64,000 bases of DNA from contig JAWABU010000003.1 of NCBI GenBank assembly GCA_038884455.1, positions 1,969 to 65,968 of the forward strand, in the 5' to 3' direction. The translations under genes were made by a program, and so were the position numbers. Origin of the DNA: Thermoplasmatota archaeon. Lineage in GTDB: Archaea; Thermoplasmatota; E2; DHVEG-1. The notes under the pieces are model-generated. The model was given only the letters and a program-made list of their open reading frames with translations, did no database searches and was not told where the DNA came from. Of the stretch, positions 1 to 64,000 are shown piece by piece; position 1 is the first letter of the stretch, and each line of letters begins with the position of its first letter.

Positions 1-187
1 TGAGTTGTGGGATTTCACTGTATTGATTTGATAGGTGGTTGTTGTTTTGGTTATATGTGTTTTCAAGAATATTGGTAGTATCAGCATCTGTTGTGTAGAT
101 AAAATTTGTTGGTACTAGTAATAATAAAGCTACGATGAGTGTACTTATTACTAATAGTCCATGGTTTAATTTCTGTTTGTACATCAT
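1..187 (-). CDS. Partial CDS (N-terminal 62 codons, runs off the window start) for a secreted or membrane-anchored protein. It begins MMYKQKLNHGLLVISTLIVALLLLVPTNF, i.e. a signal peptide or TM helix.
   Basis: The reverse-strand ATG at about 187 is preceded by GGGGGA about 7 nt upstream. The frame stays open to position 1. There is a hydrophobic N-terminal helix. A TATA-like TTTTATATA element lies about 60 nt upstream at about 247-256. The ORF is shorter than the six-frame track cutoff because it is truncated. Confidence 0.4.
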   Translation of the reverse strand, partial: MMYKQKLNHGLLVISTLIVALLLLVPTNFIYTTDADTTNILENTYNQNNNHLSNQYSEIPQL

Positions 188-304
188 CTTATTTTCCCCC
201 GAAATTAATATAGATTAATTTCTATGAATAATAGTATACCGCACACTATATAAAAGTATCGATGAAGTGTGTTCTTGCTCCGTTTTTTTTTAAAAAATTA
301 ATTG

Positions 305-3300
305 TTATTGCTGTCGTTTTGTATTAACTAATTGTTTTTCATATAATAATTGATAACATCGCATGTTATGTGGTATTTCCTCGTTTCCAGCATGATCCCT
401 TGCCCAATATTCAAGCATGATCATAGATCCCATCGGTATCATTGGATAATCACTATAACGAAAACTTCCTTGTGAGTTGTAAATTGTTTGAATCTCAGGT
501 ACAAATGGATGAATTCTATAATAGATTGCGGCAACTCCAGAGCCTCCTTCATCAGTTGCAATAAGACTGATTAGCTCAGATGGTAACGTTGGTCTGCCCG
601 GTGGACTGATGGTGCCTTCAGGGTTAACCATGCTCTGAGGAGGGAGGATATCTTCTTGACTGATTATGCTAAAGAAAGCAATGTTTGGTGGATGTATATT
701 ACCTGCTTTATCGGTAGCAAAAAAATGAATTTGTAGTGTTCCTGAAAGAACTCCAAAGTTTGCTGGGATGATTTCAACATCTGGTTTAAATTGTTGTTCT
801 GTTAGTAGAGGAATACCATTATGCCATATAGTATAAGTTATGGAGGAGATACCGGATCCTTCATCAAAAGCATGAATCCAAAGAGGCATCCAAGCAGGTA
901 TTTCACCACCAGGTGGAATTATACTACTTGTTGGGGGTGTATTATCTATCTGAACTGTGATTGTTTCAGTTGTCATGAATCCATTGGTGTCGCTGAGTTG
1001 TACAACAAGTGTGTGGTATCCATCAGAAAACTGTGTGGTATCAATCGGTATTGTTGTTGTCTGTTCAGGTTGTTGTTTTCTATGAAATGAATACATACTA
1101 ACATTGGTCGTATTTTTTGGTGAGATTGCCCACATTCCTAAAATCAAATAATCTGTTCCATTGTAAAAAAGACTGCTGAAACCATTTTCTGGTGGATCTG
1201 TCCACATGTCATCATCAGATTCTCCATTTGCAGGATCAACATATGAAAACCGATAGATTGGAATTTGTTCTTCACCTGCATAACCGATTGGTTCAGCATC
1301 AGCACCTTTGCCGGTCACGAAATGTCCACCCATTGAGATGTTGTCATCGCCGGTACCTGTTTTTCCATCATCTCCCGGTTCAGCAGGTACAATAAATAGG
1401 ATTACTGATTGATTCCTTCTAATTTCATCTTGGTATTTCTTATAGGTTATCTGATTACTTCCTGCTACAGGGTTCCAAGTACCGCTATTGTTTTTTATTG
1501 TTGTATCATAGCGTTTTACCTCATAACCTGATTTATTGTTGCTGCATCCAACACCTCGTCTTTCCAGATACGCTTTGATTCCTACTTCAACATTATCAGC
1601 GGTGAACGTATCATTTGTATTGTTGACTTTTCGCATAGATGTTGTTCCATGGCAACAAGTCGTGTTTAAATCATTGATGAGTTCTTGTGCTACTGCTGTA
1701 TCATTTCCTATCTTATTTACTGGATATGTGCGGTTGTCTTTGAGTTGAGCAAGTGCGTTTGCTACAGCTGTTGGTCCGCACCATCTGCTTTTATTATCCT
1801 TGGGGCAGTTTGGACCTACATCGGTTTGTTTAACTGAACCCACACCGGTCTGTTGATATTCATCTGGTGAGGTATCGGATTTGGTTTTTTGAGGTGGTGT
1901 ACCAAGTTTGAATAATTCAAGACAAGCAAGATTATCTCCTCTATTGGTAAACATAAAAGGATAGATTCCTGATATTGCTGAACCATAGGCTGGTTGAAGG
2001 ATTGTTGTTTTTGGTGGATTTCTATCAATATATACTGATCTGATGTTTTCTCCAAAACCACCATAGATATCAGTCATCTGTGCTTTTAAAAGGTAATAAC
2101 CCTCAGGTAGTCCTGTGATGTTCCACAAAACACTCCATCCTTCATCACCCATTTTTTTATTTTGTCCTTCTGGGAAAAGGTATCCTTCAAAACCACCATA
2201 GGTATCATAACCGATATCAATCCAGGTGATGCCATTGTTTGCTGAATATGAAAAACTCGTGTTGATAATTTTACCGTGGTTGATGTCAACTGCTCGAACA
2301 TAAACAGGTGAATCTTTCACTGGTGCAACCTGCCAATCTTCTTCGTACCAGAAATCAGTAGCCATAGGATTTGTGATCCAAACCCATGGTGAGTGATAGG
2401 GTGTGAGAATAAACCCTCTGAGTTGTCCAGCTGGGTTGTACCCATAACCGACAACATCTCCATGGTCATTGATATCATAGGCTTCAACAAGACTCCATCC
2501 GCAATCCGGTGGAATCAACGTGTTTAAATCCTTCATCACACCGTTTTCATACAGGAACGCATGAAGCGCGATGTTTCCAGATATCGTTGATGAACCAACA
2601 ATAGCATCCGTAGTATTGATTGCATGAGCAAATGTTTTCGTTCCACCCAAAGTTCCAAGATGAGTAACAATTCCATGGTCAAACAGATATGCACGAGTAC
2701 CTTGTGGTGTTTCTGCGTTGCCAATAATCACTCCCTGATTATTGATGTCAACTGCTTGGTCGTTTTCAAAACCAGATTCAAGACGCTGTATCCCTGTTGA
2801 TTCATTCCAGACGAATGCATGGTTATGCGTCCCATTTTCATCAGTATATGATGATGTACCAATAATAGTTCCTTGGTCATTGATTGCACGGGCAACACTC
2901 CCTGTATCACCAGGTACTATCCCGAGATCAATCATACCATTTTCTTGGCCCCAGAGAAACGCATGGGATGGTTGCCATTGTCGTGGTTCAACATACGAGG
3001 TACCGACAATCTTTCCTTGATTGTTAACATCATACGCGTAACTAACATAGTCCATCCCCATAAGACTGCCCAGATCAAACATGCCGTTTTCATTCCAAAG
3101 GCAGGCATGAACCGTCCAGTTTGGTTGCCTTCGATGTGAACTTCCAACGATCCACCCATGGTCATTGATTGCCTGAGCAGAGCTCCACAACCCGTTTCCC
3201 AAAATGCCAAGATCAGTTATTAGACCTGCATCATTCAGAAATGCATGCTGTGCTCCATATTCTACTCCTGAGCTTCCCACAACCTGACCATGGTTATTTA

Positions 3301-6300
3301 CTGCATACGCCAAGCTTACATTGGTTTCTTCACCAAGAATTCCCAGATCGGTAACACCATACGGTGCATAGACGGTTGGACCAAGAATCGTTGTGGTGGT
3401 TGTTTGAAGAACACCATTAGAAGCTATGAAGAAAAACTCATGTCTTCCTGGTGATAACCGCATTCCATACACATAGGTTAATCCTTGTTGTTTTCCACCA
3501 ATGTTACCATCTTTTGGAAAGATACGATGAACGTTTCCATCGATAATGATTGTTAAACCTTGTAGGTCATTCCATGAGGCATCAAAGATATCCCAATTTC
3601 CATTTCTATTGCTGTGCCATTTAATATCTGGCTCACAAATAGTATTAAGCGCTATATCTGGGAACATGTCATCATGGGTATCAGGTGATACGAGAATGTC
3701 GGCTGCAGGATTATTATTGCTGGTGCTGATCTCAGAGTAATAGATATCCCAGTTGCCTATACGATCATCATGCCAGGTGAGTAGTATGTCGCCATCAAGA
3801 GTAGATCCAATTACTTGTATCCGTGGGTACATTGAATATCCATCAAAAACTGGACCAGTGTAAACCCCAAAATTAGTACTTGGATCTTTCATATCGCTTT
3901 GTCGTTTTATATCATATGCTGATGGATAAGGAACACCGCCAGGCATGATGGTTATAGTACCAATGGTGAGGGTGTAGATCTCCCATTGACCTTGTATATG
4001 GGTTTGTTCTTCTTCATGACCTGGGTCGGTTGCTCTGATATCCATGAATGCTATATGAGGAGTATTGTTGGCATCTAACGCAAGAGCTGGTGATGCAGAA
4101 CTATATCCATCGTTTTCTGATGCTTGGTAATCATCAAAGTTACGGATCACGATGACACTATCGCTTGCACTGTTTCCATTGCAATCATCTCGATAGGGAT
4201 CGAGTTTTTCATAGAAGATTTCCCATGCTGTATTAATGGTGTTAAATTGATCCATCCATACGATATGGATACAATCATCGGTCCCAACTGCAAGAACTGG
4301 ACTGATAGAATCATTATTAGCCATCCATAACGGTGGTGCAGGGTTGCTAATCCTGGTATCATCAATGAGGGTTGTTGGAATGCCTTGCTGATTTGGTGCA
4401 TTATCCTGGAGTTGGTAGTAGACCTCCCAGGTTGGGTTTCGATGATCACTCCACACAATTGAAATGTTTCTTCGTGAATCAATCGTGATACCAGGATGCT
4501 CGATAAATTGAGGATCATGACTTTCAAAAGGACCAACCACGCGTCCTGAACTTTTTCCATCATGGGCTGATACCCGCCAGTCTGGTCTTGTGGCATCAGC
4601 ACCACTCTGCACTGCTGAATAGTTCAGTAACCCTCCGATTTTCGAATAATAAATCTCATAGATATCATCAGTATCGTTTGGATTAGGGTCATCACGCTGA
4701 TCCGCCCAGACAACGTGGATGTTTTCAAACACATCCATCTGCGGATGTTGGATCAAAGCAGTCTGTTCAGCAACGAGTTGATGGATCGCATATCGATGTG
4801 CTTCTTCGACAGATATTTTTCCATTATTATTATAATCTGCACTCATGTTTTGGATACGATCATAGAATCGATACACATACGAGTACGTTGTTTCGTCTTC
4901 TCTACCGCAGGCAAGCACCACGCGATGAGGACCAGCACAGTCAGGGATAAAACCACCTGCATGACACGTATCAACAACAATAACCATATCCTTATAGGGA
5001 ATCGCATCGAGTCGTTCGTCGAGTTCATCATCAGTATAACTGGTTGACGAGACAACATTTACTTCATCAGGGTTTTCATATGTGCCAAATGATTCATCAA
5101 AGTTGTCTTCACATTCATCATTTGCGGTTCGTATATCACCATTTCTCCCATTGGCTAGGGCCCGAGCTCCATGGTCTTGGAGATACACAAAGACAAGATC
5201 ATGTAATGTTGTTTGATGTTCTAATAAATGAAAAGCATTGGTTAGATTTGTTTTTGTTGCTCCTCCATCAATCCAGGATTCGTTGAAGTCAAAGGGTAAC
5301 GGTTGCCAGGTGACCGCAGGGTAGTTATCACTTTCAATGATACGCCATTTCACCAAGTTTCCTTGAGTATCAGTGATCCAATATGGTATAGTAAGCACCG
5401 TGATATGATCATCAGAAAAACCAAGGTTAAGGAGTGTCTGTCGCATTTTTTCTACTTCATATTTGAATCTTATTTCAGGATAGAAATATCGTGCGATAAA
5501 TGTGAAATCATAGGTTTGTGGTCCACCACCATCAAGATCTGAAAAACCCCATGTGATTCCTCGCCAGTCATTTGCTATATACGGGTTTCCGTCAGTGTAA
5601 TACCATTTGTATGGATCTGTTGACGTCACATCAATGCGATATGCACGTCGTATTTGAAATGGTGCGGGTACCCATTTGTAAAAGGCCAGCCATTGTTTCC
5701 CATCAGGGATTAGTGATGATGATATTGTTTTTGAAAATACGACGCCTCCCCCACCAGTTAAATCAGTAATATTTACTGTAATGCTACTTGAATAGGTAAG
5801 GTTTGGGTCTTTGTAGATCATAAGATCTATCCAGAGATCAGTTGAGAGGTACTTGTGTCCTGTGACAAATTGTTGCCAGTGGTTGGGTGTGGTGTTCACC
5901 CAGCAGCTGTGTGGTTCTTTGAACTGTGTCTGATCATAGTAGTAACGAACCGGTGCAGCTAACACAGCATACCGATCTTCATAGTGTACATCATTGAGGT
6001 AGATTTCCTCATGAGGTTCGATGATTAAGGAGGGATACATAGAATTAGAGTTGTTACCATCAGAGATCATCGTATCATTGACGATGGTTTGATTAGTAAT
6101 CGTTGTGGTACCACAGAGATTTCCAACACCGGTTCCCTGAGGGTTTATTTCTTTGTAGAAAACCTCCCATTTGAAGTTGGTATACCTCATCCACACACAA
6201 TGCGAATGATTATCATAACCAACTGCTTTACGCACATGAACATCATTATCAAGATCAACGACAACGTTTTTTTCAGTTTTAAAAAAATTCTGTCCAAAGA

Positions 6301-7903
6301 GTGTCCCTACATCATCAAAGTACTCCATGTTAAATCCATAGGTTTCTGTAGTTTGCCCTATTGTTGGGGTAACCTGTATGTTTTCAATTTCAGGTGGTGT
6401 GATATCAAGATAGATATCATAGATGGTTTTTAGTTCTTCAATGTTGTTCGCTGTATCAATACTATAATATTGAAGTATATGTGGTGTTGGATACGGTGCA
6501 AATCCTGCTAAGGTAAATGGTTCAGTGTAAATATTCCAGATTCCCGCATCGATACGGTAGAATGTACCTGCAACATCTGGATCTTTATCAGAACCGTGGA
6601 GATAATATGAGGTGTTGTCAATCGCTTCTAAGATAAACGGTGTTGTCGCACGTACTAGAATCGAGTATGTTGCTCCCTTTTGTTGCATGAGATGCGGATC
6701 ACCAATCGTTAGTTTTGTAACTGGTGGTTTCGTATCAGATGACGGAAGGGTGTATATGATACGTATATTTGAGATTTCAAGAGATCCTGCAGCATCAGAA
6801 TGGAACAAAAGTGGAATCATGACCTCCGGTGGATCTGGTGGTGCGATGCTTAGCAAATCGTTGAGCTCAGCTGAAAAATCAGACATTGTTTCTTTTGAGG
6901 TAAACAGACCGGGATGGGACCATTCAAGGTCGCCATCATTTCCTACATCAAGACTTGGATTGAAGGGATAACTCAAAAAATTTTGGTACACAGCAAAATC
7001 GTCCCAGAGTCCTTGGCCATAATTATCACTACCTGTTTCGAAATCACCAATGCGAAATGTCAGAGGATTACTTATTCCACCACAGAAAGCTGCTGTTGTC
7101 TTAAACACACCATCAATATAGATATCATAATTATTTTGAGAAGGATGAACAAAATATTCAATATGGTACCATATCGCTGGCGTCAAAGTCATTATGAGAC
7201 TATTTGTTGTCCCTGTTCGATATTTGAAGTCACAACCCTGATCAATAACAGTTAAGGTATGCGATGGATTTGAAAATACATCAAACCAATGATTCGTCGT
7301 TGAAGGTAAACGAAAATAGAAGGAAACGTGGTAATCCTGGAGAGGATCGATTGGAAGTAGATGTTCTGCTTTTGCCACAGAAGCAGGGTATTGCGGTGAA
7401 TACATACGTAAGCAGAGAGGAGGACTGTGGGGGGGACCACCACCATAGACTTGAATTATTCCTGATCCTGTTGTTGTTTTCACCCAATCAGTTATATCTC
7501 CATCATTGAAATCATCCATCCAGACAATATTCGGTGCCGGATACGGTAACCCTTTGATATCCATTTGTGCTGAAACAATAGTTGCATTTCTGGGTATACT
7601 CAGATACTCAAGAATATCACTTGCTTCTGGAAAGGTGAGATTTTTACGAGATGATCCATCAGAAAGAGTAGTAATTACATATTGTTCGGGTCGCTGTTCA
7701 TCTTTTTGTCTTATGAACTCTTTTTTATTGTTTAATTCATATGCAAGATTTTTTTTTGTAGTAGTAGATTTTGAGAGATGAGATAGATTTTTATTAGTAT
7801 CTGAAAAACATAGTGCACTTATCATGGAAACCGGTGCTGTCAATAAAAATACACAAACGAAAACCACCCAAACCCTCGGATACTTTTTGATTTTTTGTTT
7901 CAT
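305..7903 (-). CDS. Giant secreted multidomain surface protein (2532 aa). Layout, N- to C-terminus: signal peptide; LamG/ConA-like lectin domain (aa ~125-310); Ig-like domain (aa ~390-505); caspase-like clan-CD cysteine peptidase domain (His911/Cys980); about 6 PD40/TolB-like propeller repeats; about 7 HAF repeats; a papain-like module with a 'WCGPTAVANALAQL' motif (Cys2042); C-terminal Ig-like domains with AGN motifs.
   Basis: A long uninterrupted ORF with the start codon MKQKIKKYPRVWVVFVCVFLLTAPVSMISA, giving a hydrophobic signal or anchor. GGGAG lies 8 nt upstream of the ATG. The protein is dense in N-x-S/T sequons. Motifs read directly include VFVYLQDHGA...MVIVVDTCHAGGF, repeated W-x-D-x-R-x-G-x-W-(D/E)-I-Y-Y, and repeated N-D/N-x-G-Q/W-(V/I)-V-G-S...HAFLW...DLG. 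Confidence 0.9.
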   Translation of the reverse strand: MKQKIKKYPRVWVVFVCVFLLTAPVSMISALCFSDTNKNLSHLSKSTTTKKNLAYELNNKKEFIRQKDEQRPEQYVITTLSDGSSRKNLTFPEASDILEYLSIPRNATIVSAQMDIKGLPYPAPNIVWMDDFNDGDITDWVKTTTGSGIIQVYGGGPPHSPPLCLRMYSPQYPASVAKAEHLLPIDPLQDYHVSFYFRLPSTTNHWFDVFSNPSHTLTVIDQGCDFKYRTGTTNSLIMTLTPAIWYHIEYFVHPSQNNYDIYIDGVFKTTAAFCGGISNPLTFRIGDFETGSDNYGQGLWDDFAVYQNFLSYPFNPSLDVGNDGDLEWSHPGLFTSKETMSDFSAELNDLLSIAPPDPPEVMIPLLFHSDAAGSLEISNIRIIYTLPSSDTKPPVTKLTIGDPHLMQQKGATYSILVRATTPFILEAIDNTSYYLHGSDKDPDVAGTFYRIDAGIWNIYTEPFTLAGFAPYPTPHILQYYSIDTANNIEELKTIYDIYLDITPPEIENIQVTPTIGQTTETYGFNMEYFDDVGTLFGQNFFKTEKNVVVDLDNDVHVRKAVGYDNHSHCVWMRYTNFKWEVFYKEINPQGTGVGNLCGTTTITNQTIVNDTMISDGNNSNSMYPSLIIEPHEEIYLNDVHYEDRYAVLAAPVRYYYDQTQFKEPHSCWVNTTPNHWQQFVTGHKYLSTDLWIDLMIYKDPNLTYSSSITVNITDLTGGGGVVFSKTISSSLIPDGKQWLAFYKWVPAPFQIRRAYRIDVTSTDPYKWYYTDGNPYIANDWRGITWGFSDLDGGGPQTYDFTFIARYFYPEIRFKYEVEKMRQTLLNLGFSDDHITVLTIPYWITDTQGNLVKWRIIESDNYPAVTWQPLPFDFNESWIDGGATKTNLTNAFHLLEHQTTLHDLVFVYLQDHGARALANGRNGDIRTANDECEDNFDESFGTYENPDEVNVVSSTSYTDDELDERLDAIPYKDMVIVVDTCHAGGFIPDCAGPHRVVLACGREDETTYSYVYRFYDRIQNMSADYNNNGKISVEEAHRYAIHQLVAEQTALIQHPQMDVFENIHVVWADQRDDPNPNDTDDIYEIYYSKIGGLLNYSAVQSGADATRPDWRVSAHDGKSSGRVVGPFESHDPQFIEHPGITIDSRRNISIVWSDHRNPTWEVYYQLQDNAPNQQGIPTTLIDDTRISNPAPPLWMANNDSISPVLAVGTDDCIHIVWMDQFNTINTAWEIFYEKLDPYRDDCNGNSASDSVIVIRNFDDYQASENDGYSSASPALALDANNTPHIAFMDIRATDPGHEEEQTHIQGQWEIYTLTIGTITIMPGGVPYPSAYDIKRQSDMKDPSTNFGVYTGPVFDGYSMYPRIQVIGSTLDGDILLTWHDDRIGNWDIYYSEISTSNNNPAADILVSPDTHDDMFPDIALNTICEPDIKWHSNRNGNWDIFDASWNDLQGLTIIIDGNVHRIFPKDGNIGGKQQGLTYVYGMRLSPGRHEFFFIASNGVLQTTTTTILGPTVYAPYGVTDLGILGEETNVSLAYAVNNHGQVVGSSGVEYGAQHAFLNDAGLITDLGILGNGLWSSAQAINDHGWIVGSSHRRQPNWTVHACLWNENGMFDLGSLMGMDYVSYAYDVNNQGKIVGTSYVEPRQWQPSHAFLWGQENGMIDLGIVPGDTGSVARAINDQGTIIGTSSYTDENGTHNHAFVWNESTGIQRLESGFENDQAVDINNQGVIIGNAETPQGTRAYLFDHGIVTHLGTLGGTKTFAHAINTTDAIVGSSTISGNIALHAFLYENGVMKDLNTLIPPDCGWSLVEAYDINDHGDVVGYGYNPAGQLRGFILTPYHSPWVWITNPMATDFWYEEDWQVAPVKDSPVYVRAVDINHGKIINTSFSYSANNGITWIDIGYDTYGGFEGYLFPEGQNKKMGDEGWSVLWNITGLPEGYYLLKAQMTDIYGGFGENIRSVYIDRNPPKTTILQPAYGSAISGIYPFMFTNRGDNLACLELFKLGTPPQKTKSDTSPDEYQQTGVGSVKQTDVGPNCPKDNKSRWCGPTAVANALAQLKDNRTYPVNKIGNDTAVAQELINDLNTTCCHGTTSMRKVNNTNDTFTADNVEVGIKAYLERRGVGCSNNKSGYEVKRYDTTIKNNSGTWNPVAGSNQITYKKYQDEIRRNQSVILFIVPAEPGDDGKTGTGDDNISMGGHFVTGKGADAEPIGYAGEEQIPIYRFSYVDPANGESDDDMWTDPPENGFSSLFYNGTDYLILGMWAISPKNTTNVSMYSFHRKQQPEQTTTIPIDTTQFSDGYHTLVVQLSDTNGFMTTETITVQIDNTPPTSSIIPPGGEIPAWMPLWIHAFDEGSGISSITYTIWHNGIPLLTEQQFKPDVEIIPANFGVLSGTLQIHFFATDKAGNIHPPNIAFFSIISQEDILPPQSMVNPEGTISPPGRPTLPSELISLIATDEGGSGVAAIYYRIHPFVPEIQTIYNSQGSFRYSDYPMIPMGSMIMLEYWARDHAGNEEIPHNMRCYQLLYEKQLVNTKRQQ
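1304..1846 (-). other. Second copy of a papain-fold cysteine peptidase-like module, in giant protein 1. The candidate Cys2042 is encoded at 1778-1780.
   Basis: The motif NCPKDNKSRWCGPTAVANALAQL has the same C-G-P-(A/T) core as the module in giant protein 2. Further cysteines lie downstream (TTCCHG, GVGCS). Confidence 0.35.
2414..3361 (-). repeat. Array of about 7 HAF-family extracellular repeats within giant protein 1 (aa ~1515-1830). Pattern: INDxGqVVGsS ... HAFLW ... G-M-x-DLG.
   Basis: The protein-level repeats were read directly: AVNNHGQVVGSS...AQHAFLNDAG..DLG, AINDHGWIVGSS...HACLWNENGMFDLG, DVNNQGKIVGTS...HAFLWGQENGMIDLG, AINDQGTIIGTS...HAFVWNESTGIQ, DINNQGVIIG...RAYLFDHGIVTHLG, AINTTDAIVGSS...HAFLYENGVMKDL, and DINDHGDVVGYG...RGFILT. 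Confidence 0.7.
3554..4726 (-). repeat. PD40/TolB-like beta-propeller repeat region within giant protein 1 (aa ~1060-1450), with about 6 blades.
   Basis: Recurring motif instances: HVVWADQRDD..DIYEIYY, ISIVWSDHRNPTWEVYY, IHIVWMDQFNT..AWEIFY, PHIAFMDIR...WEIYT, ILLTWHDDRIGNWDIYY, and DIKWHSNRNGNWDIFD. Confidence 0.55.
4754..5416 (-). other. Caspase-like clan-CD cysteine peptidase domain (C14 metacaspase / C25 / CHAT-like) embedded in giant protein 1. Putative catalytic His911 is encoded at 5171-5173 and Cys980 at 4964-4966.
   Basis: A hydrophobic strand is followed by His-Gly (LVFVYLQDHGA). About 69 residues later a hydrophobic strand is followed by D-T-C-H-A-G-G (MVIVVDTCHAGGF). This is the clan-CD dyad signature (cf. 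metacaspase DSCHSG). The codon positions were verified on the DNA. Confidence 0.55.
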
Positions 7904-7946
7904 GTTTTTTCTCCCAATATAATATCTAAATTTTTTGGTGTTTTTT

Positions 7947-10900
7947 CTATTTTTTAACTATTCCTTCTTGATTTATAAAAAAGAACAACTCATAATCATT
8001 GATGGTTATTCTCCATTCTGGGTAGTATGGTGATGAGTTTCGGTAGGCGAGATCGAATGTCATGGTTGTTGGTTTTTTGGGTGTGATTCCGTGTTCTTCA
8101 CAGTAGTTGAAAAGTATTTGTTGTGCTTCTTGTTGTGATATTGGTAGATACTTCATAGGTGTGGTTGTCCATGATGTTTCTTTGAAGCTGCCATCATTGG
8201 CATCGATGATAACAACAATGACGGTTTGCTCAGTTGGTGTTTGTTGTGTTCGTTGGTATGTTTGTGTTTTTGTTGGTAGGTTAAAAGGTACTAGGTAGTA
8301 ATCATTTCCACCGTTGAGGTTTTTGATGAAGAGTGGTGTTCCTGGTGTTGTTTTTTGGAATAGATCTGCAAATTCTGTGTCATAGGGGATGAGTTCTTCG
8401 GTGATGCCTGTGATTGCTGCTTGGGTGATCCATTGGTCAATTTGTTTTTGTAGGTCTTCTGTTGTTTTGGTATTTTTGTTTTGTGTGCGGTGTATGAGTT
8501 GTTGTTGTTCTGCTGTAAACTGAGTTTTTGTTGTTGCTAGGGTGATTGTGGTGTCGGTTCGTGTTTCTGGTGGTTCGCAGAGTGCAACGTATTTGCCGTT
8601 GTAGATGTCGTTTGATGTGAGTGGTTGGTAGTAGTTTGTGTTCCATTGGGTGATGGTTTTGTAGCTGTTTTCACCGATTCCTCCTGGTAATGGATCGTTG
8701 ACCCAGAAGCCGTAGATGGTGAGATTTGTGGGTAGTGGATAGGTGGGTTGGTTGGTGTGTATGCCTCGGATTGCCATCCAGTTGCTGTAATCTCCATATG
8801 CTGGGACCAGTGCTGGAACATGCAGTGGATGTCCTGGTTTATATCCGCCATAGGTACCGATTGTATAGTTAATCCATGTGCAGATTTGCTGGAGCATATA
8901 TGTTTGGTTGGTGTTGCTGTATTTGTTGAAGTTGTATCCGTAGGTGGTGTAGGGGAGTGGTCGGTAGGTTTGGAGGAGTTTCCAGAGTCCTTGGGTGTCA
9001 ATGTAGGGTATGGTTTGATCACTATTATTTGCATGGCCTGCTGTGTAGAGCCATTGTTGATCTGAAAAGATTAATGGTGGTTCACTAGGGTTTTGTGTTT
9101 GGTTCCACCACATATAATTGAGCGTCATCTGTGCACATGCAGGACCGCACATTTGATGATACGGTGCTATCGCTTGGTACATCGGAAAGTTGTTGAGGTT
9201 GATGAAGTAGCCTATTGAGAAGGTGTAAACCGTTGAGGTTTTCGTATTTCCGTTGTTGTCTTGTGCCCAGATTGTGTACGAGTAGATGCCCTGTGTTTGA
9301 TACGTGGTATTGTAGTAGTACTGTGCAGTTCCTGGTATTTGAGCCATGGTGATATTTGTTGCTGGTCCAACTGGTGGGAGGATGTGCACGTTCACCATGT
9401 GTATACCACTCAGATCAAACGCAGAACAGCTGATGTTTACAGATTTGTTTGGTACTTGAAGTAGTGGTGTTGCTGTGATTGATGTTATCTCAGGTTTGGT
9501 GGTATCAGCCTGTGTTGTAAAGGTGAAGATACTGCTTGTTTCGTAGATACCATCAGTTACTACGACTTTCCAGGAGTAGGTGGTAAAATAGTGTGAAAAT
9601 GCAGAGGGGCGTTGCATGATGGTTACTGGCGATGTTGTGTCGCTGCTGTAGTTTGCAGCAAACGGCTCCCAGGTTCCCGTCGTGTTGGTGTACCATGTTG
9701 CATGCAGGATATCATGATCAGGATCATTGATGGTTACTTGAAGAAGTGGATTGAGTTCAATCGTATTTGAATTGTTTGATGGTGTTGGGTTGTAGGGTTT
9801 GGTTGGTGCATGTTTCAAGGTTGAGATGCGGACTTCATCAATGGTTCCTTTGAATTCAAGGGTTCCTCCATGACCGCTGAGTCGTTTGCCAATACCAAGC
9901 GGGTTTTGTGAGGATGCAGGTGGATAGATCCATGATGCTGGCGGTGCATCTAGTTTTCCATCAACATACACATGAGCATGGGTTCCTGTCCATTCACCGG
10001 CAACATGATGCCATTGATTGTCTCGAAGTATCGTGGATCCCCAGATGTCCTTGGTTCCGTACGAACCACAATACAATGATAATCGAAGTACTCCTCCGTT
10101 GATGTACAGCGTGAATCCTCTCCCATTGGTGGTGTACTGGAGTTTGTCGACGATGATAAGGTAGTTATCGGTTGCTGCTGTTCGAATCCATGCTTCAACT
10201 CTGAAGGGTTGGGTAATATCTAAACTTGAGTTGTGAGGAATGGTGATATAATCGTTTCCATCAAAGTATAAGCACGAACCAATTTTTCCAGGTGTCCATG
10301 TTGCACCAGTGATTATTCCATCATTGTGATACGTTGAGGTGTCGTATGCTATTGATCCGGTTCCTTCGTCAAGATGCCAGTACCCTTGAGCATGCATATA
10401 CTCTGTGGTGAAACTCCAGATTGGACCTGAAATTGTATGACCGTATGTATCATGTGCGACAACCATCCATGTATACGTTGTAGAATACTCGAGTCCTGCT
10501 GTTTGATAATACTGTTTTGTTTGTTGCGATGCTATCTTGATGAGTTGCGAGGGGCTACTTCCGAAATATACGTCATACGTGAGTGTGTCTTCTGTATCTA
10601 TCTCATTGCAAGTCCAGGTGAGATTGACAAAGACACTGATATTTGATGCACTGGAACTTGGAGTTGGATCTGAGGGGAGGTTTGGTGGTGTGTTTGGTTT
10701 TGTGGAAAACATCCAGAGTGGCCCAGATGTCGTTAACCCAGAGGAATCATGCGCAACAATCCTCCAGTAGTAGGTTGTATCATATGAAAGAAGAGGCAGA
10801 TCATAGGATGAGGTTGGATGTCCTGTGATGAGGAGTTCTGGGTTTGGTGTTGTCCCAAAATAAAGATCATACAGAAGGATCTCACCAGGGTCTGGGTCGG

Positions 10901-13900
10901 TACATGACCAGCTGAGATCTGTGGTTATCGGGAGATTTTGTGCAGTATGCTGTGGTGTTGGTTGCTCTGGTCTGGTTGGATAGTTGTGTTGCTGGTAGAC
11001 TTTGATTTGGTAGGCGCCACCGCCAAGGTCTTCGTAAACTGCAAGATCATTGAAACCATTATTGTTAAAATCATCAATCGCAGTGGTAAGCAGTGTTCCT
11101 GTTCCGGTGTATTCTTTGATTGGCTGATAGTTGGTATTATAAATAGTCACCATGTTTTGATGGGTGATTGCAAGTTCGTTGATGTGGTCATTGTTGAAAT
11201 CACCGATATACACACCACTGGTTTGTGTGATACTTGGTGACGTATATAGTAGATTCCATGATTGTTGATTTCCATAGATTCGAACTTGGTTTACTCGGGA
11301 GACGACGACTTCATTTCCTTGTTCTGGTAAAAAATCACCAATTGCGACGTCACGCATGGTTGACAATGCCAAAGAACTAAGTTCAGCACCAAATCGGTTG
11401 TAGACTCGTAAAACAGTTCCGGTACCTGAACCTGTGATGAGAAGAATATCATCAAAGCCATCGTTGTCAAAATCACCAACTGCCGCTCCTCGTTGGAGTA
11501 GTTTGACAAACAACTGTTTATACCCAACATCACTGAATTGAGAGTAGCTTTTTTCTGGAAGTGGTCGGTAGAGACAGGAACCAAAGGTTTGTCCTTGGTA
11601 TGGATCATAGAGTTCTTCACAGTTGTTGCCGTTGTGGTGATCAATGATGCCGAAAAACATGTGGATTGTCCCATCTTTTTCAGTGACTGCGATATCATTG
11701 TATCCATCATGGTTATGATCCTTGATAATGACTGCTTGTGGTTGATTGAGCCCAGGAATCCTAAACAACAGATGACCGGTGGTGTTGAAGATTGACACAT
11801 ATCCGATCCGTTGTTCAGCAACCGCAAGATCTACATATCCATCGTTGTTGATATCGCCAATTGAAACCCCCATAGGATCATGCAGACCATGTATGGTTCG
11901 AAGTATTGCACCTGTGCTGTTCAAGATTTTGACTGAACCATTTGCATATTCAGCAACTGCAATATCATTTGAACCGTCATGGTTATAATCACCAATACAC
12001 ACACCAGTTGGTATATTCAATCCAGAGACTTGTTGTACCTGATTACCATTGGCGTCGTAGACAACAACGGTGTTTGATGATTCAATTTTCACGATTCTAC
12101 CTGTTGGTCCAAAGGTTCCTAGTGCTACCCCATTGAGACCTCTGAGACCTTTATCTCCACCTATAGGGTTGCCATTTCTATCCATTGGTACAACCTGTGC
12201 TGCACCAGTTGTCATCAGGTCAGCAAGCACAGCGCTGGTGAGTCGTTGGTTGAGTAATGCTTCTTGTGGATTATTTTTGAATAAGTCAATTATTGTAGCA
12301 AACTCCTCTGAATCATTGGTTGGTGCACCAGGTGTATAGCCTTTAAGGAGTGTAACGGTTGACACAGTACTTGGTAATGTGAGTCCGCAGTAGTTTCCAG
12401 CAATCACTCGATAACAGAGGATCTTGTTTGCATCACCTTGTCGATTCACTATAACCTCTGTTCCGTTACCATTGAACACCTGCCATGAGGATCGTTCCCA
12501 TTGACATCGCGGTGGTACAAAATCATTGTCAGGATAGTATTCTGCTTCTTCAACAATGTAAAATGTTGCCCCAGGAACTCGAGTCCAGTTTATGGTGAGC
12601 GGCAGATCTGAGTTGACGATGGATCCATTGGTTGGTGTATTAAGTGTTGGTCTGCCTTGTGGAGGAGTCCATCCGACTTGGTAACAATTTGAATATAACA
12701 CTTGGATATCAACAATATTACTCCAGGGTGAAACACCACCTATTATGTCACTGACCCGCATGCGGTAGTAATACGTGGTTGTTTCAGCTGGTGCTTTCCA
12801 GAGTTTTTCATACAGATCAGTTCGTGATCCTGAAACATCCCATTCTCGGACGATAGTAGAAAATAGTGGATCTGTTGATTCTTGAAGATCAATATTGGTG
12901 GTGGATGAAACCGGATCCCAGCTGATGATATATGCTCGGTATCGTTCTATGGTGGTGCCTGGGTCATGAAGTAGTGGTGCTGGTTGCGTTTTGTTACCAT
13001 ATACGGTTACGGTGATCGTATCACTCCAGTCCCCATCTTCAGCATATGGTGCAAGTGCTTGGATACGGTAGTAATACGTTCGTGTAAATGTTGTGTTATG
13101 TGCTGTTGACCAGTTGGTCGCGGGAATGACACCGCATCCTCCAAATATTTTGTCGACAATGAGATGATCAAATCCGCGATCGGTTGCTTCTTGGAGGCGA
13201 TATTGTCCTTCTGGCTCGATACGATTCCAGGTAAATGAGTAGGATTGTCCTGCGTAGGTTTCACGGGTACTTGGTTTGAGGCTTGGTGTTCCTGGTTTTG
13301 GAACTCCTGAGGTGCCGTATACTTTTTTTATCACCGGATTACTCCATGGTCCAAAGCCACCACTGTTTTTTCCTTTCACACGGTAGTAGTAGGTTGTCGT
13401 CGTGGTTGGTGAATGTTGAAATGCTTTATGAAAGGTTGATTTATTGGTTGTATATGTTTGAAGGTTTTGTGTAAACGTTGGGTTTGTTGCCTCTTCAATG
13501 AAGTATTCATGGATATCACTTTGATTATACGTCCATTCAATAAAGTAAGGGACACAGTGGGATGTGTTAAAGGTTGGTTGTATCAAACGTGGTGCATATT
13601 TTGGTGGAGGGAGTATTTCGATACTAACGTTTCGACTCCAGTTTCCATCATAGTACGTTGAACCAATTTTCCGGCGACATGCAATTTGATATTCGTAGAC
13701 GGTTGGTTCAGTAACAGTATGAGAAAAGGAGTAGCCAAACCACCATGATCCATCAGTCTGATTTTGATACATGACATGGTCGTTAAGATTAAGGATCGTA
13801 TTCTCGTTCCAATAGATTTCATTGATGAGTTTTTTTTCAATACGTGGCCTGTCAGCCGCAGTAAGGTTCACCCATTGATATTCTCTCAAATGATATCCAT

Positions 13901-15986
13901 AGTCGATGCCACTGGTGGTCTTTTTCCAATGAAAACCATAGACACGCCCTGATCCATTTCTGACTGGAAGATCCTTGATGATTGGTGCATCTTCTGGTTT
14001 TGCTTGAATTGTGATTGAAACAACATTGCTCACTGGACCATAGCGATCGAATTTATTATAGGGAACTACTCGATAGTAATAGGTGATCTGTGGTGTCGTT
14101 TTGAGAAACGGTCGCCACAGCCAGGTCTGTGCAGGATAATTATACCAGGTAACATTGTTTGTTGATTCCTGAAGGACATAATATGCGATGCGATCAACCG
14201 TATTCCAGGAAACGAGGTAGAATCCATATTCCTGTACTGAAGGTTGTGATACCGTGATGGTTGGTTTGCTGGGTGGTGCAAGGATTTCAACGGAGCGATA
14301 ATCGGTACAGGTACCACCGTTTTTATCAGTCACCTTCACCACGATCGTGCATCGTCCTGGTGCAAGTGTATTTGTTGAAAACCAGGTTGTTTTCGAAGAA
14401 ACACCGGTCTGAACAGAGAGTAGTCGCGAGGTGATATTACGATGTTCATCTCGTCGTTCTTCAAACCATTCATAGGTATATGGACCGTTGCCTTTGGTTA
14501 CTTTTGCAGTAAATGAAATCGTATCATTCTGAGCAATGAGTGTATACTCATCAGCAGGTTTTTCGAATTCAATAATCGGATATTCAACTGGTGCATAGTA
14601 AATCAATGCATTATGCAGCCAGATACCTTTATGATGATTTTCATAGCCTCCTTCAAGGAACGGATCACCATCATATCTGAAATTTACATATGCGGTTGAT
14701 GCGCCTGCTGCTTGGGCCCGGATATATGCCCCTGCCCAAATATAATTTGCTACGTTCTGATTTAATTTCACATTTTGTAAAAAGATTGTTTTCGCTCCTG
14801 AGGTGTTTTCTGAAACATTAAACAACATATCGTAGAATTGTAAAATATCGATGATATTACCGACTCCAGGAATTCCGAGTGATTGCTCGATTGCTTCATC
14901 AAGGACAGAATTTGCAACAATGTTAACAATTTCTTCAGTATACGAAAGTGCAGGGCCCAGAACGTCGACAAGATCACCTCCTTCAGCAAGCTTGGTCCAT
15001 TTAGAGATACCTGCCGGCGGTGGTGCTCCCCATGCGAGACCTGAACCGACAATATATCCATACAATGAAGCACCGATCGGTGAAACAGAGTTGACATCCA
15101 TGCTTCCAGCCCAGGTCGTTCGAATGAAAATATTTGCACGGCGATTCTCAGCAGTTTCAATCGGACTGAATTCTCGATAACTAAATGCTGCTACCTCAGA
15201 ATATGATCGTAAGAATTCATCCATTTCAGTGAATTCTTTCCAAGATGCATGATACCCATGCGCGAATACCCAGGGATGGACTGCATATCCAGAGATGGTT
15301 AGATCAGTATAGATGCCTGGGTAAACTGACCAATCGCCATGTTCTGTCGCCCAGGTTTGACAAGGATCTGAATCCTGGACTTCAACGTAAGAACCAGAAA
15401 AAAGAAGACGAGGATACGAATCCTGTGCGTTCAGCGTGATCTCAAGGGTTCCAAGCTCAGCCATCAGCGTAGCAATATAGATGCTGTCGTGGAGTTTCCC
15501 AACATCTTGCACCGTCTTATTTCCGCAGGTGTATCGCTCATAGATCTGGGTAGGGCTGTTTGGTGTTGAATATATTAAAAACGAGATATTATCTGCGAGA
15601 TCAATCGTTGTTGTGGTAACTTCGGTAAGAAGATGGCATATAATCGTATCGCCATAGGTTGCTCCAAGATCAATAGTATAGGTGATGTGATCACTGTTAT
15701 CTGATTCAGGGACGTAGTGAAAATCAGTAAAAACAGCGCCCCTTCTCCTAGTTGATTTTGGTTGATTTGCATAGTCTCCAGTTTTTTCTGAAGCCAAGGA
15801 CGTTTCTTTTTTAGATTCTTTTGGTACGTCTCCACAGTGCTGACATGGCTCGTCATGTTCGACATCTGCAGCTTTAGCAGTGTTCTTTGAAACAAACTGA
15901 GTATTGGTACATGGTACAAAACAAAATCCAAAAAACAGCATCGTCAACGACAACGCTATGAGTATTTTTTTTGTTTGAACATGCAT
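7947..15986 (-). CDS. Giant secreted multidomain surface protein 2 (about 2680 aa). Layout: signal peptide; unknown N-terminal region; several FN3-like domains (YYYRV motifs); a 7-blade FG-GAP / integrin-alpha-like propeller (aa ~1300-1670); 2 FN3 domains; a LamG/ConA-like lectin domain (aa ~1875-2060); Ig-like domains; a papain-like module with a 'QMCGPACAQMTL' motif (Cys2285); a Thr/Gln-rich linker; and a C-terminal domain.
   Basis: A single uninterrupted ORF. The six-frame track starts it at the ATG at 16001 (MGGKNM...). I prefer the in-frame ATG at 15986 (MHVQTKKILIALSLTMLFFGFCF...) because GGGAGG lies 7-8 nt upstream. Either way there is a signal peptide. The FG-GAP, FN3, LamG and papain-like motifs listed below were read directly. 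N-x-S/T sequons are very dense. Confidence 0.9.
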   Translation of the reverse strand: MHVQTKKILIALSLTMLFFGFCFVPCTNTQFVSKNTAKAADVEHDEPCQHCGDVPKESKKETSLASEKTGDYANQPKSTRRRGAVFTDFHYVPESDNSDHITYTIDLGATYGDTIICHLLTEVTTTTIDLADNISFLIYSTPNSPTQIYERYTCGNKTVQDVGKLHDSIYIATLMAELGTLEITLNAQDSYPRLLFSGSYVEVQDSDPCQTWATEHGDWSVYPGIYTDLTISGYAVHPWVFAHGYHASWKEFTEMDEFLRSYSEVAAFSYREFSPIETAENRRANIFIRTTWAGSMDVNSVSPIGASLYGYIVGSGLAWGAPPPAGISKWTKLAEGGDLVDVLGPALSYTEEIVNIVANSVLDEAIEQSLGIPGVGNIIDILQFYDMLFNVSENTSGAKTIFLQNVKLNQNVANYIWAGAYIRAQAAGASTAYVNFRYDGDPFLEGGYENHHKGIWLHNALIYYAPVEYPIIEFEKPADEYTLIAQNDTISFTAKVTKGNGPYTYEWFEERRDEHRNITSRLLSVQTGVSSKTTWFSTNTLAPGRCTIVVKVTDKNGGTCTDYRSVEILAPPSKPTITVSQPSVQEYGFYLVSWNTVDRIAYYVLQESTNNVTWYNYPAQTWLWRPFLKTTPQITYYYRVVPYNKFDRYGPVSNVVSITIQAKPEDAPIIKDLPVRNGSGRVYGFHWKKTTSGIDYGYHLREYQWVNLTAADRPRIEKKLINEIYWNENTILNLNDHVMYQNQTDGSWWFGYSFSHTVTEPTVYEYQIACRRKIGSTYYDGNWSRNVSIEILPPPKYAPRLIQPTFNTSHCVPYFIEWTYNQSDIHEYFIEEATNPTFTQNLQTYTTNKSTFHKAFQHSPTTTTTYYYRVKGKNSGGFGPWSNPVIKKVYGTSGVPKPGTPSLKPSTRETYAGQSYSFTWNRIEPEGQYRLQEATDRGFDHLIVDKIFGGCGVIPATNWSTAHNTTFTRTYYYRIQALAPYAEDGDWSDTITVTVYGNKTQPAPLLHDPGTTIERYRAYIISWDPVSSTTNIDLQESTDPLFSTIVREWDVSGSRTDLYEKLWKAPAETTTYYYRMRVSDIIGGVSPWSNIVDIQVLYSNCYQVGWTPPQGRPTLNTPTNGSIVNSDLPLTINWTRVPGATFYIVEEAEYYPDNDFVPPRCQWERSSWQVFNGNGTEVIVNRQGDANKILCYRVIAGNYCGLTLPSTVSTVTLLKGYTPGAPTNDSEEFATIIDLFKNNPQEALLNQRLTSAVLADLMTTGAAQVVPMDRNGNPIGGDKGLRGLNGVALGTFGPTGRIVKIESSNTVVVYDANGNQVQQVSGLNIPTGVCIGDYNHDGSNDIAVAEYANGSVKILNSTGAILRTIHGLHDPMGVSIGDINNDGYVDLAVAEQRIGYVSIFNTTGHLLFRIPGLNQPQAVIIKDHNHDGYNDIAVTEKDGTIHMFFGIIDHHNGNNCEELYDPYQGQTFGSCLYRPLPEKSYSQFSDVGYKQLFVKLLQRGAAVGDFDNDGFDDILLITGSGTGTVLRVYNRFGAELSSLALSTMRDVAIGDFLPEQGNEVVVSRVNQVRIYGNQQSWNLLYTSPSITQTSGVYIGDFNNDHINELAITHQNMVTIYNTNYQPIKEYTGTGTLLTTAIDDFNNNGFNDLAVYEDLGGGAYQIKVYQQHNYPTRPEQPTPQHTAQNLPITTDLSWSCTDPDPGEILLYDLYFGTTPNPELLITGHPTSSYDLPLLSYDTTYYWRIVAHDSSGLTTSGPLWMFSTKPNTPPNLPSDPTPSSSASNISVFVNLTWTCNEIDTEDTLTYDVYFGSSPSQLIKIASQQTKQYYQTAGLEYSTTYTWMVVAHDTYGHTISGPIWSFTTEYMHAQGYWHLDEGTGSIAYDTSTYHNDGIITGATWTPGKIGSCLYFDGNDYITIPHNSSLDITQPFRVEAWIRTAATDNYLIIVDKLQYTTNGRGFTLYINGGVLRLSLYCGSYGTKDIWGSTILRDNQWHHVAGEWTGTHAHVYVDGKLDAPPASWIYPPASSQNPLGIGKRLSGHGGTLEFKGTIDEVRISTLKHAPTKPYNPTPSNNSNTIELNPLLQVTINDPDHDILHATWYTNTTGTWEPFAANYSSDTTSPVTIMQRPSAFSHYFTTYSWKVVVTDGIYETSSIFTFTTQADTTKPEITSITATPLLQVPNKSVNISCSAFDLSGIHMVNVHILPPVGPATNITMAQIPGTAQYYYNTTYQTQGIYSYTIWAQDNNGNTKTSTVYTFSIGYFINLNNFPMYQAIAPYHQMCGPACAQMTLNYMWWNQTQNPSEPPLIFSDQQWLYTAGHANNSDQTIPYIDTQGLWKLLQTYRPLPYTTYGYNFNKYSNTNQTYMLQQICTWINYTIGTYGGYKPGHPLHVPALVPAYGDYSNWMAIRGIHTNQPTYPLPTNLTIYGFWVNDPLPGGIGENSYKTITQWNTNYYQPLTSNDIYNGKYVALCEPPETRTDTTITLATTKTQFTAEQQQLIHRTQNKNTKTTEDLQKQIDQWITQAAITGITEELIPYDTEFADLFQKTTPGTPLFIKNLNGGNDYYLVPFNLPTKTQTYQRTQQTPTEQTVIVVIIDANDGSFKETSWTTTPMKYLPISQQEAQQILFNYCEEHGITPKKPTTMTFDLAYRNSSPYYPEWRITINDYELFFFINQEGIVKK
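8592..9209 (-). other. Papain-fold (clan CA; C39-like or C10/streptopain-like) cysteine peptidase-like module in giant protein 2. The candidate nucleophile Cys2285 is encoded at 9147-9149.
   Basis: The motif YHQMCGPACAQMTLNYMWW resembles the C-G-x-A-C / G-C-V-A-T-A-x-A-Q active-site helix start of C39-like and C10 peptidases. The codon was verified on the DNA. The family assignment is tentative. Confidence 0.4.
10992..12104 (-). repeat. Seven FG-GAP repeats (integrin-alpha-like 7-blade beta-propeller with Ca-binding DxDxDG-like loops) within giant protein 2.
   Basis: Seven instances of the (V/I)xxGDxNxDGxxDxxV motif: GVCIGDYNHDGSNDIAVAE, SIGDINNDGYVDLAVAE, IIKDHNHDGYNDIAVTE, AVGDFDNDGFDDILLIT, VAIGDFLPEQGNEVVVS, YIGDFNNDHINELAIT, and AIDDFNNNGFNDLAVYE. 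Confidence 0.7.
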
Positions 15987-16029
15987 ATTTTTGCCTCCCA
16001 TTGATAAACTTTAGCAAGATTTACATATC

Positions 16030-16050
16030 TGCTGTATATTTAAATATCTT
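16030..16050 (-). promoter_or_regulatory. Putative archaeal TATA box for giant protein 2. On the minus strand it reads TATTTAAATATA, about 35-45 nt upstream of the start.
   Basis: An AT-rich TATA-like element at the expected distance in the 270-nt intergenic region between the gene 2 start and the upstream small ORF. Confidence 0.35.
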
Positions 16051-16269
16051 ATGAAAAAAATATATCTTTGTTTTTAATGGAATTTGAGATTTTTTCCTAA
16101 TAAAAAACACTTGTTACGTACCATTTATTTTTTTATTTTGGTTTTTCTCCATGACGATTTAACGGCTTCGTAGAGAATACTTGTTTCAAAAACCAATTTT
16201 TTACTATCGTTTGTTGTAAGTTGAAATGCGTGACTGCAGATGTTGCATTTTTAAAAAATGAGCTAACGA

Positions 16270-20188
<3,919 letters not shown>

Positions 20189-20207
<19 letters not shown>

Positions 20208-20866
20208 CCTTCAAGAAATATGATTACGGTAACGTCATCTCCATCGAGTAATCGTAATTTCTCGCGAAGGTTATCCTTAGAGATGAGTTCAAGAATATTT
20301 GAATAATGACTTCTTTTCGGTAGAATGATTGCTCCTGGTATATCGTTGATCATTGCATGAAAACATATACCCCCACCAAAGGTTCTGTTTTCTGTTTTAA
20401 ACTCATCAATAGTAATACCTTTGCAGTTTTTTAACAACCGAAGTTTATTACGCTCGACAGAATCAATTTCAACATTGAGTGTTCCAGGATAGGGCAAAAA
20501 CTGAAGTTTGTTTTGGAACTGAACTGCATATCCTTTTTGTTCTGTGTAATATTTTCCTTCACCAAGACCAGATACAACTTTACCTTTGAATACAATCTTA
20601 TTTGGTAGATCAAATATTTGTTTATACAATGCATACTCATCAGCTAAGATATCGGCACCGGCTTGGGTGATTTGTATCAATTGTTTTTTAATCCCAAACT
20701 CGCGCGAGATCATTCCTACTTTTTCTAATTCAAGAAGATATCGTGATGCTGTTTGTTGGCTTGCGTCTAATCGTGCTGCTAGTTCTTGTGAAGAGATCTC
20801 GACACGATTTCGCATAGCTCCAAGCAATCCGAGTTCTTTTAGCGTTTGAAGTAGGTATGGTTTCAT
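20189..20866 (-). CDS. rbkR: HTH transcriptional regulator fused to an archaeal CTP-dependent riboflavin kinase (RbkR-like), 225 aa.
   Basis: The N-terminal winged HTH region is ISSQELAARLDASQQTASRYLLELEKVGMI. The C-terminal MJ0056-type riboflavin kinase motifs are KGKVVSGLGEGKYYT, PYPGTLNVEI and GAIILPKRSHYSNILELI. It overlaps the polX start by 19 nt. Confidence 0.7.
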
Positions 20867-20896
20867 AGCTTTCCTCCAATAAAATATTTTTTTTTG

Positions 20897-21136
20897 TTAT
20901 TTTCCCATTTTTTCTGCTAGTTTTTCTCCTTCGGTGGTAAACCAAATGGTATTTCCCTTCTGTTCAAGGATCCCTGCATTGATAAAATCAGAAATAATTT
21001 TCTCTGCAACAGATCGAATTATGCGCTGTTTTTTGATGATACGATTGATATTTTTTTCTCCAGAGGCAATTTCATAGAATATTGCACGTCGATGTTTATT
21101 TGAAAGTATAAATCCTTCATCCATAGGTATAACCAA
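20897..21136 (-). CDS. Small winged-helix DNA-binding protein of 79 aa (hypothetical regulator).
   Basis: A short basic ORF that heads the rbkR-polX-ligA operon. It has an HTH-like segment (NINRIIKKQRIIRSVAEKIISDFINAGIL). Confidence 0.45.
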   Translation of the reverse strand: MVIPMDEGFILSNKHRRAIFYEIASGEKNINRIIKKQRIIRSVAEKIISDFINAGILEQKGNTIWFTTEGEKLAEKMGK

Positions 21137-21176
21137 TATCTTAATTTATTGGTATCACATAAAGCTTTTCAAAGGT

Positions 21177-22148
21177 ATGTTTCGAAATATTCCAACAATT
21201 CTATCTGCAGAGCAACTGCTAGATCAGGCAATTCGGAAAACAAAAAAAATTGTTGTTGCTGATCCAATTCGAAAGTATAAAATCAAAAAGGAGATCATCG
21301 CCCGCACTGATTCTTTTGTTCAGATGATTGCGTCACAGTTAGATAGTTATGTGAAGAATTTTCCGTCTATCGATCGTCTTCATCCATTTTATCAAGAACT
21401 CATTCATATTCGGATTAATACCGATAAACTAAAAAAGTCTCTTGGCGCGATAAGTTGGGCGAGTCGCACCGTTGCTCAAATCTATTCTCAGCAGCAGGGT
21501 TCTTTGAAAAGAACAAATGATCTATTCTTCTTAAAACAAAAACAAAAAGAGATCTATGGACGAATCTCTTCAGTTGTAAAACAAATAGATTTGCATCTTC
21601 TCTTTGTTGCAGGCGCACAAAAAATTATAAAAGATTTTCCTGAACTGTTGGATGTTCCGACGATTGTTATTGCAGGGTATCCAAATGTTGGTAAATCATC
21701 ATTGTTACGTCGATTGTCAAAGGCGACCCCGAAAATCGCTCAGTATCCTTTTACCACGCAGGAAATCCATGTAGGTCATCTTGATCATATTGTACGTTAT
21801 CAAAAGAAAACGTATCAAATCATTGATACACCAGGTCTTCTTGATCGCCCGATGAATCAGAAGAATCCAATTGAAAAGCAGGCGATTGCCGCGCTTAGTC
21901 ATCTTGCAGACATGATCATTTTTATAATCGATCCAACAGATACCTGCGGGTATTCTCTGGATGATCAAAAAAAATTACTCGATCGAATTCAAAAAATGTT
22001 TCATGATGTTCCACTACTTCTCATTGAAAATAAGTCTGATCTTCGAACAACAAGTACTCTTCCTGGTGTGCTCCGAATTTCCTGTAAGACTAATCAAGGA
22101 ATTGAAGTTTTAAAGACAAATATCTTTAAAGTATTAGAACAAGTATAA
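21177..22148 (+). CDS. nog1: NOG1-family GTP-binding protein (archaeal Nog1 homologue), 323 aa.
   Basis: It has G1 (GYPNVGKSSLL), G3 (DTPGLLD) and G4 (ENKSD) motifs, preceded by a NOG1-type N-terminal helical domain. Confidence 0.75.
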   Translation: MFRNIPTILSAEQLLDQAIRKTKKIVVADPIRKYKIKKEIIARTDSFVQMIASQLDSYVKNFPSIDRLHPFYQELIHIRINTDKLKKSLGAISWASRTVAQIYSQQQGSLKRTNDLFFLKQKQKEIYGRISSVVKQIDLHLLFVAGAQKIIKDFPELLDVPTIVIAGYPNVGKSSLLRRLSKATPKIAQYPFTTQEIHVGHLDHIVRYQKKTYQIIDTPGLLDRPMNQKNPIEKQAIAALSHLADMIIFIIDPTDTCGYSLDDQKKLLDRIQKMFHDVPLLLIENKSDLRTTSTLPGVLRISCKTNQGIEVLKTNIFKVLEQV

Positions 22149-22430
22149 CCGGATGTCTACCTGCATATATATGTATAATATTATGTGCGAAAAATGCTCT
22201 TAAAAGCATATCTTATTCTGTATATTAGGAAGAGAAGAAAACAACTTATTCCCTTTTTCGAATAACCCCCTCTTTTCCCCCCTCTATTCTTCCCTTCCTA
22301 TTATTCTGAAAATAATACAACGACACTACAGATATTTTTTGTTATCTTAATTTTTTCAAAAACGCATATATTTTTTTCAGAAAAAAGATTTATCCGGGAA
22401 AGATCCCTATTAAAAAAGAATAAAAAGTTT

Positions 22431-22793
22431 TTATCGGCGGGTTTTGATTGTTTGCATAATTTCTTTACCAAACTCAGTGATACCATATAGGCGAATATTT
22501 TTTCCGCCAGTTTTTTCTTGGATCAAATCAAGATTTAAAAGTGATTCTTCTTCTTTGTACCGTGTACCCATTCCCCGTAATGCACCGATAACATTTGATG
22601 GAGAAGCACCAACATGGTATGCTATTTCTGAGGTGTAGCTATAGTTAGGATTTATCTCTAAAAGATATTCAGCGATTTTTTTTCGGATATTGCTCCTGCG
22701 TAATGCTCGAATTGCGAGAGGTCGTTTTAATTCGAGCGAATCAGCTGTATGATTGTCTCCAAGCATCCCATCCACGATCCTTTCAAAAAGCAA
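22431..22793 (-). CDS. Winged-helix transcriptional regulator (ArsR/TrmB/PadR-like), 120 aa.
   Basis: The segment IRKKIAEYLLEINPNYSYTSEIAYHVGASPSNVIGALRGMG has an HTH-plus-wing pattern. TATATAAA lies just upstream of the start. Confidence 0.5.
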   Translation of the reverse strand: MLFERIVDGMLGDNHTADSLELKRPLAIRALRRSNIRKKIAEYLLEINPNYSYTSEIAYHVGASPSNVIGALRGMGTRYKEEESLLNLDLIQEKTGGKNIRLYGITEFGKEIMQTIKTRR

Positions 22794-23022
22794 ATGTACT
22801 ACTGTTTTATATACTATTCTACAGGGAATAACTAGCTACATACGTTATTGGATATTTTCATGCACCATTAGCTGCATAAGCACATAGTAATTCTATAATG
22901 ATTCATATGTTTCAATAGTTGTGTAGGAGTATTCATGTCTGGCTTATACGCATATCAACTTACGTATTATTCAAACTAAGAAAAATTTGTAATTACAGAT
23001 GAACAATGTTCTGATAGAGAAA

Positions 23023-23095
23023 TGCGGGCGCCGGGATTTGAACCCGAGTTTTAAGCTTGGCAAGCTTAAGTGATACCAGACTACACTACACCCGC
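23023..23095 (-). tRNA. tRNA-Gly (anticodon GCC), 73 nt. The 3'-CCA is not encoded.
   Basis: The reverse complement is GCGGGTGTAGTGTAGTCTGGTATCACTTAAGCTTGCCAAGCTTAAAACTCGGGTTCAAATCCCGGCGCCCGCA. It has a 7-bp acceptor stem including one G-U pair. The anticodon loop is TT-GCC-AA. The T-arm is GGG-TTCAAAT-CCC. The 3' end is followed by TT. Confidence 0.85.
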
Positions 23096-23251
23096 TTTAA
23101 AGTATGTGTAAGACCAGAACCTGCAGGTCCTTAAAAAGCATTACTATTTAAATTGAACTTCGATAGTTTTTATTTTTTAGAATATATTTTTGTAGTTTAT
23201 TCTGAGAAAGATATAAATATTAGATTTTTCAATATATTTTTGAGTACGCGT

Positions 23252-24367
23252 ATGAGAGCGATTTCAACTTTTATCATCATATTGATATTTTTTTCATCGT
23301 TTCTTCAATTCTCTACAGTACAAGCGCATCCTCTCCAGTTAAGAATTGATTTTCAAAAAAATTCTTTGCTGCAACAAAAAATAGTACCCAAAATGATACC
23401 GAAGGTTGTTTCTAAAACAAGTACTGACTATGGTTTTAATCCTACTGATATAACATTGTCTGATGATGGTTTCCATAGGTCAGATATGCTTCATTTTATT
23501 GAGTGGTGGTATTTTGATGCAATATTTGAAAATGGGTATAGTGCCCAGATGAGTATCCGTGTTGTTAACGCTTTTGATCTGGGTATTGTTTATTCTCGTC
23601 TAGATATCTATAAACATGGGATTCTTCTATCTCACAATCAAGAATGCTATTTATTTGATATGTTCATTGCTTCATCCTCTCAACCACTCATATATCTCGA
23701 TGGAAAGAAAATAATACAAGGATATATCGATGAAAAAACAGATACATTGATTTTCGATGTGTGTTTTTCATTTTCTCAAGCTTCTGCGGATCTTCGTTTT
23801 ATAGGATTAACAAAGGGATGGAAAGGGCAACTCCCTGGTGGAGATTGGTGGGGTGTTATTCTTCCTCAGGCAGCGGTAACCGGTTCACTAACACTTCACG
23901 ATCAAAGTATTCCCGTGTCTGGTCGTGGGTATCATGATCATAATTGGGAGGTAACCGCTAGTGCAGGGCTGAATTTTGGCTGGTTTTGGGGAAAAATCTC
24001 GAGTAAAAAATATGCGGTGACATGGTCAACGATTCTGTCAACACGATTTATCCGTCAGCCAATTCTTGTTATAAATACACAATGTGGTGGGTATCTCAAT
24101 ATACCATCCCCAGATATTGATTTTGCTGCGCGTAACTATTCTTTTGACAGTGGTTTGTTATTGCCACATAGCTTTTCATTGGTGGTTCATACCAGCGATG
24201 TTGATATGAAAATTGATATCGAGGTTTTATCAGTTCACCATGACCGTATTCTCGCTGTTCTTAATTACTGGAGATATCATGTCAAATGTACTGGGTTTAT
24301 AACAGTACAAGGAATAACCGAACCTGTTGATTCAATTGAGATCGCTGAGTTTTTACGATTTCGATAG
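23252..24367 (+). CDS. Secreted or lipid-anchored AttH/CrtC-like protein (hydroxyneurosporene synthase-like lipocalin fold).
   Basis: It has the EWWYFDA motif typical of AttH/CrtC N-terminal domains. It carries an N-terminal signal peptide (MRAISTFIIILIFFSSFLQFSTVQA). The track ORF begins at a TTG at 23153. The first ATG with a signal peptide is at 23252. Confidence 0.5.
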   Translation: MRAISTFIIILIFFSSFLQFSTVQAHPLQLRIDFQKNSLLQQKIVPKMIPKVVSKTSTDYGFNPTDITLSDDGFHRSDMLHFIEWWYFDAIFENGYSAQMSIRVVNAFDLGIVYSRLDIYKHGILLSHNQECYLFDMFIASSSQPLIYLDGKKIIQGYIDEKTDTLIFDVCFSFSQASADLRFIGLTKGWKGQLPGGDWWGVILPQAAVTGSLTLHDQSIPVSGRGYHDHNWEVTASAGLNFGWFWGKISSKKYAVTWSTILSTRFIRQPILVINTQCGGYLNIPSPDIDFAARNYSFDSGLLLPHSFSLVVHTSDVDMKIDIEVLSVHHDRILAVLNYWRYHVKCTGFITVQGITEPVDSIEIAEFLRFR

Positions 24368-24449
24368 GTATATAGGTTCTTTTGGTATCTTTTCTCCAGA
24401 TACCAAATATTTTTATGATACTTATTGATTATCCCCCTCTTGCGATTGG

Positions 24450-24713
24450 GTGATTTCGATGTCAACTGATACGAAAATAGATCAAATCTGTGATGGACTT
24501 ACTATGATTAGTGAAGATAACTCAATCCCAAGGAATATTCGGCGGGGTGCAGAAGAAGTTAAACAAATTTTACTGCAGAAAGGACCGCCCATTGATCTCC
24601 GTGTAGCTACTGCGACCTCTCGACTTGATGAGTTGGCAAATGATCCAAATATCCCTCTCCATGGCCGTACACTTATTTGGAATATCATGAGTCGATTAGA
24701 GGAATTAGCATAA
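24450..24713 (+). CDS. Small conserved archaeal protein of 87 aa (UPF0147-like).
   Basis: The pattern IPRNIRRGAEEVKQIL ... LDELANDPNIPLHGRTLIWNIMSRLE matches, from memory, the small archaeal UPF0147 family. No search was run. Confidence 0.4.
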   Translation: MISMSTDTKIDQICDGLTMISEDNSIPRNIRRGAEEVKQILLQKGPPIDLRVATATSRLDELANDPNIPLHGRTLIWNIMSRLEELA

Positions 24714-24745
24714 TTTTTTTACCATTGACTGTAGAATAAGAAGAG

Positions 24746-25627
24746 TTGGATGATATGATTCGTATTGGCCAAGCCGGTATACCTCTCTCATGTAAAGGCA
24801 GGACAAATAAAGATGGTATTGTTTATACGCATAAAAGCCTTGATCTAAATGCTATCGAAATTCAATTTGTCCGTGGACTATATGTTATGTCTGATGAAGA
24901 GGCACAATTTATTAAAGACTATGCAAAAGAAAACGATATTGAAGTGCATGTACATGCACCGTATTACATTAATCTTGCTGGCGATGACGAAGAGCTTGAA
25001 ATGAGTTTTGAAAAAATCATGAAAGCCGCTGAGATGGCTGAAAAAATAGGTGCAAAAACTGTTATTATTCATCCTGGTTTTTATGGAGATGAAAACCCAA
25101 AAAAGACGTTAAAAACAATCATAAAAAATTCGAAGAAAATCGTAGGAATGTTTAAGAAAAAGAAAATGAAAGTTCGTCTTGGTTTAGAAACTATGGGGAA
25201 GCAAAAAGTCTTCGGTTCTCTTGATGAAGTTATTGAAGTTTGTAAAAATGTTAAAGAAGTTATTCCAATCATTGATCTCGGCCATATTCATGCTCGTGGT
25301 AATGGATGTTTAAAAGAAAAAGAGGATTTTGAACAAATTTTTACAAAATTAAAACCACTCAGATTACGTCATTATATCATTCACATTACAGGAGTTTTAC
25401 ATGAAAATGGTAACGAATTTTATCATATTCCAATAAAAAAAGGAGATATGCCGATCGCACCGTTAGTTGATGTAATTTTAGATCATAATTATAATGTTAC
25501 CTTAATTTCTGAATCTCCATTGCTTGAACATGATGCTGTGTATATTCGTCTTCAGGTTGAAAAAGCGATCATGAAACGAACTGGGAAAGAACAAGCGTAT
25601 TATAAGGATCTCTCTGAAGTTGTATGA
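24746..25627 (+). CDS. nfo: AP endonuclease family 2 (endonuclease IV-like) / xylose-isomerase-like TIM-barrel protein.
   Basis: HAPYYINLA (cf. Nfo HxSYLINL), IIHPG, LETMG (cf. ENTAG), IDLGHIH (cf. DTCHAF) and ISESP are in Endo IV order and spacing. Confidence 0.55.
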   Translation: MDDMIRIGQAGIPLSCKGRTNKDGIVYTHKSLDLNAIEIQFVRGLYVMSDEEAQFIKDYAKENDIEVHVHAPYYINLAGDDEELEMSFEKIMKAAEMAEKIGAKTVIIHPGFYGDENPKKTLKTIIKNSKKIVGMFKKKKMKVRLGLETMGKQKVFGSLDEVIEVCKNVKEVIPIIDLGHIHARGNGCLKEKEDFEQIFTKLKPLRLRHYIIHITGVLHENGNEFYHIPIKKGDMPIAPLVDVILDHNYNVTLISESPLLEHDAVYIRLQVEKAIMKRTGKEQAYYKDLSEVV

Positions 25628-26190
25628 ATCAGGATGCCGTATTTCATGAATCGGTCAGATTTATTGAAAAGAAAATTCAACATATACTTGAAAAAATTTC
25701 ACAACATGAGATTGATTCAGTTATCTGTTTATTTTTCAAAGCAAAACGAATTTTTGTTTACGGTGCTGGGCGTTCCGGTTTAGTTGCAAAAGCTTTTGCT
25801 ATTCGTTTAGTTCATCTTGGTTTTCAAACCTTTGTGATTGGCGAAACAATCGGTGCACCGGTAAAAAAAGGTGATCTGGTTTGTATTATTTCAGGATCTG
25901 GAGAGACAATCCCTGCAGTGATGACCGCAGAAATAACGAAAAATATTGGTGCAAAACTTGTTGTTTTTACGGGAAATCAAAGCTCACGTATCACCAAATT
26001 TGCCGATATTTCTCTTATTTTGTCAACTGAATGTAATGATCATGAACGAAAGAATTTTGCCCCGTTAGGAACCTTATTCGAAGCGAGTGCATGGATTTTA
26101 CTTGATGGCATTATCTCTGAATTGATGCATAAAAAGAGAGAAACCGAGGAAACTATGCGTTCTCGACATGCTACTCTAGAACTTCCATGA
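25624..26190 (+). CDS. SIS-domain protein, probably 6-phospho-3-hexuloisomerase (PHI).
   Basis: It has the SIS motif VYGAGRSGLVAKAFAIRL ... GDLVCIISGSGET. A length of about 188 aa is typical for PHI. It overlaps the previous gene by 4 nt. Confidence 0.55.
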   Translation: MNQDAVFHESVRFIEKKIQHILEKISQHEIDSVICLFFKAKRIFVYGAGRSGLVAKAFAIRLVHLGFQTFVIGETIGAPVKKGDLVCIISGSGETIPAVMTAEITKNIGAKLVVFTGNQSSRITKFADISLILSTECNDHERKNFAPLGTLFEASAWILLDGIISELMHKKRETEETMRSRHATLELP

Positions 26191-26293
26191 AACAATAATG
26201 CTATTGTCCCAAATATATTTTTTGAGAAAATGAATATCTCTTGCATGATATGTCGTGTGATTGCAAGCTTCCAATATATTTTTATAATGAATT

Positions 26294-28093
26294 TTGTCTA
26301 CCGCTTTTCAAAAGAGGCATCTTACAATGAGTTCCGTTTCAACGTACACCCGACAACCGATAGTCAGTGTTCTTGGTCATGTCGATCATGGCAAGACAAG
26401 TTTACTTGATTATATCCGTGGCTCAACAGTTGCAGCTCGTGAGGCTGGTGCAATCACCCAGCATATCGGTGCCACCGAAGTTCCTATTGATGCGATATAT
26501 AACGTCTGTGGTAGTTTGTTAAGTAATAAGAAGTTTATTGTTCCGGGTTTGTTGTTTATTGATACTCCAGGTCATCATGCATTTACTACTCTGCGATCTC
26601 GAGGAGGATCTCTTGCAGATATTGCCGTTCTTGTCATCGATATTCAGGAGGGATTCAGACCACAAACCCATGAATCGATAAGTATACTTCGTCAATACAA
26701 AACTCCGTTTATTATTGCAGCAAATAAGATTGATGCGCTTTCAGGTTGGCAAACGTTAGAGGGCGATGCGAAATCTCGTCTGGAAAATCAACGGGTGCCG
26801 ACAAAATCATTATTTGATGAAAAGCTGTATGAACTCATTGGAACAATGTACGATAAAGGGTTTAAATCAGATTTATATTTTAATGTGACTGATTTTCGAA
26901 AAACAATCCCGATCATTCCTGTTTCTGCTAAAACCGGTGAGGGAATTCCAGAGTTACTCATGATCCTCGTTGGTCTTGCTCAGCGTTTTTTAGAAGCAGA
27001 TCTTACTACCGATGAGAGCGGCGCAGGCAAGGGAACAGTTCTTGAAGTCAAAGAAGATGTTGGTCTTGGAACAACGATTGATGCGATTATTTACAGTGGT
27101 CGGATTACAAAAGATGATACTATTGTTGTTGGTACATCGACTGAGCCAAAAGTAACAAAGATTAAAGCGTTGTTGAAACCAAAACCACTTGATGAAATCC
27201 GTGATCCTCGTGAACGTTTTGATAGTGTAAAAGAGGTTCATGCTGCTTGTGGTATTAAAATTTCTGCGCCTCATCTTGATACGGTTATTCCTGGTGCTCC
27301 ACTTCGTGTTGTTCGCGATAATCTGCAGGAGTTGATCGATGAAATAAAAAGTCAGACTGCTGTAAATATTACGTTGGATAAGCAGGGTATTCTTGTCAAA
27401 GCTGATGCGATTGGTTCACTTGAAGCTATTGTTAAGGAATCTCAGGAGAAAGGGATTTTCATCCGAAAAGCAGAAATCGGGAATGTATCAAAACGAGATA
27501 TTGTCGAGGTTGCTTCGCTCACAGATCCGCTGGAACGGGTGATTTTTTGTTTTAATGTCAAGATTCTTCCCGAGGCAAAGGAGGAAATTGGACATACTGA
27601 TGTAACTATTCTTGAATCTGATGTAATCTATACAATTATTGAGAATTACGAGATATGGCTTGAGAAGAAAAAAGCTGAAATCGACAAGGCACGCAGACAG
27701 GATTATGTTCATCCCGGAATGATTAAGTTTCTCCCGGAATATGTTTTTCGATTGAGCCATCCTGCGATTTTTGGGGTTCGTGTTCTCGCTGGTCGAATCA
27801 AGGTTGACATGCGGCTGATGAAAGATGATGGAAAAATCATCGGTTCGATTAAAGGAATACAATCGGACAATAAACCAGTTCAAGAAGCGTTGCAAGGTCA
27901 GGAGGTTGCAATTTCAATTGATGGGGTCACTATTGGACGGCAAATAAAAGGCGGTGACATTCTTTTTACTGATATCCCTGAGGTTGATGCAAAAAAACTC
28001 AAGGAGCTCGAAGTGTTGACTAGTGATGAGAAAGATGTTTTACAAAAAATCATTGATATCAAGAGGAAAGAAAATAAATTTTGGGGTATGTAA
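26294..28093 (+). CDS. infB: Translation initiation factor aIF5B (IF-2), 599 aa.
   Basis: G1 is GHVDHGKTSLLD, G3 is DTPGH and G4 is NKID. The domain length is typical of aIF5B. There is no intein. Confidence 0.9.
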   Translation: MSTAFQKRHLTMSSVSTYTRQPIVSVLGHVDHGKTSLLDYIRGSTVAAREAGAITQHIGATEVPIDAIYNVCGSLLSNKKFIVPGLLFIDTPGHHAFTTLRSRGGSLADIAVLVIDIQEGFRPQTHESISILRQYKTPFIIAANKIDALSGWQTLEGDAKSRLENQRVPTKSLFDEKLYELIGTMYDKGFKSDLYFNVTDFRKTIPIIPVSAKTGEGIPELLMILVGLAQRFLEADLTTDESGAGKGTVLEVKEDVGLGTTIDAIIYSGRITKDDTIVVGTSTEPKVTKIKALLKPKPLDEIRDPRERFDSVKEVHAACGIKISAPHLDTVIPGAPLRVVRDNLQELIDEIKSQTAVNITLDKQGILVKADAIGSLEAIVKESQEKGIFIRKAEIGNVSKRDIVEVASLTDPLERVIFCFNVKILPEAKEEIGHTDVTILESDVIYTIIENYEIWLEKKKAEIDKARRQDYVHPGMIKFLPEYVFRLSHPAIFGVRVLAGRIKVDMRLMKDDGKIIGSIKGIQSDNKPVQEALQGQEVAISIDGVTIGRQIKGGDILFTDIPEVDAKKLKELEVLTSDEKDVLQKIIDIKRKENKFWGM

Positions 28094-28128
28094 TTTTTTT
28101 CTGAGTATCTTTGGTTATAGATATTTTT

Positions 28129-28806
28129 TTAAATGAGCTGTATCACTCCTGTGTAGAGCAGGATCATAAAGAGAATTGTGAGTAATGAACCGATTGCGAC
28201 AATAGTAAAGGTTTGTTTACTGGGAAATCCCAATCCGGTCCCAATGATTGTTGTTGACATGGCACCAGTTCCCTGGAATGGTATAAACATAAAAATAAGT
28301 AAAGCAAGTGGGAGAAGCGTACCATATCTTCGTGCTTTGATTGCCTCGGTTTTTTGATGGAGTTGATCATACCACTTTTTCAGTGAAATATGTGTTTTGT
28401 AGAGGTGAGGTTTGCGTCGTCGAATTCCAATGAATGGAAACGCAGGGATATGTTTGATGAGAAGTTCTATGATCCACCAGTTTGTAATGATGATGATACT
28501 GACAAGAAGATCAAATACCCAGAGTGTTACCGCCCAGTAATGTGCTGGGATGCCTTGGCTTAATCCAAGTGGTATCACTGTTTCTTTTCCAGCGGGCGGT
28601 ATGAAGTATGCAAGCGATAATGCTGAATACCATGTTTGTTGATGAGGAGGCAATTGGTTGAAAATAAGAATAAAAACTAATGCTCCAATTCCAACAAGGA
28701 TACTAAAAAAACTATATTGAATGATGTGTTTTTTTCCTGATTCTGAAAGAGTATATCTTTTTTGGTTGTTTGGTTTCAGAGTTTTCTTTTTTTCTGCGTC
28801 GTTCAT
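28129..28806 (-). CDS. Integral membrane protein with about 6 TM helices, possibly related to a small multidrug-export family.
   Basis: It has hydrophobic helices and an FIPFQGTGAMSTTIIGTGLGF segment. It lies 111 nt downstream of mbhM on the same strand. Confidence 0.4.
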   Translation of the reverse strand: MNDAEKKKTLKPNNQKRYTLSESGKKHIIQYSFFSILVGIGALVFILIFNQLPPHQQTWYSALSLAYFIPPAGKETVIPLGLSQGIPAHYWAVTLWVFDLLVSIIIITNWWIIELLIKHIPAFPFIGIRRRKPHLYKTHISLKKWYDQLHQKTEAIKARRYGTLLPLALLIFMFIPFQGTGAMSTTIIGTGLGFPSKQTFTIVAIGSLLTILFMILLYTGVIQLI

Positions 28807-28917
28807 TTTTCAATCCTGCGCTCTTTTGTTTTTATGGTGTAGAGTTGTTGGTCAGCAGCAACGCTCGAAAATGTCTCTTGTTTTTTTTGTCTGAAGAAAC
28901 TTATTTGTAGGTTATTT

Positions 28918-29976
28918 TTATGTAATGAAATATTGAATAAGTGGTTTTAATCCAAACCATTGCAGGATGTTTTGATCCCACATCACTAAGATTAAACCAA
29001 TTAAACTCAGGAGAGTGAACCATACCCAGTAGGTGGAAACGATTTGATCAATTTTTAATCGAGCAATTGCTACTCGGATCAGCGTTACTGAAAAGAGAAC
29101 TACCAGCAGGATTTTTACCAGATAAAAAAGAAAATCAAGGAGGTATCCAGGGATTGTCCCAGTAATACTGTGAAAGATCTCAAGTTGAGTGAGGTTATAG
29201 GGGAAAAATAGGGCAACGATAAGAGATGCCATAACCATAGTTTTTACTCCATCAGTAAGATAGAATAAACCGAGGTTTCGACCTGAGTATTCAGCGAGGA
29301 GCCCACCAGCAATTTCAGTTTCTGCTTCAGATGCATCAAAAGGTATTTTTGACAGCTCAGCAGGTGTGACAATAACGAGGGTGACGAGCATGATGATACA
29401 ACCGATAAAGCCAATTGGTCCAACCGTGTTCCAGATTGGATTTGTTGTGATTGTCGTCAGTGCAAACGGCGTGGTCATTGTTCGAAGGTTCCACGCAAAT
29501 CCAATTATGATGATTGCAAGGGGAAACTCGTAAGCGATCATTGTTGCCATTTCACGTTGTGCACCAACAACAGCGTAGGGTGAACCAGAGGAGAAACCGC
29601 CGATCACCATGGCAAGCGACGGAAGAATGAGTAGATATAGGATGAGGATGAGATCACCGGTTGTCGAAAGAACCGCAGGAAAACCTCCAATCGGGATATA
29701 TAACAATATGGTAATAGTTGCAACCAGACCTGCAAGTGGCGCGAGGTGAAACAGCCAAGGGATTGCATCATTTGGAACTATGTTTTCTTTGACAAACAGT
29801 TTTCTAACATCTCTAAATGGTTGGCGTAGGGGTGGGCCGATCCTTCCTTGCATGCGGGCAGAGAGTTTCCGGTCAATACCTTTGTACAGTAAACCAAATA
29901 TGATGCCAAAACCACCGATGAGCAAGGCACTAATAATGAGACGTGCAGCGAATTCTATCGATTGCACTGCATTCAT
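28918..29976 (-). CDS. mbhM: NuoH/ND1-like membrane subunit of an energy-converting hydrogenase (MbhM-like).
   Basis: It has the NuoH signature MQGRIGPPLRQPFRDVRKLFVKE and 8 TM helices. Confidence 0.7.
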   Translation of the reverse strand: MNAVQSIEFAARLIISALLIGGFGIIFGLLYKGIDRKLSARMQGRIGPPLRQPFRDVRKLFVKENIVPNDAIPWLFHLAPLAGLVATITILLYIPIGGFPAVLSTTGDLILILYLLILPSLAMVIGGFSSGSPYAVVGAQREMATMIAYEFPLAIIIIGFAWNLRTMTTPFALTTITTNPIWNTVGPIGFIGCIIMLVTLVIVTPAELSKIPFDASEAETEIAGGLLAEYSGRNLGLFYLTDGVKTMVMASLIVALFFPYNLTQLEIFHSITGTIPGYLLDFLFYLVKILLVVLFSVTLIRVAIARLKIDQIVSTYWVWFTLLSLIGLILVMWDQNILQWFGLKPLIQYFIT

Positions 29977-30333
29977 TTAGATCACCTCAAGAATAACAAA
30001 AAGAACCGCAAGGATTATGGTAAACCAGATGACGTAATCACGAGCATCACCAGTATGTATTTTTGTTACAACTGTATAGACTGAACGCATGCTATGGATA
30101 AAACCCCAGTAGAGATTACTCGCAGTCACATGGGTTTGATCTGAGGAATACTCAATGTTTCCTGAGAGAAAAGGTTGTTCTTGATCAGTATTTTTTTTGT
30201 AGTCTTTTCTCCCAAACATTCGAAGAACATAGATCAACAGGAAGATAAAAACAAATGCGAGAATCCAAAGAATCGGATGCCAAAAACCGCTTCCGGTGGA
30301 AAATTTTTCAAGGAGTGATTCTACAAGGTTCAT
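29977..30333 (-). CDS. Small membrane subunit (MbhI-like).
   Basis: A 118-aa hydrophobic protein inside the cluster. Confidence 0.4.
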   Translation of the reverse strand: MNLVESLLEKFSTGSGFWHPILWILAFVFIFLLIYVLRMFGRKDYKKNTDQEQPFLSGNIEYSSDQTHVTASNLYWGFIHSMRSVYTVVTKIHTGDARDYVIWFTIILAVLFVILEVI

Positions 30334-30336
30334 TGT

Positions 30337-31920
30337 TTACATCCCTCCTAAAACAGTGGTGATATATTGTGTATGATTGAGGAGTGCATGTGCTGCTGGT
30401 TGAATGATCGTCTCTAAAAAAAACTCAGGGAATACACCAATGAAAATAATCAGTCCTGCAAAGAAACCCATGGCAACAAGCATGCTTTTTGGTACTTCTC
30501 TGAGGACCTCATGGGTCTGCGGTTTTGGTCCCATGAACACTGCATAAAAAACTTTGACGAACACTGCCAGCAATAAAATACTGAAGAGGATCTCAATAAT
30601 CGCAAGGATAGGATTCAGTTGAAATGTTGATTCATACAACATGAGTTTTGAGTCAAATCCGTTGAAGGGAGGCATTCCAGAAACTGCAAATAATCCAATT
30701 ATAAAAAACACCGTTGAAAATTTCATATGATGGGCAAGACCCTGCAGGTCATCTAACGTTCTTTTTTTGGTAACATAGTAAATTGCACCTGCAACTAAAA
30801 AGAGCAGACCAATATCAAGGATATCATTGAATATATGAAAGATACTCCCTTGTAAAGCAACAACACTATATGCTGGATAACTTATGTTGTTTGCTGTATC
30901 GATGGTTGCTGATGCAAGGCGTACCCCAACGCCGATGAAAATGTATCCGATTTCTCCAACAGCAGCAAAAGCAATCAGCCGCATAAGATCACGTTGACGC
31001 AATGCCATGAAGATCCCAAGAATTATTGTTATTACAGCAAGTGCAATGATAAACCAGCCTACGATAATCGATGTCTGCGGTGTAATGGTTGTAAAAACAC
31101 TACCATACAGAGTAAAACAAATTCGTAAAACACCATAGACACTTGCCATGGTTGCTCCCATAATGACGATGGTAATTGAAGGAGGTGCCTCTCCGTAGGA
31201 ATCAGGAAGCCAGAGATGCAACGGAGCAAGCCCTGCTTTTAATGCAAGCGCGCCGAGGAACAACACCAAGGTAATTTTATCAAGATATGTATACTGCAGG
31301 AGGTTTGCTAAGGTTGCAATATTTAATGCATTATACTGCGCATATAAAAGACCTATTGCAAATAAAACAAACAATGCGGCAATCGAACTCACAACAATGT
31401 ATTTGAATGCTGCTTCAAACACTTCAGCACGGTGCACCCAGAATGCAATCAGAGCACATGATGCGATACAAGATATTTCAAGAAATACAAAGAAATTAAA
31501 CAAATCGCCGGTCAGAACCATGCCAAGAATACTAGTCAGCAGTAATAAAAGCAGCGTGTAATATTTATCAAGTCCGTCTTGATTTTTCATAAAACTGAGC
31601 GAATAGATACTGCCAACAAATGCAAGGAGCAACGCAATTGACGCAAAAAGTATGCTGAATGCGTCAACTTCAAAAAGGATACGTACTACCGGAAGTACTA
31701 GGTTTGAATCACCGAAAATATAGATGCGTGGTCCATGGACGAGCACGTCAAAACCAAGAATTCCAAAAACAACACTGGTAACTACTATCATAACAACAAC
31801 GAATATATTTCGAGCTTTGTCTCCAATTCTGCTGACAAGCGGGGTGAGAAACGCAGCAAGGAGCGGTGTTGCAACGACCAGTGCAGGTGAATGAACAAGG
31901 AGGTTGTCGAACCAGTTCAT
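30337..31920 (-). CDS. mbhH: MrpD/NuoL-like antiporter subunit (MbhH-like), 527 aa.
   Basis: About 14 TM helices. The length and pattern fit the complex I antiporter-like subunit family. Confidence 0.75.
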   Translation of the reverse strand: MNWFDNLLVHSPALVVATPLLAAFLTPLVSRIGDKARNIFVVVMIVVTSVVFGILGFDVLVHGPRIYIFGDSNLVLPVVRILFEVDAFSILFASIALLLAFVGSIYSLSFMKNQDGLDKYYTLLLLLLTSILGMVLTGDLFNFFVFLEISCIASCALIAFWVHRAEVFEAAFKYIVVSSIAALFVLFAIGLLYAQYNALNIATLANLLQYTYLDKITLVLFLGALALKAGLAPLHLWLPDSYGEAPPSITIVIMGATMASVYGVLRICFTLYGSVFTTITPQTSIIVGWFIIALAVITIILGIFMALRQRDLMRLIAFAAVGEIGYIFIGVGVRLASATIDTANNISYPAYSVVALQGSIFHIFNDILDIGLLFLVAGAIYYVTKKRTLDDLQGLAHHMKFSTVFFIIGLFAVSGMPPFNGFDSKLMLYESTFQLNPILAIIEILFSILLLAVFVKVFYAVFMGPKPQTHEVLREVPKSMLVAMGFFAGLIIFIGVFPEFFLETIIQPAAHALLNHTQYITTVLGGM

Positions 31921-32291
31921 TCTTTTAACCTCCGTATTTTTGAAACATCAAGTGAACCATACTGTTTATAGATGTGCATCACCAACGACAGCATCAGTGC
32001 AAGCACAGCAACTCCGATAACAATACTGGTTAGGGTAAGTGCCTGAGGAACAGGAAACACCATGCTTGATGGGACGTTGCGGATAACCTCTGAAGGTGCG
32101 CTGGTGTAAATCGGGGCAACACCTCCTTCTCGATACCCAAGTGTTATGAGGAACAGGTTAACACCGCTTTCAATAATTGTAATTCCAATGACAATTTTGA
32201 TGAGATTTTTCCGAAATATTACTGCATATAAACCGATGATAATGATAATAACAACTGCAATAAAAGGAAAATTCATCATCATTGCTTCCAC
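31917..32291 (-). CDS. MrpC/NuoK-like subunit (MbhG-like).
   Basis: It contains GITIIESGVNLFLITLGYREGG, which is NuoK/MnhC-like. Confidence 0.6.
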   Translation of the reverse strand: MEAMMMNFPFIAVVIIIIIGLYAVIFRKNLIKIVIGITIIESGVNLFLITLGYREGGVAPIYTSAPSEVIRNVPSSMVFPVPQALTLTSIVIGVAVLALMLSLVMHIYKQYGSLDVSKIRRLKE

Positions 32292-32755
32292 CTCTTACTA
32301 TTACTGACAAACGCCATGATAAGAATGATAATGAATAATCCTGCAATGACTTTGACACCGACCGCGAAGTTCATCAGGGGAAGTACACCACCGGTATTGA
32401 AATCAGCAGCAGTATCTTGATATGGGGGGATAGTTCCAAAAAGACTATCTGTTCCAACTATAAAATTATTAAAAAACATACCGCCAACGCCAAGACCAAG
32501 AAATGCAACGAGAATAAAACCGAACGCACCGAGGCTTTCAAACAGGGATAATTTTTTTTCACTGATGTGTTTAAACACCCAGGTTGATCCATAGGCGACC
32601 AGCAGCAATGCACATCCCGAAGCGACGATAGCACCACCTTGGAAACCACCTCCCGGGGTGAGATGACCATGCGCAATCACATATAACCCAAATATCATGA
32701 TCAGAGGAAATAATACGTTTGAAACAGTTTTCACGATTTTTGACATTTCACTCAT
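32279..32755 (-). CDS. MrpB-like subunit (MbhF-like).
   Basis: It has the MnhB motif [13 protein letters not shown]. The start codon is MSEMSKIV, preceded by GGAGGAG (the track ORF extends further upstream). Confidence 0.6.
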
Positions 32756-33023
32756 GTTTTCTCCTCCTGAATAACATGATGACTGCAGCAACAGCGGTGA
32801 AAAGAATAGTTGCTTCACCTAAGGTATCAAATCCTCGGTAGTCGAATACAATAGCAGTTACACCGTTATTTGTCCCAGTTTGTTGTTGTGTATTTTGAAT
32901 CATATAATCATCCATTGATGTTTCATTCGGCTCCCCAAAAGGATGGATGATGAGTGTACCAACAACAAGAAAAACAGTAATCACCGCAAGTGTACATGAT
33001 GCAGCAATGATTCTTTTTTCCAT
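32748..33023 (-). CDS. MrpB-domain fragment subunit (MbhE-like).
   Basis: It has the MnhB-family motif [24 protein letters not shown]. Confidence 0.5.
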
Positions 33024-33029
33024 ACTGTG

Positions 33030-33278
33030 TTATTCCTCCTCCATTCGTTTTGTTGATTTAATTGCAACAACAAGAATCGCTGTAGACAGACAGGCGCCAA
33101 CACCAGCTTGAGCAATTGCAACATCTGGTGCTTGGAGTAAGTAAAATTCAAGTGAGAGAAGGAGACTCATAGCACCTAATGCGAGTGCTGCTGCGATGAG
33201 ATCTTTGAGAAACACTGCAAAACCACAGGAAATAATGATTAAAAATATGATGAGTAGATTGAGCAGTTCAAACCACAT
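33030..33278 (-). CDS. MbhD-like small membrane subunit.
   Basis: An 82-aa two-helix protein containing APDVAIAQAGVGA. Confidence 0.45.
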   Translation of the reverse strand: MWFELLNLLIIFLIIISCGFAVFLKDLIAAALALGAMSLLLSLEFYLLQAPDVAIAQAGVGACLSTAILVVAIKSTKRMEEE

Positions 33279-33705
33279 CGTTATCCTCCTCAGAAGATGT
33301 TGTATTTTGTTTCTGTTTTTTTTTCTTTACGTGTTGTTTTTTTGGCGGTTTTTCTTCCTTTAGATGGTCTACCACCGCTTGTGCTGGTTCGACTCCAGTC
33401 CGATGTGCTGCACGTGCAATTGCGTGGGCACCAACAGGATTTGTTAGAAGTATTGCTAGGAGTGCAACTGCAGCATGAATTGACAGAACTGACCCGTTCA
33501 CATCATGGTTCCACCACATTTTCAAACCAAAGAGGATCACAGAACCGATTAAAAATATTGATCCGAACGTAGTGCATTTTGTTCCTGCATGTAATCTTGT
33601 ATATACATCAGGAAAACGAAGTAATCCGATACCTGCAAGTAGATTAAAAAAAACTCCAACGCCTAGCATGAGGTAGATAAGGGCATCAAAGATGCTGCTG
33701 AGCAT
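33268..33705 (-). CDS. MrpG/MnhG-like subunit (MbhC-like).
   Basis: It has the MnhG motif GLLRFPDVYTRLHAGTK. Confidence 0.65.
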   Translation of the reverse strand: MLSSIFDALIYLMLGVGVFFNLLAGIGLLRFPDVYTRLHAGTKCTTFGSIFLIGSVILFGLKMWWNHDVNGSVLSIHAAVALLAILLTNPVGAHAIARAAHRTGVEPAQAVVDHLKEEKPPKKQHVKKKKQKQNTTSSEEDNDVV

Positions 33706-33975
33706 TTAGAATTCACCTCCCTCAAGATATTTTGCGATGAACAGTGTTGCGATAAATGAGAGAAACGCGTAGACGATTGCCACGTCGATGTAAATTACTT
33801 CTTGGTATGCAGCTCCAAAAAGTACCATGGCGACGATCACAATAGTATTGATGGTATCAACACCGACAACTCGATCTGGTGTCGTTGGTCCTCGGAATAC
33901 GCGAATAATCGCCATGATGATACTAAGGGTTAAAACAGTGATAACTAGTAGGAGTGTGGTGAACCATTCAGTCAT
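33706..33975 (-). CDS. MrpF/MnhF-like subunit (MbhB-like).
   Basis: It has the MnhF motif RVFRGPTTPDRVVGVDTINTIVI. Confidence 0.6.
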   Translation of the reverse strand: MTEWFTTLLLVITVLTLSIIMAIIRVFRGPTTPDRVVGVDTINTIVIVAMVLFGAAYQEVIYIDVAIVYAFLSFIATLFIAKYLEGGEF

Positions 33976-34580
33976 TCAGCAATCCTCCGTATCCACGTAG
34001 GAAACTTCCCGCATATCTTTTGGTAGGGTACAGGTTTTTGTTTGATGCTGTCTTCATCAACGTTAATCCAATGAATGTAGAGAGTATTTTGTTCTTCGTC
34101 GATGTCGACACTCAATGTTCCTGGGGTGAGGGTGATTGAGTTTGCAAGCATAGTTATTCCAAGGTCGGTATGAAGGTCTGGTGAGATTTTTACAATACCT
34201 GGTTTTATTTTTCCTGTGATGACTCGATACGCGACATCAAGGTTTGCTTTTATGAGTGCGATGAAAAAAGGACCAATGATATACCCTATGAAAATGAACC
34301 ATCGAATAGGATTAAGCATTCGGAAGTTGTTTTTGATAAATATATTTCGTGCTATGATACCAACGATTACTGCAAGGATGCTTCCAAAGAATAGTTCGAT
34401 CCAACTCCACAATCCAAGAATCTCACTTCCGCTCCCTGTTGTAAGACCAAGGTAGAATATCAGAGCGATGATTGTCGTTACGATGAATCCTTGAAGGTTC
34501 ATTGATGCCCTCTTTGAAGTTTTTTCAAGGGGTGCATCATGGTTTATTTGATCATTATTATTTTTGTTCATAGTGTTCAC
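33972..34580 (-). CDS. MrpE/MnhE-like subunit (MbhA-like).
   Basis: The position and size fit, and it has two N-terminal TM helices. Confidence 0.5.
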   Translation of the reverse strand: MNTMNKNNNDQINHDAPLEKTSKRASMNLQGFIVTTIIALIFYLGLTTGSGSEILGLWSWIELFFGSILAVIVGIIARNIFIKNNFRMLNPIRWFIFIGYIIGPFFIALIKANLDVAYRVITGKIKPGIVKISPDLHTDLGITMLANSITLTPGTLSVDIDEEQNTLYIHWINVDEDSIKQKPVPYQKICGKFPTWIRRIAE

Positions 34581-34586
34581 TTTTTT

Positions 34587-34988
34587 TTATTCAACGATTA
34601 ATGTTTTTGAATATTTATCAGTATCTGCAAGGAGAAATTCAGTACTCATCGTCAAACAATGCACAGGGCAAATATCATTGCATTGCGCACAAAAAGTACA
34701 GCGGGCAAGATAGATTTTTATCTTTTTTTCTTCTGGTTTAAATTCAATTGCTTCTGAGGGACAGACTTTTAAACAGAGTTGGCATCCGATGCATTTTTCT
34801 TTTTCGTAGACGATTTTCCCTCTGAATTTTTCAGGTGTTGATATCGCTGGATGTATCTGTGTTTTTCCAGCAGAAACCTGGTTGAAAAATCGTGTTGTTG
34901 AGGCAGGTACATATTTTCGAGGAAACTTATTGGTAAAAGGTTTTTTGAACATTTGAAGAAAAACTTGAGGAAGCATGGTGAATCTCAT
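34587..34988 (-). CDS. mbhN: 2x[4Fe-4S] ferredoxin subunit (NuoI/MbhN-like).
   Basis: Two CxxCxxCxxxCP motifs are present: CIGCQLCLKVCP and CTFCAQCNDICP. Confidence 0.7.
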   Translation of the reverse strand: MRFTMLPQVFLQMFKKPFTNKFPRKYVPASTTRFFNQVSAGKTQIHPAISTPEKFRGKIVYEKEKCIGCQLCLKVCPSEAIEFKPEEKKIKIYLARCTFCAQCNDICPVHCLTMSTEFLLADTDKYSKTLIVE

Positions 34989-36214
34989 GTCATAAACCTC
35001 CGTGTTTTTTCTACACTCATGTTGTGGAGTTGTTGTTTATCAAGTTCATATTGTTTTTTCTGATGTACGATCGCAACTCGATTCGTACACGACATACACG
35101 GATCAGTTGAAGCAGCAATAATCGGAATATCTGCGATCTGCGATCCTTTCAGCATCGGTATCCATGGGAGAATATTTGCATAGGTTGGTGCACGAACCTT
35201 CCAGCAATATGGTGATTCGTTTTCCCTCATTTTTACATAATGGAAAACCTCACCGCGGGGTGCTTCCATGCGGCCAAGACCTTCGCTGTTTACTTTTTTA
35301 AGATTCGCTAAAAGTTTTACCAGTTTTGATTCAGCAACTATATCACCGGCAGGCATGCGATCAAGACATTGCTCGATGAGTTCGACAGATTGTTTCACTT
35401 CAAGTAATCGGACGATAATCCGATCATACACATCTCCATTAATTTCTCCTGTTACTATATCGGGTGTGATATAATCAAAATCAAGATCTGTGTACGCGAA
35501 GTAGCCTTGATCAAGTCGGACGTCTTTTTTCACACCAGATGCTCGTGTCGTTGGACCGACAGCATTCAGTTTTACCGCTTCCTCTTTTGTTAAAACGCCA
35601 ACGTCTTGACATCGCAGTTTGAATGTTTTATCATCAAGAAAAATATGGCTAAGTTTTTCGAAATTTTTTTTGTAGTATTCAAGCGTCTTACGAATAGCCG
35701 GGATCATATCAGATGTGATATCACGACGTACACCACCAATCATGGTGATCCCTTTGGTAACTCGATTACCTGTTAGATATTCAGTGAGGTCTAATCCTTT
35801 TTCTCGCATTTCCCAGGTGAGAAAGAGAACCGAATCGAACCCAATTTCATGCGCAGCAACCCCTGCCCAAAGGATGTGAGAACAGATACGTTCGAGTTCA
35901 CCGTGGATAATCCTGAGATATTGCGCTCGTTCTGGGACTTGAATCTTTGCAGCACGTTCAACAGCAAGTGCAAATGCCATCGGATGACAATATGAACAGA
36001 TACCACAAATTCGTTCAGCAAGGTATAGAATCTGAAGAGGATTTCGTTGTGTTGCTGCCCATTCGATTCCCCGGTGAACATGACCAAGCCGCACTGCAAC
36101 ATCAATAATTTTTTCTCCTTCAATTTCAAACTCAAACAGTACTGGTTCTTTGAGGGCGGGATGGATTGGACCGATCGGTAATTGATAGGTAGTTTTGGTT
36201 TTTGCCGTAGTCAT
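34985..36214 (-). CDS. mbhL: Group 4 [NiFe] hydrogenase large subunit (MbhL/EchE-like), 409 aa.
   Basis: The N-terminal motif is RICGICSYCH (RxCGxCxxxH). The C-terminal motif is DPCMSCTNR (DPCxxCxxR), followed by a ~29-aa tail. Both NiFe-ligating Cys pairs are intact. NuoD and FpoD lack them. Confidence 0.8.
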   Translation of the reverse strand: MTTAKTKTTYQLPIGPIHPALKEPVLFEFEIEGEKIIDVAVRLGHVHRGIEWAATQRNPLQILYLAERICGICSYCHPMAFALAVERAAKIQVPERAQYLRIIHGELERICSHILWAGVAAHEIGFDSVLFLTWEMREKGLDLTEYLTGNRVTKGITMIGGVRRDITSDMIPAIRKTLEYYKKNFEKLSHIFLDDKTFKLRCQDVGVLTKEEAVKLNAVGPTTRASGVKKDVRLDQGYFAYTDLDFDYITPDIVTGEINGDVYDRIIVRLLEVKQSVELIEQCLDRMPAGDIVAESKLVKLLANLKKVNSEGLGRMEAPRGEVFHYVKMRENESPYCWKVRAPTYANILPWIPMLKGSQIADIPIIAASTDPCMSCTNRVAIVHQKKQYELDKQQLHNMSVEKTRRFMT

Positions 36215-36747
36215 GGTTTTTTCACCTCATGGAGGTTCCTGATATGGCGCTGAGGACCGGTTTCATCACGTCTCCAGGGATACACATCTTTGGGAAAATC
36301 ATCAGAGATGAAAACTCGTGTATTTACTGGGATGCCGATGATGGTAACTCCAAGCATTTCTTGTTTTTCTTGTTCTGAAATTAATGCTCCAGGAAATAGA
36401 TCAGTAATAGTTTCAAGTGAAGGATCTGACTTTTGTAAGGGAACTATAAAATTGATTGATATCTCTTGTTCACGATGACCCTGAAACAGTGAGAAATGAT
36501 AGACAAGTTCGATGGTTTCACCAAGATCATATCCAGAGGCTACGGTAAAATGCGGTTCAGGGGTGAAGGTAAACAGATGACGGATACAATCTTTAAATAT
36601 CTCTTTTGTGATACGAATCCACAGATGGCGTATCTCTGTCTTTTTTATACCCGTTGTAAATGTTTCCAGGCGGGTCTCTTCAAGGCCTTTTTGAAACTGG
36701 GTTTTATACGAGGTAAGTATCTCTTCTGCGGTGAGAATAGCATTCAT
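36211..36747 (-). CDS. mbhK: NuoC-like subunit (MbhK-like).
   Basis: The size and position match, between the small and large subunits. Confidence 0.6.
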   Translation of the reverse strand: MNAILTAEEILTSYKTQFQKGLEETRLETFTTGIKKTEIRHLWIRITKEIFKDCIRHLFTFTPEPHFTVASGYDLGETIELVYHFSLFQGHREQEISINFIVPLQKSDPSLETITDLFPGALISEQEKQEMLGVTIIGIPVNTRVFISDDFPKDVYPWRRDETGPQRHIRNLHEVKKP

Positions 36748-37181
36748 TTGTGTCCCTCTGCGGTTTCAAGTTTCATCCAAGCTTGTGCTACTCCATTGAT
36801 GATATTTTCCGGTCGAGGTGGACAGCCAACAACGTAGACATCAACAGGAAGGATGTTGTCTATTGGGCCGACAAGATTGTATGATTCATAAAAGACATCA
36901 CCGGTATTGCCGCAATTTCCGACACAGATGACTGCTTTGGGATCAGGCATTTGTGCGTAAACTCGTTTTACTTTTTCTGCCAGTTGTCGTGTCACCGGAC
37001 CGGTAATGAGAAGAACATCAGCGTGACGTGGTGTTCCAACAAGGCGAATTCCAAATCGTTCAACGTCATACCGTGGGCATAGGGCTGCGATGATCTCGAT
37101 ATCACAGCCGTTACATGAACCTGAATTGCAATGATACACCCATAAAGCTTTTTTAAATGCCTTTGGTAGTTTTTTAACCAT
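36744..37181 (-). CDS. mbhJ: Hydrogenase small subunit, NuoB-like (MbhJ-like).
   Basis: It has CPRYDVERFGIRLVGTPRHADVLLITGPVTRQ. The [4Fe-4S] cysteines are CNGCD, CP and GNCG. Confidence 0.7.
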   Translation of the reverse strand: MVKKLPKAFKKALWVYHCNSGSCNGCDIEIIAALCPRYDVERFGIRLVGTPRHADVLLITGPVTRQLAEKVKRVYAQMPDPKAVICVGNCGNTGDVFYESYNLVGPIDNILPVDVYVVGCPPRPENIINGVAQAWMKLETAEGHK

Positions 37182-37415
37182 TTTGTACCCTCAAATCCTA
37201 ACTGGGTATTCCTCAAAACTATTAGAAAGTTACGGTTTCTCTCTGTATCTTTATCTCTGGGGAATATGAGGTTTTGTTCATGAGATGTTATGCACATCTT
37301 TTTTGTTGTATGTGATAAAGTTATACAGATTTTTTATTAAAGTTTACTAAAATAGATGTATATGTACTGGTTTCAAACTCGTTTTTTTTAGGTACAAATG
37401 CTAATATAGTATTTT
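37182..37415. promoter_or_regulatory. Divergent AT-rich promoter region of 234 nt between the Mbh hydrogenase operon (leftward) and the A-type ATP synthase operon (rightward). It contains several TATA-like elements.
   Basis: The two operons start back to back. The region contains TTTTATTAAAGTTTACTAAAATAGA and TTTATACAGATTTTTTATTAAA. Confidence 0.5.
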
Positions 37416-37745
37416 TTGATACCGGTTATCATCATGATTTCAATTGATGATATCAAACAAGCAGAGCTTGATGCACAACAAGCAATTGAACAGGCGAAAA
37501 AAGATGCAGAAAAGCTACTTGAAAAAACAAAGAAAACTGGTGAAAAAGAAAGAAAGAAACTCATTGATTCTGCTCATGATGAACTTCAAAAATTAGCTGA
37601 ATCATCTGAAAAAAACATAAAAAAAACCATCGAAAAAATGCGGCAAGAGACACAAAAAGACATCATCCGACTACAGCAAAAAGCGCAGGAAAACATCAAC
37701 AACGGTGTCGAATACATTATTACGCAGGTTATACAGGAGGGGTAA
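37416..37745 (+). CDS. atpH: A-type ATP synthase subunit H.
   Basis: A small charged coiled-coil protein in first position of the aha operon. Confidence 0.55.
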   Translation: MIPVIIMISIDDIKQAELDAQQAIEQAKKDAEKLLEKTKKTGEKERKKLIDSAHDELQKLAESSEKNIKKTIEKMRQETQKDIIRLQQKAQENINNGVEYIITQVIQEG

Positions 37746-37766
37746 TCTATTCTCTTCCCAGCACCT

Positions 37767-39728
37767 ATGAAAAAAGTATCAATCGCGGTATACCAAGATT
37801 ATATTGCAGATGTTATCAGAAAAATCTATGAAGCAGGATATCTTGAAATTATCGATATATCTCGTGATGAAACAAAAGGTTCTCAGGAAGTTTTAGATGC
37901 TAAACTATCTCAGGATATTTCACGATGTACTGAGTATGAACTTCGATTATCTCGACTGATTACTCTTTTCCAGAAATATCAAAAAAAATCAAAAGGGATT
38001 CGAAGCCTTTTTACTATCCAACAACCCCCCATTCAGACCGTTCAGGATCGTTCGTTGTCTGAAATCTATGTTGATGTCGATACAATTTTGAAGAAAATCG
38101 AGAATCATCTTCTTGAAACTGATAAACGAATTGGAGTCCTCTCAGAGGAATATCAAAAGGTTTTAACGAGTCTTGAACAAGTCAAATTGTTGCGTTTTTT
38201 GGATTTTGATCTCTCACATGTAGGTCAGTCATCTCATCTTTTTATTGTTGCAGGGATGACAACTCAGTTTCAACAACTCGAAGAACAACTGAAAAATTTT
38301 GAATTTGTTGAACTTTTTTCCCATCAAGTAAAAACTGGGAAGAAAACCACATGGGTTGTCGTTTGTGTGGTTCATCGTTCAGAGCAAGAAAAATTCGAAA
38401 AAGTCGTTCGTGATAAGATCACGTTTTTTGATCTCACCTCAGTATCCGGTTCCCCAAAAGATGCTCAGTCTTTTCTAGAGAAAGAAAAAAAAAGGATTGA
38501 AGAAGAACAACAATCACTCTGTTCATTCTTTGAGAAATATCGAGATACCTATCTATCTGATCTTTATGTTCTTCGAGAGGAGTTGCAGCTTGAACGAATT
38601 CAAATAGAAATTAAGAAAAATTTTTCAAAAACAAAAACAACGTATGTTATTCAAGGATGGGTGATAGAAAAAAATCAAGAAAAACTCCAGGAGTTAGTAT
38701 CAGAAACTTCGCAAGGATATTTTGATTTTTCAACAGATGAACCTTCGATGGATCAAGATGCTCCTCCAACGTATCTTGAGACACCACGTTGGGCACAATC
38801 TTTTCAAATGTTTCTTGAACTTTTTGCAACACCAAAATACAATGAATTAAATCCAACGATTTTTATGGGATTGTTTTTAGTGATTTTCTTTGGATTTATG
38901 CTCGGGGATGCTGGATATGGCTTAGTCATCTTGTTATTGTCACTTTTCGGTTTTATGAAATTTGGTAAACAGAGTTCTTTAATACGGCAATGGTCATTTC
39001 TCGGTTTACTACTTGGTGTTTCAACAATTATTGTTGGTTTACTTACGAATAGTTTTTTTGGCGATTTTATTCCTCGCTTTATCTATCACGATCCTTCGAA
39101 ACCATTATACAGTCTTCCAGCTTTTGGTCTCCCCTTAGAACCTCTTCGAGACCCTCTAACCATCCTAACGATTGCGCTCATCTTTGGTTTAATTCATCTG
39201 AATGTTGGAATACTGCTTGGTATACTCCAGGCAGTACACCATAAAAACTATAGAGAAATGTTGACCCGTCATATCCCTTGGATTCCTCTGCAACTCGGTG
39301 GAGGAATACTCATTGGTAACTTCATCCTTGGCTGGACGATTGATACGTCTGTCTTATTCAGTGCGATTCTATTGACAATAGGTGGTTTGCTCCTCTTATT
39401 TATTCACGATGGACCGCTTGGTTTTTTTGGAATTACCGGGTATGTTGGTGATTGGTTATCCTACGCACGGCTTCTTGCGTTAGGACTTGCAACGTCAGGT
39501 ATGGCTCTTGCGTTTAATGTGATTGGAGAACTTGCAGGAATCATCCTCATGCCGATTATTCTGGTACTTGCGCATACTGCAAATGTCATTATTCAGGCTC
39601 TTGGAGCTGGTGTGCATGCATTGCGGCTCCAGTATGTAGAATTTTTTAATCGATTCTACGAAGGAGGCGGACGAACGTTCACGCCTTTTAAAATAAAAAG
39701 AACATATACAAAAATTGAGGAAAAATAA
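37767..39728 (+). CDS. atpI: A-type ATP synthase subunit I (a-subunit-like), 653 aa.
   Basis: It has a hydrophilic N-terminal half and a C-terminal membrane domain of about 7 TM helices. Size and position fit. Confidence 0.8.
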   Translation: MKKVSIAVYQDYIADVIRKIYEAGYLEIIDISRDETKGSQEVLDAKLSQDISRCTEYELRLSRLITLFQKYQKKSKGIRSLFTIQQPPIQTVQDRSLSEIYVDVDTILKKIENHLLETDKRIGVLSEEYQKVLTSLEQVKLLRFLDFDLSHVGQSSHLFIVAGMTTQFQQLEEQLKNFEFVELFSHQVKTGKKTTWVVVCVVHRSEQEKFEKVVRDKITFFDLTSVSGSPKDAQSFLEKEKKRIEEEQQSLCSFFEKYRDTYLSDLYVLREELQLERIQIEIKKNFSKTKTTYVIQGWVIEKNQEKLQELVSETSQGYFDFSTDEPSMDQDAPPTYLETPRWAQSFQMFLELFATPKYNELNPTIFMGLFLVIFFGFMLGDAGYGLVILLLSLFGFMKFGKQSSLIRQWSFLGLLLGVSTIIVGLLTNSFFGDFIPRFIYHDPSKPLYSLPAFGLPLEPLRDPLTILTIALIFGLIHLNVGILLGILQAVHHKNYREMLTRHIPWIPLQLGGGILIGNFILGWTIDTSVLFSAILLTIGGLLLLFIHDGPLGFFGITGYVGDWLSYARLLALGLATSGMALAFNVIGELAGIILMPIILVLAHTANVIIQALGAGVHALRLQYVEFFNRFYEGGGRTFTPFKIKRTYTKIEEK

Positions 39729-39753
39729 AAAATGGTTCTGGAGGAAGAAACAT

Positions 39754-40314
39754 ATGAAGATAAAAAAAAGAACAGTTTTTGCAATTCTCCTGTTGATTGC
39801 AGTGATTGTATCGACAGGATTAGCAAGTGCACAAGAAGTTGAAGAAGATCAAACACCCCTTGTTATTCTTGGGTGTGCATTGGCAATTAGTATCGCAGGA
39901 ATATCATCAGCGATTGGGCTTGCTCTTGCAGGTTCATCTGCGGTTGCGGTTACGGCAGAAAAACCACAGTTATTTGGAAAACTCTTAGTTCTCCAAGTGT
40001 TACCGATGACTCAATCAGTCTATGGTCTCCTGACTGCGATTCTTCTCATGCTTGGTGTTGGTCTTTTAGGAGGGACACCTTCAGCGTCACTTTTGCAAGG
40101 AATGGGTGCTGTGTGGATTGGGTTGATCGTAGGGTTAACTGGTACCTCAGCGATTAATCAAGGAATGGTTGCATCCTCATCGATCAGTGCTGTCGGAAGA
40201 AACCCTGATGTTGCAGCTCGAGGCATTATCTTTACGGTTATGACGGAAACAATAGCAATTTTTGGCCTTCTTGCTGCGATTCTCCTTATGGTTGGGTTAA
40301 AATTCCTAGGTTAA
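39754..40314 (+). CDS. atpK: A-type ATP synthase proteolipid subunit K (c subunit). It is a duplicated hairpin with 4 TM helices and an N-terminal signal-like extension.
   Basis: The ATG at 39754 follows GGAGG (the track ORF starts at an upstream TTG). The second hairpin keeps the ion-binding MTETIAIFGL motif. The first hairpin has Q in its place (PMTQSVYGLL). Confidence 0.8.
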   Translation: MKIKKRTVFAILLLIAVIVSTGLASAQEVEEDQTPLVILGCALAISIAGISSAIGLALAGSSAVAVTAEKPQLFGKLLVLQVLPMTQSVYGLLTAILLMLGVGLLGGTPSASLLQGMGAVWIGLIVGLTGTSAINQGMVASSSISAVGRNPDVAARGIIFTVMTETIAIFGLLAAILLMVGLKFLG

Positions 40315-40338
40315 ACAAAAATTCAATGTGACGTTGCT

Positions 40339-40911
40339 ATGTCTGCAGAAAAAATCATTGAACGTATACGAAAAGATACAGCTCAAGAACTACAAACAAT
40401 CCAAAAAAAAGTAGAACAAGAGGCAGACCAACTCCTGAAAACACTTCGAAAAGAAGCCAGACAAGAAGTTGAAAAAATTTTAACTGAGGGCAGGCAACAT
40501 ATTGAGGCCGCATCAAAAATTCAGATTTCACGGGCGACACAAGACCTGAAACGAGAGTTGGTAACAACAAAAGAAGAAATCATGGAGACCTGTTTCCGCC
40601 GAGCTCTCGAGCAGTTATCGCACCTTGATGACAAACAATATACTGACGTTATCACTCGTTTTATGAAACAAGGAATCAGTCGTTTAGGGACCACATGTAC
40701 TGTTCTTGTTTCTCGCGATATTGATCGAGTAATAGCCCAAAAACTCGGGCTTTCAGTATCTGGAACAGTTGATGCTCCTGGTGGTATCATTCTTGTCTCG
40801 CAGGACGGCAGCATTAAACTTGATTATACGTTTTCTAGTATTCTTCAGAGAAAAAAGGATGACTTGAGAATACATCTTGGTTCTCTTCTCTTTGAAGGAG
40901 CAGGTGACTAA
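40339..40911 (+). CDS. atpE: A-type ATP synthase subunit E.
   Basis: Position, size (190 aa) and a charged helical N-terminus. Confidence 0.7.
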   Translation: MSAEKIIERIRKDTAQELQTIQKKVEQEADQLLKTLRKEARQEVEKILTEGRQHIEAASKIQISRATQDLKRELVTTKEEIMETCFRRALEQLSHLDDKQYTDVITRFMKQGISRLGTTCTVLVSRDIDRVIAQKLGLSVSGTVDAPGGIILVSQDGSIKLDYTFSSILQRKKDDLRIHLGSLLFEGAGD

Positions 40912-40914
40912 TAC

Positions 40915-42036
40915 ATGTTTGATTGGTTGACAAACCCATATCATATTACCTTTTGGATTCCGGTATGTGGAGGAATTAGTCTTGTTGTATTTTTGATTGC
41001 ACGACCATTGTCAACCTACATGAAATTTATTTACCCAACTGCAAAATATGAAGCGATTGGTAATCCTTTTATTTTACCAAAAGAACTGGAGAGCATCCTT
41101 GAACTTTCTACAGTGTCTGAATTTAAAGAGAAAATAAATCAAAAAAAGGATTATGTTCTCCAGGGAGATACCCCCGGTGAAATCCAGAAATCTTTAGATA
41201 ATCATGTACTTCAAACAATTGACATGATGAAAAAAGATAGCTCAAAAAAAATGCAAGCTTTTTTTGACACCTATCGTAAAAAATATGATTTATTTTTCGT
41301 AAAAAATGAATTGAAAAAAAAACTGTTGGGTATTTCAACTCAAAACATATCTGCTGAATTTCTTCTTCCCTGGACACAACGTTTACTTCAAGATATTTAT
41401 GATACCCCGTCAGAAAAATACTCTGAACTGTTAGAATCATATGGTTTCAATCAAGCCGAGGTTCTGAATCTGAAGACCAACCTACAGGATGTGTTTTTGA
41501 TTGATGCTCTCTTTGATGCATATTTTCTTCGTGAATTGTATCAGGTTAAAGTCCCCTATAAATGTGACTCTGCAAAAAGAGAACTCGTTCAAACACTCAT
41601 TGATATCTATACAATAAAACATGTGCTCCGTGCGAAACATCTTGGCTATGATCATATTTTTTGTAAAAAATTATATCTTGGACAGGGGCGGGAGATCGCT
41701 CCATGGAAATTTACTGAATTAATCGAACAAAGTACCGTATCTCACGTTCTCCATGCTCTTGAAGGAACATCATATTATACATTTATTACTAAGCAGGTTG
41801 ATCTGTCCGATGTCGAAAACTCTCTTCAAAAAATTGAAAATATTTTAGATATCTATCTTCTCCAACGTATGAAAGAACTATCGATGAAAAACTATATCAA
41901 TATTGGTCCAACAATCCGTTTCCTAATTTCAAAAGAATTTGAAATTCAAAACCTTAAAATCATCTGTAAAGGAATCAATGAAAACGTATCAAAAGAAACA
42001 ATTAAACAATTCCTAATAACAGAGGGAGATCCATGA
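40915..42036 (+). CDS. atpC: A-type ATP synthase subunit C.
   Basis: Position and size (373 aa). Confidence 0.7.
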   Translation: MFDWLTNPYHITFWIPVCGGISLVVFLIARPLSTYMKFIYPTAKYEAIGNPFILPKELESILELSTVSEFKEKINQKKDYVLQGDTPGEIQKSLDNHVLQTIDMMKKDSSKKMQAFFDTYRKKYDLFFVKNELKKKLLGISTQNISAEFLLPWTQRLLQDIYDTPSEKYSELLESYGFNQAEVLNLKTNLQDVFLIDALFDAYFLRELYQVKVPYKCDSAKRELVQTLIDIYTIKHVLRAKHLGYDHIFCKKLYLGQGREIAPWKFTELIEQSTVSHVLHALEGTSYYTFITKQVDLSDVENSLQKIENILDIYLLQRMKELSMKNYINIGPTIRFLISKEFEIQNLKIICKGINENVSKETIKQFLITEGDP

Positions 42037-42353
42037 AGCTTGCTGCACTGTGTGATCGTGATACTGCTGTAGGTTTAAGACTTGGTGGAATCCATGAGAT
42101 TTTTATCGTTGACGGAAATCCTCAGAATGTCTTTGATCAAATACGAGCAAGAAATGATCTTGGAGTGTTATTTATCACAGAATCAATTGTGGAACAACTT
42201 GGGAAACCACTGAAAGAGTTTCGATTGCGACATCAACTGCCATTGATCGTTGAGATCCCTGATAAAAAAGGTCATATTGAGGATCATATTGATTATGTTT
42301 CTTATCTTATAAAAAAAGCAGTTGGGATTGATATTGGTAAAAAAGAAAAATAA
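42033..42353 (+). CDS. atpF: A-type ATP synthase subunit F.
   Basis: Position and size (106 aa). Confidence 0.7.
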
Positions 42354-42376
42354 ACACTACGGAGGATACAAGCAAT

Positions 42377-44152
42377 ATGTCTGAAAGTAAAGGTAAAATC
42401 ATTCGAATATCAGGTCCAGTTATTGAAGCAAACGGCATGCGTGGAGCAAAAATGTATGATGTTGTTCATGTTGGATCTGAAAAACTTGTTGGAGAGATTA
42501 TTCGATTACATAATGAAATTGCAACAATTCAGGTTTATGAGGATACTAACGGGTTGAAGCCTGGTGAAGATGTTGTATCAACAGGTATGCCACTTTCTGT
42601 TGAACTTGGACCTGGTTTAATTGGAACTATTTATGATGGAGTTCAACGTCCGCTCGAAGCACTTGTGAAAAAAACCGGTGATTTTATCCATCGTGGTGCA
42701 CAAGCTTTTGCACTTGATAGAACAAAAAAATGGGATTTTTCACCAGTAGTATCACAAGGAGAGGTTGTTTGGAGTGGTGATGTGCTCGGTGAAGTTCAGG
42801 AAACCAAACATATTGTTCATAAAATCTTGGTTCCACCTTCTATCTCCGGCAAAGTTACTGCTGTTGTACCAAAAGGAAGCTATACCGTTGATACTGAAAT
42901 TGCAACGATTCACACCGATACTGGTGTTGTGAACTTGACGATGATGCAACGATGGCCAGTTCGAAAAGCAAGACCGGTAGTGAAAAAATATGATCCTACA
43001 CTTCCGTTGATTACTGGACAGCGTGTCATTGATACCTTCTTTCCAATTGCAAAAGGAGGGACTGCTGCGATTCCTGGTGGTTTTGGGACAGGTAAAACTG
43101 TGACATTACATCAACTCGCCAAATGGAGCGATGCAAAGATTGTCGTTTATGTTGGTTGTGGGGAGCGCGGCAATGAAATGACCGATGTGCTTCGTGAATT
43201 TCCAGAACTTGTTGATCCAGTAACTGGTGGTCCTTTGATGAATCGAACTGTTTTGATTGCAAATACCTCAAATATGCCGGTTGCAGCTCGAGATGCTAGT
43301 GTATATACAGGAATTACGATTGCTGAATATTATCGAGATATGGGGTATGATGTTGCATTGATGGCTGATAGTACGTCTCGGTGGGCTGAGGCGATGCGTG
43401 AGATTTCAGGTCGTCTTGAGGAAATGCCTGGTGAAGAAGGATACCCTGCGTATCTTGCTTCTAGATTAGCTGAGTTTTATGAACGTGCTGGTCGTGCTCA
43501 GCTTATTGGTTCGAAAAAAACCGAAGGTTCAGTATCGGTCATGGGTGCTGTTTCCCCACCTGGTGGTGATTTTTCAGAGCCGGTTGCACAAAACACCCTT
43601 CGGATTGTTCGAGTGTTCTGGGCGCTTGACGCTGATCTTGCAGATAAACGACATTTCCCCTCAGTCAACTGGTTAAAATCGTATTCATTATATCTGGAAG
43701 AAATGAGTGAATGGTGGGAGAAAAACGTTGGGAAGAATTGGTTATCGATGTTGAATAAAGCTATGAATTTATTACAGAAAGAAGCAGAGTTGCAAGAAAT
43801 CGTAAAACTTGTTGGTCCCGATGCATTACCAACTCGTGAACGTGCAGTACTCGAAAGCGCTCGTATGATTCGTGAACATTATCTCCAACAGAATGCATTT
43901 CATGAAGTTGACACGTATTGTCCGAGTAAGAAACAGTATGAAATGCTTCGACTTATGTTGTTATTTTCAGATAAAATTGACAATGCTGTAAGTCACAATG
44001 TACCTATCGATGCTATTCTTTCTATGAGGTCACGGGAACAGTTAGCTCGGATGGGTAAAATTCCTAATGATACGTTTGAAAAAATCTTCAAAAAAATTGA
44101 ACAAGATTTAGAAAAAGAAGTACAATTGTTAATTCAGGAGCGTGCCGTATGA
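42377..44152 (+). CDS. atpA: A-type ATP synthase catalytic subunit A.
   Basis: Walker A reads [10 protein letters not shown]. It is 591 aa and has no intein. Confidence 0.95.
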
Positions 44153-45540
44153 GTCAGAAGAATATCGAATATTCGACTGTTACTGAAGTGACAGGTCCCT
44201 TGATGGTTGTTGATAAAGTAACTGATGTCTCCTTTAATGAGGTTGTAAAAATTAAAACAGCAACAGGGGAAATTCGAACTGGTCAGGTTCTTGAGGTTTT
44301 TGAAACAAAAGCAGTTGTTCAGGTATTTGAAGGTACGCGTGGTTTAGATACAAAGAAAACCGCAGTTCGTTTCATTGGTGAAACCATGAAGCTTGGTCTC
44401 TCTAAGGATATCATTGGTCGGATATTTGATGGAACTGGAAATCCGTTGGATAATGCACCTCCGATAATCCCTGAAATCCGTCGTGATATCAATGGTGTTC
44501 CAATCAATCCTTGTGCTCGTGAATACCCCCGTGAATTTATTCAAACAGGAATCTCAGCGATCGATGGGTTAAACACATTAGTTCGAGGTCAAAAGCTTCC
44601 GATTTTTTCAGGTGCTGGTCTTCCTCACAATGAATTAGCTGTTCAGATAGCTCGTCAGGCAAAAGTGTTAGGAAAAGAAGAAAAATTTGCTGTCGTTTTT
44701 TGCGCGATGGGAATTACAAACGAAGAAGCAAATTTATTTATCAAAGATTTCGAGAATACTGGTGCGCTGGAGCGCACAGTAATGTTTTTGAATCTTGCTG
44801 ATGATCCGACAATTGAACGGATTATTTTACCACGAATGGCGTTAACCTGCGCCGAGTATCTGGCGTTTGATTTAGATATGCAGGTTCTTGTTATTTTAAC
44901 TGATTTAACCAACTATGCAGAAGCACTTCGAGAAATAGCCGCAGCTCGTGAAGAAGTACCAGGTCGCCGTGGATACCCAGGATATATGTATACTGATCTA
45001 GCATCAATTTATGAGCGTGCAGGGAGAATTAAGGGCAAGAAAGGTTCGATCACTCAGATACCTATGTTGACGATGCCTGATGATGATATTACACATCCTA
45101 TCCCGGATTTAACTGGATATATTACGGAGGGGCAGATTGTTCTTGATCGCAGTTTACATAAGAAAGCAATTTACCCACCGATCTCTGTTCTTCCTTGTTT
45201 GTCTCGTTTGATGGATAGGGGTATTGGTCCTGATCGAACACGAGAGGATCATGCTGATGTTTCGAACCAGCTTTATGCTGCATACGCAGAAGGATGTGAT
45301 TTGCGTGATCTCGTTTCAATTGTTGGTGAAGATGCACTTTCAGAACGTGATCGAAAATTCTTACAATTTGCTGATGCTTTTGAAAAACGTTTTGTTTCTC
45401 AGCAACCCTCTGAAGATCGAAGTATTCATAAAACGCTTGACATAGGTTGGGAGTTATTGTCCTTATTACCGCAATCAGAGTTGAAAAAAATTGATGAGAA
45501 ATTCATTAAAAAATATTTACCAAAAGTAACGTCAGAGTAA
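44149..45540 (+). CDS. atpB: A-type ATP synthase subunit B.
   Basis: The region [33 protein letters not shown] fits the B subunit. 463 aa. Confidence 0.95.
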
Positions 45541-45544
45541 GAGT

Positions 45545-46189
45545 ATGGCTGAGCAAATTCTTGAAGGTGTTAATCCAACTCGAATGGATCTTCTAGATGT
45601 TCGAAAAAAAATACTATTAGCTCAGAAAGGATACAAACTTCTTGAGGAAAAGAGAGATGCGCTTGTTGAACGTTTTTTTTCCTTAATTGAAAGAAGAAAT
45701 GTATTGCGAAAAGAAGTTGATGCTGAGTTCCCGAAAGCATTTGAAGCGTTGATTACTGCACAGATGCTGTTAGGGGAAGATAAGGTTGAATATCTTTCAT
45801 TTTTAACAAAGCAACTCGATGAAATTACGTTCGGGTATGATAACATCATGGGGGTGAAGATACCAAAAATTCATACAGCTCAAACTATTCCAAAGCACGA
45901 ACCGCGATATGGTTTTTTTGAGACGAATGCATCATTTGATGAGGCACAGTATCGTTTCCATATGTTAACCAAAAAATTACTGCAGCTTGCTGAATATGAA
46001 AGTAATATTCAATCACTTTCGTTAGAAATTGAAAAAACGAAACGACGGGTGAATGTATTAGAGCATGTTCTTATTCCAAAACTAACTGCAACAATTAAGT
46101 ATATTGAGATGCAACTTGAAGAACGAGAACGAGAAGATTTTTTCAGACGAAAAAGAATTAAAACACTCCTTGAATATAAGAAAAAATGA
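45545..46189 (+). CDS. atpD: A-type ATP synthase subunit D.
   Basis: Position, size (214 aa) and a coiled-coil character. Confidence 0.85.
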   Translation: MAEQILEGVNPTRMDLLDVRKKILLAQKGYKLLEEKRDALVERFFSLIERRNVLRKEVDAEFPKAFEALITAQMLLGEDKVEYLSFLTKQLDEITFGYDNIMGVKIPKIHTAQTIPKHEPRYGFFETNASFDEAQYRFHMLTKKLLQLAEYESNIQSLSLEIEKTKRRVNVLEHVLIPKLTATIKYIEMQLEEREREDFFRRKRIKTLLEYKKK

Positions 46190-46347
46190 CTATGTCATTG
46201 GAAGAAGATCCTATTCTAGGGCAATTTTTTGATACACCTGAAAAGAAAGCACGGTGGATTGTTCGTCTTAAAATAGCATACATTCTTTGGATTCTTTTTT
46301 TGATCATTGGTATTTTTTCTTTTTTATTGTGGTATATCATTCGGTAA
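46186..46347 (+). CDS. Small ORF of 53 aa with a C-terminal TM helix (MTMSLEEDPILGQFFDTPEKKARWIVRLKIAYILWILFLIIGIFSFLLWYIIR). It sits in the position of AhaG.
   Basis: Its ATG overlaps the atpD TGA stop (ATGA). It is followed by a T-run. It falls below the ORF-track length cutoff. Confidence 0.4.
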   Translation: MTMSLEEDPILGQFFDTPEKKARWIVRLKIAYILWILFLIIGIFSFLLWYIIR

Positions 46348-46366
46348 ATTTTTTCCCATCATTTGT

Positions 46367-47599
46367 TCAGTATCTATATTTAAATGCTGCTTTCAACAGG
46401 AATGGTGTGATGAGTGTTGTAACAAGTGTTAATAATACTGTTGTTGCAAGGATTTGAGTCGCAGTCTCTCCAATAAGAACTCCTTGTGCGACTGCAGCAC
46501 CAGCAATTATTAACGCCATTTCGAGTCGAGGGATCATACCAATACCAGCTCGAAGTGAATGTCTGCTGGTAAGTCCTGCAAGTTTCCCTCCGATCCAACA
46601 GCCTATGATTTTTCCGATAATGCTAACAATAATAATGGACAGAGCAAATGCGATAACTGTAAATGAAGTAAAAACAGTTGGATCGACGTTTGCTCCAACC
46701 CAAACGAAAAATAAAGGGATGAATAAACCATATCCGATGGTTTTAATATCTTCGATTATTTTTTTCGATTTCATTGATCTACCGATGACAATTCCGGCAA
46801 CAAAAGCGCCGGTGATACCAGCAATTCCTGATTGATACGCAAAATAGGAGTACAATAAAAACAATGCAAGTGAGAAACTAAGCAGCGCTTTAGGTAATTG
46901 AATTTTTTCACCAATATGAAATAGTTTATCGATGATTTTTAAACCAACAAATAAGAATAAAATAAAATAAATTACAATTTTGATTCCTAGGATTGTTACA
47001 TCCATAGGTGTTGCAACTCCTAAAACTGATACAAACAGAATTATGGCCAATACATCATCAATGACTGCTGCGCCAAGAATCGTAAGTCCTACTTCTGTGT
47101 TCAGCACGTTTAAATCCATCAAAACACGTACGGGTATGCCAACTGATGTTGCGACAAGGATTAACCCGATTACAAGGCCGATATGCCAGCTAAAACCGAA
47201 CGAATGAGAAACCAGCATACCAAAAAGCAATGGTGCAATCACTCCACCAACTGCAACATAAATCGATGGTTTTTGAACTTTTTTTAAATTTGAAAAGGTT
47301 ATTTCCAATCCTGAGAGAAACATCAAAAATAAAATCCCGAGTTGCGCGAGGACTTCAAAAGCCTCAGAGGTATACTGTAAATGAGGAAATGATATTTCCC
47401 AAAGGAAAAAAGGAACTGTTTTCCCTGCGAATAATCCCAGTCCAAAACCTCCAAGTAATAATCCGGCGCAGATTTCTCCGATAACCGCTGGTTGTTTGAA
47501 TCGTTCAAACAAGAAACCAAGAAGACGAGCAAAGATTAACGCTAGTGCTATTAACAAAATAATTTCAAAAATATCTATCTCGCTTGCCGTAGTCTTCAA
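46367..47599 (-). CDS. CPA2-family cation/proton antiporter (Kef/NapA-like), 410 aa.
   Basis: The N-terminus reads IILLIALALIFARLLGFLFERFKQPAVIGEICAGLLLG. About 12 TM helices. Confidence 0.75.
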   Translation of the reverse strand: MKTTASEIDIFEIILLIALALIFARLLGFLFERFKQPAVIGEICAGLLLGGFGLGLFAGKTVPFFLWEISFPHLQYTSEAFEVLAQLGILFLMFLSGLEITFSNLKKVQKPSIYVAVGGVIAPLLFGMLVSHSFGFSWHIGLVIGLILVATSVGIPVRVLMDLNVLNTEVGLTILGAAVIDDVLAIILFVSVLGVATPMDVTILGIKIVIYFILFLFVGLKIIDKLFHIGEKIQLPKALLSFSLALFLLYSYFAYQSGIAGITGAFVAGIVIGRSMKSKKIIEDIKTIGYGLFIPLFFVWVGANVDPTVFTSFTVIAFALSIIIVSIIGKIIGCWIGGKLAGLTSRHSLRAGIGMIPRLEMALIIAGAAVAQGVLIGETATQILATTVLLTLVTTLITPFLLKAAFKYRY

Positions 47600-48087
47600 C
47601 CTTCTTCAGTTATTGAATGGTATTGTGTTGCATCATAAAACTTTCGTATCAACTGATTGAGTGTGATTTCACCGATAATCTGATTGTTTCTTACTACCGG
47701 TAAACGCCTGAGTTTATATCTTGTCATACGTTGGAGGATATCAATAATTTTTTCGTCTTCTGTACAGCTAATAACTTCTGTGGACATAATATCTCGTGCG
47801 GTTTTGACGGTTTCATGTTGTAGCGATCGTATATCCGGTAACCCAAACGTATAGGGTGAAAAACTTTTTGGGGCGAGCGTCACCAGAATGTCATGTTCAG
47901 TAATCGCTCCTACGAGCTTTTTTTCCTGTTTGTTATTGACAACCCAAATGTGGTTTCGTGCGCCAAGAATATTAAGAACACTGAAGATATCTTCATTTTC
48001 TTCGATGATTGGAGTATCCCATATCCGTTTATTCATGAGCTGTTTTACTTTGAGATGGTAAAATTCATCAACCAATTTGTTTTTCAT
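47596..48087 (-). CDS. CBS-domain pair protein.
   Basis: Two CBS motifs. It overlaps the antiporter start by 4 nt. Confidence 0.65.
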   Translation of the reverse strand: MKNKLVDEFYHLKVKQLMNKRIWDTPIIEENEDIFSVLNILGARNHIWVVNNKQEKKLVGAITEHDILVTLAPKSFSPYTFGLPDIRSLQHETVKTARDIMSTEVISCTEDEKIIDILQRMTRYKLRRLPVVRNNQIIGEITLNQLIRKFYDATQYHSITEEG

Positions 48088-48188
48088 AATAATCTACTAA
48101 TCGTGTAAAATATATTTAAAAGTTAACTTTTTAATTTTTAAAAAAGTAAAGAGAAAGAAAAAAGAAATAAGAAAGCGTTGCTGTTTTT

Positions 48189-48617
48189 TTAAACGCTTTT
48201 ACCAATGTCCCAGATTGCTTTAATTGCAAGGAGTCCAACAGCTGGGACAATAAATATCGCAAGACTTAGCGATATCCCGGTGAGCAATGAACCAATCCAT
48301 GGGTTGAGTAGCATATATGATCCTTGGAATACTGCGTACATGACGAGTAATGCTACACCTGCCATGAGAAAACCTGGGACTTCTTCTTTGGTAATGGTTC
48401 CTTTTCCTAGAAATGCGAGAATTCCCACGATTGCACCGATTATTGCGAGAATCCAAGCGAGGATTCCTCCCGTGTTCGTTGCAAAAAAGTTGTTTCCGCC
48501 CTCAAGTTGAACTGCTTGCCATAGCCCAACAAGTATTGCGATGAGGGTTCCGCCCATGAAGGCATATATTGATAATTTTCCAATCATTGCATTTTTATCC
48601 ATAAATATCTCCTCCAT
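48189..48617 (-). CDS. Small membrane protein (hypothetical, 4 TM helices).
   Basis: A hydrophobic 142-aa ORF. Confidence 0.4.
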   Translation of the reverse strand: MEEIFMDKNAMIGKLSIYAFMGGTLIAILVGLWQAVQLEGGNNFFATNTGGILAWILAIIGAIVGILAFLGKGTITKEEVPGFLMAGVALLVMYAVFQGSYMLLNPWIGSLLTGISLSLAIFIVPAVGLLAIKAIWDIGKSV

Positions 48618-48703
48618 ATTTTATTTTTTTTAACCAGGAGAAACTCTGAACTTATTAATAAAGTTTCCTTTTTTTTAAGTCATGAAAGAGTATCTATGGA
48701 TGT

Positions 48704-49159
48704 TTACTCTGTTAACCAGGATTCATCAATTTTGGTATACTGAGCTATTTCTTCAGGTTTAAACCAAAGGTTGATTTCAAACGTTGCAGTTTCTTTGCTA
48801 TCTGAACCATGAATGATATTTCTTCCGATGAATTGACCGTAATCTCCTCTGATTGTCCCGAGGGGTGCTTGTTGTGGATCTGTTTTTCCCATCATCGATC
48901 GAACGGTTTCAATGACGTTGATTCCTTCGAGAACCATTGCAACAACAGGTGAAGATGTTATGTAGCGTACTGTTGGTTCAAAGAAAGGTTTTCCTTTGTG
49001 GACTCCATAATGTTTTTCAGCTAGTTTTTTATCAACTGAAACGAGTTTTAACGCAACAATTTTCAGCCCTTTTTTTTCAAATCGACTGATGATGTCTCCG
49101 ATAAATCCCCGCTGTACCCCATCTGGTTTGATCATGACAAATGTTCTTTCTTTTTGCAT
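48704..49159 (-). CDS. ndk: Nucleoside diphosphate kinase.
   Basis: RTFVMIKPDGVQRG, NIIHGSD and the catalytic His region are present. Confidence 0.9.
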   Translation of the reverse strand: MQKERTFVMIKPDGVQRGFIGDIISRFEKKGLKIVALKLVSVDKKLAEKHYGVHKGKPFFEPTVRYITSSPVVAMVLEGINVIETVRSMMGKTDPQQAPLGTIRGDYGQFIGRNIIHGSDSKETATFEINLWFKPEEIAQYTKIDESWLTE

Positions 49160-49221
49160 GGTATTGTCCTCGTGTTTTTTTTTGTAGGTAGGATGGAAGA
49201 TGTGTTTATAGAATTAACGAT

Positions 49222-49983
49222 TTAGGGAAAAAAATTTTTTGTAAGGTAGTACAGGGTAATACTGGTAATATTGAAAAATATATGTGCTAGTACCCCAGTT
49301 AGAAGATTTTTTGTTTTTATTACAAAAAATGCTAAGAAAGCTCCAACAATTCCTGTCATCACCAGAGGATATATTTTTCCGTATGAAAGATGTGCGATTC
49401 CAAAGAGAATCGATGGTAGTACAACCGCAGTGGTTGGTCCTTTCCAAGAATTGATTTTTTCAAGGAGAAATCCTCTGAAAAAAAATTCTTCTGCAATTGG
49501 TTGGATTGATATGATGACGACCATGCTCGGAAGTGATAAAATTTTCTCTAAATCTTCGATATTGCTTTGTTTTGAGGGGTCAAATCCACCAGCAAGTAAA
49601 AAAATGTCGATGATGACGATCATAATAAAACTGCAGATCATCGTGATACCGCCCCAGAGTATTGCTTGTGGAATTTCTTGTTTTTTGAGCTGTAGTCGTT
49701 CAAATATACTTTTTATTGATAATCGGTTTACGAGAACATACCAGAGTATTGGAACGCCTATGAATAAAACTATTATTAGTGATAACTGGAGACCGACGAG
49801 AATTATCTCAAATAGGATCTGTAATTGTGCTGGTACTGATTGAATACCTTCTGGAGTTGATGGAAGGTAATTAAAAAACGTAAGTATTGGTAAACCAATT
49901 GTAATGCAAAAGACAAGTGTCATTGCTAATAATGCAAGGATGTGCGTTGGTTTTTTTATTGAAAAATCCATACTGTGGGACAA
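49222..49983 (-). CDS. CPBP-family (CAAX/Abi) intramembrane metalloprotease.
   Basis: Motif 1 is AEEFFFRGFL (EExxxR), motif 2 is FGIAHL (FxxxH) and motif 3 is HIFFN. Confidence 0.75.
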   Translation of the reverse strand: MSHSMDFSIKKPTHILALLAMTLVFCITIGLPILTFFNYLPSTPEGIQSVPAQLQILFEIILVGLQLSLIIVLFIGVPILWYVLVNRLSIKSIFERLQLKKQEIPQAILWGGITMICSFIMIVIIDIFLLAGGFDPSKQSNIEDLEKILSLPSMVVIISIQPIAEEFFFRGFLLEKINSWKGPTTAVVLPSILFGIAHLSYGKIYPLVMTGIVGAFLAFFVIKTKNLLTGVLAHIFFNITSITLYYLTKNFFP

Positions 49984-50116
49984 TAGTCAATGTTAGATAA
50001 AGATTATGTTTCTTGAAAGATTTGTTGTTGTATTAAAAAATTTATTGAGAATACAACCTACAATTTATTATACTAATATCTTGTTATTGTTTTTTGAAAA
50101 CTAGGAGGATAGATTC

Positions 50117-50350
50117 ATGGCAATAGGTTTTGTTTTGATCAATGTGACACCTACTCTCGAACGAAAAGTTTTTGAAACTCTTTCAAAGATACAAGAGATA
50201 AAAGAACTGTATCAGCTCTTTGGGGAATATGATATAATCGCAAAAGTTGAAACGAAAGACTACGAATCGTTAGGTGATATTGTAGTTAACACTATCCGTT
50301 CGGTTCAAGGAGTTCTTAATACGAAGACGCTAACTGCTATAAATTGTTAA
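50117..50350 (+). CDS. Stand-alone Lrp/AsnC C-terminal (RAM) domain protein, 77 aa.
   Basis: The size and the beta-alpha-beta-beta-alpha-beta pattern match (FVLINVTP...YDIIAKVETKDYESLGDIVVNTIRSVQGVLNTKT). There is no HTH. Confidence 0.5.
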   Translation: MAIGFVLINVTPTLERKVFETLSKIQEIKELYQLFGEYDIIAKVETKDYESLGDIVVNTIRSVQGVLNTKTLTAINC

Positions 50351-50610
50351 TATCCTTATCTTTTGTTTAAGGATTCTGAGTGAGAAATCCATGACTTTTG
50401 AGTCCATGGATGAATCGCTTGGATAAGTTATCGTTAAAACAAGGATAGTGTTTTCTTCTCCTCTTGGAGAAAGCAACGTTATTTATGACGTGGGATGAGG
50501 GACGAAATTATTGTTTTTTGGTAATTTTTTTCTTTGTGTATGTGCATAGCTAGCTGCATAACAATTTTTATAAACAAATAGTAAATACTAATTTGTACGA
50601 AAACGAAAAT

Positions 50611-51264
50611 ATGGATGGGTGTGATATTATGGTTAGATTCTGTCCAGAGTGTGGAGATGAAGTCGAAGACGGTTTTAAATTCTGTCCCGACTGTGGAGCT
50701 GCGGTGCCGAATGTGAAAAAAACAAAAACTACAGTATCGAAAAAAACAAAACAAGCAAAAAAACCTGATGTTGATGAAGACAGCATCGAACAAAAACCTG
50801 TTCAAGAAAAAAAAGAAATTCCTTTCAAAACGTTTTTGCGGGTTTTTAGTAAACGTCGAACGCGAATAGCTGTACTTGGAATTTTTTTAGTAGCATTAAT
50901 TGTTGCAGCTGCTGTATTGTTTGTATCCCCATTGGAACTTACCAGTGCAGTTGCAAAACAACCTCGGACGTTTACCATCATGATCGAAAATACGTTGAAG
51001 AAAGATGTTCCTTGTTCATTGAAATTTGATGCACTAAAGTATATTAAACAAGGTGATCCACTCAATATACCTGCTGGTGAAACAGTAACAATAACGGTGA
51101 ATGAAAAGGATTTACTCGTACAAAATGATAAGTATGACGTAACCTTGTATGCAACAATTGATTATATGGATGAGATCACAGCGTTTGATATTACAAAATC
51201 AGCGTCATTTCGGATCTGTCCAGAAACTGATGGAACGTTTCTGAGTTGCACTGGCTCTGTATAA
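50611..51264 (+). CDS. Zinc-ribbon membrane protein. It has an N-terminal C4 ribbon, a Lys-rich linker, one TM helix and an extracellular domain.
   Basis: The ribbon is FCPECGDEV...FCPDCGAAV. The helix is RIAVLGIFLVALIVAAAVLFV. The track ORF starts at an upstream TTG at 50593. Confidence 0.5.
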   Translation: MDGCDIMVRFCPECGDEVEDGFKFCPDCGAAVPNVKKTKTTVSKKTKQAKKPDVDEDSIEQKPVQEKKEIPFKTFLRVFSKRRTRIAVLGIFLVALIVAAAVLFVSPLELTSAVAKQPRTFTIMIENTLKKDVPCSLKFDALKYIKQGDPLNIPAGETVTITVNEKDLLVQNDKYDVTLYATIDYMDEITAFDITKSASFRICPETDGTFLSCTGSV

Positions 51265-51286
51265 TAAATATCAAGAAATTATTTTT

Positions 51287-52009
51287 TTATTTTTTTAATC
51301 CTTTTATTTTGATTTTTTGTGCATATTTTCGAAGGAGTTCTTCCTGTTCAGGTCGCCATTGACTTATCTCTAATAATGCATAGGAAAGTTCTTCATTGAG
51401 TCCATCGAGGTGTACGACGCTGTTCTGTTGATAGATATCGATTAACAGTCGACCGAGTTGGTATTTTTCGTCAGTAAACATTGGTTCAGTGCTAAGTATC
51501 GAAGCAGTTATACGTGCGATATCTTCGATAGGTTTTCCAAGTCGTGCCTCTTCAAAATCGACGCCCCAAACGTCCTCTTTGAGGATAAAGTTTCGAAGAA
51601 TTGCATCTCCTCTAATCATGTATCCCTCAGTTGTTTTGAAAAAATCGTGGAATTTCACAAACCAGTCTGCAAGTTTTTGTATGGTATTTTCTTTTTCTCG
51701 TAGTTTTATTTGCGGGTCATTGATATAGTCGCAGAGATTTATTCCTGATATATAGCTTTGGATAAGTACTATGTTTTTTTCATCTTTTTTGAAAACGGTT
51801 GGTATATTGAGTGTTTTTGCTCCTTTTTTTAAAATGGTGTATTCAGTATCCATATTCTTTTTAAGTCCAGGGGGGTACCATTTTATAACTCTGGGTGTTC
51901 CATTAAAGATGACATAACAAACGGTATTCTTTTTACTGTCAAAACATCGTTGAACGAGCATCTTCTGATACAAGTCATCATTTTCAATGAGCTCGTTAAT
52001 ATTTTTCAT
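51287..52009 (-). CDS. Small protein-kinase-like fold protein (Bud32/RIO/Kdo-kinase-like).
   Basis: IRGDAILRNFIL occupies the place of an HGDLxxxNIL catalytic loop and VWGVDFEEA the place of IDFG/E. There is an N-lobe Lys (VIKWY). No phosphorylatable activation segment was identified. Confidence 0.4.
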   Translation of the reverse strand: MKNINELIENDDLYQKMLVQRCFDSKKNTVCYVIFNGTPRVIKWYPPGLKKNMDTEYTILKKGAKTLNIPTVFKKDEKNIVLIQSYISGINLCDYINDPQIKLREKENTIQKLADWFVKFHDFFKTTEGYMIRGDAILRNFILKEDVWGVDFEEARLGKPIEDIARITASILSTEPMFTDEKYQLGRLLIDIYQQNSVVHLDGLNEELSYALLEISQWRPEQEELLRKYAQKIKIKGLKK

Positions 52010-52074
52010 ACAATCTTCTTAGTATATATGTAGTTCTTCTGTAAAAAAGTTATGTTTTCGTATATATCTAGTCG

Positions 52075-52959
52075 TTACTCTAAATGCTGGACTCGGGCGG
52101 TTAGATAAATTCCAACGAGAATTAGGGAACCTCCAATAAGAGAAAACTGGGGTGGTTGTTGGTTAATCCATGGTATTGCGAAGGCAAGAAGTGTTGAGCC
52201 AATAGGTTCTCCAAGAAGCATGACCGATGCAATTGATGCTCTAATGTATTTTAATGACCAGTTATACAGGGTGTGTCCAAAGATTCCTGAGATAAGTGCC
52301 ATGAGAAATATCAGACCATAATCTGTGGCACTCAGACCAATGATCGGTGCTTGTAGTAGGATACAGATGCAAAAAAGAGTTGTTGTTGCAGATGCGTAGA
52401 CGATTGCGGCGTAGGAAAAAATTGAGACGGTATTTCTGGTTTTTCTGCCACCTAGAATATATAAACCTGCAGCGACTCCTCCAAGCATGGCAAGGATGTT
52501 CCCCTCGAGACTGTCAAGAGTTGTCGTTGTGTAGTAGTTTCCTGAGACAAGAATAATGACTCCACTTACTGAGAGGACTATACCAAGGATATTGATTTTT
52601 GCGAGTCTCTCTTTAAGCAGATAGTGTGCGATTGGTGCAACAATCATTGGATGTGCGGTGACGAGGATCACGGAGCTTGCTACTGATGTTTGTGTAAGCG
52701 AGGTTATCCATAGTGCAAAATGGAGTGCAAGGATAATCCCAATAAGTATCATAAATAGAATTTTTGGTAGGGGTAGTGTTCTTATTTCTTTTCGGTTTTT
52801 TTTGCAAAATACAACAAAAGGAAGGACGAGTATGGTGGTAAATAAGATTCGATAAAATGATATGCTAAGCGGGTGTGCTGTGCAGGTGAGAATAAAGATT
52901 GATGCGAATGAGACAGCAATAATCGAGACAATCATTGCTAGATACGGTTTTTTTGTCAT
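52075..52959 (-). CDS. EamA/DMT-family transporter (10 TM helices).
   Basis: A duplicated 5-TM pattern. 294 aa. Confidence 0.6.
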   Translation of the reverse strand: MTKKPYLAMIVSIIAVSFASIFILTCTAHPLSISFYRILFTTILVLPFVVFCKKNRKEIRTLPLPKILFMILIGIILALHFALWITSLTQTSVASSVILVTAHPMIVAPIAHYLLKERLAKINILGIVLSVSGVIILVSGNYYTTTTLDSLEGNILAMLGGVAAGLYILGGRKTRNTVSIFSYAAIVYASATTTLFCICILLQAPIIGLSATDYGLIFLMALISGIFGHTLYNWSLKYIRASIASVMLLGEPIGSTLLAFAIPWINQQPPQFSLIGGSLILVGIYLTARVQHLE

Positions 52960-52987
52960 ATTTCTTTCCTTTCATTTTGACATGAAC

Positions 52988-54199
52988 TTATGTTTTGTTG
53001 GTGATTTGATGATGAACATAGGTAGTGCGTCGATACAAAAGAAGTACGGTTGCAAAAAAAAGTGATAAACATCCAATAAGTACAAAGGGGAAAGTAATTC
53101 CATAGAAATCAGCAAGGAAACCACTGATAAAAATCAAAAGTGTTCCTCCACCAGTTTGGAAGGTAAAAATGATACCAAAAGTTCGTCCTTCGACTGATTC
53201 ATGGGTGACTTCTGAAACAAAGGAAAATAATGCTGGGTACGTAAGAAACACCGAGATCCCCATGAGAATCATAGCACTAATGATAAGAAAATACTGGGTA
53301 CTCAGCGTGAGCAGGATGCTCATGCCTCCAAGAATAAAATACGCTAGAATAATGAGCTTTTTCCGATTGATACGGTTTCGTATTTTTCCATAGCAAAGCG
53401 AGGTAATACTTCCCACACCAATCCATACAGCAACACTCATACCAATTATAGGTAAAGAGAGAGTTGTTTTCTCGGTAAGGAGGAGTGGTAAATAGGTGAT
53501 TGTTACTCCCCAAGCAGCACCGCTGATCATAAAACCTGGTGCGAGAAGTTTAATCTGTTTAAACACTTGAAATGCTTCACGGATTGTTTGTTTTTTTCCC
53601 CTTGTTCTATTTTTTTGTCGTGGCGCTCTGAGTGCATGTTGCTGTAAATCTTTAATGGCAAGAAGACCTATGATCAAGCCGCAGAAACAAGCTCCTGCCC
53701 ATATGTAGAGTGGTGCACCCCAATTTTGAAATACCTCAGTGAGGTATAAGGTTGATAAAACAGCGAGAAACGCTCCGAAATCTGCAGATCCACTTTGGAT
53801 GCCCATTGCCCAGTCAAGGCCTTCTTTTTTAAAGGTTCGAGAAATCCATCCGACTCCAAGAGGATGAAAAAAACTTGTTGAAAACCGAAGAACAAAGATA
53901 AAGAATACTAACGTGAAAAAATCACGACTGGTTGATAATAGGAGGAGTGATATAGCCGTGCAGAGAATGCCAAATGAAAGCAAAACACCTGTATCTTTTC
54001 CGTCGCCATATTCTCCGATGATTAGTTGAAAGATCAGGGTGATACATAGTCCGCCACCGGTGATGATACCAACTTCAGTATAGGACAGTTGAAAGAGTTG
54101 TTTAAAAATTGGAAACAGTAACGGGATAACAGAAACAGATCCATCGGTTAATGCATGATACATGCTTACTGTGGAAAGAATTTTTTTCTTTTCATTCAT
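52988..54199 (-). CDS. MFS transporter (12 TM helices).
   Basis: 403 aa with 12 hydrophobic helices and a central loop with basic residues. Confidence 0.6.
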   Translation of the reverse strand: MNEKKKILSTVSMYHALTDGSVSVIPLLFPIFKQLFQLSYTEVGIITGGGLCITLIFQLIIGEYGDGKDTGVLLSFGILCTAISLLLLSTSRDFFTLVFFIFVLRFSTSFFHPLGVGWISRTFKKEGLDWAMGIQSGSADFGAFLAVLSTLYLTEVFQNWGAPLYIWAGACFCGLIIGLLAIKDLQQHALRAPRQKNRTRGKKQTIREAFQVFKQIKLLAPGFMISGAAWGVTITYLPLLLTEKTTLSLPIIGMSVAVWIGVGSITSLCYGKIRNRINRKKLIILAYFILGGMSILLTLSTQYFLIISAMILMGISVFLTYPALFSFVSEVTHESVEGRTFGIIFTFQTGGGTLLIFISGFLADFYGITFPFVLIGCLSLFFATVLLLYRRTTYVHHQITNKT

Positions 54200-54308
54200 A
54201 GAAAGGGATGTGGTGCGGTATTATACTGATCTTTATAATTATTTGTTTATCCAAAATCCAAAACGAAAATCGTAAAACATATACTTATCTTCTGCATAGG
54301 GTTTCTCT

Positions 54309-54932
54309 ATGTGTGAACCTGTGGTTCTTGGTTTCTATGGTTATTCAAATACAGGTAAAACTAATATTATCCAGCGTTTAATACGACGTCTTACTTTAGA
54401 AGGATGTTGTATCGCTGTAATCAAACGTTCGGAGAAAGCTTTTTGTATTGATCAAGAGGGAAAAGATACTTGGAGGTATGGTTCTGTTGGTGCGCACTGT
54501 GTTGTTTTTTCTTCTCAGTTTGAAACTGATTTTTTAACGAAAAAAAAGATGGATGTTTCAGAAATTCTTACATTCATTCAATGTTTTGGTTGTTTTGATA
54601 TAGTTTTTGTTGAGGGTGCTCGGGATCCCCATATTCCAAAAATACGTGTTGGTGATATCAAGAAAAGACCATATACGATTCTGGAATATCACAATAATGA
54701 GGAGGAGATATGGATGTATATAAAAAAAGAATTAGAAAAACAAAAAGAAAAACAAAAAAACAATGAAGCAGAAATCTCTCTTGAGGTGAACGGAAAAAAA
54801 ATACCACTCTCTGAGTTTCCTGCTCGCATAATTCAAAACACAGTTCTTGGTTTAGTTCGGTCACTTAAAGGTGTTGATAGGATTTCTTCTTTGAATTTGA
54901 AGATTGTGTATAAAAAAAAGAGAAAACCCTGA
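54309..54932 (+). CDS. mobB: MobB-like P-loop protein (molybdopterin-guanine dinucleotide biosynthesis adapter) with a Lys-rich C-terminal extension of about 70 aa.
   Basis: GYSNTGKTNIIQRLI, GKDTWRYGSVGA and DIVFVEGAR align with E. coli MobB (GTGKTTLLKKLI, GKDSYELRKAGA, DLILVEGFK). Confidence 0.65.
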   Translation: MCEPVVLGFYGYSNTGKTNIIQRLIRRLTLEGCCIAVIKRSEKAFCIDQEGKDTWRYGSVGAHCVVFSSQFETDFLTKKKMDVSEILTFIQCFGCFDIVFVEGARDPHIPKIRVGDIKKRPYTILEYHNNEEEIWMYIKKELEKQKEKQKNNEAEISLEVNGKKIPLSEFPARIIQNTVLGLVRSLKGVDRISSLNLKIVYKKKRKP

Positions 54933-55122
54933 AAGACTGTTACAGGGTTCCTGTTACGTTTATGAGAATGAACAACAGTACAATCAATGAGATCATGAAT
55001 ATACTGAGAATGTCCTCTCGGCTCTGACTTAATCGTTGCACGTCTGCATCCCGTCCCAACCACCGAATGGTTTTATCCCTTTAAAAACTTTGCACTTTTT
55101 TTCAGACTGACAAAAGAAAAAT

Positions 55123-58100
55123 TCACTTTGATAATCCGAGATGAACAATCTCTGAATCAATGTCCCATTGTTTAAGTAATTCTCCTTTCGGTGAATCAGT
55201 AAAAATCAGTTTTTTTGCTCGTGTTTCACTCCGGATGTGATTCAACCATGGTTCGAGTGATATTTTTCTTTCGGAAGATAGAGATATCTCGACGTGTATT
55301 TTCTCTTCAACAGAAAGGTTTAATTCTTTTCGCATTGATTGAATTCTGCGGATTATTTCACGGGCGAATCCTTCTGCCTCAAGCTCTGGAGAACGTGTAG
55401 TTTCTAAAAATAATTGAATGTCGCCAACAGATGTTCTCGTAAAATTTTCTTTCTCGCGGACAGACCTCTTAAAATCATCTTGAGTTAATTCAAATGTCTC
55501 ATTTTCAAGAGTGATTTTTACTGTTTTTTGTGTTTTAATTTTTTCGTACAAGAGTGGGAGATCGGCAGTTGCTAGGTAGGTGGTAAGTATTTTTGCTTTC
55601 TCTTTGTATCTTCTCCCAATACTTGGTACATAAACGTGTATCTGTTCGTCCATAAATGCTTGATCGGAACGAGCAAAAGAAATTTTTTTAACATTAATTT
55701 CTTCATTTAACAAATCAAGCAATGGCGTGATACTTTTTTCTTGTGCTTCTGAACAGACAATCGTTGCAGATGGTAAGGGGTACCTGACGTTAATACCAAC
55801 TTTTGAACGTAATGCACGGCCAACTTCCACGAGGTCACGAATAGTAGTCATACTCTGTTCTAGTTCCTCGTTGATCTGTGTTGTATCAGCAGCAGGGTAA
55901 TCGCAGAGATGAACACTCACGGGTTGATCTGATGTTCGAAGGTTTTGATATATCTCTTCGGTGATAAAAGGAATAAAAGGTGCTGCAAGCTTTGTAACAC
56001 CTAGAAGGATATCGTACATCGAGGAATACCCTGCTAGTTTGTCTGTGGTTTTTTCTTCGTTCCAGAGGCGTTTTCGTGATCGTCTCAAATACCAATTACT
56101 AAAATCATCGATAATAAAGTTTTCAATGAAACGAGCTGCTTTATGGGTTTCAAACTGAGAGACAGCTGTAGTGACATTCTGAATTAGCCGTTGCAATCGA
56201 CTGAGTATCCACCGATCCAGAAGATTTCTTTCTGACAAAGCTACAGAGTCTTTTTTTGGATGAAACTTATCAAGCACTGCATAGGTTGCAAAAAAGTTGT
56301 ACGAATTCCACAAAGTTAAAATAAATTTCCCTAATGTTTCTTTTACGGCTTCTTCATAAAATCTGGTAGACATCCAGGGTGCATTCGTTGAAATGAGATA
56401 CCATCGGAGCGCATCAGCTCCTTCATGATCAAGAATACTATTTGGGTCAACATAATTTTGTTTACTTTTGCTCATTTTCTGATTATCTTTATCAAGAACT
56501 AAGCCCAAGGTCAAAACTGTTTTGTATGGGTTTTTATCAAAAAGAATCGTTGAAATAGCGAGGAGCGAATAAAACCATCCGCGTGTCTGGTCCAGGGCTT
56601 CACAAATAAAATCAACAGGAAAATTTTCCTGAAATTCTTTAGTATGTTCAAAGGGATAATGCCATTGTGCGAAAAACGCAGAACCTGAGTCATACCAACA
56701 ATCAATAACTTCTTTTTCACGGACCATCTGTGAACGACATTTTGGACAACGTACGATGATCTCATCGACAAATGGTTTATGGAGATCATATGTTGCTGGG
56801 AATGATTCGCTGACCTCTTTTAGCTCTTGAACACTCCCAACACAGAGGATATGAGAACATCGTTTATTCGAACAAATCCAGATAGGTAGCGGTGTTCCCC
56901 AGTAACGATCACGAGATAACGCCCAATCTTTTACCTCGCGGATGAAATCACCAAAACGACCTTGTTGTAGATGTTCAGGATACCACGTAATTGCATTATT
57001 GTTTCGGATGAGTGAATCTTGCACCTTTGTCATTGCGATAAACCAGGACTCCATAGCATAATAGAGAAGAGGCGAGTCGCATCGCCAGCAGAACGGATAC
57101 TCATGGGTATATGTTTTTTTTCCTGCAAGAAGGCCCTGCTGTTCAAGATAGTCAATAATATGTGCATCTGCATCTTTTACAAACTGTCCTTTCCACAGGG
57201 TTACCTCCGGTGGGAAGGTTCCATCAAGTTGAACCAGTTGAACAACTGGGAGATCATATTTTTTCCCGACGATATAATCGTCTTCACCAAAACCTGGAGC
57301 GATATGAACAATACCAGTACCATCACTCATGGTAACAAAATCTGCAAGAACAACATACCATGCTTTTTTTTCAACTGTTGCATACGTAAATAGCGGTTCA
57401 TATTCGATATGTTCTAACTCTTTCCCAGTATATTGATCTAAAATATCATATTCATCTCCTTTCATGAGCACCGCTGCTCGTTCTTGAGCAAGAATCAGGA
57501 CATCTCCACGATATCGAATTTTAAGATAGGTTTCATTTGGATGAACTGCTAATGCCACATTTGAAATCAACGTCCATGGTGTTGTTGTCCATGCAAGAAA
57601 ATATGCATCCTCCTTTTTTAACTTGAATTTTACAAAAATTGAAGGATCATCAACAGTTTTATACCCTTGAGACAACTCATGTGCTGAGAGGGCAGTTCCA
57701 CATCGAGGACAATAGGGAACAACCTTATGGCCTTTGTATAATAATTTTTTCTCATACGCTTGTTTTAGTGACCACCACACAGATTCAATATACTCGTTTT
57801 TTAATGTGATATATGGTTTTTCCATATCAAGCCAAAAACCGATTCTTCGCGTCAGATCAACCCACGCCTGTTCATATTTAAATACACTTTTTTTACATTC
57901 TTCATTAAATCGTTTAACACCATACCGTTCAATAGCCTGTTTGTCTTCAAGCCCAAGTTTTTTTTCAACCTCTATTTCAACAGGAAGACCATGGGTATCC
58001 CATCCAGCTTTTCGTAAAATGTAGTATCCTTGCATGGTATAATATCGAAGAATGAGATCCTTAATAACTCGAGTGAGAACATGACCTGGATGGGGAAGAC

Positions 58101-58254
58101 CGTTCGCTGTCGGTGGCCCTTCAAGGAATACATAGGAAGGACAACCTTTTCTCTGTTGTATTGACTGTTCCATGATGTGCTGTTCTTTCCAAAAACGTTG
58201 TATGTGCTGTTCAATCTGTTGTGGATTGTATTTTTGCGGGGGGGTTTTGATCAT
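55123..58254 (-). CDS. ileS: Isoleucyl-tRNA synthetase.
   Basis: HIGH is PHPGH and KMSKS is QKMSKSK. 1043 aa. Confidence 0.95.
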   Translation of the reverse strand: MIKTPPQKYNPQQIEQHIQRFWKEQHIMEQSIQQRKGCPSYVFLEGPPTANGLPHPGHVLTRVIKDLILRYYTMQGYYILRKAGWDTHGLPVEIEVEKKLGLEDKQAIERYGVKRFNEECKKSVFKYEQAWVDLTRRIGFWLDMEKPYITLKNEYIESVWWSLKQAYEKKLLYKGHKVVPYCPRCGTALSAHELSQGYKTVDDPSIFVKFKLKKEDAYFLAWTTTPWTLISNVALAVHPNETYLKIRYRGDVLILAQERAAVLMKGDEYDILDQYTGKELEHIEYEPLFTYATVEKKAWYVVLADFVTMSDGTGIVHIAPGFGEDDYIVGKKYDLPVVQLVQLDGTFPPEVTLWKGQFVKDADAHIIDYLEQQGLLAGKKTYTHEYPFCWRCDSPLLYYAMESWFIAMTKVQDSLIRNNNAITWYPEHLQQGRFGDFIREVKDWALSRDRYWGTPLPIWICSNKRCSHILCVGSVQELKEVSESFPATYDLHKPFVDEIIVRCPKCRSQMVREKEVIDCWYDSGSAFFAQWHYPFEHTKEFQENFPVDFICEALDQTRGWFYSLLAISTILFDKNPYKTVLTLGLVLDKDNQKMSKSKQNYVDPNSILDHEGADALRWYLISTNAPWMSTRFYEEAVKETLGKFILTLWNSYNFFATYAVLDKFHPKKDSVALSERNLLDRWILSRLQRLIQNVTTAVSQFETHKAARFIENFIIDDFSNWYLRRSRKRLWNEEKTTDKLAGYSSMYDILLGVTKLAAPFIPFITEEIYQNLRTSDQPVSVHLCDYPAADTTQINEELEQSMTTIRDLVEVGRALRSKVGINVRYPLPSATIVCSEAQEKSITPLLDLLNEEINVKKISFARSDQAFMDEQIHVYVPSIGRRYKEKAKILTTYLATADLPLLYEKIKTQKTVKITLENETFELTQDDFKRSVREKENFTRTSVGDIQLFLETTRSPELEAEGFAREIIRRIQSMRKELNLSVEEKIHVEISLSSERKISLEPWLNHIRSETRAKKLIFTDSPKGELLKQWDIDSEIVHLGLSK

Positions 58255-58350
58255 TGAACCGAACTCCAGAATATCATATATGCATTCGTCTTTGTAATAA
58301 CCACGTAATGGCTACAACCTGTTAAAATCATTTTCGCCGTATTTATCATG

Positions 58351-59661
58351 TTAATAATCTCGGCTGTTTTCTGATTTCATGATCTCGCGGAGAAACGAGG
58401 TTGCATAGCAACCCTTGAGCAGAGAGAAAGAAAGCATGACTGCTTTTTTTCCTTCATGATACGTATCAGATTCAATATGATACGTTAAATTGCGGAGTGG
58501 TGCAAGAATCGATCGTCGGGAGCCACGTGAGGATAAAAAGGGAATGTCGGGGATAACAAAATCTCGAACGTCTATCTTTTCTTGCTTGAAAACTTCATGT
58601 TCAATTTCACCCATTTCTCCGCTTGAAAAAACCGGTTTGAATCCGACGAGAATGCAACTGACAAATGCTTTTTGTTTTTGTACTTGCTCGTTAATCTTCG
58701 CACTGTTTGAAGATGAAACGGTAATGTATTCATCTGATACAACATTGTTCCGAAATGGAAGAATAATATCGCCAATACAAGCTTGATGTAATGGTAACTT
58801 TCGATGCATGCGTTCACTGAGCATTTTATTAAATAGATATGACTGATATGCATTGATAAACATTAATAGAAGATTTTTTGGAAGCTGTTGTAATGCAGAG
58901 AGAAAATCCGATGGATTTACAACAAGGTTATTAAGAATTGCTTTTTCAAAATTCAAGTGATTAGGAAATTGGTGTAATGCTGTAGTAAAATCGTAGGTTT
59001 TTTTGAGATTACTCCGCAGTTCAGCAATCATCGGATCTTCTTCAGGACAAGGAGCGGTCAGATAAGTCATTACTGCTTGTTCAAAATCTCCAGAAACAAT
59101 ATATTTTCCAATGAGATGGTTAATCGGGCGAATAGCACCAAACCGTTGTATCCCAAAAAAATTTGGAAAACCACCAGAACTTGTTAGAACGTCAAGGTTT
59201 TTTTTCAGAGATGATTCAGGATAGGAGTTAGAAATGTTTCGAATTGTTATCGTGAAATAATTTCCATAAAGGTCGCCCAGTTTAACAGGTCTTTTTGATT
59301 TGAAAATATTTTTTATTTCGACGTCTTTAATCTTTAATTTTTGGAGCGATTCAGGTGAAACTGAAGCAAAGGACATCAGTCGAGTATTGACTGAGCGTTT
59401 ATCTTTTGTACCTGCAAAACTAATTCGATTACGAGATATACGTAGTTTTTTTGAAATTTCACGAATTAAGGTGTTTGTCTCCCAATTACGACAAGAGATT
59501 TCTGCAATGGTAAATATTCCGGTATCGTCTCTTGAAGGGTAATGAAATGTTTCTTGAACGGTAAAATCTTCGGGAACGGTTCGTAATTTCCCGCCGCATC
59601 CTGGTTCCTGCGTAAAATATGTTTCAATTCCAATCGTATGTTCAAAAGCAGCAGAATTCAT
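58351..59661 (-). CDS. truD: tRNA pseudouridine(13) synthase TruD.
   Basis: The N-terminus reads GIETYFTQEPGCGGKLRTVPEDF and the catalytic Asp motif is FAGTKDKRS. The track ORF begins at a TTG at 59682. The ATG for MNSAAFE lies about 21 nt downstream. Confidence 0.75.
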   Translation of the reverse strand: MNSAAFEHTIGIETYFTQEPGCGGKLRTVPEDFTVQETFHYPSRDDTGIFTIAEISCRNWETNTLIREISKKLRISRNRISFAGTKDKRSVNTRLMSFASVSPESLQKLKIKDVEIKNIFKSKRPVKLGDLYGNYFTITIRNISNSYPESSLKKNLDVLTSSGGFPNFFGIQRFGAIRPINHLIGKYIVSGDFEQAVMTYLTAPCPEEDPMIAELRSNLKKTYDFTTALHQFPNHLNFEKAILNNLVVNPSDFLSALQQLPKNLLLMFINAYQSYLFNKMLSERMHRKLPLHQACIGDIILPFRNNVVSDEYITVSSSNSAKINEQVQKQKAFVSCILVGFKPVFSSGEMGEIEHEVFKQEKIDVRDFVIPDIPFLSSRGSRRSILAPLRNLTYHIESDTYHEGKKAVMLSFSLLKGCYATSFLREIMKSENSRDY

Positions 59662-59674
59662 AGATAAATTTTTT

Positions 59675-59938
59675 TTATTCAAAATTTTTGCCGAATGTTT
59701 TTATTTCATCTTCAAGGTATTGTACTGCTTTTTTTAAAATCTGGATCGGATCTCCTTTTTTTACTCTGATGAATAATCGTCGTTTATTTGATAAGGGATG
59801 ATCAGCCATGCATGAGGCGTATTCGACATCATCATTCTTGAGGAGAACATGAGTGATTGGATGAAGGATTGTTTCATCTTCATTTGTTATTTCAACTTCG
59901 AGTTCTGTTTTTGTCTTTTTTAAAATTTGTAACTTCAT
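59675..59938 (-). CDS. rpoL: DNA-directed RNA polymerase subunit L (Rpo11).
   Basis: EDETILHPITHVLLKNDDVEYASCMADHPL matches the Rpo11 consensus ExHTLgNxLr...V.FagY..pHPL. Confidence 0.8.
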   Translation of the reverse strand: MKLQILKKTKTELEVEITNEDETILHPITHVLLKNDDVEYASCMADHPLSNKRRLFIRVKKGDPIQILKKAVQYLEDEIKTFGKNFE

Positions 59939-59962
59939 TTTTCTTCACCTGAACTATCTTTA

Positions 59963-60535
59963 TTATAATTTAGTAATATCAATTTCTCCGTATTCTGATG
60001 AAATACGTCGATGCTCTTTATTTCCACAATTTTCGCATTCAAGACTGTTTCCTTTTTTTATGAGTGAATGGCGACATTTTGAACATAATGCTTTAATCGC
60101 TCCAAGATGTCGTTCTTTTGTCGCAAGTTGAACACTGGGATGTGTTTGGATAACTTTTGCAAGAATGTAATCTCCTGCTTTATATTCAGTTGAGGCATCT
60201 TTGATATACCCGTGAGCTATTTCTTTTACATGAATGGTTCCATTGGTATCACCTGACACCGCTCGATTTTTTCCAACAACGTGAACAACCTCAGCAATAA
60301 TCATGGTCGGCTTTGCCATTTCTACCTGAGCAATAACGGTGTCTCCTTTGTTGAGTGTTACCGGTATACTTGTCAAAGGCTCAACACGTGCTCTACGATG
60401 TTTTTCATCAACAGTATATTTTCCAATTCGAGCAGCACGAATAATACCATTTTCTTCAAAAGTTCCGTCACCAGGAAGAAGTTCTTCACAGGTTGACAAT
60501 TGATCTCCAGGCATGACAACTTTTTTTTTCATCAA
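59963..60535 (-). CDS. csl4: Exosome complex RNA-binding protein Csl4.
   Basis: It has an N-terminal domain, an S1 domain, and a C-terminal Zn ribbon (CSKCRHSL...CENCGNKEH). Confidence 0.75.
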   Translation of the reverse strand: MMKKKVVMPGDQLSTCEELLPGDGTFEENGIIRAARIGKYTVDEKHRRARVEPLTSIPVTLNKGDTVIAQVEMAKPTMIIAEVVHVVGKNRAVSGDTNGTIHVKEIAHGYIKDASTEYKAGDYILAKVIQTHPSVQLATKERHLGAIKALCSKCRHSLIKKGNSLECENCGNKEHRRISSEYGEIDITKL

Positions 60536-60673
60536 GAAACACTGCGTCCTTTCTCTTTTATGTACAGTTACGGCAATCTCATTGGTTTTTTAAAGGTTTG
60601 GGTATACTCAGCGCCTGTTCTATGCAACATTCAATAAAAATTTAAATAGACAAAGGAACAATTCTGTTGAGAT

Positions 60674-61543
60674 ATGAACCGTTCTTATAATACGTATCAT
60701 TTTTTCCAAAAAAGATACACAGAGATTGGCGGAAAAATTAAACCGTTTCAGTTATATCGTTGTATCAGGGTTAATACAAAAAAAATCAGTTCTGAGAATC
60801 TCAAAAAACGATTATTAAATCGAGGTTTTGATCTTGAAAAAATACCTTTTGTACCACATGGGTTTCGGATACTAAAAGAACCTTTTAACCTTGTGAGCTG
60901 CCCTGAATATTTACTTGGACTTTTCTACATTCAAGATGCAGCATCGCAACTACCAGCACAGATCCTTTCTCCCCGTGAGCTTGTCCTCGATGCATGTGCT
61001 GCTCCCGGAGGTAAAACTTGTCAATTAGCTTCTATGGCTAATGTTATTGCAGTGGATAATAATAAACAGCGCTTTCAAAAACTTCGATTAAATCTTGAAC
61101 GGCTTGGAATAGACAATTGTATCGCATATAATATGGATTTTTTGAAAATACAAACCTGTTTTAATTATATATTACTTGACGCGCCGTGTTCTGGAAATTA
61201 TATGCTTGAATCAAGATGGTTTGAAAAAAATACTCTCCAGCGAATAACTGAACGTTCACAACTTCAAAAAAGACTGGTCGCTCATGCGATATCACTCTTA
61301 AATCCTGGTGGAATTCTTGTGTATAGTACCTGTTCATTAGAACCAGAAGAAGATGAATGCGTAGTTCAATATGCTCTTGATACGTTTCCCATCAAACTTG
61401 AAAAAATAAACTGTATCGGAGATCCTGGGTTAACAACCGCATTTCAGTATCATTTTGATGAATCTATGCGGTATTGCCGTCGTCTATGGCCAGATAAGAC
61501 AGAGACCATTGGTTTTTTTATTGCGAGGTTAAAGAAATGTTAA
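60674..61543 (+). CDS. NOL1/NOP2/Sun-family RNA cytosine-C5 methyltransferase.
   Basis: The SAM motif is LDACAAPGGKT. The catalytic motifs are DAPCSG and YSTCS. Confidence 0.85.
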   Translation: MNRSYNTYHFFQKRYTEIGGKIKPFQLYRCIRVNTKKISSENLKKRLLNRGFDLEKIPFVPHGFRILKEPFNLVSCPEYLLGLFYIQDAASQLPAQILSPRELVLDACAAPGGKTCQLASMANVIAVDNNKQRFQKLRLNLERLGIDNCIAYNMDFLKIQTCFNYILLDAPCSGNYMLESRWFEKNTLQRITERSQLQKRLVAHAISLLNPGGILVYSTCSLEPEEDECVVQYALDTFPIKLEKINCIGDPGLTTAFQYHFDESMRYCRRLWPDKTETIGFFIARLKKC

Positions 61544-61989
61544 ACGTATTTATTCGCCAATTTACAAATAAAAATATTATGTATATTCAACGCGGGCATC
61601 AATATTTTCTAGCAAATAAGTATCTTGAAAACTATCGGCTTCCACATCCTGAAAATGTATTTGGTGTTTATCTGGGCAGAGAAAAAAACAATGAGTTTTT
61701 TCCTTCATTTGCGCTGCTTGATATTCTTGCTCAGATTTCTTGTGAAAAAGTTATCGTTAGTGAACTCGGAGAGCTTGATTTTTTATATGGTAAAAATTTA
61801 AAACAGAAACATATCATCAAAATATTAGGAAAAAAAGAAGATGGTTGTTTAAAACTAGTGCAGAATATACATGATGAGAATCTTGGATATGGGAAGCTCA
61901 TTCAAGATTCAAAGAGTCATTCGCAAGTTTTGAAACATATTCTTGATCGTGGTATTTTTTTAAAATTGGATAGACACCCGGAACTATAG
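61537..61989 (+). CDS. Nip7-like / PUA-domain protein (hypothetical), 150 aa.
   Basis: It overlaps the nop2-like gene by 7 nt. FGVYLGRE...ILGKKEDGCLKLVQNIHDENLGYGKL resembles pre-PUA plus PUA. Confidence 0.35.
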   Translation: MLNVFIRQFTNKNIMYIQRGHQYFLANKYLENYRLPHPENVFGVYLGREKNNEFFPSFALLDILAQISCEKVIVSELGELDFLYGKNLKQKHIIKILGKKEDGCLKLVQNIHDENLGYGKLIQDSKSHSQVLKHILDRGIFLKLDRHPEL

Positions 61990-62083
61990 CAAAAATGCAT
62001 AATGTGAAAAGCCTTAAAAAGCCTTATAAATACCTTGTTTATTTCGACATCCCTACAATAATAAAAATCATAGGTGTTCGGAT

Positions 62084-62608
62084 ATGGCGCGAAAACCAGC
62101 AAGTATGTATCGATATGTTCGAAGTATGGCGACAACCCGTCGTGAATATATGGGTGGTGTTCCTGCACCGCGTATTACTCAATTTGTCATTGGAAATAAA
62201 ACCGAAGATTTTCCTATTTTTTTAACGTTAAATGCTGTTGAAAAATGTCAACTTCGTCATAATTCGCTTGAGGCAGCTCGTGTCTCTGCGAACAAAACAC
62301 TTGAATCAAAAGCAGGACTTGCAAATTATCGGCTTCATGTCCGGGTCTATCCACATATTGTCCTACGAGAAAACAAACAAGCAACAGGGGCTGGGGCAGA
62401 TCGTGTATCGCAGGGAATGAGACGAGCCTATGGTAAACCGGTTGGAACTGCGGCACGTGTCAAACCGGATCAGATTATTATGACACTTGAAACAACAGAA
62501 CAGTTTTTCTCCTTAGCTAAAGATGCATTACGGAAAGCAAGCATGAAACTTTCAACACCCTGTACCATTAATGTTGTCAAAGGTCCTACGCCGCTCAAAC
62601 AAGCATAA
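62084..62608 (+). CDS. rpl10e: Ribosomal protein L10e (uL16).
   Basis: The N-terminus reads MARKPASMYRYV...RREYMGGVPAPRI and a later region reads RLHVRVYPHIVLRENK. Confidence 0.9.
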   Translation: MARKPASMYRYVRSMATTRREYMGGVPAPRITQFVIGNKTEDFPIFLTLNAVEKCQLRHNSLEAARVSANKTLESKAGLANYRLHVRVYPHIVLRENKQATGAGADRVSQGMRRAYGKPVGTAARVKPDQIIMTLETTEQFFSLAKDALRKASMKLSTPCTINVVKGPTPLKQA

Positions 62609-62633
62609 AAAATGATATTTTTCGTGTCCTTTT

Positions 62634-63881
62634 TTATCCCGGAAAGAGATACTTCATAATCCAGGGAAAGAAAACAAGCAGTAATACGATTAATGAAAGC
62701 GTTAGTGAGATATGTTTTATCAGCTTCTCTCGTTGTGCATCAGGAATGTTGTTCTTCAAGCGTTTCACCAGGTCGTGTAATGCATCGTTGAACAGAAAAC
62801 CGCCATCTAACGGGATCATAGGTAAGACGTTGAACAAGGCGACCGCGAGATTCAACCAAAAGATCCAGTACGCTGCATTCACAATGGTCCAAAACACTGA
62901 AGGAGGAATGATGCTGAGTGGTCCTGTAATGACAAACGCATCAGTAAAAGGGGCAACAAGGGGATTGTATCCTTGGAAATATCCCCAGAGCGGGATGATA
63001 TAGAGAATCATCAGACCATTCGGAAAATCTTGAAAAGGATTTTGTAATACGGAGAGAAAGCCGACATGAGCTTGACTTACCTGCCAACCCGCAAAGCTTA
63101 CATTTCGATATGAATCATTCTGAAAATAGGTATATGCATCAGCAAACGTAATCTGAGATGAAAAAACTGTTTTTCCTTGAACGTAGGTGATGTTTACCGT
63201 CTGAAAAGCTTTTGTAGCAGCTAGTATTTGTTTGTAACTTGAAAGATTTTTTATTTGAGTATCATTTAACTTAGAGATAATCATGCCTGGCTGTATGCCA
63301 AGATGAGCTGCAGGAGTATCGTCAACGATATAGATAACGCTAACACCATCAGCAGCAGGTTGAACAGCAGACATGCATACAAATGAAAACAGAAAAATAC
63401 TTAGTAGCACAACTAGAAAATTTGAAAAAGGTCCAGCTGCATAAATTTTCATTCGGGGTATGATCGGTGCTTTTTTTAACTCTTCTTCATCAGGTTCACA
63501 AAATGCACCAATTGGGACAATTAGATACAATATCCCCAGTGATTTAACTTTCAGCCTTCCAAGAATCGTGAGAATTCCATGGGAAAATTCATGAGCAACC
63601 ATTGCGACAATTAAACCAAGAAGGATGTATCCTAAAAAGGCGAGAGGAAGTATTGGGTTAATTCCTGGGATTACTAATGCGACTTCAATTCCAGGTAATG
63701 CTTGTTTTTGTTCAGGGGTGAAACCAAGTACTGCCCATGCTTGCCAGATAATCATCGCAGTCATAAAAAACATAGCAATGAAACAAAATAAAATACCTGC
63801 AGTGCCAAAACAACTCCAAAAACGATTTCGTTGTGCCAGTCGTTTCAAAAAACCGATTCCTTTTTCAGTCCGCCACATCAA
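62634..63881 (-). CDS. Site-2 protease (M50 family zinc metalloprotease) with a PDZ domain.
   Basis: HExxH is VAHEFSHGIL. The LDGG motif is NVLPMIPLDGG. A PDZ-like insert contains GIQPGMII. Confidence 0.8.
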   Translation of the reverse strand: MMWRTEKGIGFLKRLAQRNRFWSCFGTAGILFCFIAMFFMTAMIIWQAWAVLGFTPEQKQALPGIEVALVIPGINPILPLAFLGYILLGLIVAMVAHEFSHGILTILGRLKVKSLGILYLIVPIGAFCEPDEEELKKAPIIPRMKIYAAGPFSNFLVVLLSIFLFSFVCMSAVQPAADGVSVIYIVDDTPAAHLGIQPGMIISKLNDTQIKNLSSYKQILAATKAFQTVNITYVQGKTVFSSQITFADAYTYFQNDSYRNVSFAGWQVSQAHVGFLSVLQNPFQDFPNGLMILYIIPLWGYFQGYNPLVAPFTDAFVITGPLSIIPPSVFWTIVNAAYWIFWLNLAVALFNVLPMIPLDGGFLFNDALHDLVKRLKNNIPDAQREKLIKHISLTLSLIVLLLVFFPWIMKYLFPG

Positions 63882-64000
63882 CGCAGGGCCCCATAGAGAG
63901 ATATGATATCGTTCAAGGATATTCTTTTTCCTCAGGATAAAAACTGAGACAGCATAGATGCTGAGTAGGCAAATAAATAGAAAGAAACCCTCAAATATTG

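Follow-up and report, generated by a model that had tools for sequence, protein, structure and literature searches.

What do two giant genes and the beginning of a third encode in the genome of a Thermoplasmatota archaeon, and do they form one system? The window, meaning the whole stretch of 64,000 nt that was analysed, comes from the metagenome-assembled genome GCA_038884455.1 (contig JAWABU010000003.1, positions 1,969-65,968, forward strand), and all coordinates given below are window positions, counted from its first letter. A preliminary description had regarded the three genes as a dedicated system for surface adhesion and proteolysis and had compared them to the giant proteins of episymbiotic archaea. 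We lean towards another reading, in which the region would open a fast-evolving island of exoprotein genes just downstream of the RFK-PolX-LigA block of a sediment archaeon, combining binding modules with extracellular proteolysis and a C-terminal cassette as a shared handling module. The open reading frame listing placed the genes head to tail on the minus strand, together with a small frame upstream of gene B:

305..7903, minus strand: gene A, open reading frame of 2532 aa, predicted exported mosaic protein (GenBank MEM4257694.1)
7947..15986, minus strand: gene B, about 2679 aa (GenBank MEM4257695.1); an in-frame ATG further upstream at 16001 would give 2684 aa
1..187, minus strand: gene C, first 62 codons inside the window, signal/anchor segment
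16270..16464, minus strand: Cys-rich frame of 64 aa, DUF6485-like, between ligA and gene B, position kept in relatives

The real start of gene B is probably the ATG at 15986, judged from a GGAGG 7 nt upstream of it, and the NCBI annotation also gives 2679 aa. Gene C starts at 187, runs off the window and reaches at least 702 aa on a 99%-identical contig; profile searches found no recognisable domain in it and a metagenome scan no relative. By direct reading, AT-rich TATA-like boxes and GGAG(G) motifs lie upstream of genes A and B and a TATA-like box upstream of gene C. A Kyte-Doolittle scan found one strongly hydrophobic segment in each of the three proteins, always N-terminal, and no hydrophobic C-terminal segment, in agreement with the N-terminal signals or anchors and the lack of a C-terminal transmembrane anchor described before. 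A, B and C would be exported by the Sec route via this segment. Sequon density amounted to 15.4 and 15.3 per 1000 aa in A and B versus 3.7 in 21 other open reading frames of the window (about four-fold), which is 1.7x and 1.4x the composition-based expectation, so that the extreme N-x-S/T richness noted earlier was borne out; A, B and C are probably N-glycosylated.

Gene A was resolved into the following modules:

7799..7903, minus strand: residues 1-35, Lys-rich start, then the sole hydrophobic segment, a predicted signal peptide or N-terminal anchor
6956..7546, minus strand: residues 120-316, LamG/CBM-type beta-jelly-roll (Laminin_G_3, marginal)
6383..6616, minus strand: residues 430-507, OmpL47-type beta-barrel/Ig-like domain (NCBIfam NF047446, 9.3e-19, two stretches)
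4784..5416, minus strand: residues ~830-1040, clan-CD C13/legumain-like cysteine peptidase domain (Peptidase_C13 and motifs)
3554..4738, minus strand: residues ~1056-1450, six W[ED][IV][FY]-type repeats, TIGR04275-like, beta-propeller-type (repeat listing and profile)
2339..3316, minus strand: residues ~1530-1855, seven HAF repeats, DUF3466-like (TIGR02913 (HAF_rpt) 3.2e-48; DUF3466 2.2e-15; repeat list)
1154..1816, minus strand: residues ~2030-2250, C39_2-like papain-fold domain (Peptidase_C39_2 2.2e-4, 22.3 bits, under the cut-off of 24)
308..1051, minus strand: residues ~2285-2532, C-terminal Ig-like domains (weak Big_13 and Big_3_3 matches), no anchor

The match to Peptidase_C13 (6e-10, 39.5 bits) exceeded the gathering cut-off of 22.8 and confirmed the caspase-like clan-CD domain proposed before. 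His911 (5171-5173) and Cys980 (4964-4966) lie in the motifs LQDHGA and VDTCHAGG, and a weak match to the Cys motif of metacaspase-4 was also found. With this pair intact, A would be a large extracellular cysteine peptidase. The C39_2-like domain, with Cys2042, His2194 and Asp2223 in the motifs WCGPTAV, GGHFVTG and YVDP, may represent a second cysteine-peptidase-type domain, and both would hang on the jelly-roll, the propeller-type and HAF repeats and the Ig-like domains. Extracellular peptidases are found widely among sediment archaea, Thermoplasmata and ANME-1 included (PMC9123169). A resembles their C13 and other clan-CD enzymes in its profile score and its His-Gly...Cys order, and C25 gingipain-like enzymes occur in neighbouring islands; it differs in that the putative peptidase domain forms part of a 2532-aa mosaic, has about 69 residues between His and Cys and shares the chain with a papain-fold domain.

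The non-peptidase modules of A were partly redefined. A LamG-like lectin domain had been assigned to both giants, which was clear for B and marginal for A (28.3 bits, cut-off 27.6). Paralogous copies of the jelly-roll, 52-55% identical and in tandem in P0002, P0003 and P0004, matched CBM_4_9 in 5/7 and a Sialidase-like CBM in 4/7 cases. The propeller had been described as PD40, and this identity was rejected, as A gave zero PD40 matches even at E <= 1 and the beta-propeller repeat family TIGR04275 matched instead (1.3e-4 in A directly; 1.6e-13 and 7.6e-10 for homologous repeats in P0002, where they are regular, and P0015). A seventh unit of this type lies near residue 579, and the AlphaFold prediction of the propeller and clan-CD regions had a pLDDT of 27. 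The HAF repeats were found as described, and their region shares 42% identity with the C-terminal part of the L005 giant.

Gene B is built differently:

14562..15866, minus strand: residues 46-480, head domain, conserved in B-type proteins
12342..14564, minus strand: residues ~480-1220, PKD/FN3-like stalk with repeated YYYR motifs, read from the sequence
10992..12134, minus strand: residues ~1290-1670, seven FG-GAP repeats, integrin-like beta-propeller (FG-GAP 5.9e-17; FG-GAP_3 1.3e-14)
10401..10979, minus strand: residues 1675-1867, FN3 pair (PDB sequence match, PTPRF FN3, 6.7e-5)
9822..10262, minus strand: residues 1914-2060, LamG/ConA-like domain (Laminin_G_3 1.6e-22; Laminin_G_2 9e-7)
8532..9239, minus strand: residues 2255-2490, C39-like papain-fold cassette core (Cys2285, Asn2407, Asp2436)
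7950..8531, minus strand: residues 2491-2684, cassette tail, long helices followed by two helix-and-beta-sheet PepSY-like units (model secondary structure)

No catalytic site was detectable in B, and its sequence reads as that of a long binding protein, in which a possibly novel head, the stalk, the seven-blade propeller and the LamG domain would precede the cassette. The head gave no significant match in a Pfam search and none in a PDB search with a 4-sequence profile; it shares 64% identity with P0008 and 33% with P0086. Over their full length, relatives of B reach 58% (P0008), 37% (P0086) and, over 1835 aa, 34% (L005 giant). Seven Ca-loop-like FG-GAP repeats were counted by eye, of which a regex caught four, in line with the 7-blade propeller seen before. 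The FN3 pair, which together with the OmpL47-type and Ig domains of A upholds the described Ig/FN3 spacers, is common to P0002, P0003 and the L002 and L005 giants (BLASTP 40-54%).

The most informative feature of the locus is a large unannotated family of C-terminal cassettes, to which the CGP module of B belongs, a relation that had been overlooked. The cassette comprises the last 430 aa of B (2255-2684), a C39-like domain and two PepSY-like units. Neither Pfam nor NCBIfam has a model for it; 25 members searched gave no Pfam match (PepSY reached E 0.09 in 1/25), and at the sequence level the module of B matches no Pfam family, C39 and C39_2 included. In the modelled structure the core has a papain/C39 fold, which is visible at that level only. 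The tail carries the motifs VVIIDANDGSFKE and FFINQEGIV and matches YpeB weakly (E 0.04). The CGP modules of A and B had been considered related and papain-like, yet no BLASTP match links them, hhalign gave a probability of 0.2% and the cassette profile misses A, whose own domain stays under the profile cut-off. The earlier inventory thus held for the layout, most domains and the sequons, and failed for PD40 and this kinship.

Cys2285 (9147-9149) marks the beginning of the central helix and is part of the CGPA motif typical of C39 peptidases. From secondary structure and motif register, Asn2407 (8781-8783) appears to occupy the canonical position of the catalytic His, so that the module would lack this residue, which had also escaped notice. 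Asn is found there in 26/26 Cys-bearing members, in members with His instead the nucleophile position carries Ser or Thr, and 0 members pair Cys with His. Cys, Ser or Thr occupies the nucleophile position in 95% of members (Ala in five), and His2394, His2415 and Asp2436 (8694-8696; NDP motif, 97%) are well conserved, so that a non-canonical catalytic site is possible. Cys2285, Asp2436, the residues at the nucleophile position and the modelled fold might also fit an active, self-inhibited protease, i.e. a C39-type peptidase with its own PepSY inhibitors that would process the giant and release or activate the upstream modules, similar to the self-processing cysteine protease domains known from large bacterial toxins and adhesins. 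PepSY-like units are classically taken as peptidase regulators, and double-PepSY proteins were interpreted as protease inhibitors (PMC6393860). Nevertheless, we consider this unlikely in view of the missing Cys/His pair and the members with Ala; Ser and Thr are equally explicable as helix N-caps, and no conserved GG-type cleavage motif ahead of the cassette was seen when the sequences were read by eye. We infer a degenerate C39 peptidase fold and not a working GG-type protease. As a handling module in the exoprotein island, non-catalytic or non-canonically catalytic, the cassette might keep its protein at the cell surface, serve as a ligand-binding unit or aid maturation.

Known C39 domains help to place it. 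Those of bacteriocin ABC exporters (ComA, PCAT1, LahT) have the CGPA opening the central helix and the Asp of 'DP' in common with it, but they reside in transporters, whereas the cassette sits at the C-terminus of predicted Sec-exported proteins, with a helical linker and two PepSY-like units attached to its core. The degenerate domain of HlyB also lacks a complete catalytic set, having lost Cys, whereas the cassette appears to have exchanged His for Asn; the C39_2-like module of A, unlike the cassette, has the full Cys/His/Asp set. Methanogen surface proteins (the endoisopeptidase PeiR, 8z4h, and A0A126R2S0, PMC13642728) are likewise archaeal and extracellular and end in a C39-like fold whose activity or residues are non-canonical; in one methanogen protein, this C-terminal domain showed no GG-peptidase activity (PMC13642728). 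Their domains retain both Cys and His and come after pseudomurein-binding domains in Methanobacteriales, whereas the cassette, at 430 aa, is the larger unit and differs in residue pattern and taxonomic range.

At a threshold of E <= 1e-3 the family counts at least 484 protein clusters, and at E <= 1e-30 it still counts 235; the named matches among 130 came from ANME-1, Methanosarcinales, Lokiarchaeota and others, and nearly all bear the name 'hypothetical protein'. In most of 84 open reading frames the cassette ends 8 residues or fewer from the stop codon, and 140/184 full-length members have an N-terminal hydrophobic segment. It terminates many secreted proteins in islands of sediment archaea (peptidases, beta-helix proteins, lectins, RHS proteins), including 7/7 large complete genes in two arrays of a related metagenome-assembled genome and 3/6 genes in another island. 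In serving as one C-terminal element for many, often genome-clustered cargoes, it recalls sorting domains (T9SS CTD, PGF-CTERM/archaeosortase, LPXTG/sortase), but it is a far larger, folded, enzyme-like unit with neither a hydrophobic helix nor a PGF or LPXTG motif. Some bacterial members add a T9SS-like tail after the cassette, which speaks against the cassette itself being the anchor there. No partner gene, machinery or cognate processing enzyme was found adjoining cassette genes, and a sorting or anchoring role is therefore not independently backed.

The RFK-PolX-LigA block is conserved in about 20 relatives, and giant genes follow it only in some. Which giant genes occupy the slot downstream of ligA varies between relatives (other cassette giants in L036 and L058), and in most relatives unrelated or ordinary genes are found there. 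B-type positional orthologues are 34-37% identical, compared with 65-73% for LigA, the L005 giant is a fusion of B-type and A-type modules, and gene A has a 99% twin (P0001) in a second metagenome-assembled genome and elsewhere only fragments in common. Ordinary S-layer-type structural envelope proteins could also be large, predicted to be exported, sequon-rich and equipped with Ig/FN3-like domains, and the LamG region of B weakly matches an 'S-layer domain-containing protein' (PDB 4qvs, E 0.0016). As A has no other full-length relative, the slot varies and the proteins contain enzyme domains, this explanation is highly improbable, and S-layer genes conserved throughout with the same architecture were rejected.

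Attachment to a host or to a syntrophic partner, by analogy with episymbiotic small-genome archaea and bacteria, would be a tentative alternative. Giant modular adhesins of comparable build include the bacterial RTX/Bap-type adhesins. Omnitrophota giant proteins, tied to host dependence, also exceed 2500 aa, are exported and lineage-specific, evolve fast and carry Ig/FN3 spacers, propellers and lectin domains (PMC10066038). The integrin-like propeller, LamG/CBM, HAF repeats and long FN3/Ig stalks would suit such a function, as would giant genes that change as fast as those for partner recognition, and many cassette proteins stem from consortium-forming ANME-1. Compared with those giant adhesins and exoproteins, the present proteins have no RTX repeats and no T1SS signal, their N-termini are of the archaeal Sec type, and they carry peptidase domains and a C-terminal cassette common to many unrelated cargoes. 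On the other hand, the present data identify no partner, and neighbours in islands elsewhere are mainly degradative enzymes (C25, C1, M14, S8). Full housekeeping genes and operons in the window and the 1.79 Mb chromosome of a complete relative speak against a reduced genome and leave the episymbiont analogy unsupported. Nor is a dedicated system supported, as adjacency alone links the three and related genomes have several such arrays with differing contents; what stands of the earlier interpretation are sequon-rich, predicted exported mosaics with binding and cysteine-peptidase-type modules. The locus is a fast-evolving exoprotein island and neither an S-layer locus nor an episymbiont system. 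Its proteins likely bind to neighbouring cells or to organic matter in particulate or polymeric form and would digest protein outside the cell.

In L001 and L029 the 64-aa Cys-rich frame was called as well and matched DUF6485 weakly. GenBank already lists both giants by automatic names, A as 'C13 family peptidase' and B as 'LamG-like jellyroll fold domain-containing protein'.

Three head-to-tail genes on the minus strand (A, B and C) fill the first 16,001 nucleotides of the window and encode proteins that are probably exported, two of them giant mosaics, in agreement with the preliminary description.

Genes of the exoprotein locus
305-7903, minus strand: gene A, 2532 aa
7947-16001, minus strand: gene B, 2684 aa from the ATG at 16001 (2679 aa as called by NCBI)
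start at 187, minus strand: gene C, leaving the window after 62 codons

For B, the ATG at 15986 is the likely start, with GGAGG 7 nt upstream. The same three genes were found at 99% identity in a second MAG (GCA_038740275.1), where gene C extends to at least 702 aa. The DNA is archaeal; aIF5B, NOG1, a CTP-dependent riboflavin kinase and an A-type ATPase are encoded in the window, and the window proteins are recorded in NCBI under a 'Candidatus Thermoplasmatota archaeon' MAG. Each of the three products has a single hydrophobic segment, located N-terminally behind a Lys-rich start, and the hydropathy scan revealed no C-terminal hydrophobic window in A, B or C, so that the reported lack of a C-terminal transmembrane anchor was confirmed. 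Class III (pilin-type) signal peptides were rejected, since no [KR]-G/A motif precedes the hydrophobic segments. AT-rich TATA-like boxes lie upstream of A, B and C and GGAG(G) motifs upstream of A and B; of the proposed separate TATA/SD-like signals, the first kind was thus found for all three genes and the second noted for A and B. A T-run is present 3' of gene A and none between B and A, which are 43 nt apart. Sigma-70 promoter and terminator sites were no more frequent than in shuffled controls, and this model does not apply to an archaeon. The described richness in N-x-S/T sequons was borne out, with 15 per 1000 aa in A and B versus 3.7 in 21 other window ORFs and a 1.4- to 1.7-fold excess over composition in A and B.

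Uncultured archaea commonly encode giant mosaic exoproteins. A and B join this known modular class as new members, already carry automatic GenBank names and are no surprise alone. The profile searches resolved A into the following parts.

Domains of protein A (residues)
120-316: jelly-roll of LamG/CBM type (Laminin_G_3, 28.3 bits as isolated module, cut-off 27.6)
about 430-507: OmpL47-type Ig-like domains (NF047446, 9.3e-19, two stretches)
510-830: no significant match in profile searches
about 830-1040: C13 clan-CD peptidase domain (PF01650, 39.5 bits, cut-off 22.8, E 6e-10, query 800-1060)
1056-1450: six W[ED][IV][FY] repeats, with one more near 579 (TIGR04275, 1.3e-4, three stretches)
1530-1855: HAF repeats (TIGR02913, 161 bits versus 22.65, 3e-48, six stretches; seven repeats by motif)
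about 2030-2250: C39_2-like domain (Peptidase_C39_2, 22.3 bits, cut-off 24, E 2.2e-4)
C-terminus: Ig-like domains (weak Big_13 and Big_3_3 matches)

The HAF repeats and the caspase-like clan-CD domain had been named before and were both recovered above their thresholds, the latter with its dyad in the order His-Gly ... Cys (LQDH911GA, VDTC980HAGG). The peptidase domain might be inserted into a propeller; the AlphaFold model of residues 505-1520 had a pLDDT of 27, from an alignment of only three sequences. A PD40 propeller was rejected, because PF07676 gave no match at E <= 1 in A residues 1040-1520 and the repeats match the TIGR04275 beta-propeller repeat instead; in homologous repeats, the best PD40 match was E 0.33 in one repeat set. 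Homologous but more regular repeats reached TIGR04275 values of 1.6e-13 (P0002) and 7.6e-10 (P0015), the matches of both related proteins and of A all lying below the whole-protein cut-off of 85 bits. The repeats of P0002 and P0015 also match beta-propeller lectin and BNR_4 models. W[ED][IV][FY]-type units number only three or four in related proteins, and a closed propeller in A is plausible. The jelly-roll is marginal, as its Laminin_G_3 score drops to 26.3 bits in a longer segment, and copies in other giants (52-55% identical) match CBM_4_9 and a sialidase-like CBM. PDB sequence searches with A, its repeat-unit profile and its jelly-roll profile gave no match. The Peptidase_C39_2 match stays under its threshold and spans only about 33 residues around the Cys; read from the sequence by the C39 pattern of a Cys at a helix start, a His on a beta-strand (H-F/Y-V-V) and an Asp in 'DP', the module appears to hold the full set (WC2042GPTAV, GGH2194FVTG, YVD2223P). 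The most fitting reading of A is that of an extracellular cysteine peptidase, tethered or released, which carries many binding modules.

Parts of protein B (N- to C-terminal order)
46-480 (435 aa): head, no family or structure match
downstream of the head: PKD/FN3-like stalk
loops at 1330-1660: seven FG-GAP repeats (PF01839, 61.6 bits versus 22.1; PF13517, 55 bits versus 26.9)
after the FG-GAP repeats: FN3 pair
next: LamG domain (Laminin_G_3, 80.8 bits versus 27.6, 1.6e-22)
after the LamG domain: further Ig-like domains
2255-2684: cassette, with a core (2255-2490) and a tail (2491-2684), no Pfam or NCBIfam match

In B, the proposed 7-blade FG-GAP region was supported by both Pfam models and by seven D-x-N-x-D-G-like Ca loops. 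The ConA/LamG lectin that had been assigned to both giants is clear in B and marginal in A. A PDB sequence search with the B head profile was without match. The most fitting reading of B is that of a long binding protein. An extracellular peptidase (A) and a binding protein (B) would fit reports on sediment archaea, where Thermoplasmata and ANME-1 widely carry extracellular peptidases, whose presence is no proof of protein catabolism (PMC9123169).

A and B had also been thought to share related papain-like 'CGP' modules. This relationship found no support, as no BLASTP match was obtained, the cassette profile had no match in A and hhalign gave a probability of 0.2%. The motif layout is common to both modules, which most likely belong to the same fold superfamily. 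They represent different families, and A alone appears to have the full triad.

The C-terminal 430 aa of B turned out to belong to a widespread module. A profile of this cassette and its two relatives was searched against 1.84 billion representative proteins and matched 484 clusters at an E-value limit of 1e-3 and 235 at 1e-30, nearly always at the extreme C-terminus of proteins of 431 to 3380 aa. The word-indexed protein search with full-length B had returned 5 relatives only, versus the 484 clusters from exhaustive HMMER with the last 430 aa; such a search badly under-reports module-level relatives of giant mosaic queries. With a 25-sequence cassette alignment, the word-indexed search yielded 130 proteins, of which the named ones are nearly all 'hypothetical protein', have no Pfam domain at the cassette and come from ANME-1/Methanophagales, Methanosarcinales, Lokiarchaeota, Euryarchaeota and a few bacteria. 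A Pfam family across the cassette was found in none of the 25 members. The cassette family is large and has no entry in Pfam or NCBIfam; it was not found in the literature searches made, and such proteins go unmentioned in a paper on variable hotspots of ANME-1 (PMC13385816).

The proteins that end in the cassette are diverse and include peptidases (C25 gingipain-like, S8, C1, M14, M28, trypsin-like) as well as NosD/beta-helix proteins, PQQ propellers, cohesin, LamG and RHS/YD repeat proteins. At 80 metagenome loci, the cassette of most ORFs ends at most 8 residues from the stop codon, and the remaining ORFs continue beyond it with a short tail or one of about 110 to 190 aa, T9SS-like in some cases. 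An N-terminal hydrophobic segment was found in 140 of 184 full-length cassette proteins and a C-terminal one in none. A PGF-CTERM/LPXTG-type anchor, that is, a C-terminal hydrophobic helix with a sorting motif, was absent from A, B and 245 cassette proteins.

Some probably bacterial members (P0025-P0028, P0121, L039, L040, L060, L081) have an extra C-terminal domain of about 110 aa beyond the cassette that resembles a T9SS sorting domain and ends ...GVYFxRLxSGxFxSVKKxxLVR. The cassette would there be cargo and not the sorting signal. RHS/YD-repeat proteins of more than 2000 aa that end in the cassette were also seen (L028:1-9682, plus strand; P0032; P0063), with the cassette about 1000 aa downstream of the PxxxxDPxGL-type motif of the RHS core. 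In classical RHS toxins, the variable toxin is located at the C-terminal end, and a cassette at this place is by comparison an unusual arrangement. Polymorphic toxins were rejected, because here the C-terminus is conserved and the N-terminus variable, the reverse of toxin systems.

The predicted structure of the B cassette core has a papain-like C39 fold, and the cassette represents a new form of the C39-like fold.

Structure matches of the cassette (entry, protein, score)
3erv, C39-like peptidase, 13.9
6mpz, PCAT GG-protease, 13.5
5xe8, ComA peptidase domain, 13.1
8oig, Staphopain C, 11.4
8z4h, PeiR, 11.1
3zua, HlyB C39-like domain, 9.5

On the sequence level, the cassette profile had no match in the PDB, and neither B nor any of the 25 members matched PF03412/PF13529 at E <= 1. 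B has Cys2285 in a CGPA motif where the central helix begins and Asp2436 in an NDP motif, and Asn2407 would occupy the position of the canonical C39 His, in a register set by secondary structure and motifs; the C39_2-like module of A shows the same 29-residue His-to-Asp spacing. Among 151 members, 123 align at the nucleophile position (Ser 48, Thr 43, Cys 26, Ala 5, Asn 1). Each of the 26 members with Cys carries Asn at the His position, the nucleophile residue is Ser or Thr in those with His at the canonical position, and a Cys and His pair was found in 0 of the 151 aligned members; B has no complete Cys-His-Asp set at the canonical positions. As Cys is never paired with His, the core looks like a disabled, or at least non-canonical, C39 peptidase. 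The tail is modelled as long helices followed by two helix-plus-sheet units (a helix with 3-4 strands) and contains the motifs VVIIDANDGSFKE and FFINQEGIV. By motifs and topology these units look weakly PepSY-like; Pfam PepSY matched 1 of 25 members (E 0.09), and Foldseek compared the tail with the YpeB C-terminal domain at E 0.04 and probability 0.23.

The C-terminal position, the unrelated cargoes and the incomplete catalytic set favour the cassette as a shared non-catalytic handling or binding module. The HlyB C39-like domain is a precedent, and a second one is the C-terminal C39-like domain of a methanogen protein, recently found to lack GG-peptidase activity (PMC13642728). A self-regulated protease unit is a live alternative, for which the nucleophile position speaks, being Cys, Ser or Thr in 95% of members, together with the apparent resemblance of the tail to a PepSY inhibitor (PMC6393860). 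Going beyond a non-catalytic module, the cassette could be a hitherto unrecognised general exoprotein-handling module of anaerobic sediment archaea and some bacteria. Derived from a disabled protease, it would serve as a tag for surface display, retention or maturation and mark whole islands of secreted enzymes and adhesins; we regard this proposal as rather unlikely. The tag role would be similar to that of T9SS C-terminal domains or sortase signals, from which the cassette differs in its disabled-protease origin.

Gene-content comparison showed that the slot downstream of ligA, taken by B in the window, is variable. LigA was scanned in species-representative genomes, which gave about 20 Thermoplasmatales-type MAGs with LigA 57-73% identical. 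The housekeeping block RFK-PolX-LigA is upstream in all of them, with differing genes behind ligA. Ordinary genes occupy the slot in several relatives, and the giant found in L002 differs in its head, which includes NosD/beta-helix domains. The metagenome contigs L036 and L058 have other cassette-bearing giants after PolX-LigA. In L005, the slot holds a giant of at least 2841 aa (13504-22026, plus strand; the gene runs off the locus), of which residues 6-1867 match B at 34% and residues 2337-2841 match the HAF region of A at 42%. The B-type N-terminal 1870 aa and the A-type HAF region are thus fused in one gene, which is direct evidence that modules move between neighbouring giant genes. GCA_043806635.1 shows the order NOG1-RFK-PolX-LigA, a 64-aa DUF6485-like ORF and a B-type giant (P0086, 37% identical to B over 2127 aa), followed by secreted proteins of 1308, 1560 and 1425 aa unrelated to A and C. 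The cassette ends 7 of 7 complete large genes in two arrays of this genome, is present in 3 of 6 genes of the island with the A-type P0002 and occurs only in B in the window. After antisense shadow ORFs had been filtered out, neighbour clustering of the 80 cassette loci revealed no conserved non-secreted partner gene, and only other secreted proteins recur.

Relatives do not share one gene of identical architecture, and an S-layer locus or conserved envelope protein was rejected on this ground. The locus is a fast-evolving exoprotein island, and the idea of a dedicated three-gene system was given up. The analogy to episymbiotic archaea is weak as well, as a complete relative has a 1.79 Mb genome. 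The locus provides a concrete case of a hypervariable exoprotein slot beside a conserved housekeeping block, with module shuffling visible between neighbouring genes and between relatives. It also exposes a large, well-folded domain family of at least 484 clusters without database description, located at the end of many secreted proteins (peptidases, lectins, beta-helix and RHS proteins) in ANME-1, Methanosarcinales, Lokiarchaeota and Thermoplasmatota. The turnover of protein and polymers in anoxic sediments is believed to be controlled by these archaea, and to our knowledge it is not known by what means their extracellular enzymes are held or matured. Should the cassette serve retention or maturation, one recombinant domain would make this question testable.

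Further observations concern the surroundings. The 64-aa Cys-rich ORF (16270-16464, minus strand) has a weak DUF6485 match and overlaps the ligA 3' end; two other MAGs (L001, L029) have a called gene in the corresponding position, with ligA on one side and the B-type giant on the other. The product could be a small metal-binding protein that belongs with one or the other neighbour. LigA itself (16424-20207, minus strand) is of the bacterial NAD-dependent type with BRCT and zinc finger, lies directly downstream of the PolX-PHP polymerase, and has its next-closest sequences (43-44% identical) in bacteria (Bacteroidetes, Saccharibacteria). A 404-aa ORF beside tRNA-Gly (23153-24367, plus strand), without Pfam match at E <= 0.001, is the only sizeable one without annotation among ten neighbours scanned. 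Gene C, continued on the twin contig (L001:17716-19823), has no family match over 702 aa and no relative in the metagenome scan; it contains two acidic motifs (DLDIDSDNTNNH and VDLDVDSDNDNRY) resembling calcium-binding loops and is Cys-rich around residues 150-215. The tandem-repeat search gave no recent DNA-level duplication, its sole find being a 20-nt, 2.2-copy repeat (8238-8282) inside the cassette-tail coding region of B. This repeat falls within 8001-10000, the coding region of the C-terminal quarter of B, which is strongly skewed compared with the rest of the window (GC skew +0.35, AT skew -0.32, plus strand); in our reading, the skew reflects A- and C-rich codons of a Thr/Gln/Asn/Pro/Tyr-rich sequence.

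Follow-up and report, generated by a model that had tools for sequence, protein, structure and literature searches.

A legumain/GPI8 (C13)-type clan CD peptidase domain in a giant multidomain protein of a Thermoplasmatota archaeon

Gene and domain organisation

The window analysed here is a 64,000-nt stretch of contig JAWABU010000003.1. A caspase-like peptidase domain had been placed at 4754–5416 in a preliminary description of this window; the plus-strand translation of this range is full of stops and the domain is encoded on the minus strand, where the range corresponds to aa 830–1050 of a 2,532-aa protein. The complete gene (Table 1) encodes a protein identical, by exact-sequence look-up, to NCBI MEM4257694.1, ‘MAG: C13 family peptidase [Candidatus Thermoplasmatota archaeon]’. 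In a Kyte-Doolittle scan 19-mers scoring >1.6 start only at aa 8–17, within a predicted N-terminal signal peptide or signal anchor, and neither a C-terminal anchor nor a second hydrophobic segment was found in the 2,532-aa protein. Given this signal sequence and the lack of further hydrophobic segments, the protease domain is predicted to work outside the cell.

Table 1 Main features of the minus-strand gene encoding the C13-type domain.
Feature	Residues (aa)	Position in window	Strand	Evidence
Complete gene, multidomain protein	1–2,532	305..7903	minus	ORF list and translation
Predicted signal peptide or signal anchor, MKQKIKKYPRVWVVFVCVFLLTAPVSMISALCF	1–~35	7799..7903	minus	Kyte-Doolittle scan
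Full clan CD/C13-like peptidase domain, nested insert included	~640–1060	4724..5986	minus	Pfam C13, conservation, AlphaFold, Foldseek
Beta-strand 1 motif RYAVLAAPVRY	644–654	5942..5974	minus	Motif search in homologues
Nested insert (~150 aa) between strand 1 and helix 1	~657–805	5489..5935	minus	Spacing, A2 gap pattern, model
Helix 1 N-terminus, E810-I-R-F-K-Y-E816	810–816	5456..5476	minus	hhalign, hmmsearch alignment to butelase, hmmalign, A2
Catalytic His strand LVFVYLQDHGA (His911, codon 5171–5173; Gly912)	903–913	5165..5197	minus	Alignments, invariance in A2
Acidic His-to-Cys spacer	913–972	4988..5167	minus	Charge count, A2, metacaspase mapping
Catalytic Cys strand MVIVVDTCHAGGF (Cys980, codon 4964–4966; Asp978 at L4 S1 position)	973–985	4949..4987	minus	
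L5 substrate-binding loop REDETTYS	1001–1008	4880..4903	minus	hhalign, hmmalign
EF-hand-like 12-residue loop DYNNNGKISVEE	1023–1034	4802..4837	minus	Pattern scan, conservation
Propeller-like repeats, motif hVVWxDxR...(W)EIYY	~1062–1500	3404..4720	minus	Motif scan
HAF repeats/DUF3466 region	~1530–1800	2504..3316	minus	NCBIfam TIGR02913; Pfam DUF3466
Borderline Peptidase_C39_2-like (papain-fold) region	2036–2202	1298..1798	minus	Pfam

The peptidase domain is followed directly by propeller-like repeats, which are part of the same polypeptide, lie outside the protease fold and match no Pfam family, and then by a HAF region identified by NCBIfam TIGR02913 in six stretches (E 3.2e-48). Near the C-terminus, the Peptidase_C39_2-like region scores 23.5 bits (Pfam cut-off 24; E 9.2e-5) and may represent a second cysteine peptidase or a module for processing. 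A protease tethered to lectin and propeller domains had been proposed: the protein does carry its own HAF and propeller-like repeats, but the Laminin-G lectin and FG-GAP propeller domains belong to the neighbouring ORF (7947–16001; 2,684 aa). This adjoining gene encodes another giant adhesin-like protein, neither a peptidase nor a peptide transporter. Paralogy between its ‘QMCGPACAQ’ region and the C39-like region was considered and rejected (no BLASTP similarity, no Pfam match). Neither giant protein matched any PADLOC model for anti-phage defence, and a defence-system caspase-like protease is rejected on this result together with secretion of the protein.

Family assignment and predicted fold

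The segment aa ~640–1060 is a clan CD domain of the legumain/GPI8 (C13) type, with a predicted caspase/haemoglobinase fold. Pfam Peptidase_C13 (PF01650; curated gathering cut-off 22.8 bits) matched the whole protein with 30.5 bits and aa 780–1100 with 38.5 bits (E 1.3e-9), a further search giving 36.8 bits; of the 41 homologue segments, 35 match this family too. Alignment of the family profile with human legumain by hhalign, using a legumain sequence verified against PDB, gave 97.8% probability (E 1.1e-12) with the catalytic dyad in register. Scores of this size lie far above chance. Two profiles were compared with PDB, one built from an alignment of the 16 sequences of the closest clade (A2) and one from the broader family (A1). 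All 33 matches of A2 are legumains, asparaginyl endopeptidases (AEPs), peptide asparaginyl ligases (PALs) or GPI8 (butelase at 3e-7), while A1 matched metacaspases (2.4e-25, AtMC4 best), legumains (~1e-12) and GPI8.

AlphaFold with a 41-sequence alignment generated a domain model with pTM 0.83 and pLDDT 78.5; without an alignment pLDDT was 36 and no usable model was obtained. The predicted six-stranded caspase-like fold has legumain (4awb) as its best Foldseek match (E 6.6e-7, TM 0.57 on target), followed by GPI8 and plant AEPs, with metacaspase, below ~25 legumain/GPI8 entries, and MALT1 lower. With this predicted structure as query, 49 of 50 PDB matches at E≤1e-3 are clan CD proteins (legumain, GPI8, metacaspase, GSU0716, MALT1). 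A metacaspase proper is rejected by this fold ranking, by the Pfam C14 (PF00656) score for the domain, which is below threshold (15.8 bits, cut-off 21.4; E 0.011), and by profile A2, which recovered no metacaspase from PDB at E≤0.01. The single sequence is less informative: phmmer against PDB gave only a marginal metacaspase-4 match (E 0.43), a word-indexed homologue search with aa 780–1100 found nothing, homologues being obtained by exhaustive representative search, and a related-locus search returned none with the single protein but four loci with a six-sequence alignment, all in Thermoplasmata/Thermoplasmatales MAGs.

A caspase-like clan CD domain with an intact dyad, as originally proposed, is thus borne out by a Pfam score above cut-off, the hhalign match and the legumain-like predicted fold. 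Pfam and profile searches gave significant clan CD matches, and the alignments placed His911 and Cys980 at catalytic positions. The range first given lies within the domain but covers only about two thirds of it, strand 1 being located upstream. The whole stretch aa ~640–1060 is conserved across homologues P0002–P0006.

Catalytic strands and substrate-binding positions

Both motifs originally quoted, LVFVYLQDHGA and MVIVVDTCHAGGF, are present exactly, with His911 and Cys980 separated by 69 residues (41 in legumain). They follow the clan CD order, each catalytic residue being preceded by hydrophobic residues (LVFVYLQDH911G912, then MVIVVDTC980), and a conserved Gly after the catalytic His is clan-wide (PMC4357240). 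His911 aligns with legumain His148 and AtMC4 His86, Cys980 with legumain Cys189 and AtMC4 Cys139, and H911, G912, C980 and G983 are invariant in A2. Strand 1 carries the family hallmark (R/K)YA(I/L)L(A/V)APVR, in which A646, L648 and P651 are invariant in A2, and aligns with ‘HWVVIVAGS’ of legumain. Identity with legumain and its relatives (MEROPS C13; human legumain 4awb, butelase 6dhi) is only 12–15%. Secretion is a further trait in common with legumain.

The Cys-His-Asn triad of C13 is not conserved. E810, at the N-terminus of helix 1, aligns with legumain Asn42, the third triad member, and this position is Glu in 14, Asp in one and Tyr in one of the 16 clade members; K814 is invariant in A2. 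The S1 pocket of legumain (Arg44, His45, Glu190, Ser216, Asp231) is matched in part: R812 corresponds to Arg44 and T1006 to Ser216, while His45 is replaced by F813 and Glu190 by H981, and Asp231 is unalignable. Among close homologues, P0003 and P0006 have Trp in place of R812, and the residue differs between members of the wider clade. Loop L5, implicated in substrate binding (PMC4357240), is shared with legumain as a RE-(S/T)(S/T)-Y motif, Y1007 aligning with the conserved aromatic Tyr217.

In common with metacaspases (C14B; AtMC4 6w8s, Yca1 4f6o, C. glabrata MCA-I 7qp0, TbMCA2 4afr), the domain has D-x-C-H-(S/A)-G at the Cys and acidic S1 positions on helix 1 and L4. By hmmalign, E816 corresponds to the S1 aspartate Cg D120/AtMC4 D25, and D978 to Cg D236/AtMC4 D137; D978 also aligns with legumain E187. 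Every one of the 16 clade members has E, D or N at position 816, and 11 have Asp at position 978. In TbMCA2 the equivalent acids, D95 and D211 on helix 1 and L4, give Arg/Lys specificity. Since D978 and E816 are acidic and metacaspase-like, and R812 is unconserved in the clade, these alignments lean slightly towards a basic P1 residue over Asn/Asp. Unlike the metacaspases, which are cytosolic, the archaeal domain has no p10 linker or autoprocessing region.

Nested insert and calcium-related motifs

Unlike legumain, the domain carries an insert after strand 1 and an EF-hand-like loop, and is set within a 2,532-aa protein. The insert, which matches no Pfam family, is predicted to form an eight-stranded beta-sandwich (aa 665–769; strands E30–E134, pLDDT 78–94) followed by a low-confidence loop. 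The distance from strand 1 to the DHG motif is 265 aa here and in P0002–P0007 versus ~105 aa in P0008–P0015, and this spacing and the gaps in A2 confine the insert to the closest relatives. Situated at the S1-forming loop, and apparently near the active site, this clade-specific beta-sandwich may act as an exosite or lid.

The segment between the two catalytic residues (aa 912–979) contains 18 Asp/Glu and 5 Lys/Arg and is 26.5% acidic (12.2% for the whole protein). Among all 68-residue segments of the protein it ranks at the 98.8th percentile, and the most acidic of them begins at aa 921, within the spacer. A motif NDE-x-ED-x-FDE-x-F-x-TY ... (W/Y)xDDELDxxLD is conserved, with F939 and T941 invariant and D958, D959 and E960 at least 90% conserved in A2. 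With this conservation, and with part of the spacer well modelled, a low-complexity linker or a unique insert was rejected. The segment resembles the metacaspase ‘DE-x-DG-x-DE ... DDE’ region with its cation aspartates, and maps onto C. glabrata metacaspase G196/D198/D214/D215, with D936=D198, D958=D214 and D959=D215 exact by hmmalign. The metacaspase cation site consists of three Asp (TbMCA2 D173, D189 and D220, equivalent to CgMCA-I D198, D214 and D245; PMC9622860), and the third of these, Cg D245, aligns with P987, the adjacent D988 being offset by one residue. The earlier suggestion of a calcium-binding insert therefore holds in part: the spacer is highly acidic and aligns, by homology only, with the metacaspase cation loop, but it is shared and conserved across the family, and is not an insert particular to this protein.

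A clearer calcium motif, absent from the preliminary description, is the EF-hand-like loop DYNNNGKISVEE, the sole match in the protein to D-x-[DNS]-x-[DNS]-G-x-[ILV]-[DSTN]-x-x-E, which runs on into an invariant E1034-A-H1036. A set of 41 diverse homologues shows no variation at E1034 and conservation of at least 90% at D1023, G1028 and S1031; helices flank the loop in the AlphaFold model (H378–381 before, H397–410 after). Pfam EF-hand_5 is weak and below cut-off on this domain (E 0.053); some homologues pass (1.7e-4 to 3e-4), and the family profile matches calcium-binding proteins in PDB. Because the spacer keeps the metacaspase cation aspartates D936 and D958/D959, and because a canonical EF-hand-like loop adjoins the last helices, protease activity is probably Ca2+-dependent. 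Regulation would thus likely be by cations, in contrast to that of legumain by acidic pH.

Homologues and genomic context

Genes for one S8 and two C25 peptidases adjoin the tandem pair that encodes the closest homologues, P0002 and P0003. This is the only examined homologue locus with a peptidase-rich neighbourhood, the other loci having unrelated neighbours. The domain is found amid very different architectures, with HAF and propeller-like repeats here and PKD plus NosD/beta-helix domains in P0004 and P0011, and also as free-standing single-domain homologues of ~240–360 aa. In some small relatives the Cys has been lost (to Tyr), sometimes together with the His, so that retention of the dyad in the 2,532-aa protein is informative.

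Sediments harbour abundant uncultured Thermoplasmatota, which are believed to feed on detrital protein by means of secreted cysteine peptidases, none of which, to our knowledge, has been characterised biochemically. Enzymes of the C13 type are already annotated in these archaea and the protein is an ordinary, uncharacterised member; no characterised prokaryotic legumain was found in the literature searched. Putative extracellular C11, C25, C10 and C13 peptidases have been reported from Thermoprofundales genomes (PMC6461988). The clostripain (C11), gingipain (C25) and legumain (C13) types among those of sediment Thermoplasmatota (Thermoprofundales/MBG-D) share phylum, clan and predicted extracellular location with the domain described here, but are, in the part of that source covered here, genome annotations without domain-level analysis, in which the insert, cation motifs and giant-protein context are not described.

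Proposed function and alternatives

On balance, the domain would probably be a catalytically competent, secreted C13-type endopeptidase, likely dependent on Ca2+ and acting on external proteins. In this mechanism the Cys980 thiolate would attack the scissile bond, with His911 as general base, probably oriented by Glu810. The S1 pocket would be formed by the N-terminus of helix 1 (E810/R812/E816), Asp978 two residues before the Cys, and L5 (T1006/Y1007). Propeller-like, HAF and Ig-like binding modules would form a long stalk carrying the enzyme, whose most likely role is endoproteolysis of external proteins, detrital or surface. Such an external degradative role fits the extracellular clan CD peptidases reported for sediment Thermoplasmatota and the peptidase cluster at the P0002/P0003 locus. 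Counting against this overall reading are the replacement of the legumain triad Asn, the partial match of the S1 residues, an EF-hand score below threshold, the offset third metacaspase Asp ligand, the restriction of peptidase-rich surroundings to one examined homologue locus, the adhesin-like nature of the neighbour in this window, and absence of the LSAM C-terminal prodomain; alignments with prolegumain span the peptidase domain only, and beta-rich ‘VVWxDxR...EIYY’ repeats lie downstream of aa ~1060, where legumain has its activation peptide and LSAM.

The main rival, which appears rather unlikely, is an autoprocessing module that cuts its own giant protein or the 2,684-aa neighbour, in cis or trans, releasing or maturing functional fragments, and is no general digestive enzyme. 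Self- or partner-maturation is known for legumain, gingipain polyproteins and the MARTX cysteine protease domain. The position of the domain in the middle of architectures as different as that of the present protein and those of P0004 and P0011 is what a maturation module transferable between proteins would show. Other peptidases are absent from most homologue loci, and a cation-gated switch would suit activation only after export. Proteolytic maturation is also commonly needed or performed by clan CD enzymes (PMC4357240). However, a cleavage site is not identifiable from the sequence, the single-domain homologues of ~240–360 aa have nothing to process, and one homologue pair lies within a clear extracellular peptidase cluster. 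Autoprocessing and external endoproteolysis are compatible with each other.

A non-catalytic binding or scaffold module that keeps the dyad, or a zymogen that the nested insert blocks at all times, is improbable. The fold is used without catalysis elsewhere in the superfamily, as in the relatives that lack the Cys and sometimes the His, and the beta-sandwich sits at the S1-forming loop, but the His, Gly and Cys and the motifs around them do not vary among the 16 clade members, all insert-bearing ones included, and the S1-region and L5 motifs are conserved too. Equally little probability attaches to the clade being a lineage of its own, gated by calcium and bridging the gap between legumains and metacaspases, in which regulated transpeptidation or processing would assemble or remodel giant surface adhesin-like proteins and digestion would play no part. 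Such a lineage would unite a core and fold of C13 type with the cation loop and acidic S1 of metacaspases, the EF-hand and the beta-sandwich lid; if this is true, the protein would be the archaeal equivalent, outside the cell, of GPI8 or of ligases such as butelase.

GPI8/PIGK, the catalytic subunit of GPI transamidase (7wld, 8imy), belongs to the same Pfam family, ranks near the top of the fold matches (E 2e-6) and acts as a transamidase within a five-subunit ER membrane complex; no such partners or membrane anchor are present here. A transpeptidase or ligase like GPI8 or the plant PALs, in which an amine nucleophile resolves the acyl-enzyme so as to attach or cross-link surface proteins, is very improbable, since the best PDB sequence matches of A2 (butelase 1 and Viola PALs, 3e-7 to 5e-7) and its match to GPI8, also among the top Foldseek matches, are offset by near-equal scores for ligases and hydrolytic legumains, gatekeeper residues unmappable at 13–15% identity, the lack of partner subunits or a recognisable acceptor system nearby, and surface anchoring in Archaea being performed by archaeosortases.

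The gene offers a well-delimited candidate domain (aa ~636–1085) in which the catalytic, S1 and putative calcium-site residues are clear targets for mutation, and could thus be used to test what archaeal ‘legumain’ annotations cut. The hybrid of C13 core, metacaspase-like cation loop, EF-hand-like loop and predicted beta-sandwich at the S1 loop, which leaves the basic classification unchanged, may interest specialists in clan CD evolution. For annotation, the protein also illustrates that the first strand of such a domain is easily missed, because the insert splits the peptidase domain.

Family assignment and anatomy of the peptidase domain

The window protein, encoded by an unbroken minus-strand ORF (305–7903; 2,532 residues), is MEM4257694.1 by exact NCBI look-up, a record that already carries the name 'MAG: C13 family peptidase [Candidatus Thermoplasmatota archaeon]'. 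The interval in which the preliminary description placed a clan CD peptidase (4754–5416) encodes residues 830–1050, as given there, on the minus strand; the plus-strand reading is full of stops. Both dyad peptides it quoted are present, with His911 and Cys980 separated by 69 residues as claimed.

Pfam Peptidase_C13 (legumain/GPI8; curated cut-off 22.8 bits) scored 30.5 bits on the full-length sequence and, over residues 780–1100, 38.5 bits (E 1.3e-9); Peptidase_C14 remained below threshold (15.8 vs 21.4 bits). Alignment of 41 homologues (A1) to human legumain (sequence confirmed against PDB entries; 97.8% probability, E 1.1e-12) placed DH911G on His148 and DTC980 on Cys189. Used as an HMM, A1 also matched metacaspase-4 (2.4e-25), yeast and Candida metacaspases, legumains (~1e-12), GPI8 and TbMCA2, all with the catalytic dyad in register. 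A profile of the 16-sequence alignment of the nearest clade (A2) matched C13 structures only (butelase, 3e-7; plant ligases; legumains; GPI8), with no metacaspase among PDB structures at E≤0.01. The AlphaFold model built from A1 (pLDDT 78.5, pTM 0.83) had legumain 4awb as best PDB match (E 6.6e-7; TM 0.57 on target), followed by GPI8, plant AEPs and then a metacaspase, GSU0716 and MALT1. The domain thus falls in clan CD and Pfam C13 by sequence and predicted fold. Several alignment-based tests agree on family and dyad, so that the proposed clan CD relationship is significant and His911 and Cys980 occupy catalytic, not non-catalytic, positions of legumain and metacaspases. The domain is very probably a clan CD peptidase of the C13 lineage, which we place in the C13-like branch as a new and divergent member, not a legumain orthologue. 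Surprise is low, since automatic annotation had already called the protein a C13 peptidase and the phylum is expected to have enzymes of this sort; putative extracellular C11, C25, C10 and C13 peptidases have been reported from Thermoprofundales (PMC6461988). Of note to specialists are a nested insert and dual putative calcium motifs.

The domain begins upstream of the flagged interval at strand 1, whose hallmark, (R/K)YA(I/L)L(A/V)APVR, occurs in every member of the clade. Strand 1 lies ~265 residues from DHG in the window protein and its six closest relatives, and ~105 in the next relatives. The insert that makes up the difference matches no Pfam family and occupies the loop leading into helix 1, which in clan CD enzymes contributes its N-terminus to the S1 pocket (PMC4357240). 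Residues invariant in A2 are A646, L648, P651, K814, L824, D879, A882, H911, G912, F939, T941, C980, G983, R994, Y1011, E1034 and H1036.

Features of the window protein and its surroundings (residue equivalences by alignment only)
Feature	Window position	Residues	Strand	Remarks
Strand 1, RYAVLAAPVR		644–653	-	Motif search in homologues
Nested insert, ~150 residues		~657–805	-	Modelled eight-stranded beta-sandwich, pLDDT up to 94
E810		810		Legumain Asn42, third triad member
R812		812		Legumain Arg44, S1 pocket
F813		813		Legumain His45, S1 pocket
LVFVYLQDHGA	5165–5197	903–913	-	Translation
MVIVVDTCHAGGF	4949–4987	973–985	-	Translation
H981		981		Legumain Glu190
T1006		1006		Legumain Ser216, S1 pocket
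Y1007		1007		Legumain Tyr217, aligned L5 aromatic
EF-hand-like loop, DYNNNGKISVEE		1023–1034	-	Fits canonical EF-hand loop
Propeller-like repeats, four to six, hVVWxDxR...(W)EIYY	3404–4720	~1062–1500	-	Directly after peptidase domain
Six HAF repeats and DUF3466	2504–3316	~1530–1800	-	TIGR02913, E 3.2e-48
Peptidase_C39_2-like (papain-fold) region	1298–1798	2036–2202	-	23.5 bits vs cut-off 24, E 9.2e-5
Adjacent secreted 2,684-aa protein	7947–16001		-	Laminin_G_3, FG-GAP repeats, fn3-like modules
tRNA-Gly(GCC)	23023–23095		-
Complex-I/membrane-bound-hydrogenase-like block	28918–36747		-	NADHdh, Proton_antipo_M, 49-kDa/NiFe large subunit
A-type ATP synthase operon	37767–46189		+	After complex-I-like block

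Specificity pocket and putative calcium motifs

The triad Asn, His45, Glu190 (the residue next after the catalytic Cys) and LSAM prodomain of legumain are absent here, and pH activation probably is too. D-x-C-H-x-G, acidic residues at S1 positions and the cation-loop aspartates are metacaspase-like. Because two close homologues in A2 have Trp for R812, the pocket can be read in two ways: as legumain-like, where Arg and an acid could select Asn/Asp at P1, or as metacaspase-like, where D978 and E816 (metacaspase L4 aspartate D236 and helix-1 aspartate D120 by hmmalign) could select Arg/Lys.

The reported acidity of the spacer between His911 and Cys980 was borne out (18 acidic vs 5 basic in 68 residues; 26.5% acidic vs 12.2% for the whole protein), and the protein's most acidic stretch lies in this region. 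Rather than being an insert peculiar to this protein, the spacer follows a pattern conserved across A2, (N/G)DE-x-(E/x)D-x-x-D-(E/G)-x-F-x-T-Y ... (W/Y)-x-DDE-(L/I/F)-D-x-x-L-D, modelled in part as one strand and one helix. By hmmalign to metacaspase fragments, N934, D936, D958 and D959 correspond to G196, D198, D214 and D215 of the C. glabrata metacaspase, in whose structure G196, D198, D214, T242 and D245 are Ca2+ ligands, corresponding to TbMCA2 D173, D189 and D220 (PMC9622860). The D245 position, counted from Cys, falls on P987, adjacent to D988. A putative calcium role for the spacer is thus supported by homology.

A more obvious putative calcium motif, overlooked in the preliminary description, is the EF-hand-like loop, the only canonical match in the protein; D1023, G1028 and S1031 are nearly invariant in A1 and E1034 is invariant (41/41). 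Pfam EF-hand models match the window protein weakly (E 0.053) and a few homologues significantly.

Relatives and proposed function

When 1.8 billion representatives were searched exhaustively with HMMER, 284 relatives emerged: a near-identical twin (14 differing positions), five proteins 45–54% identical across residues 620–1090, and remoter multidomain and single-domain proteins. Among species-representative genomes, relatives turned up only in Thermoplasmatales and Thermoplasmata MAGs. At one metagenomic locus (L004; JGI 3300042089, contig Ga0466255_047322, 1–16453) the genes of the two closest homologues (1,524 and 1,272 aa) are tandemly arranged and adjoin two C25 gingipain-like genes and one for a large, PKD-containing S8 subtilase, in what looks like an extracellular peptidase cluster; at the other homologue loci examined, neighbours were unrelated.

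The only hydrophobic segment of the window protein is N-terminal (residues ~8–35) and a hydrophobicity scan found no C-terminal anchor, indicating an exported protein. With moderate confidence, we favour a secreted, active, probably cation-dependent C13-lineage endopeptidase of clan CD, which would cut external proteins while tethered by a long stalk of binding modules. A role in autoprocessing or maturation, which would fit the module's portability across architectures (homologues carry it in others, e.g. with PKD plus NosD/beta-helix), is unlikely. We give little credence to a non-catalytic or permanently blocked module, the dyad being invariant in the clade; this retention is meaningful because some small secreted relatives have Tyr for the catalytic Cys and, in certain cases, Arg or Asn for His. 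A transpeptidase of GPI8 or butelase type is very improbable: the best sequence matches are ligases, but hydrolases score nearly equally.

Metagenomic homologues P0014, P0017, P0018, P0020, P0057 and P0116 (~240 aa, secreted, single-domain), which keep the fold motifs and EF-hand-like loop, are among these Cys-to-Tyr relatives and are likely pseudo-peptidases.

Remainder of the protein and neighbouring genes

Downstream of the peptidase domain, the propeller-like repeats, matching no Pfam family, probably form a beta-propeller, and Ig-like domains are also present. The near-identical NCBI twin is named 'DUF3466 family protein' after the HAF/DUF3466 region, not the peptidase. The C39_2-like region, with RWCGPTAV, GGHF further on and VDP motifs, is a possible second cysteine-peptidase module, although the match is borderline. 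The lectin and propeller domains earlier credited to the protease protein (Laminin-G and FG-GAP) belong to the adjacent ORF, whose C-terminal 'QMCGPACAQ' region (residue ~2283) is peptidase-like by eye; no Pfam family matched that region, nor did it resemble the C39-like region of the protease protein.

Defence-system models (PADLOC) matched neither of the two giant proteins. The remaining genes are archaeal (A-type ATP synthase, aIF5B, NOG1-type GTPase, CTP-dependent riboflavin kinase, TruD). Among these otherwise archaeal genes sits a bacterial-type NAD+-dependent DNA ligase, LigA, with all domains including BRCT, overlapping a PolX-PHP polymerase gene (16424–20207, minus strand).
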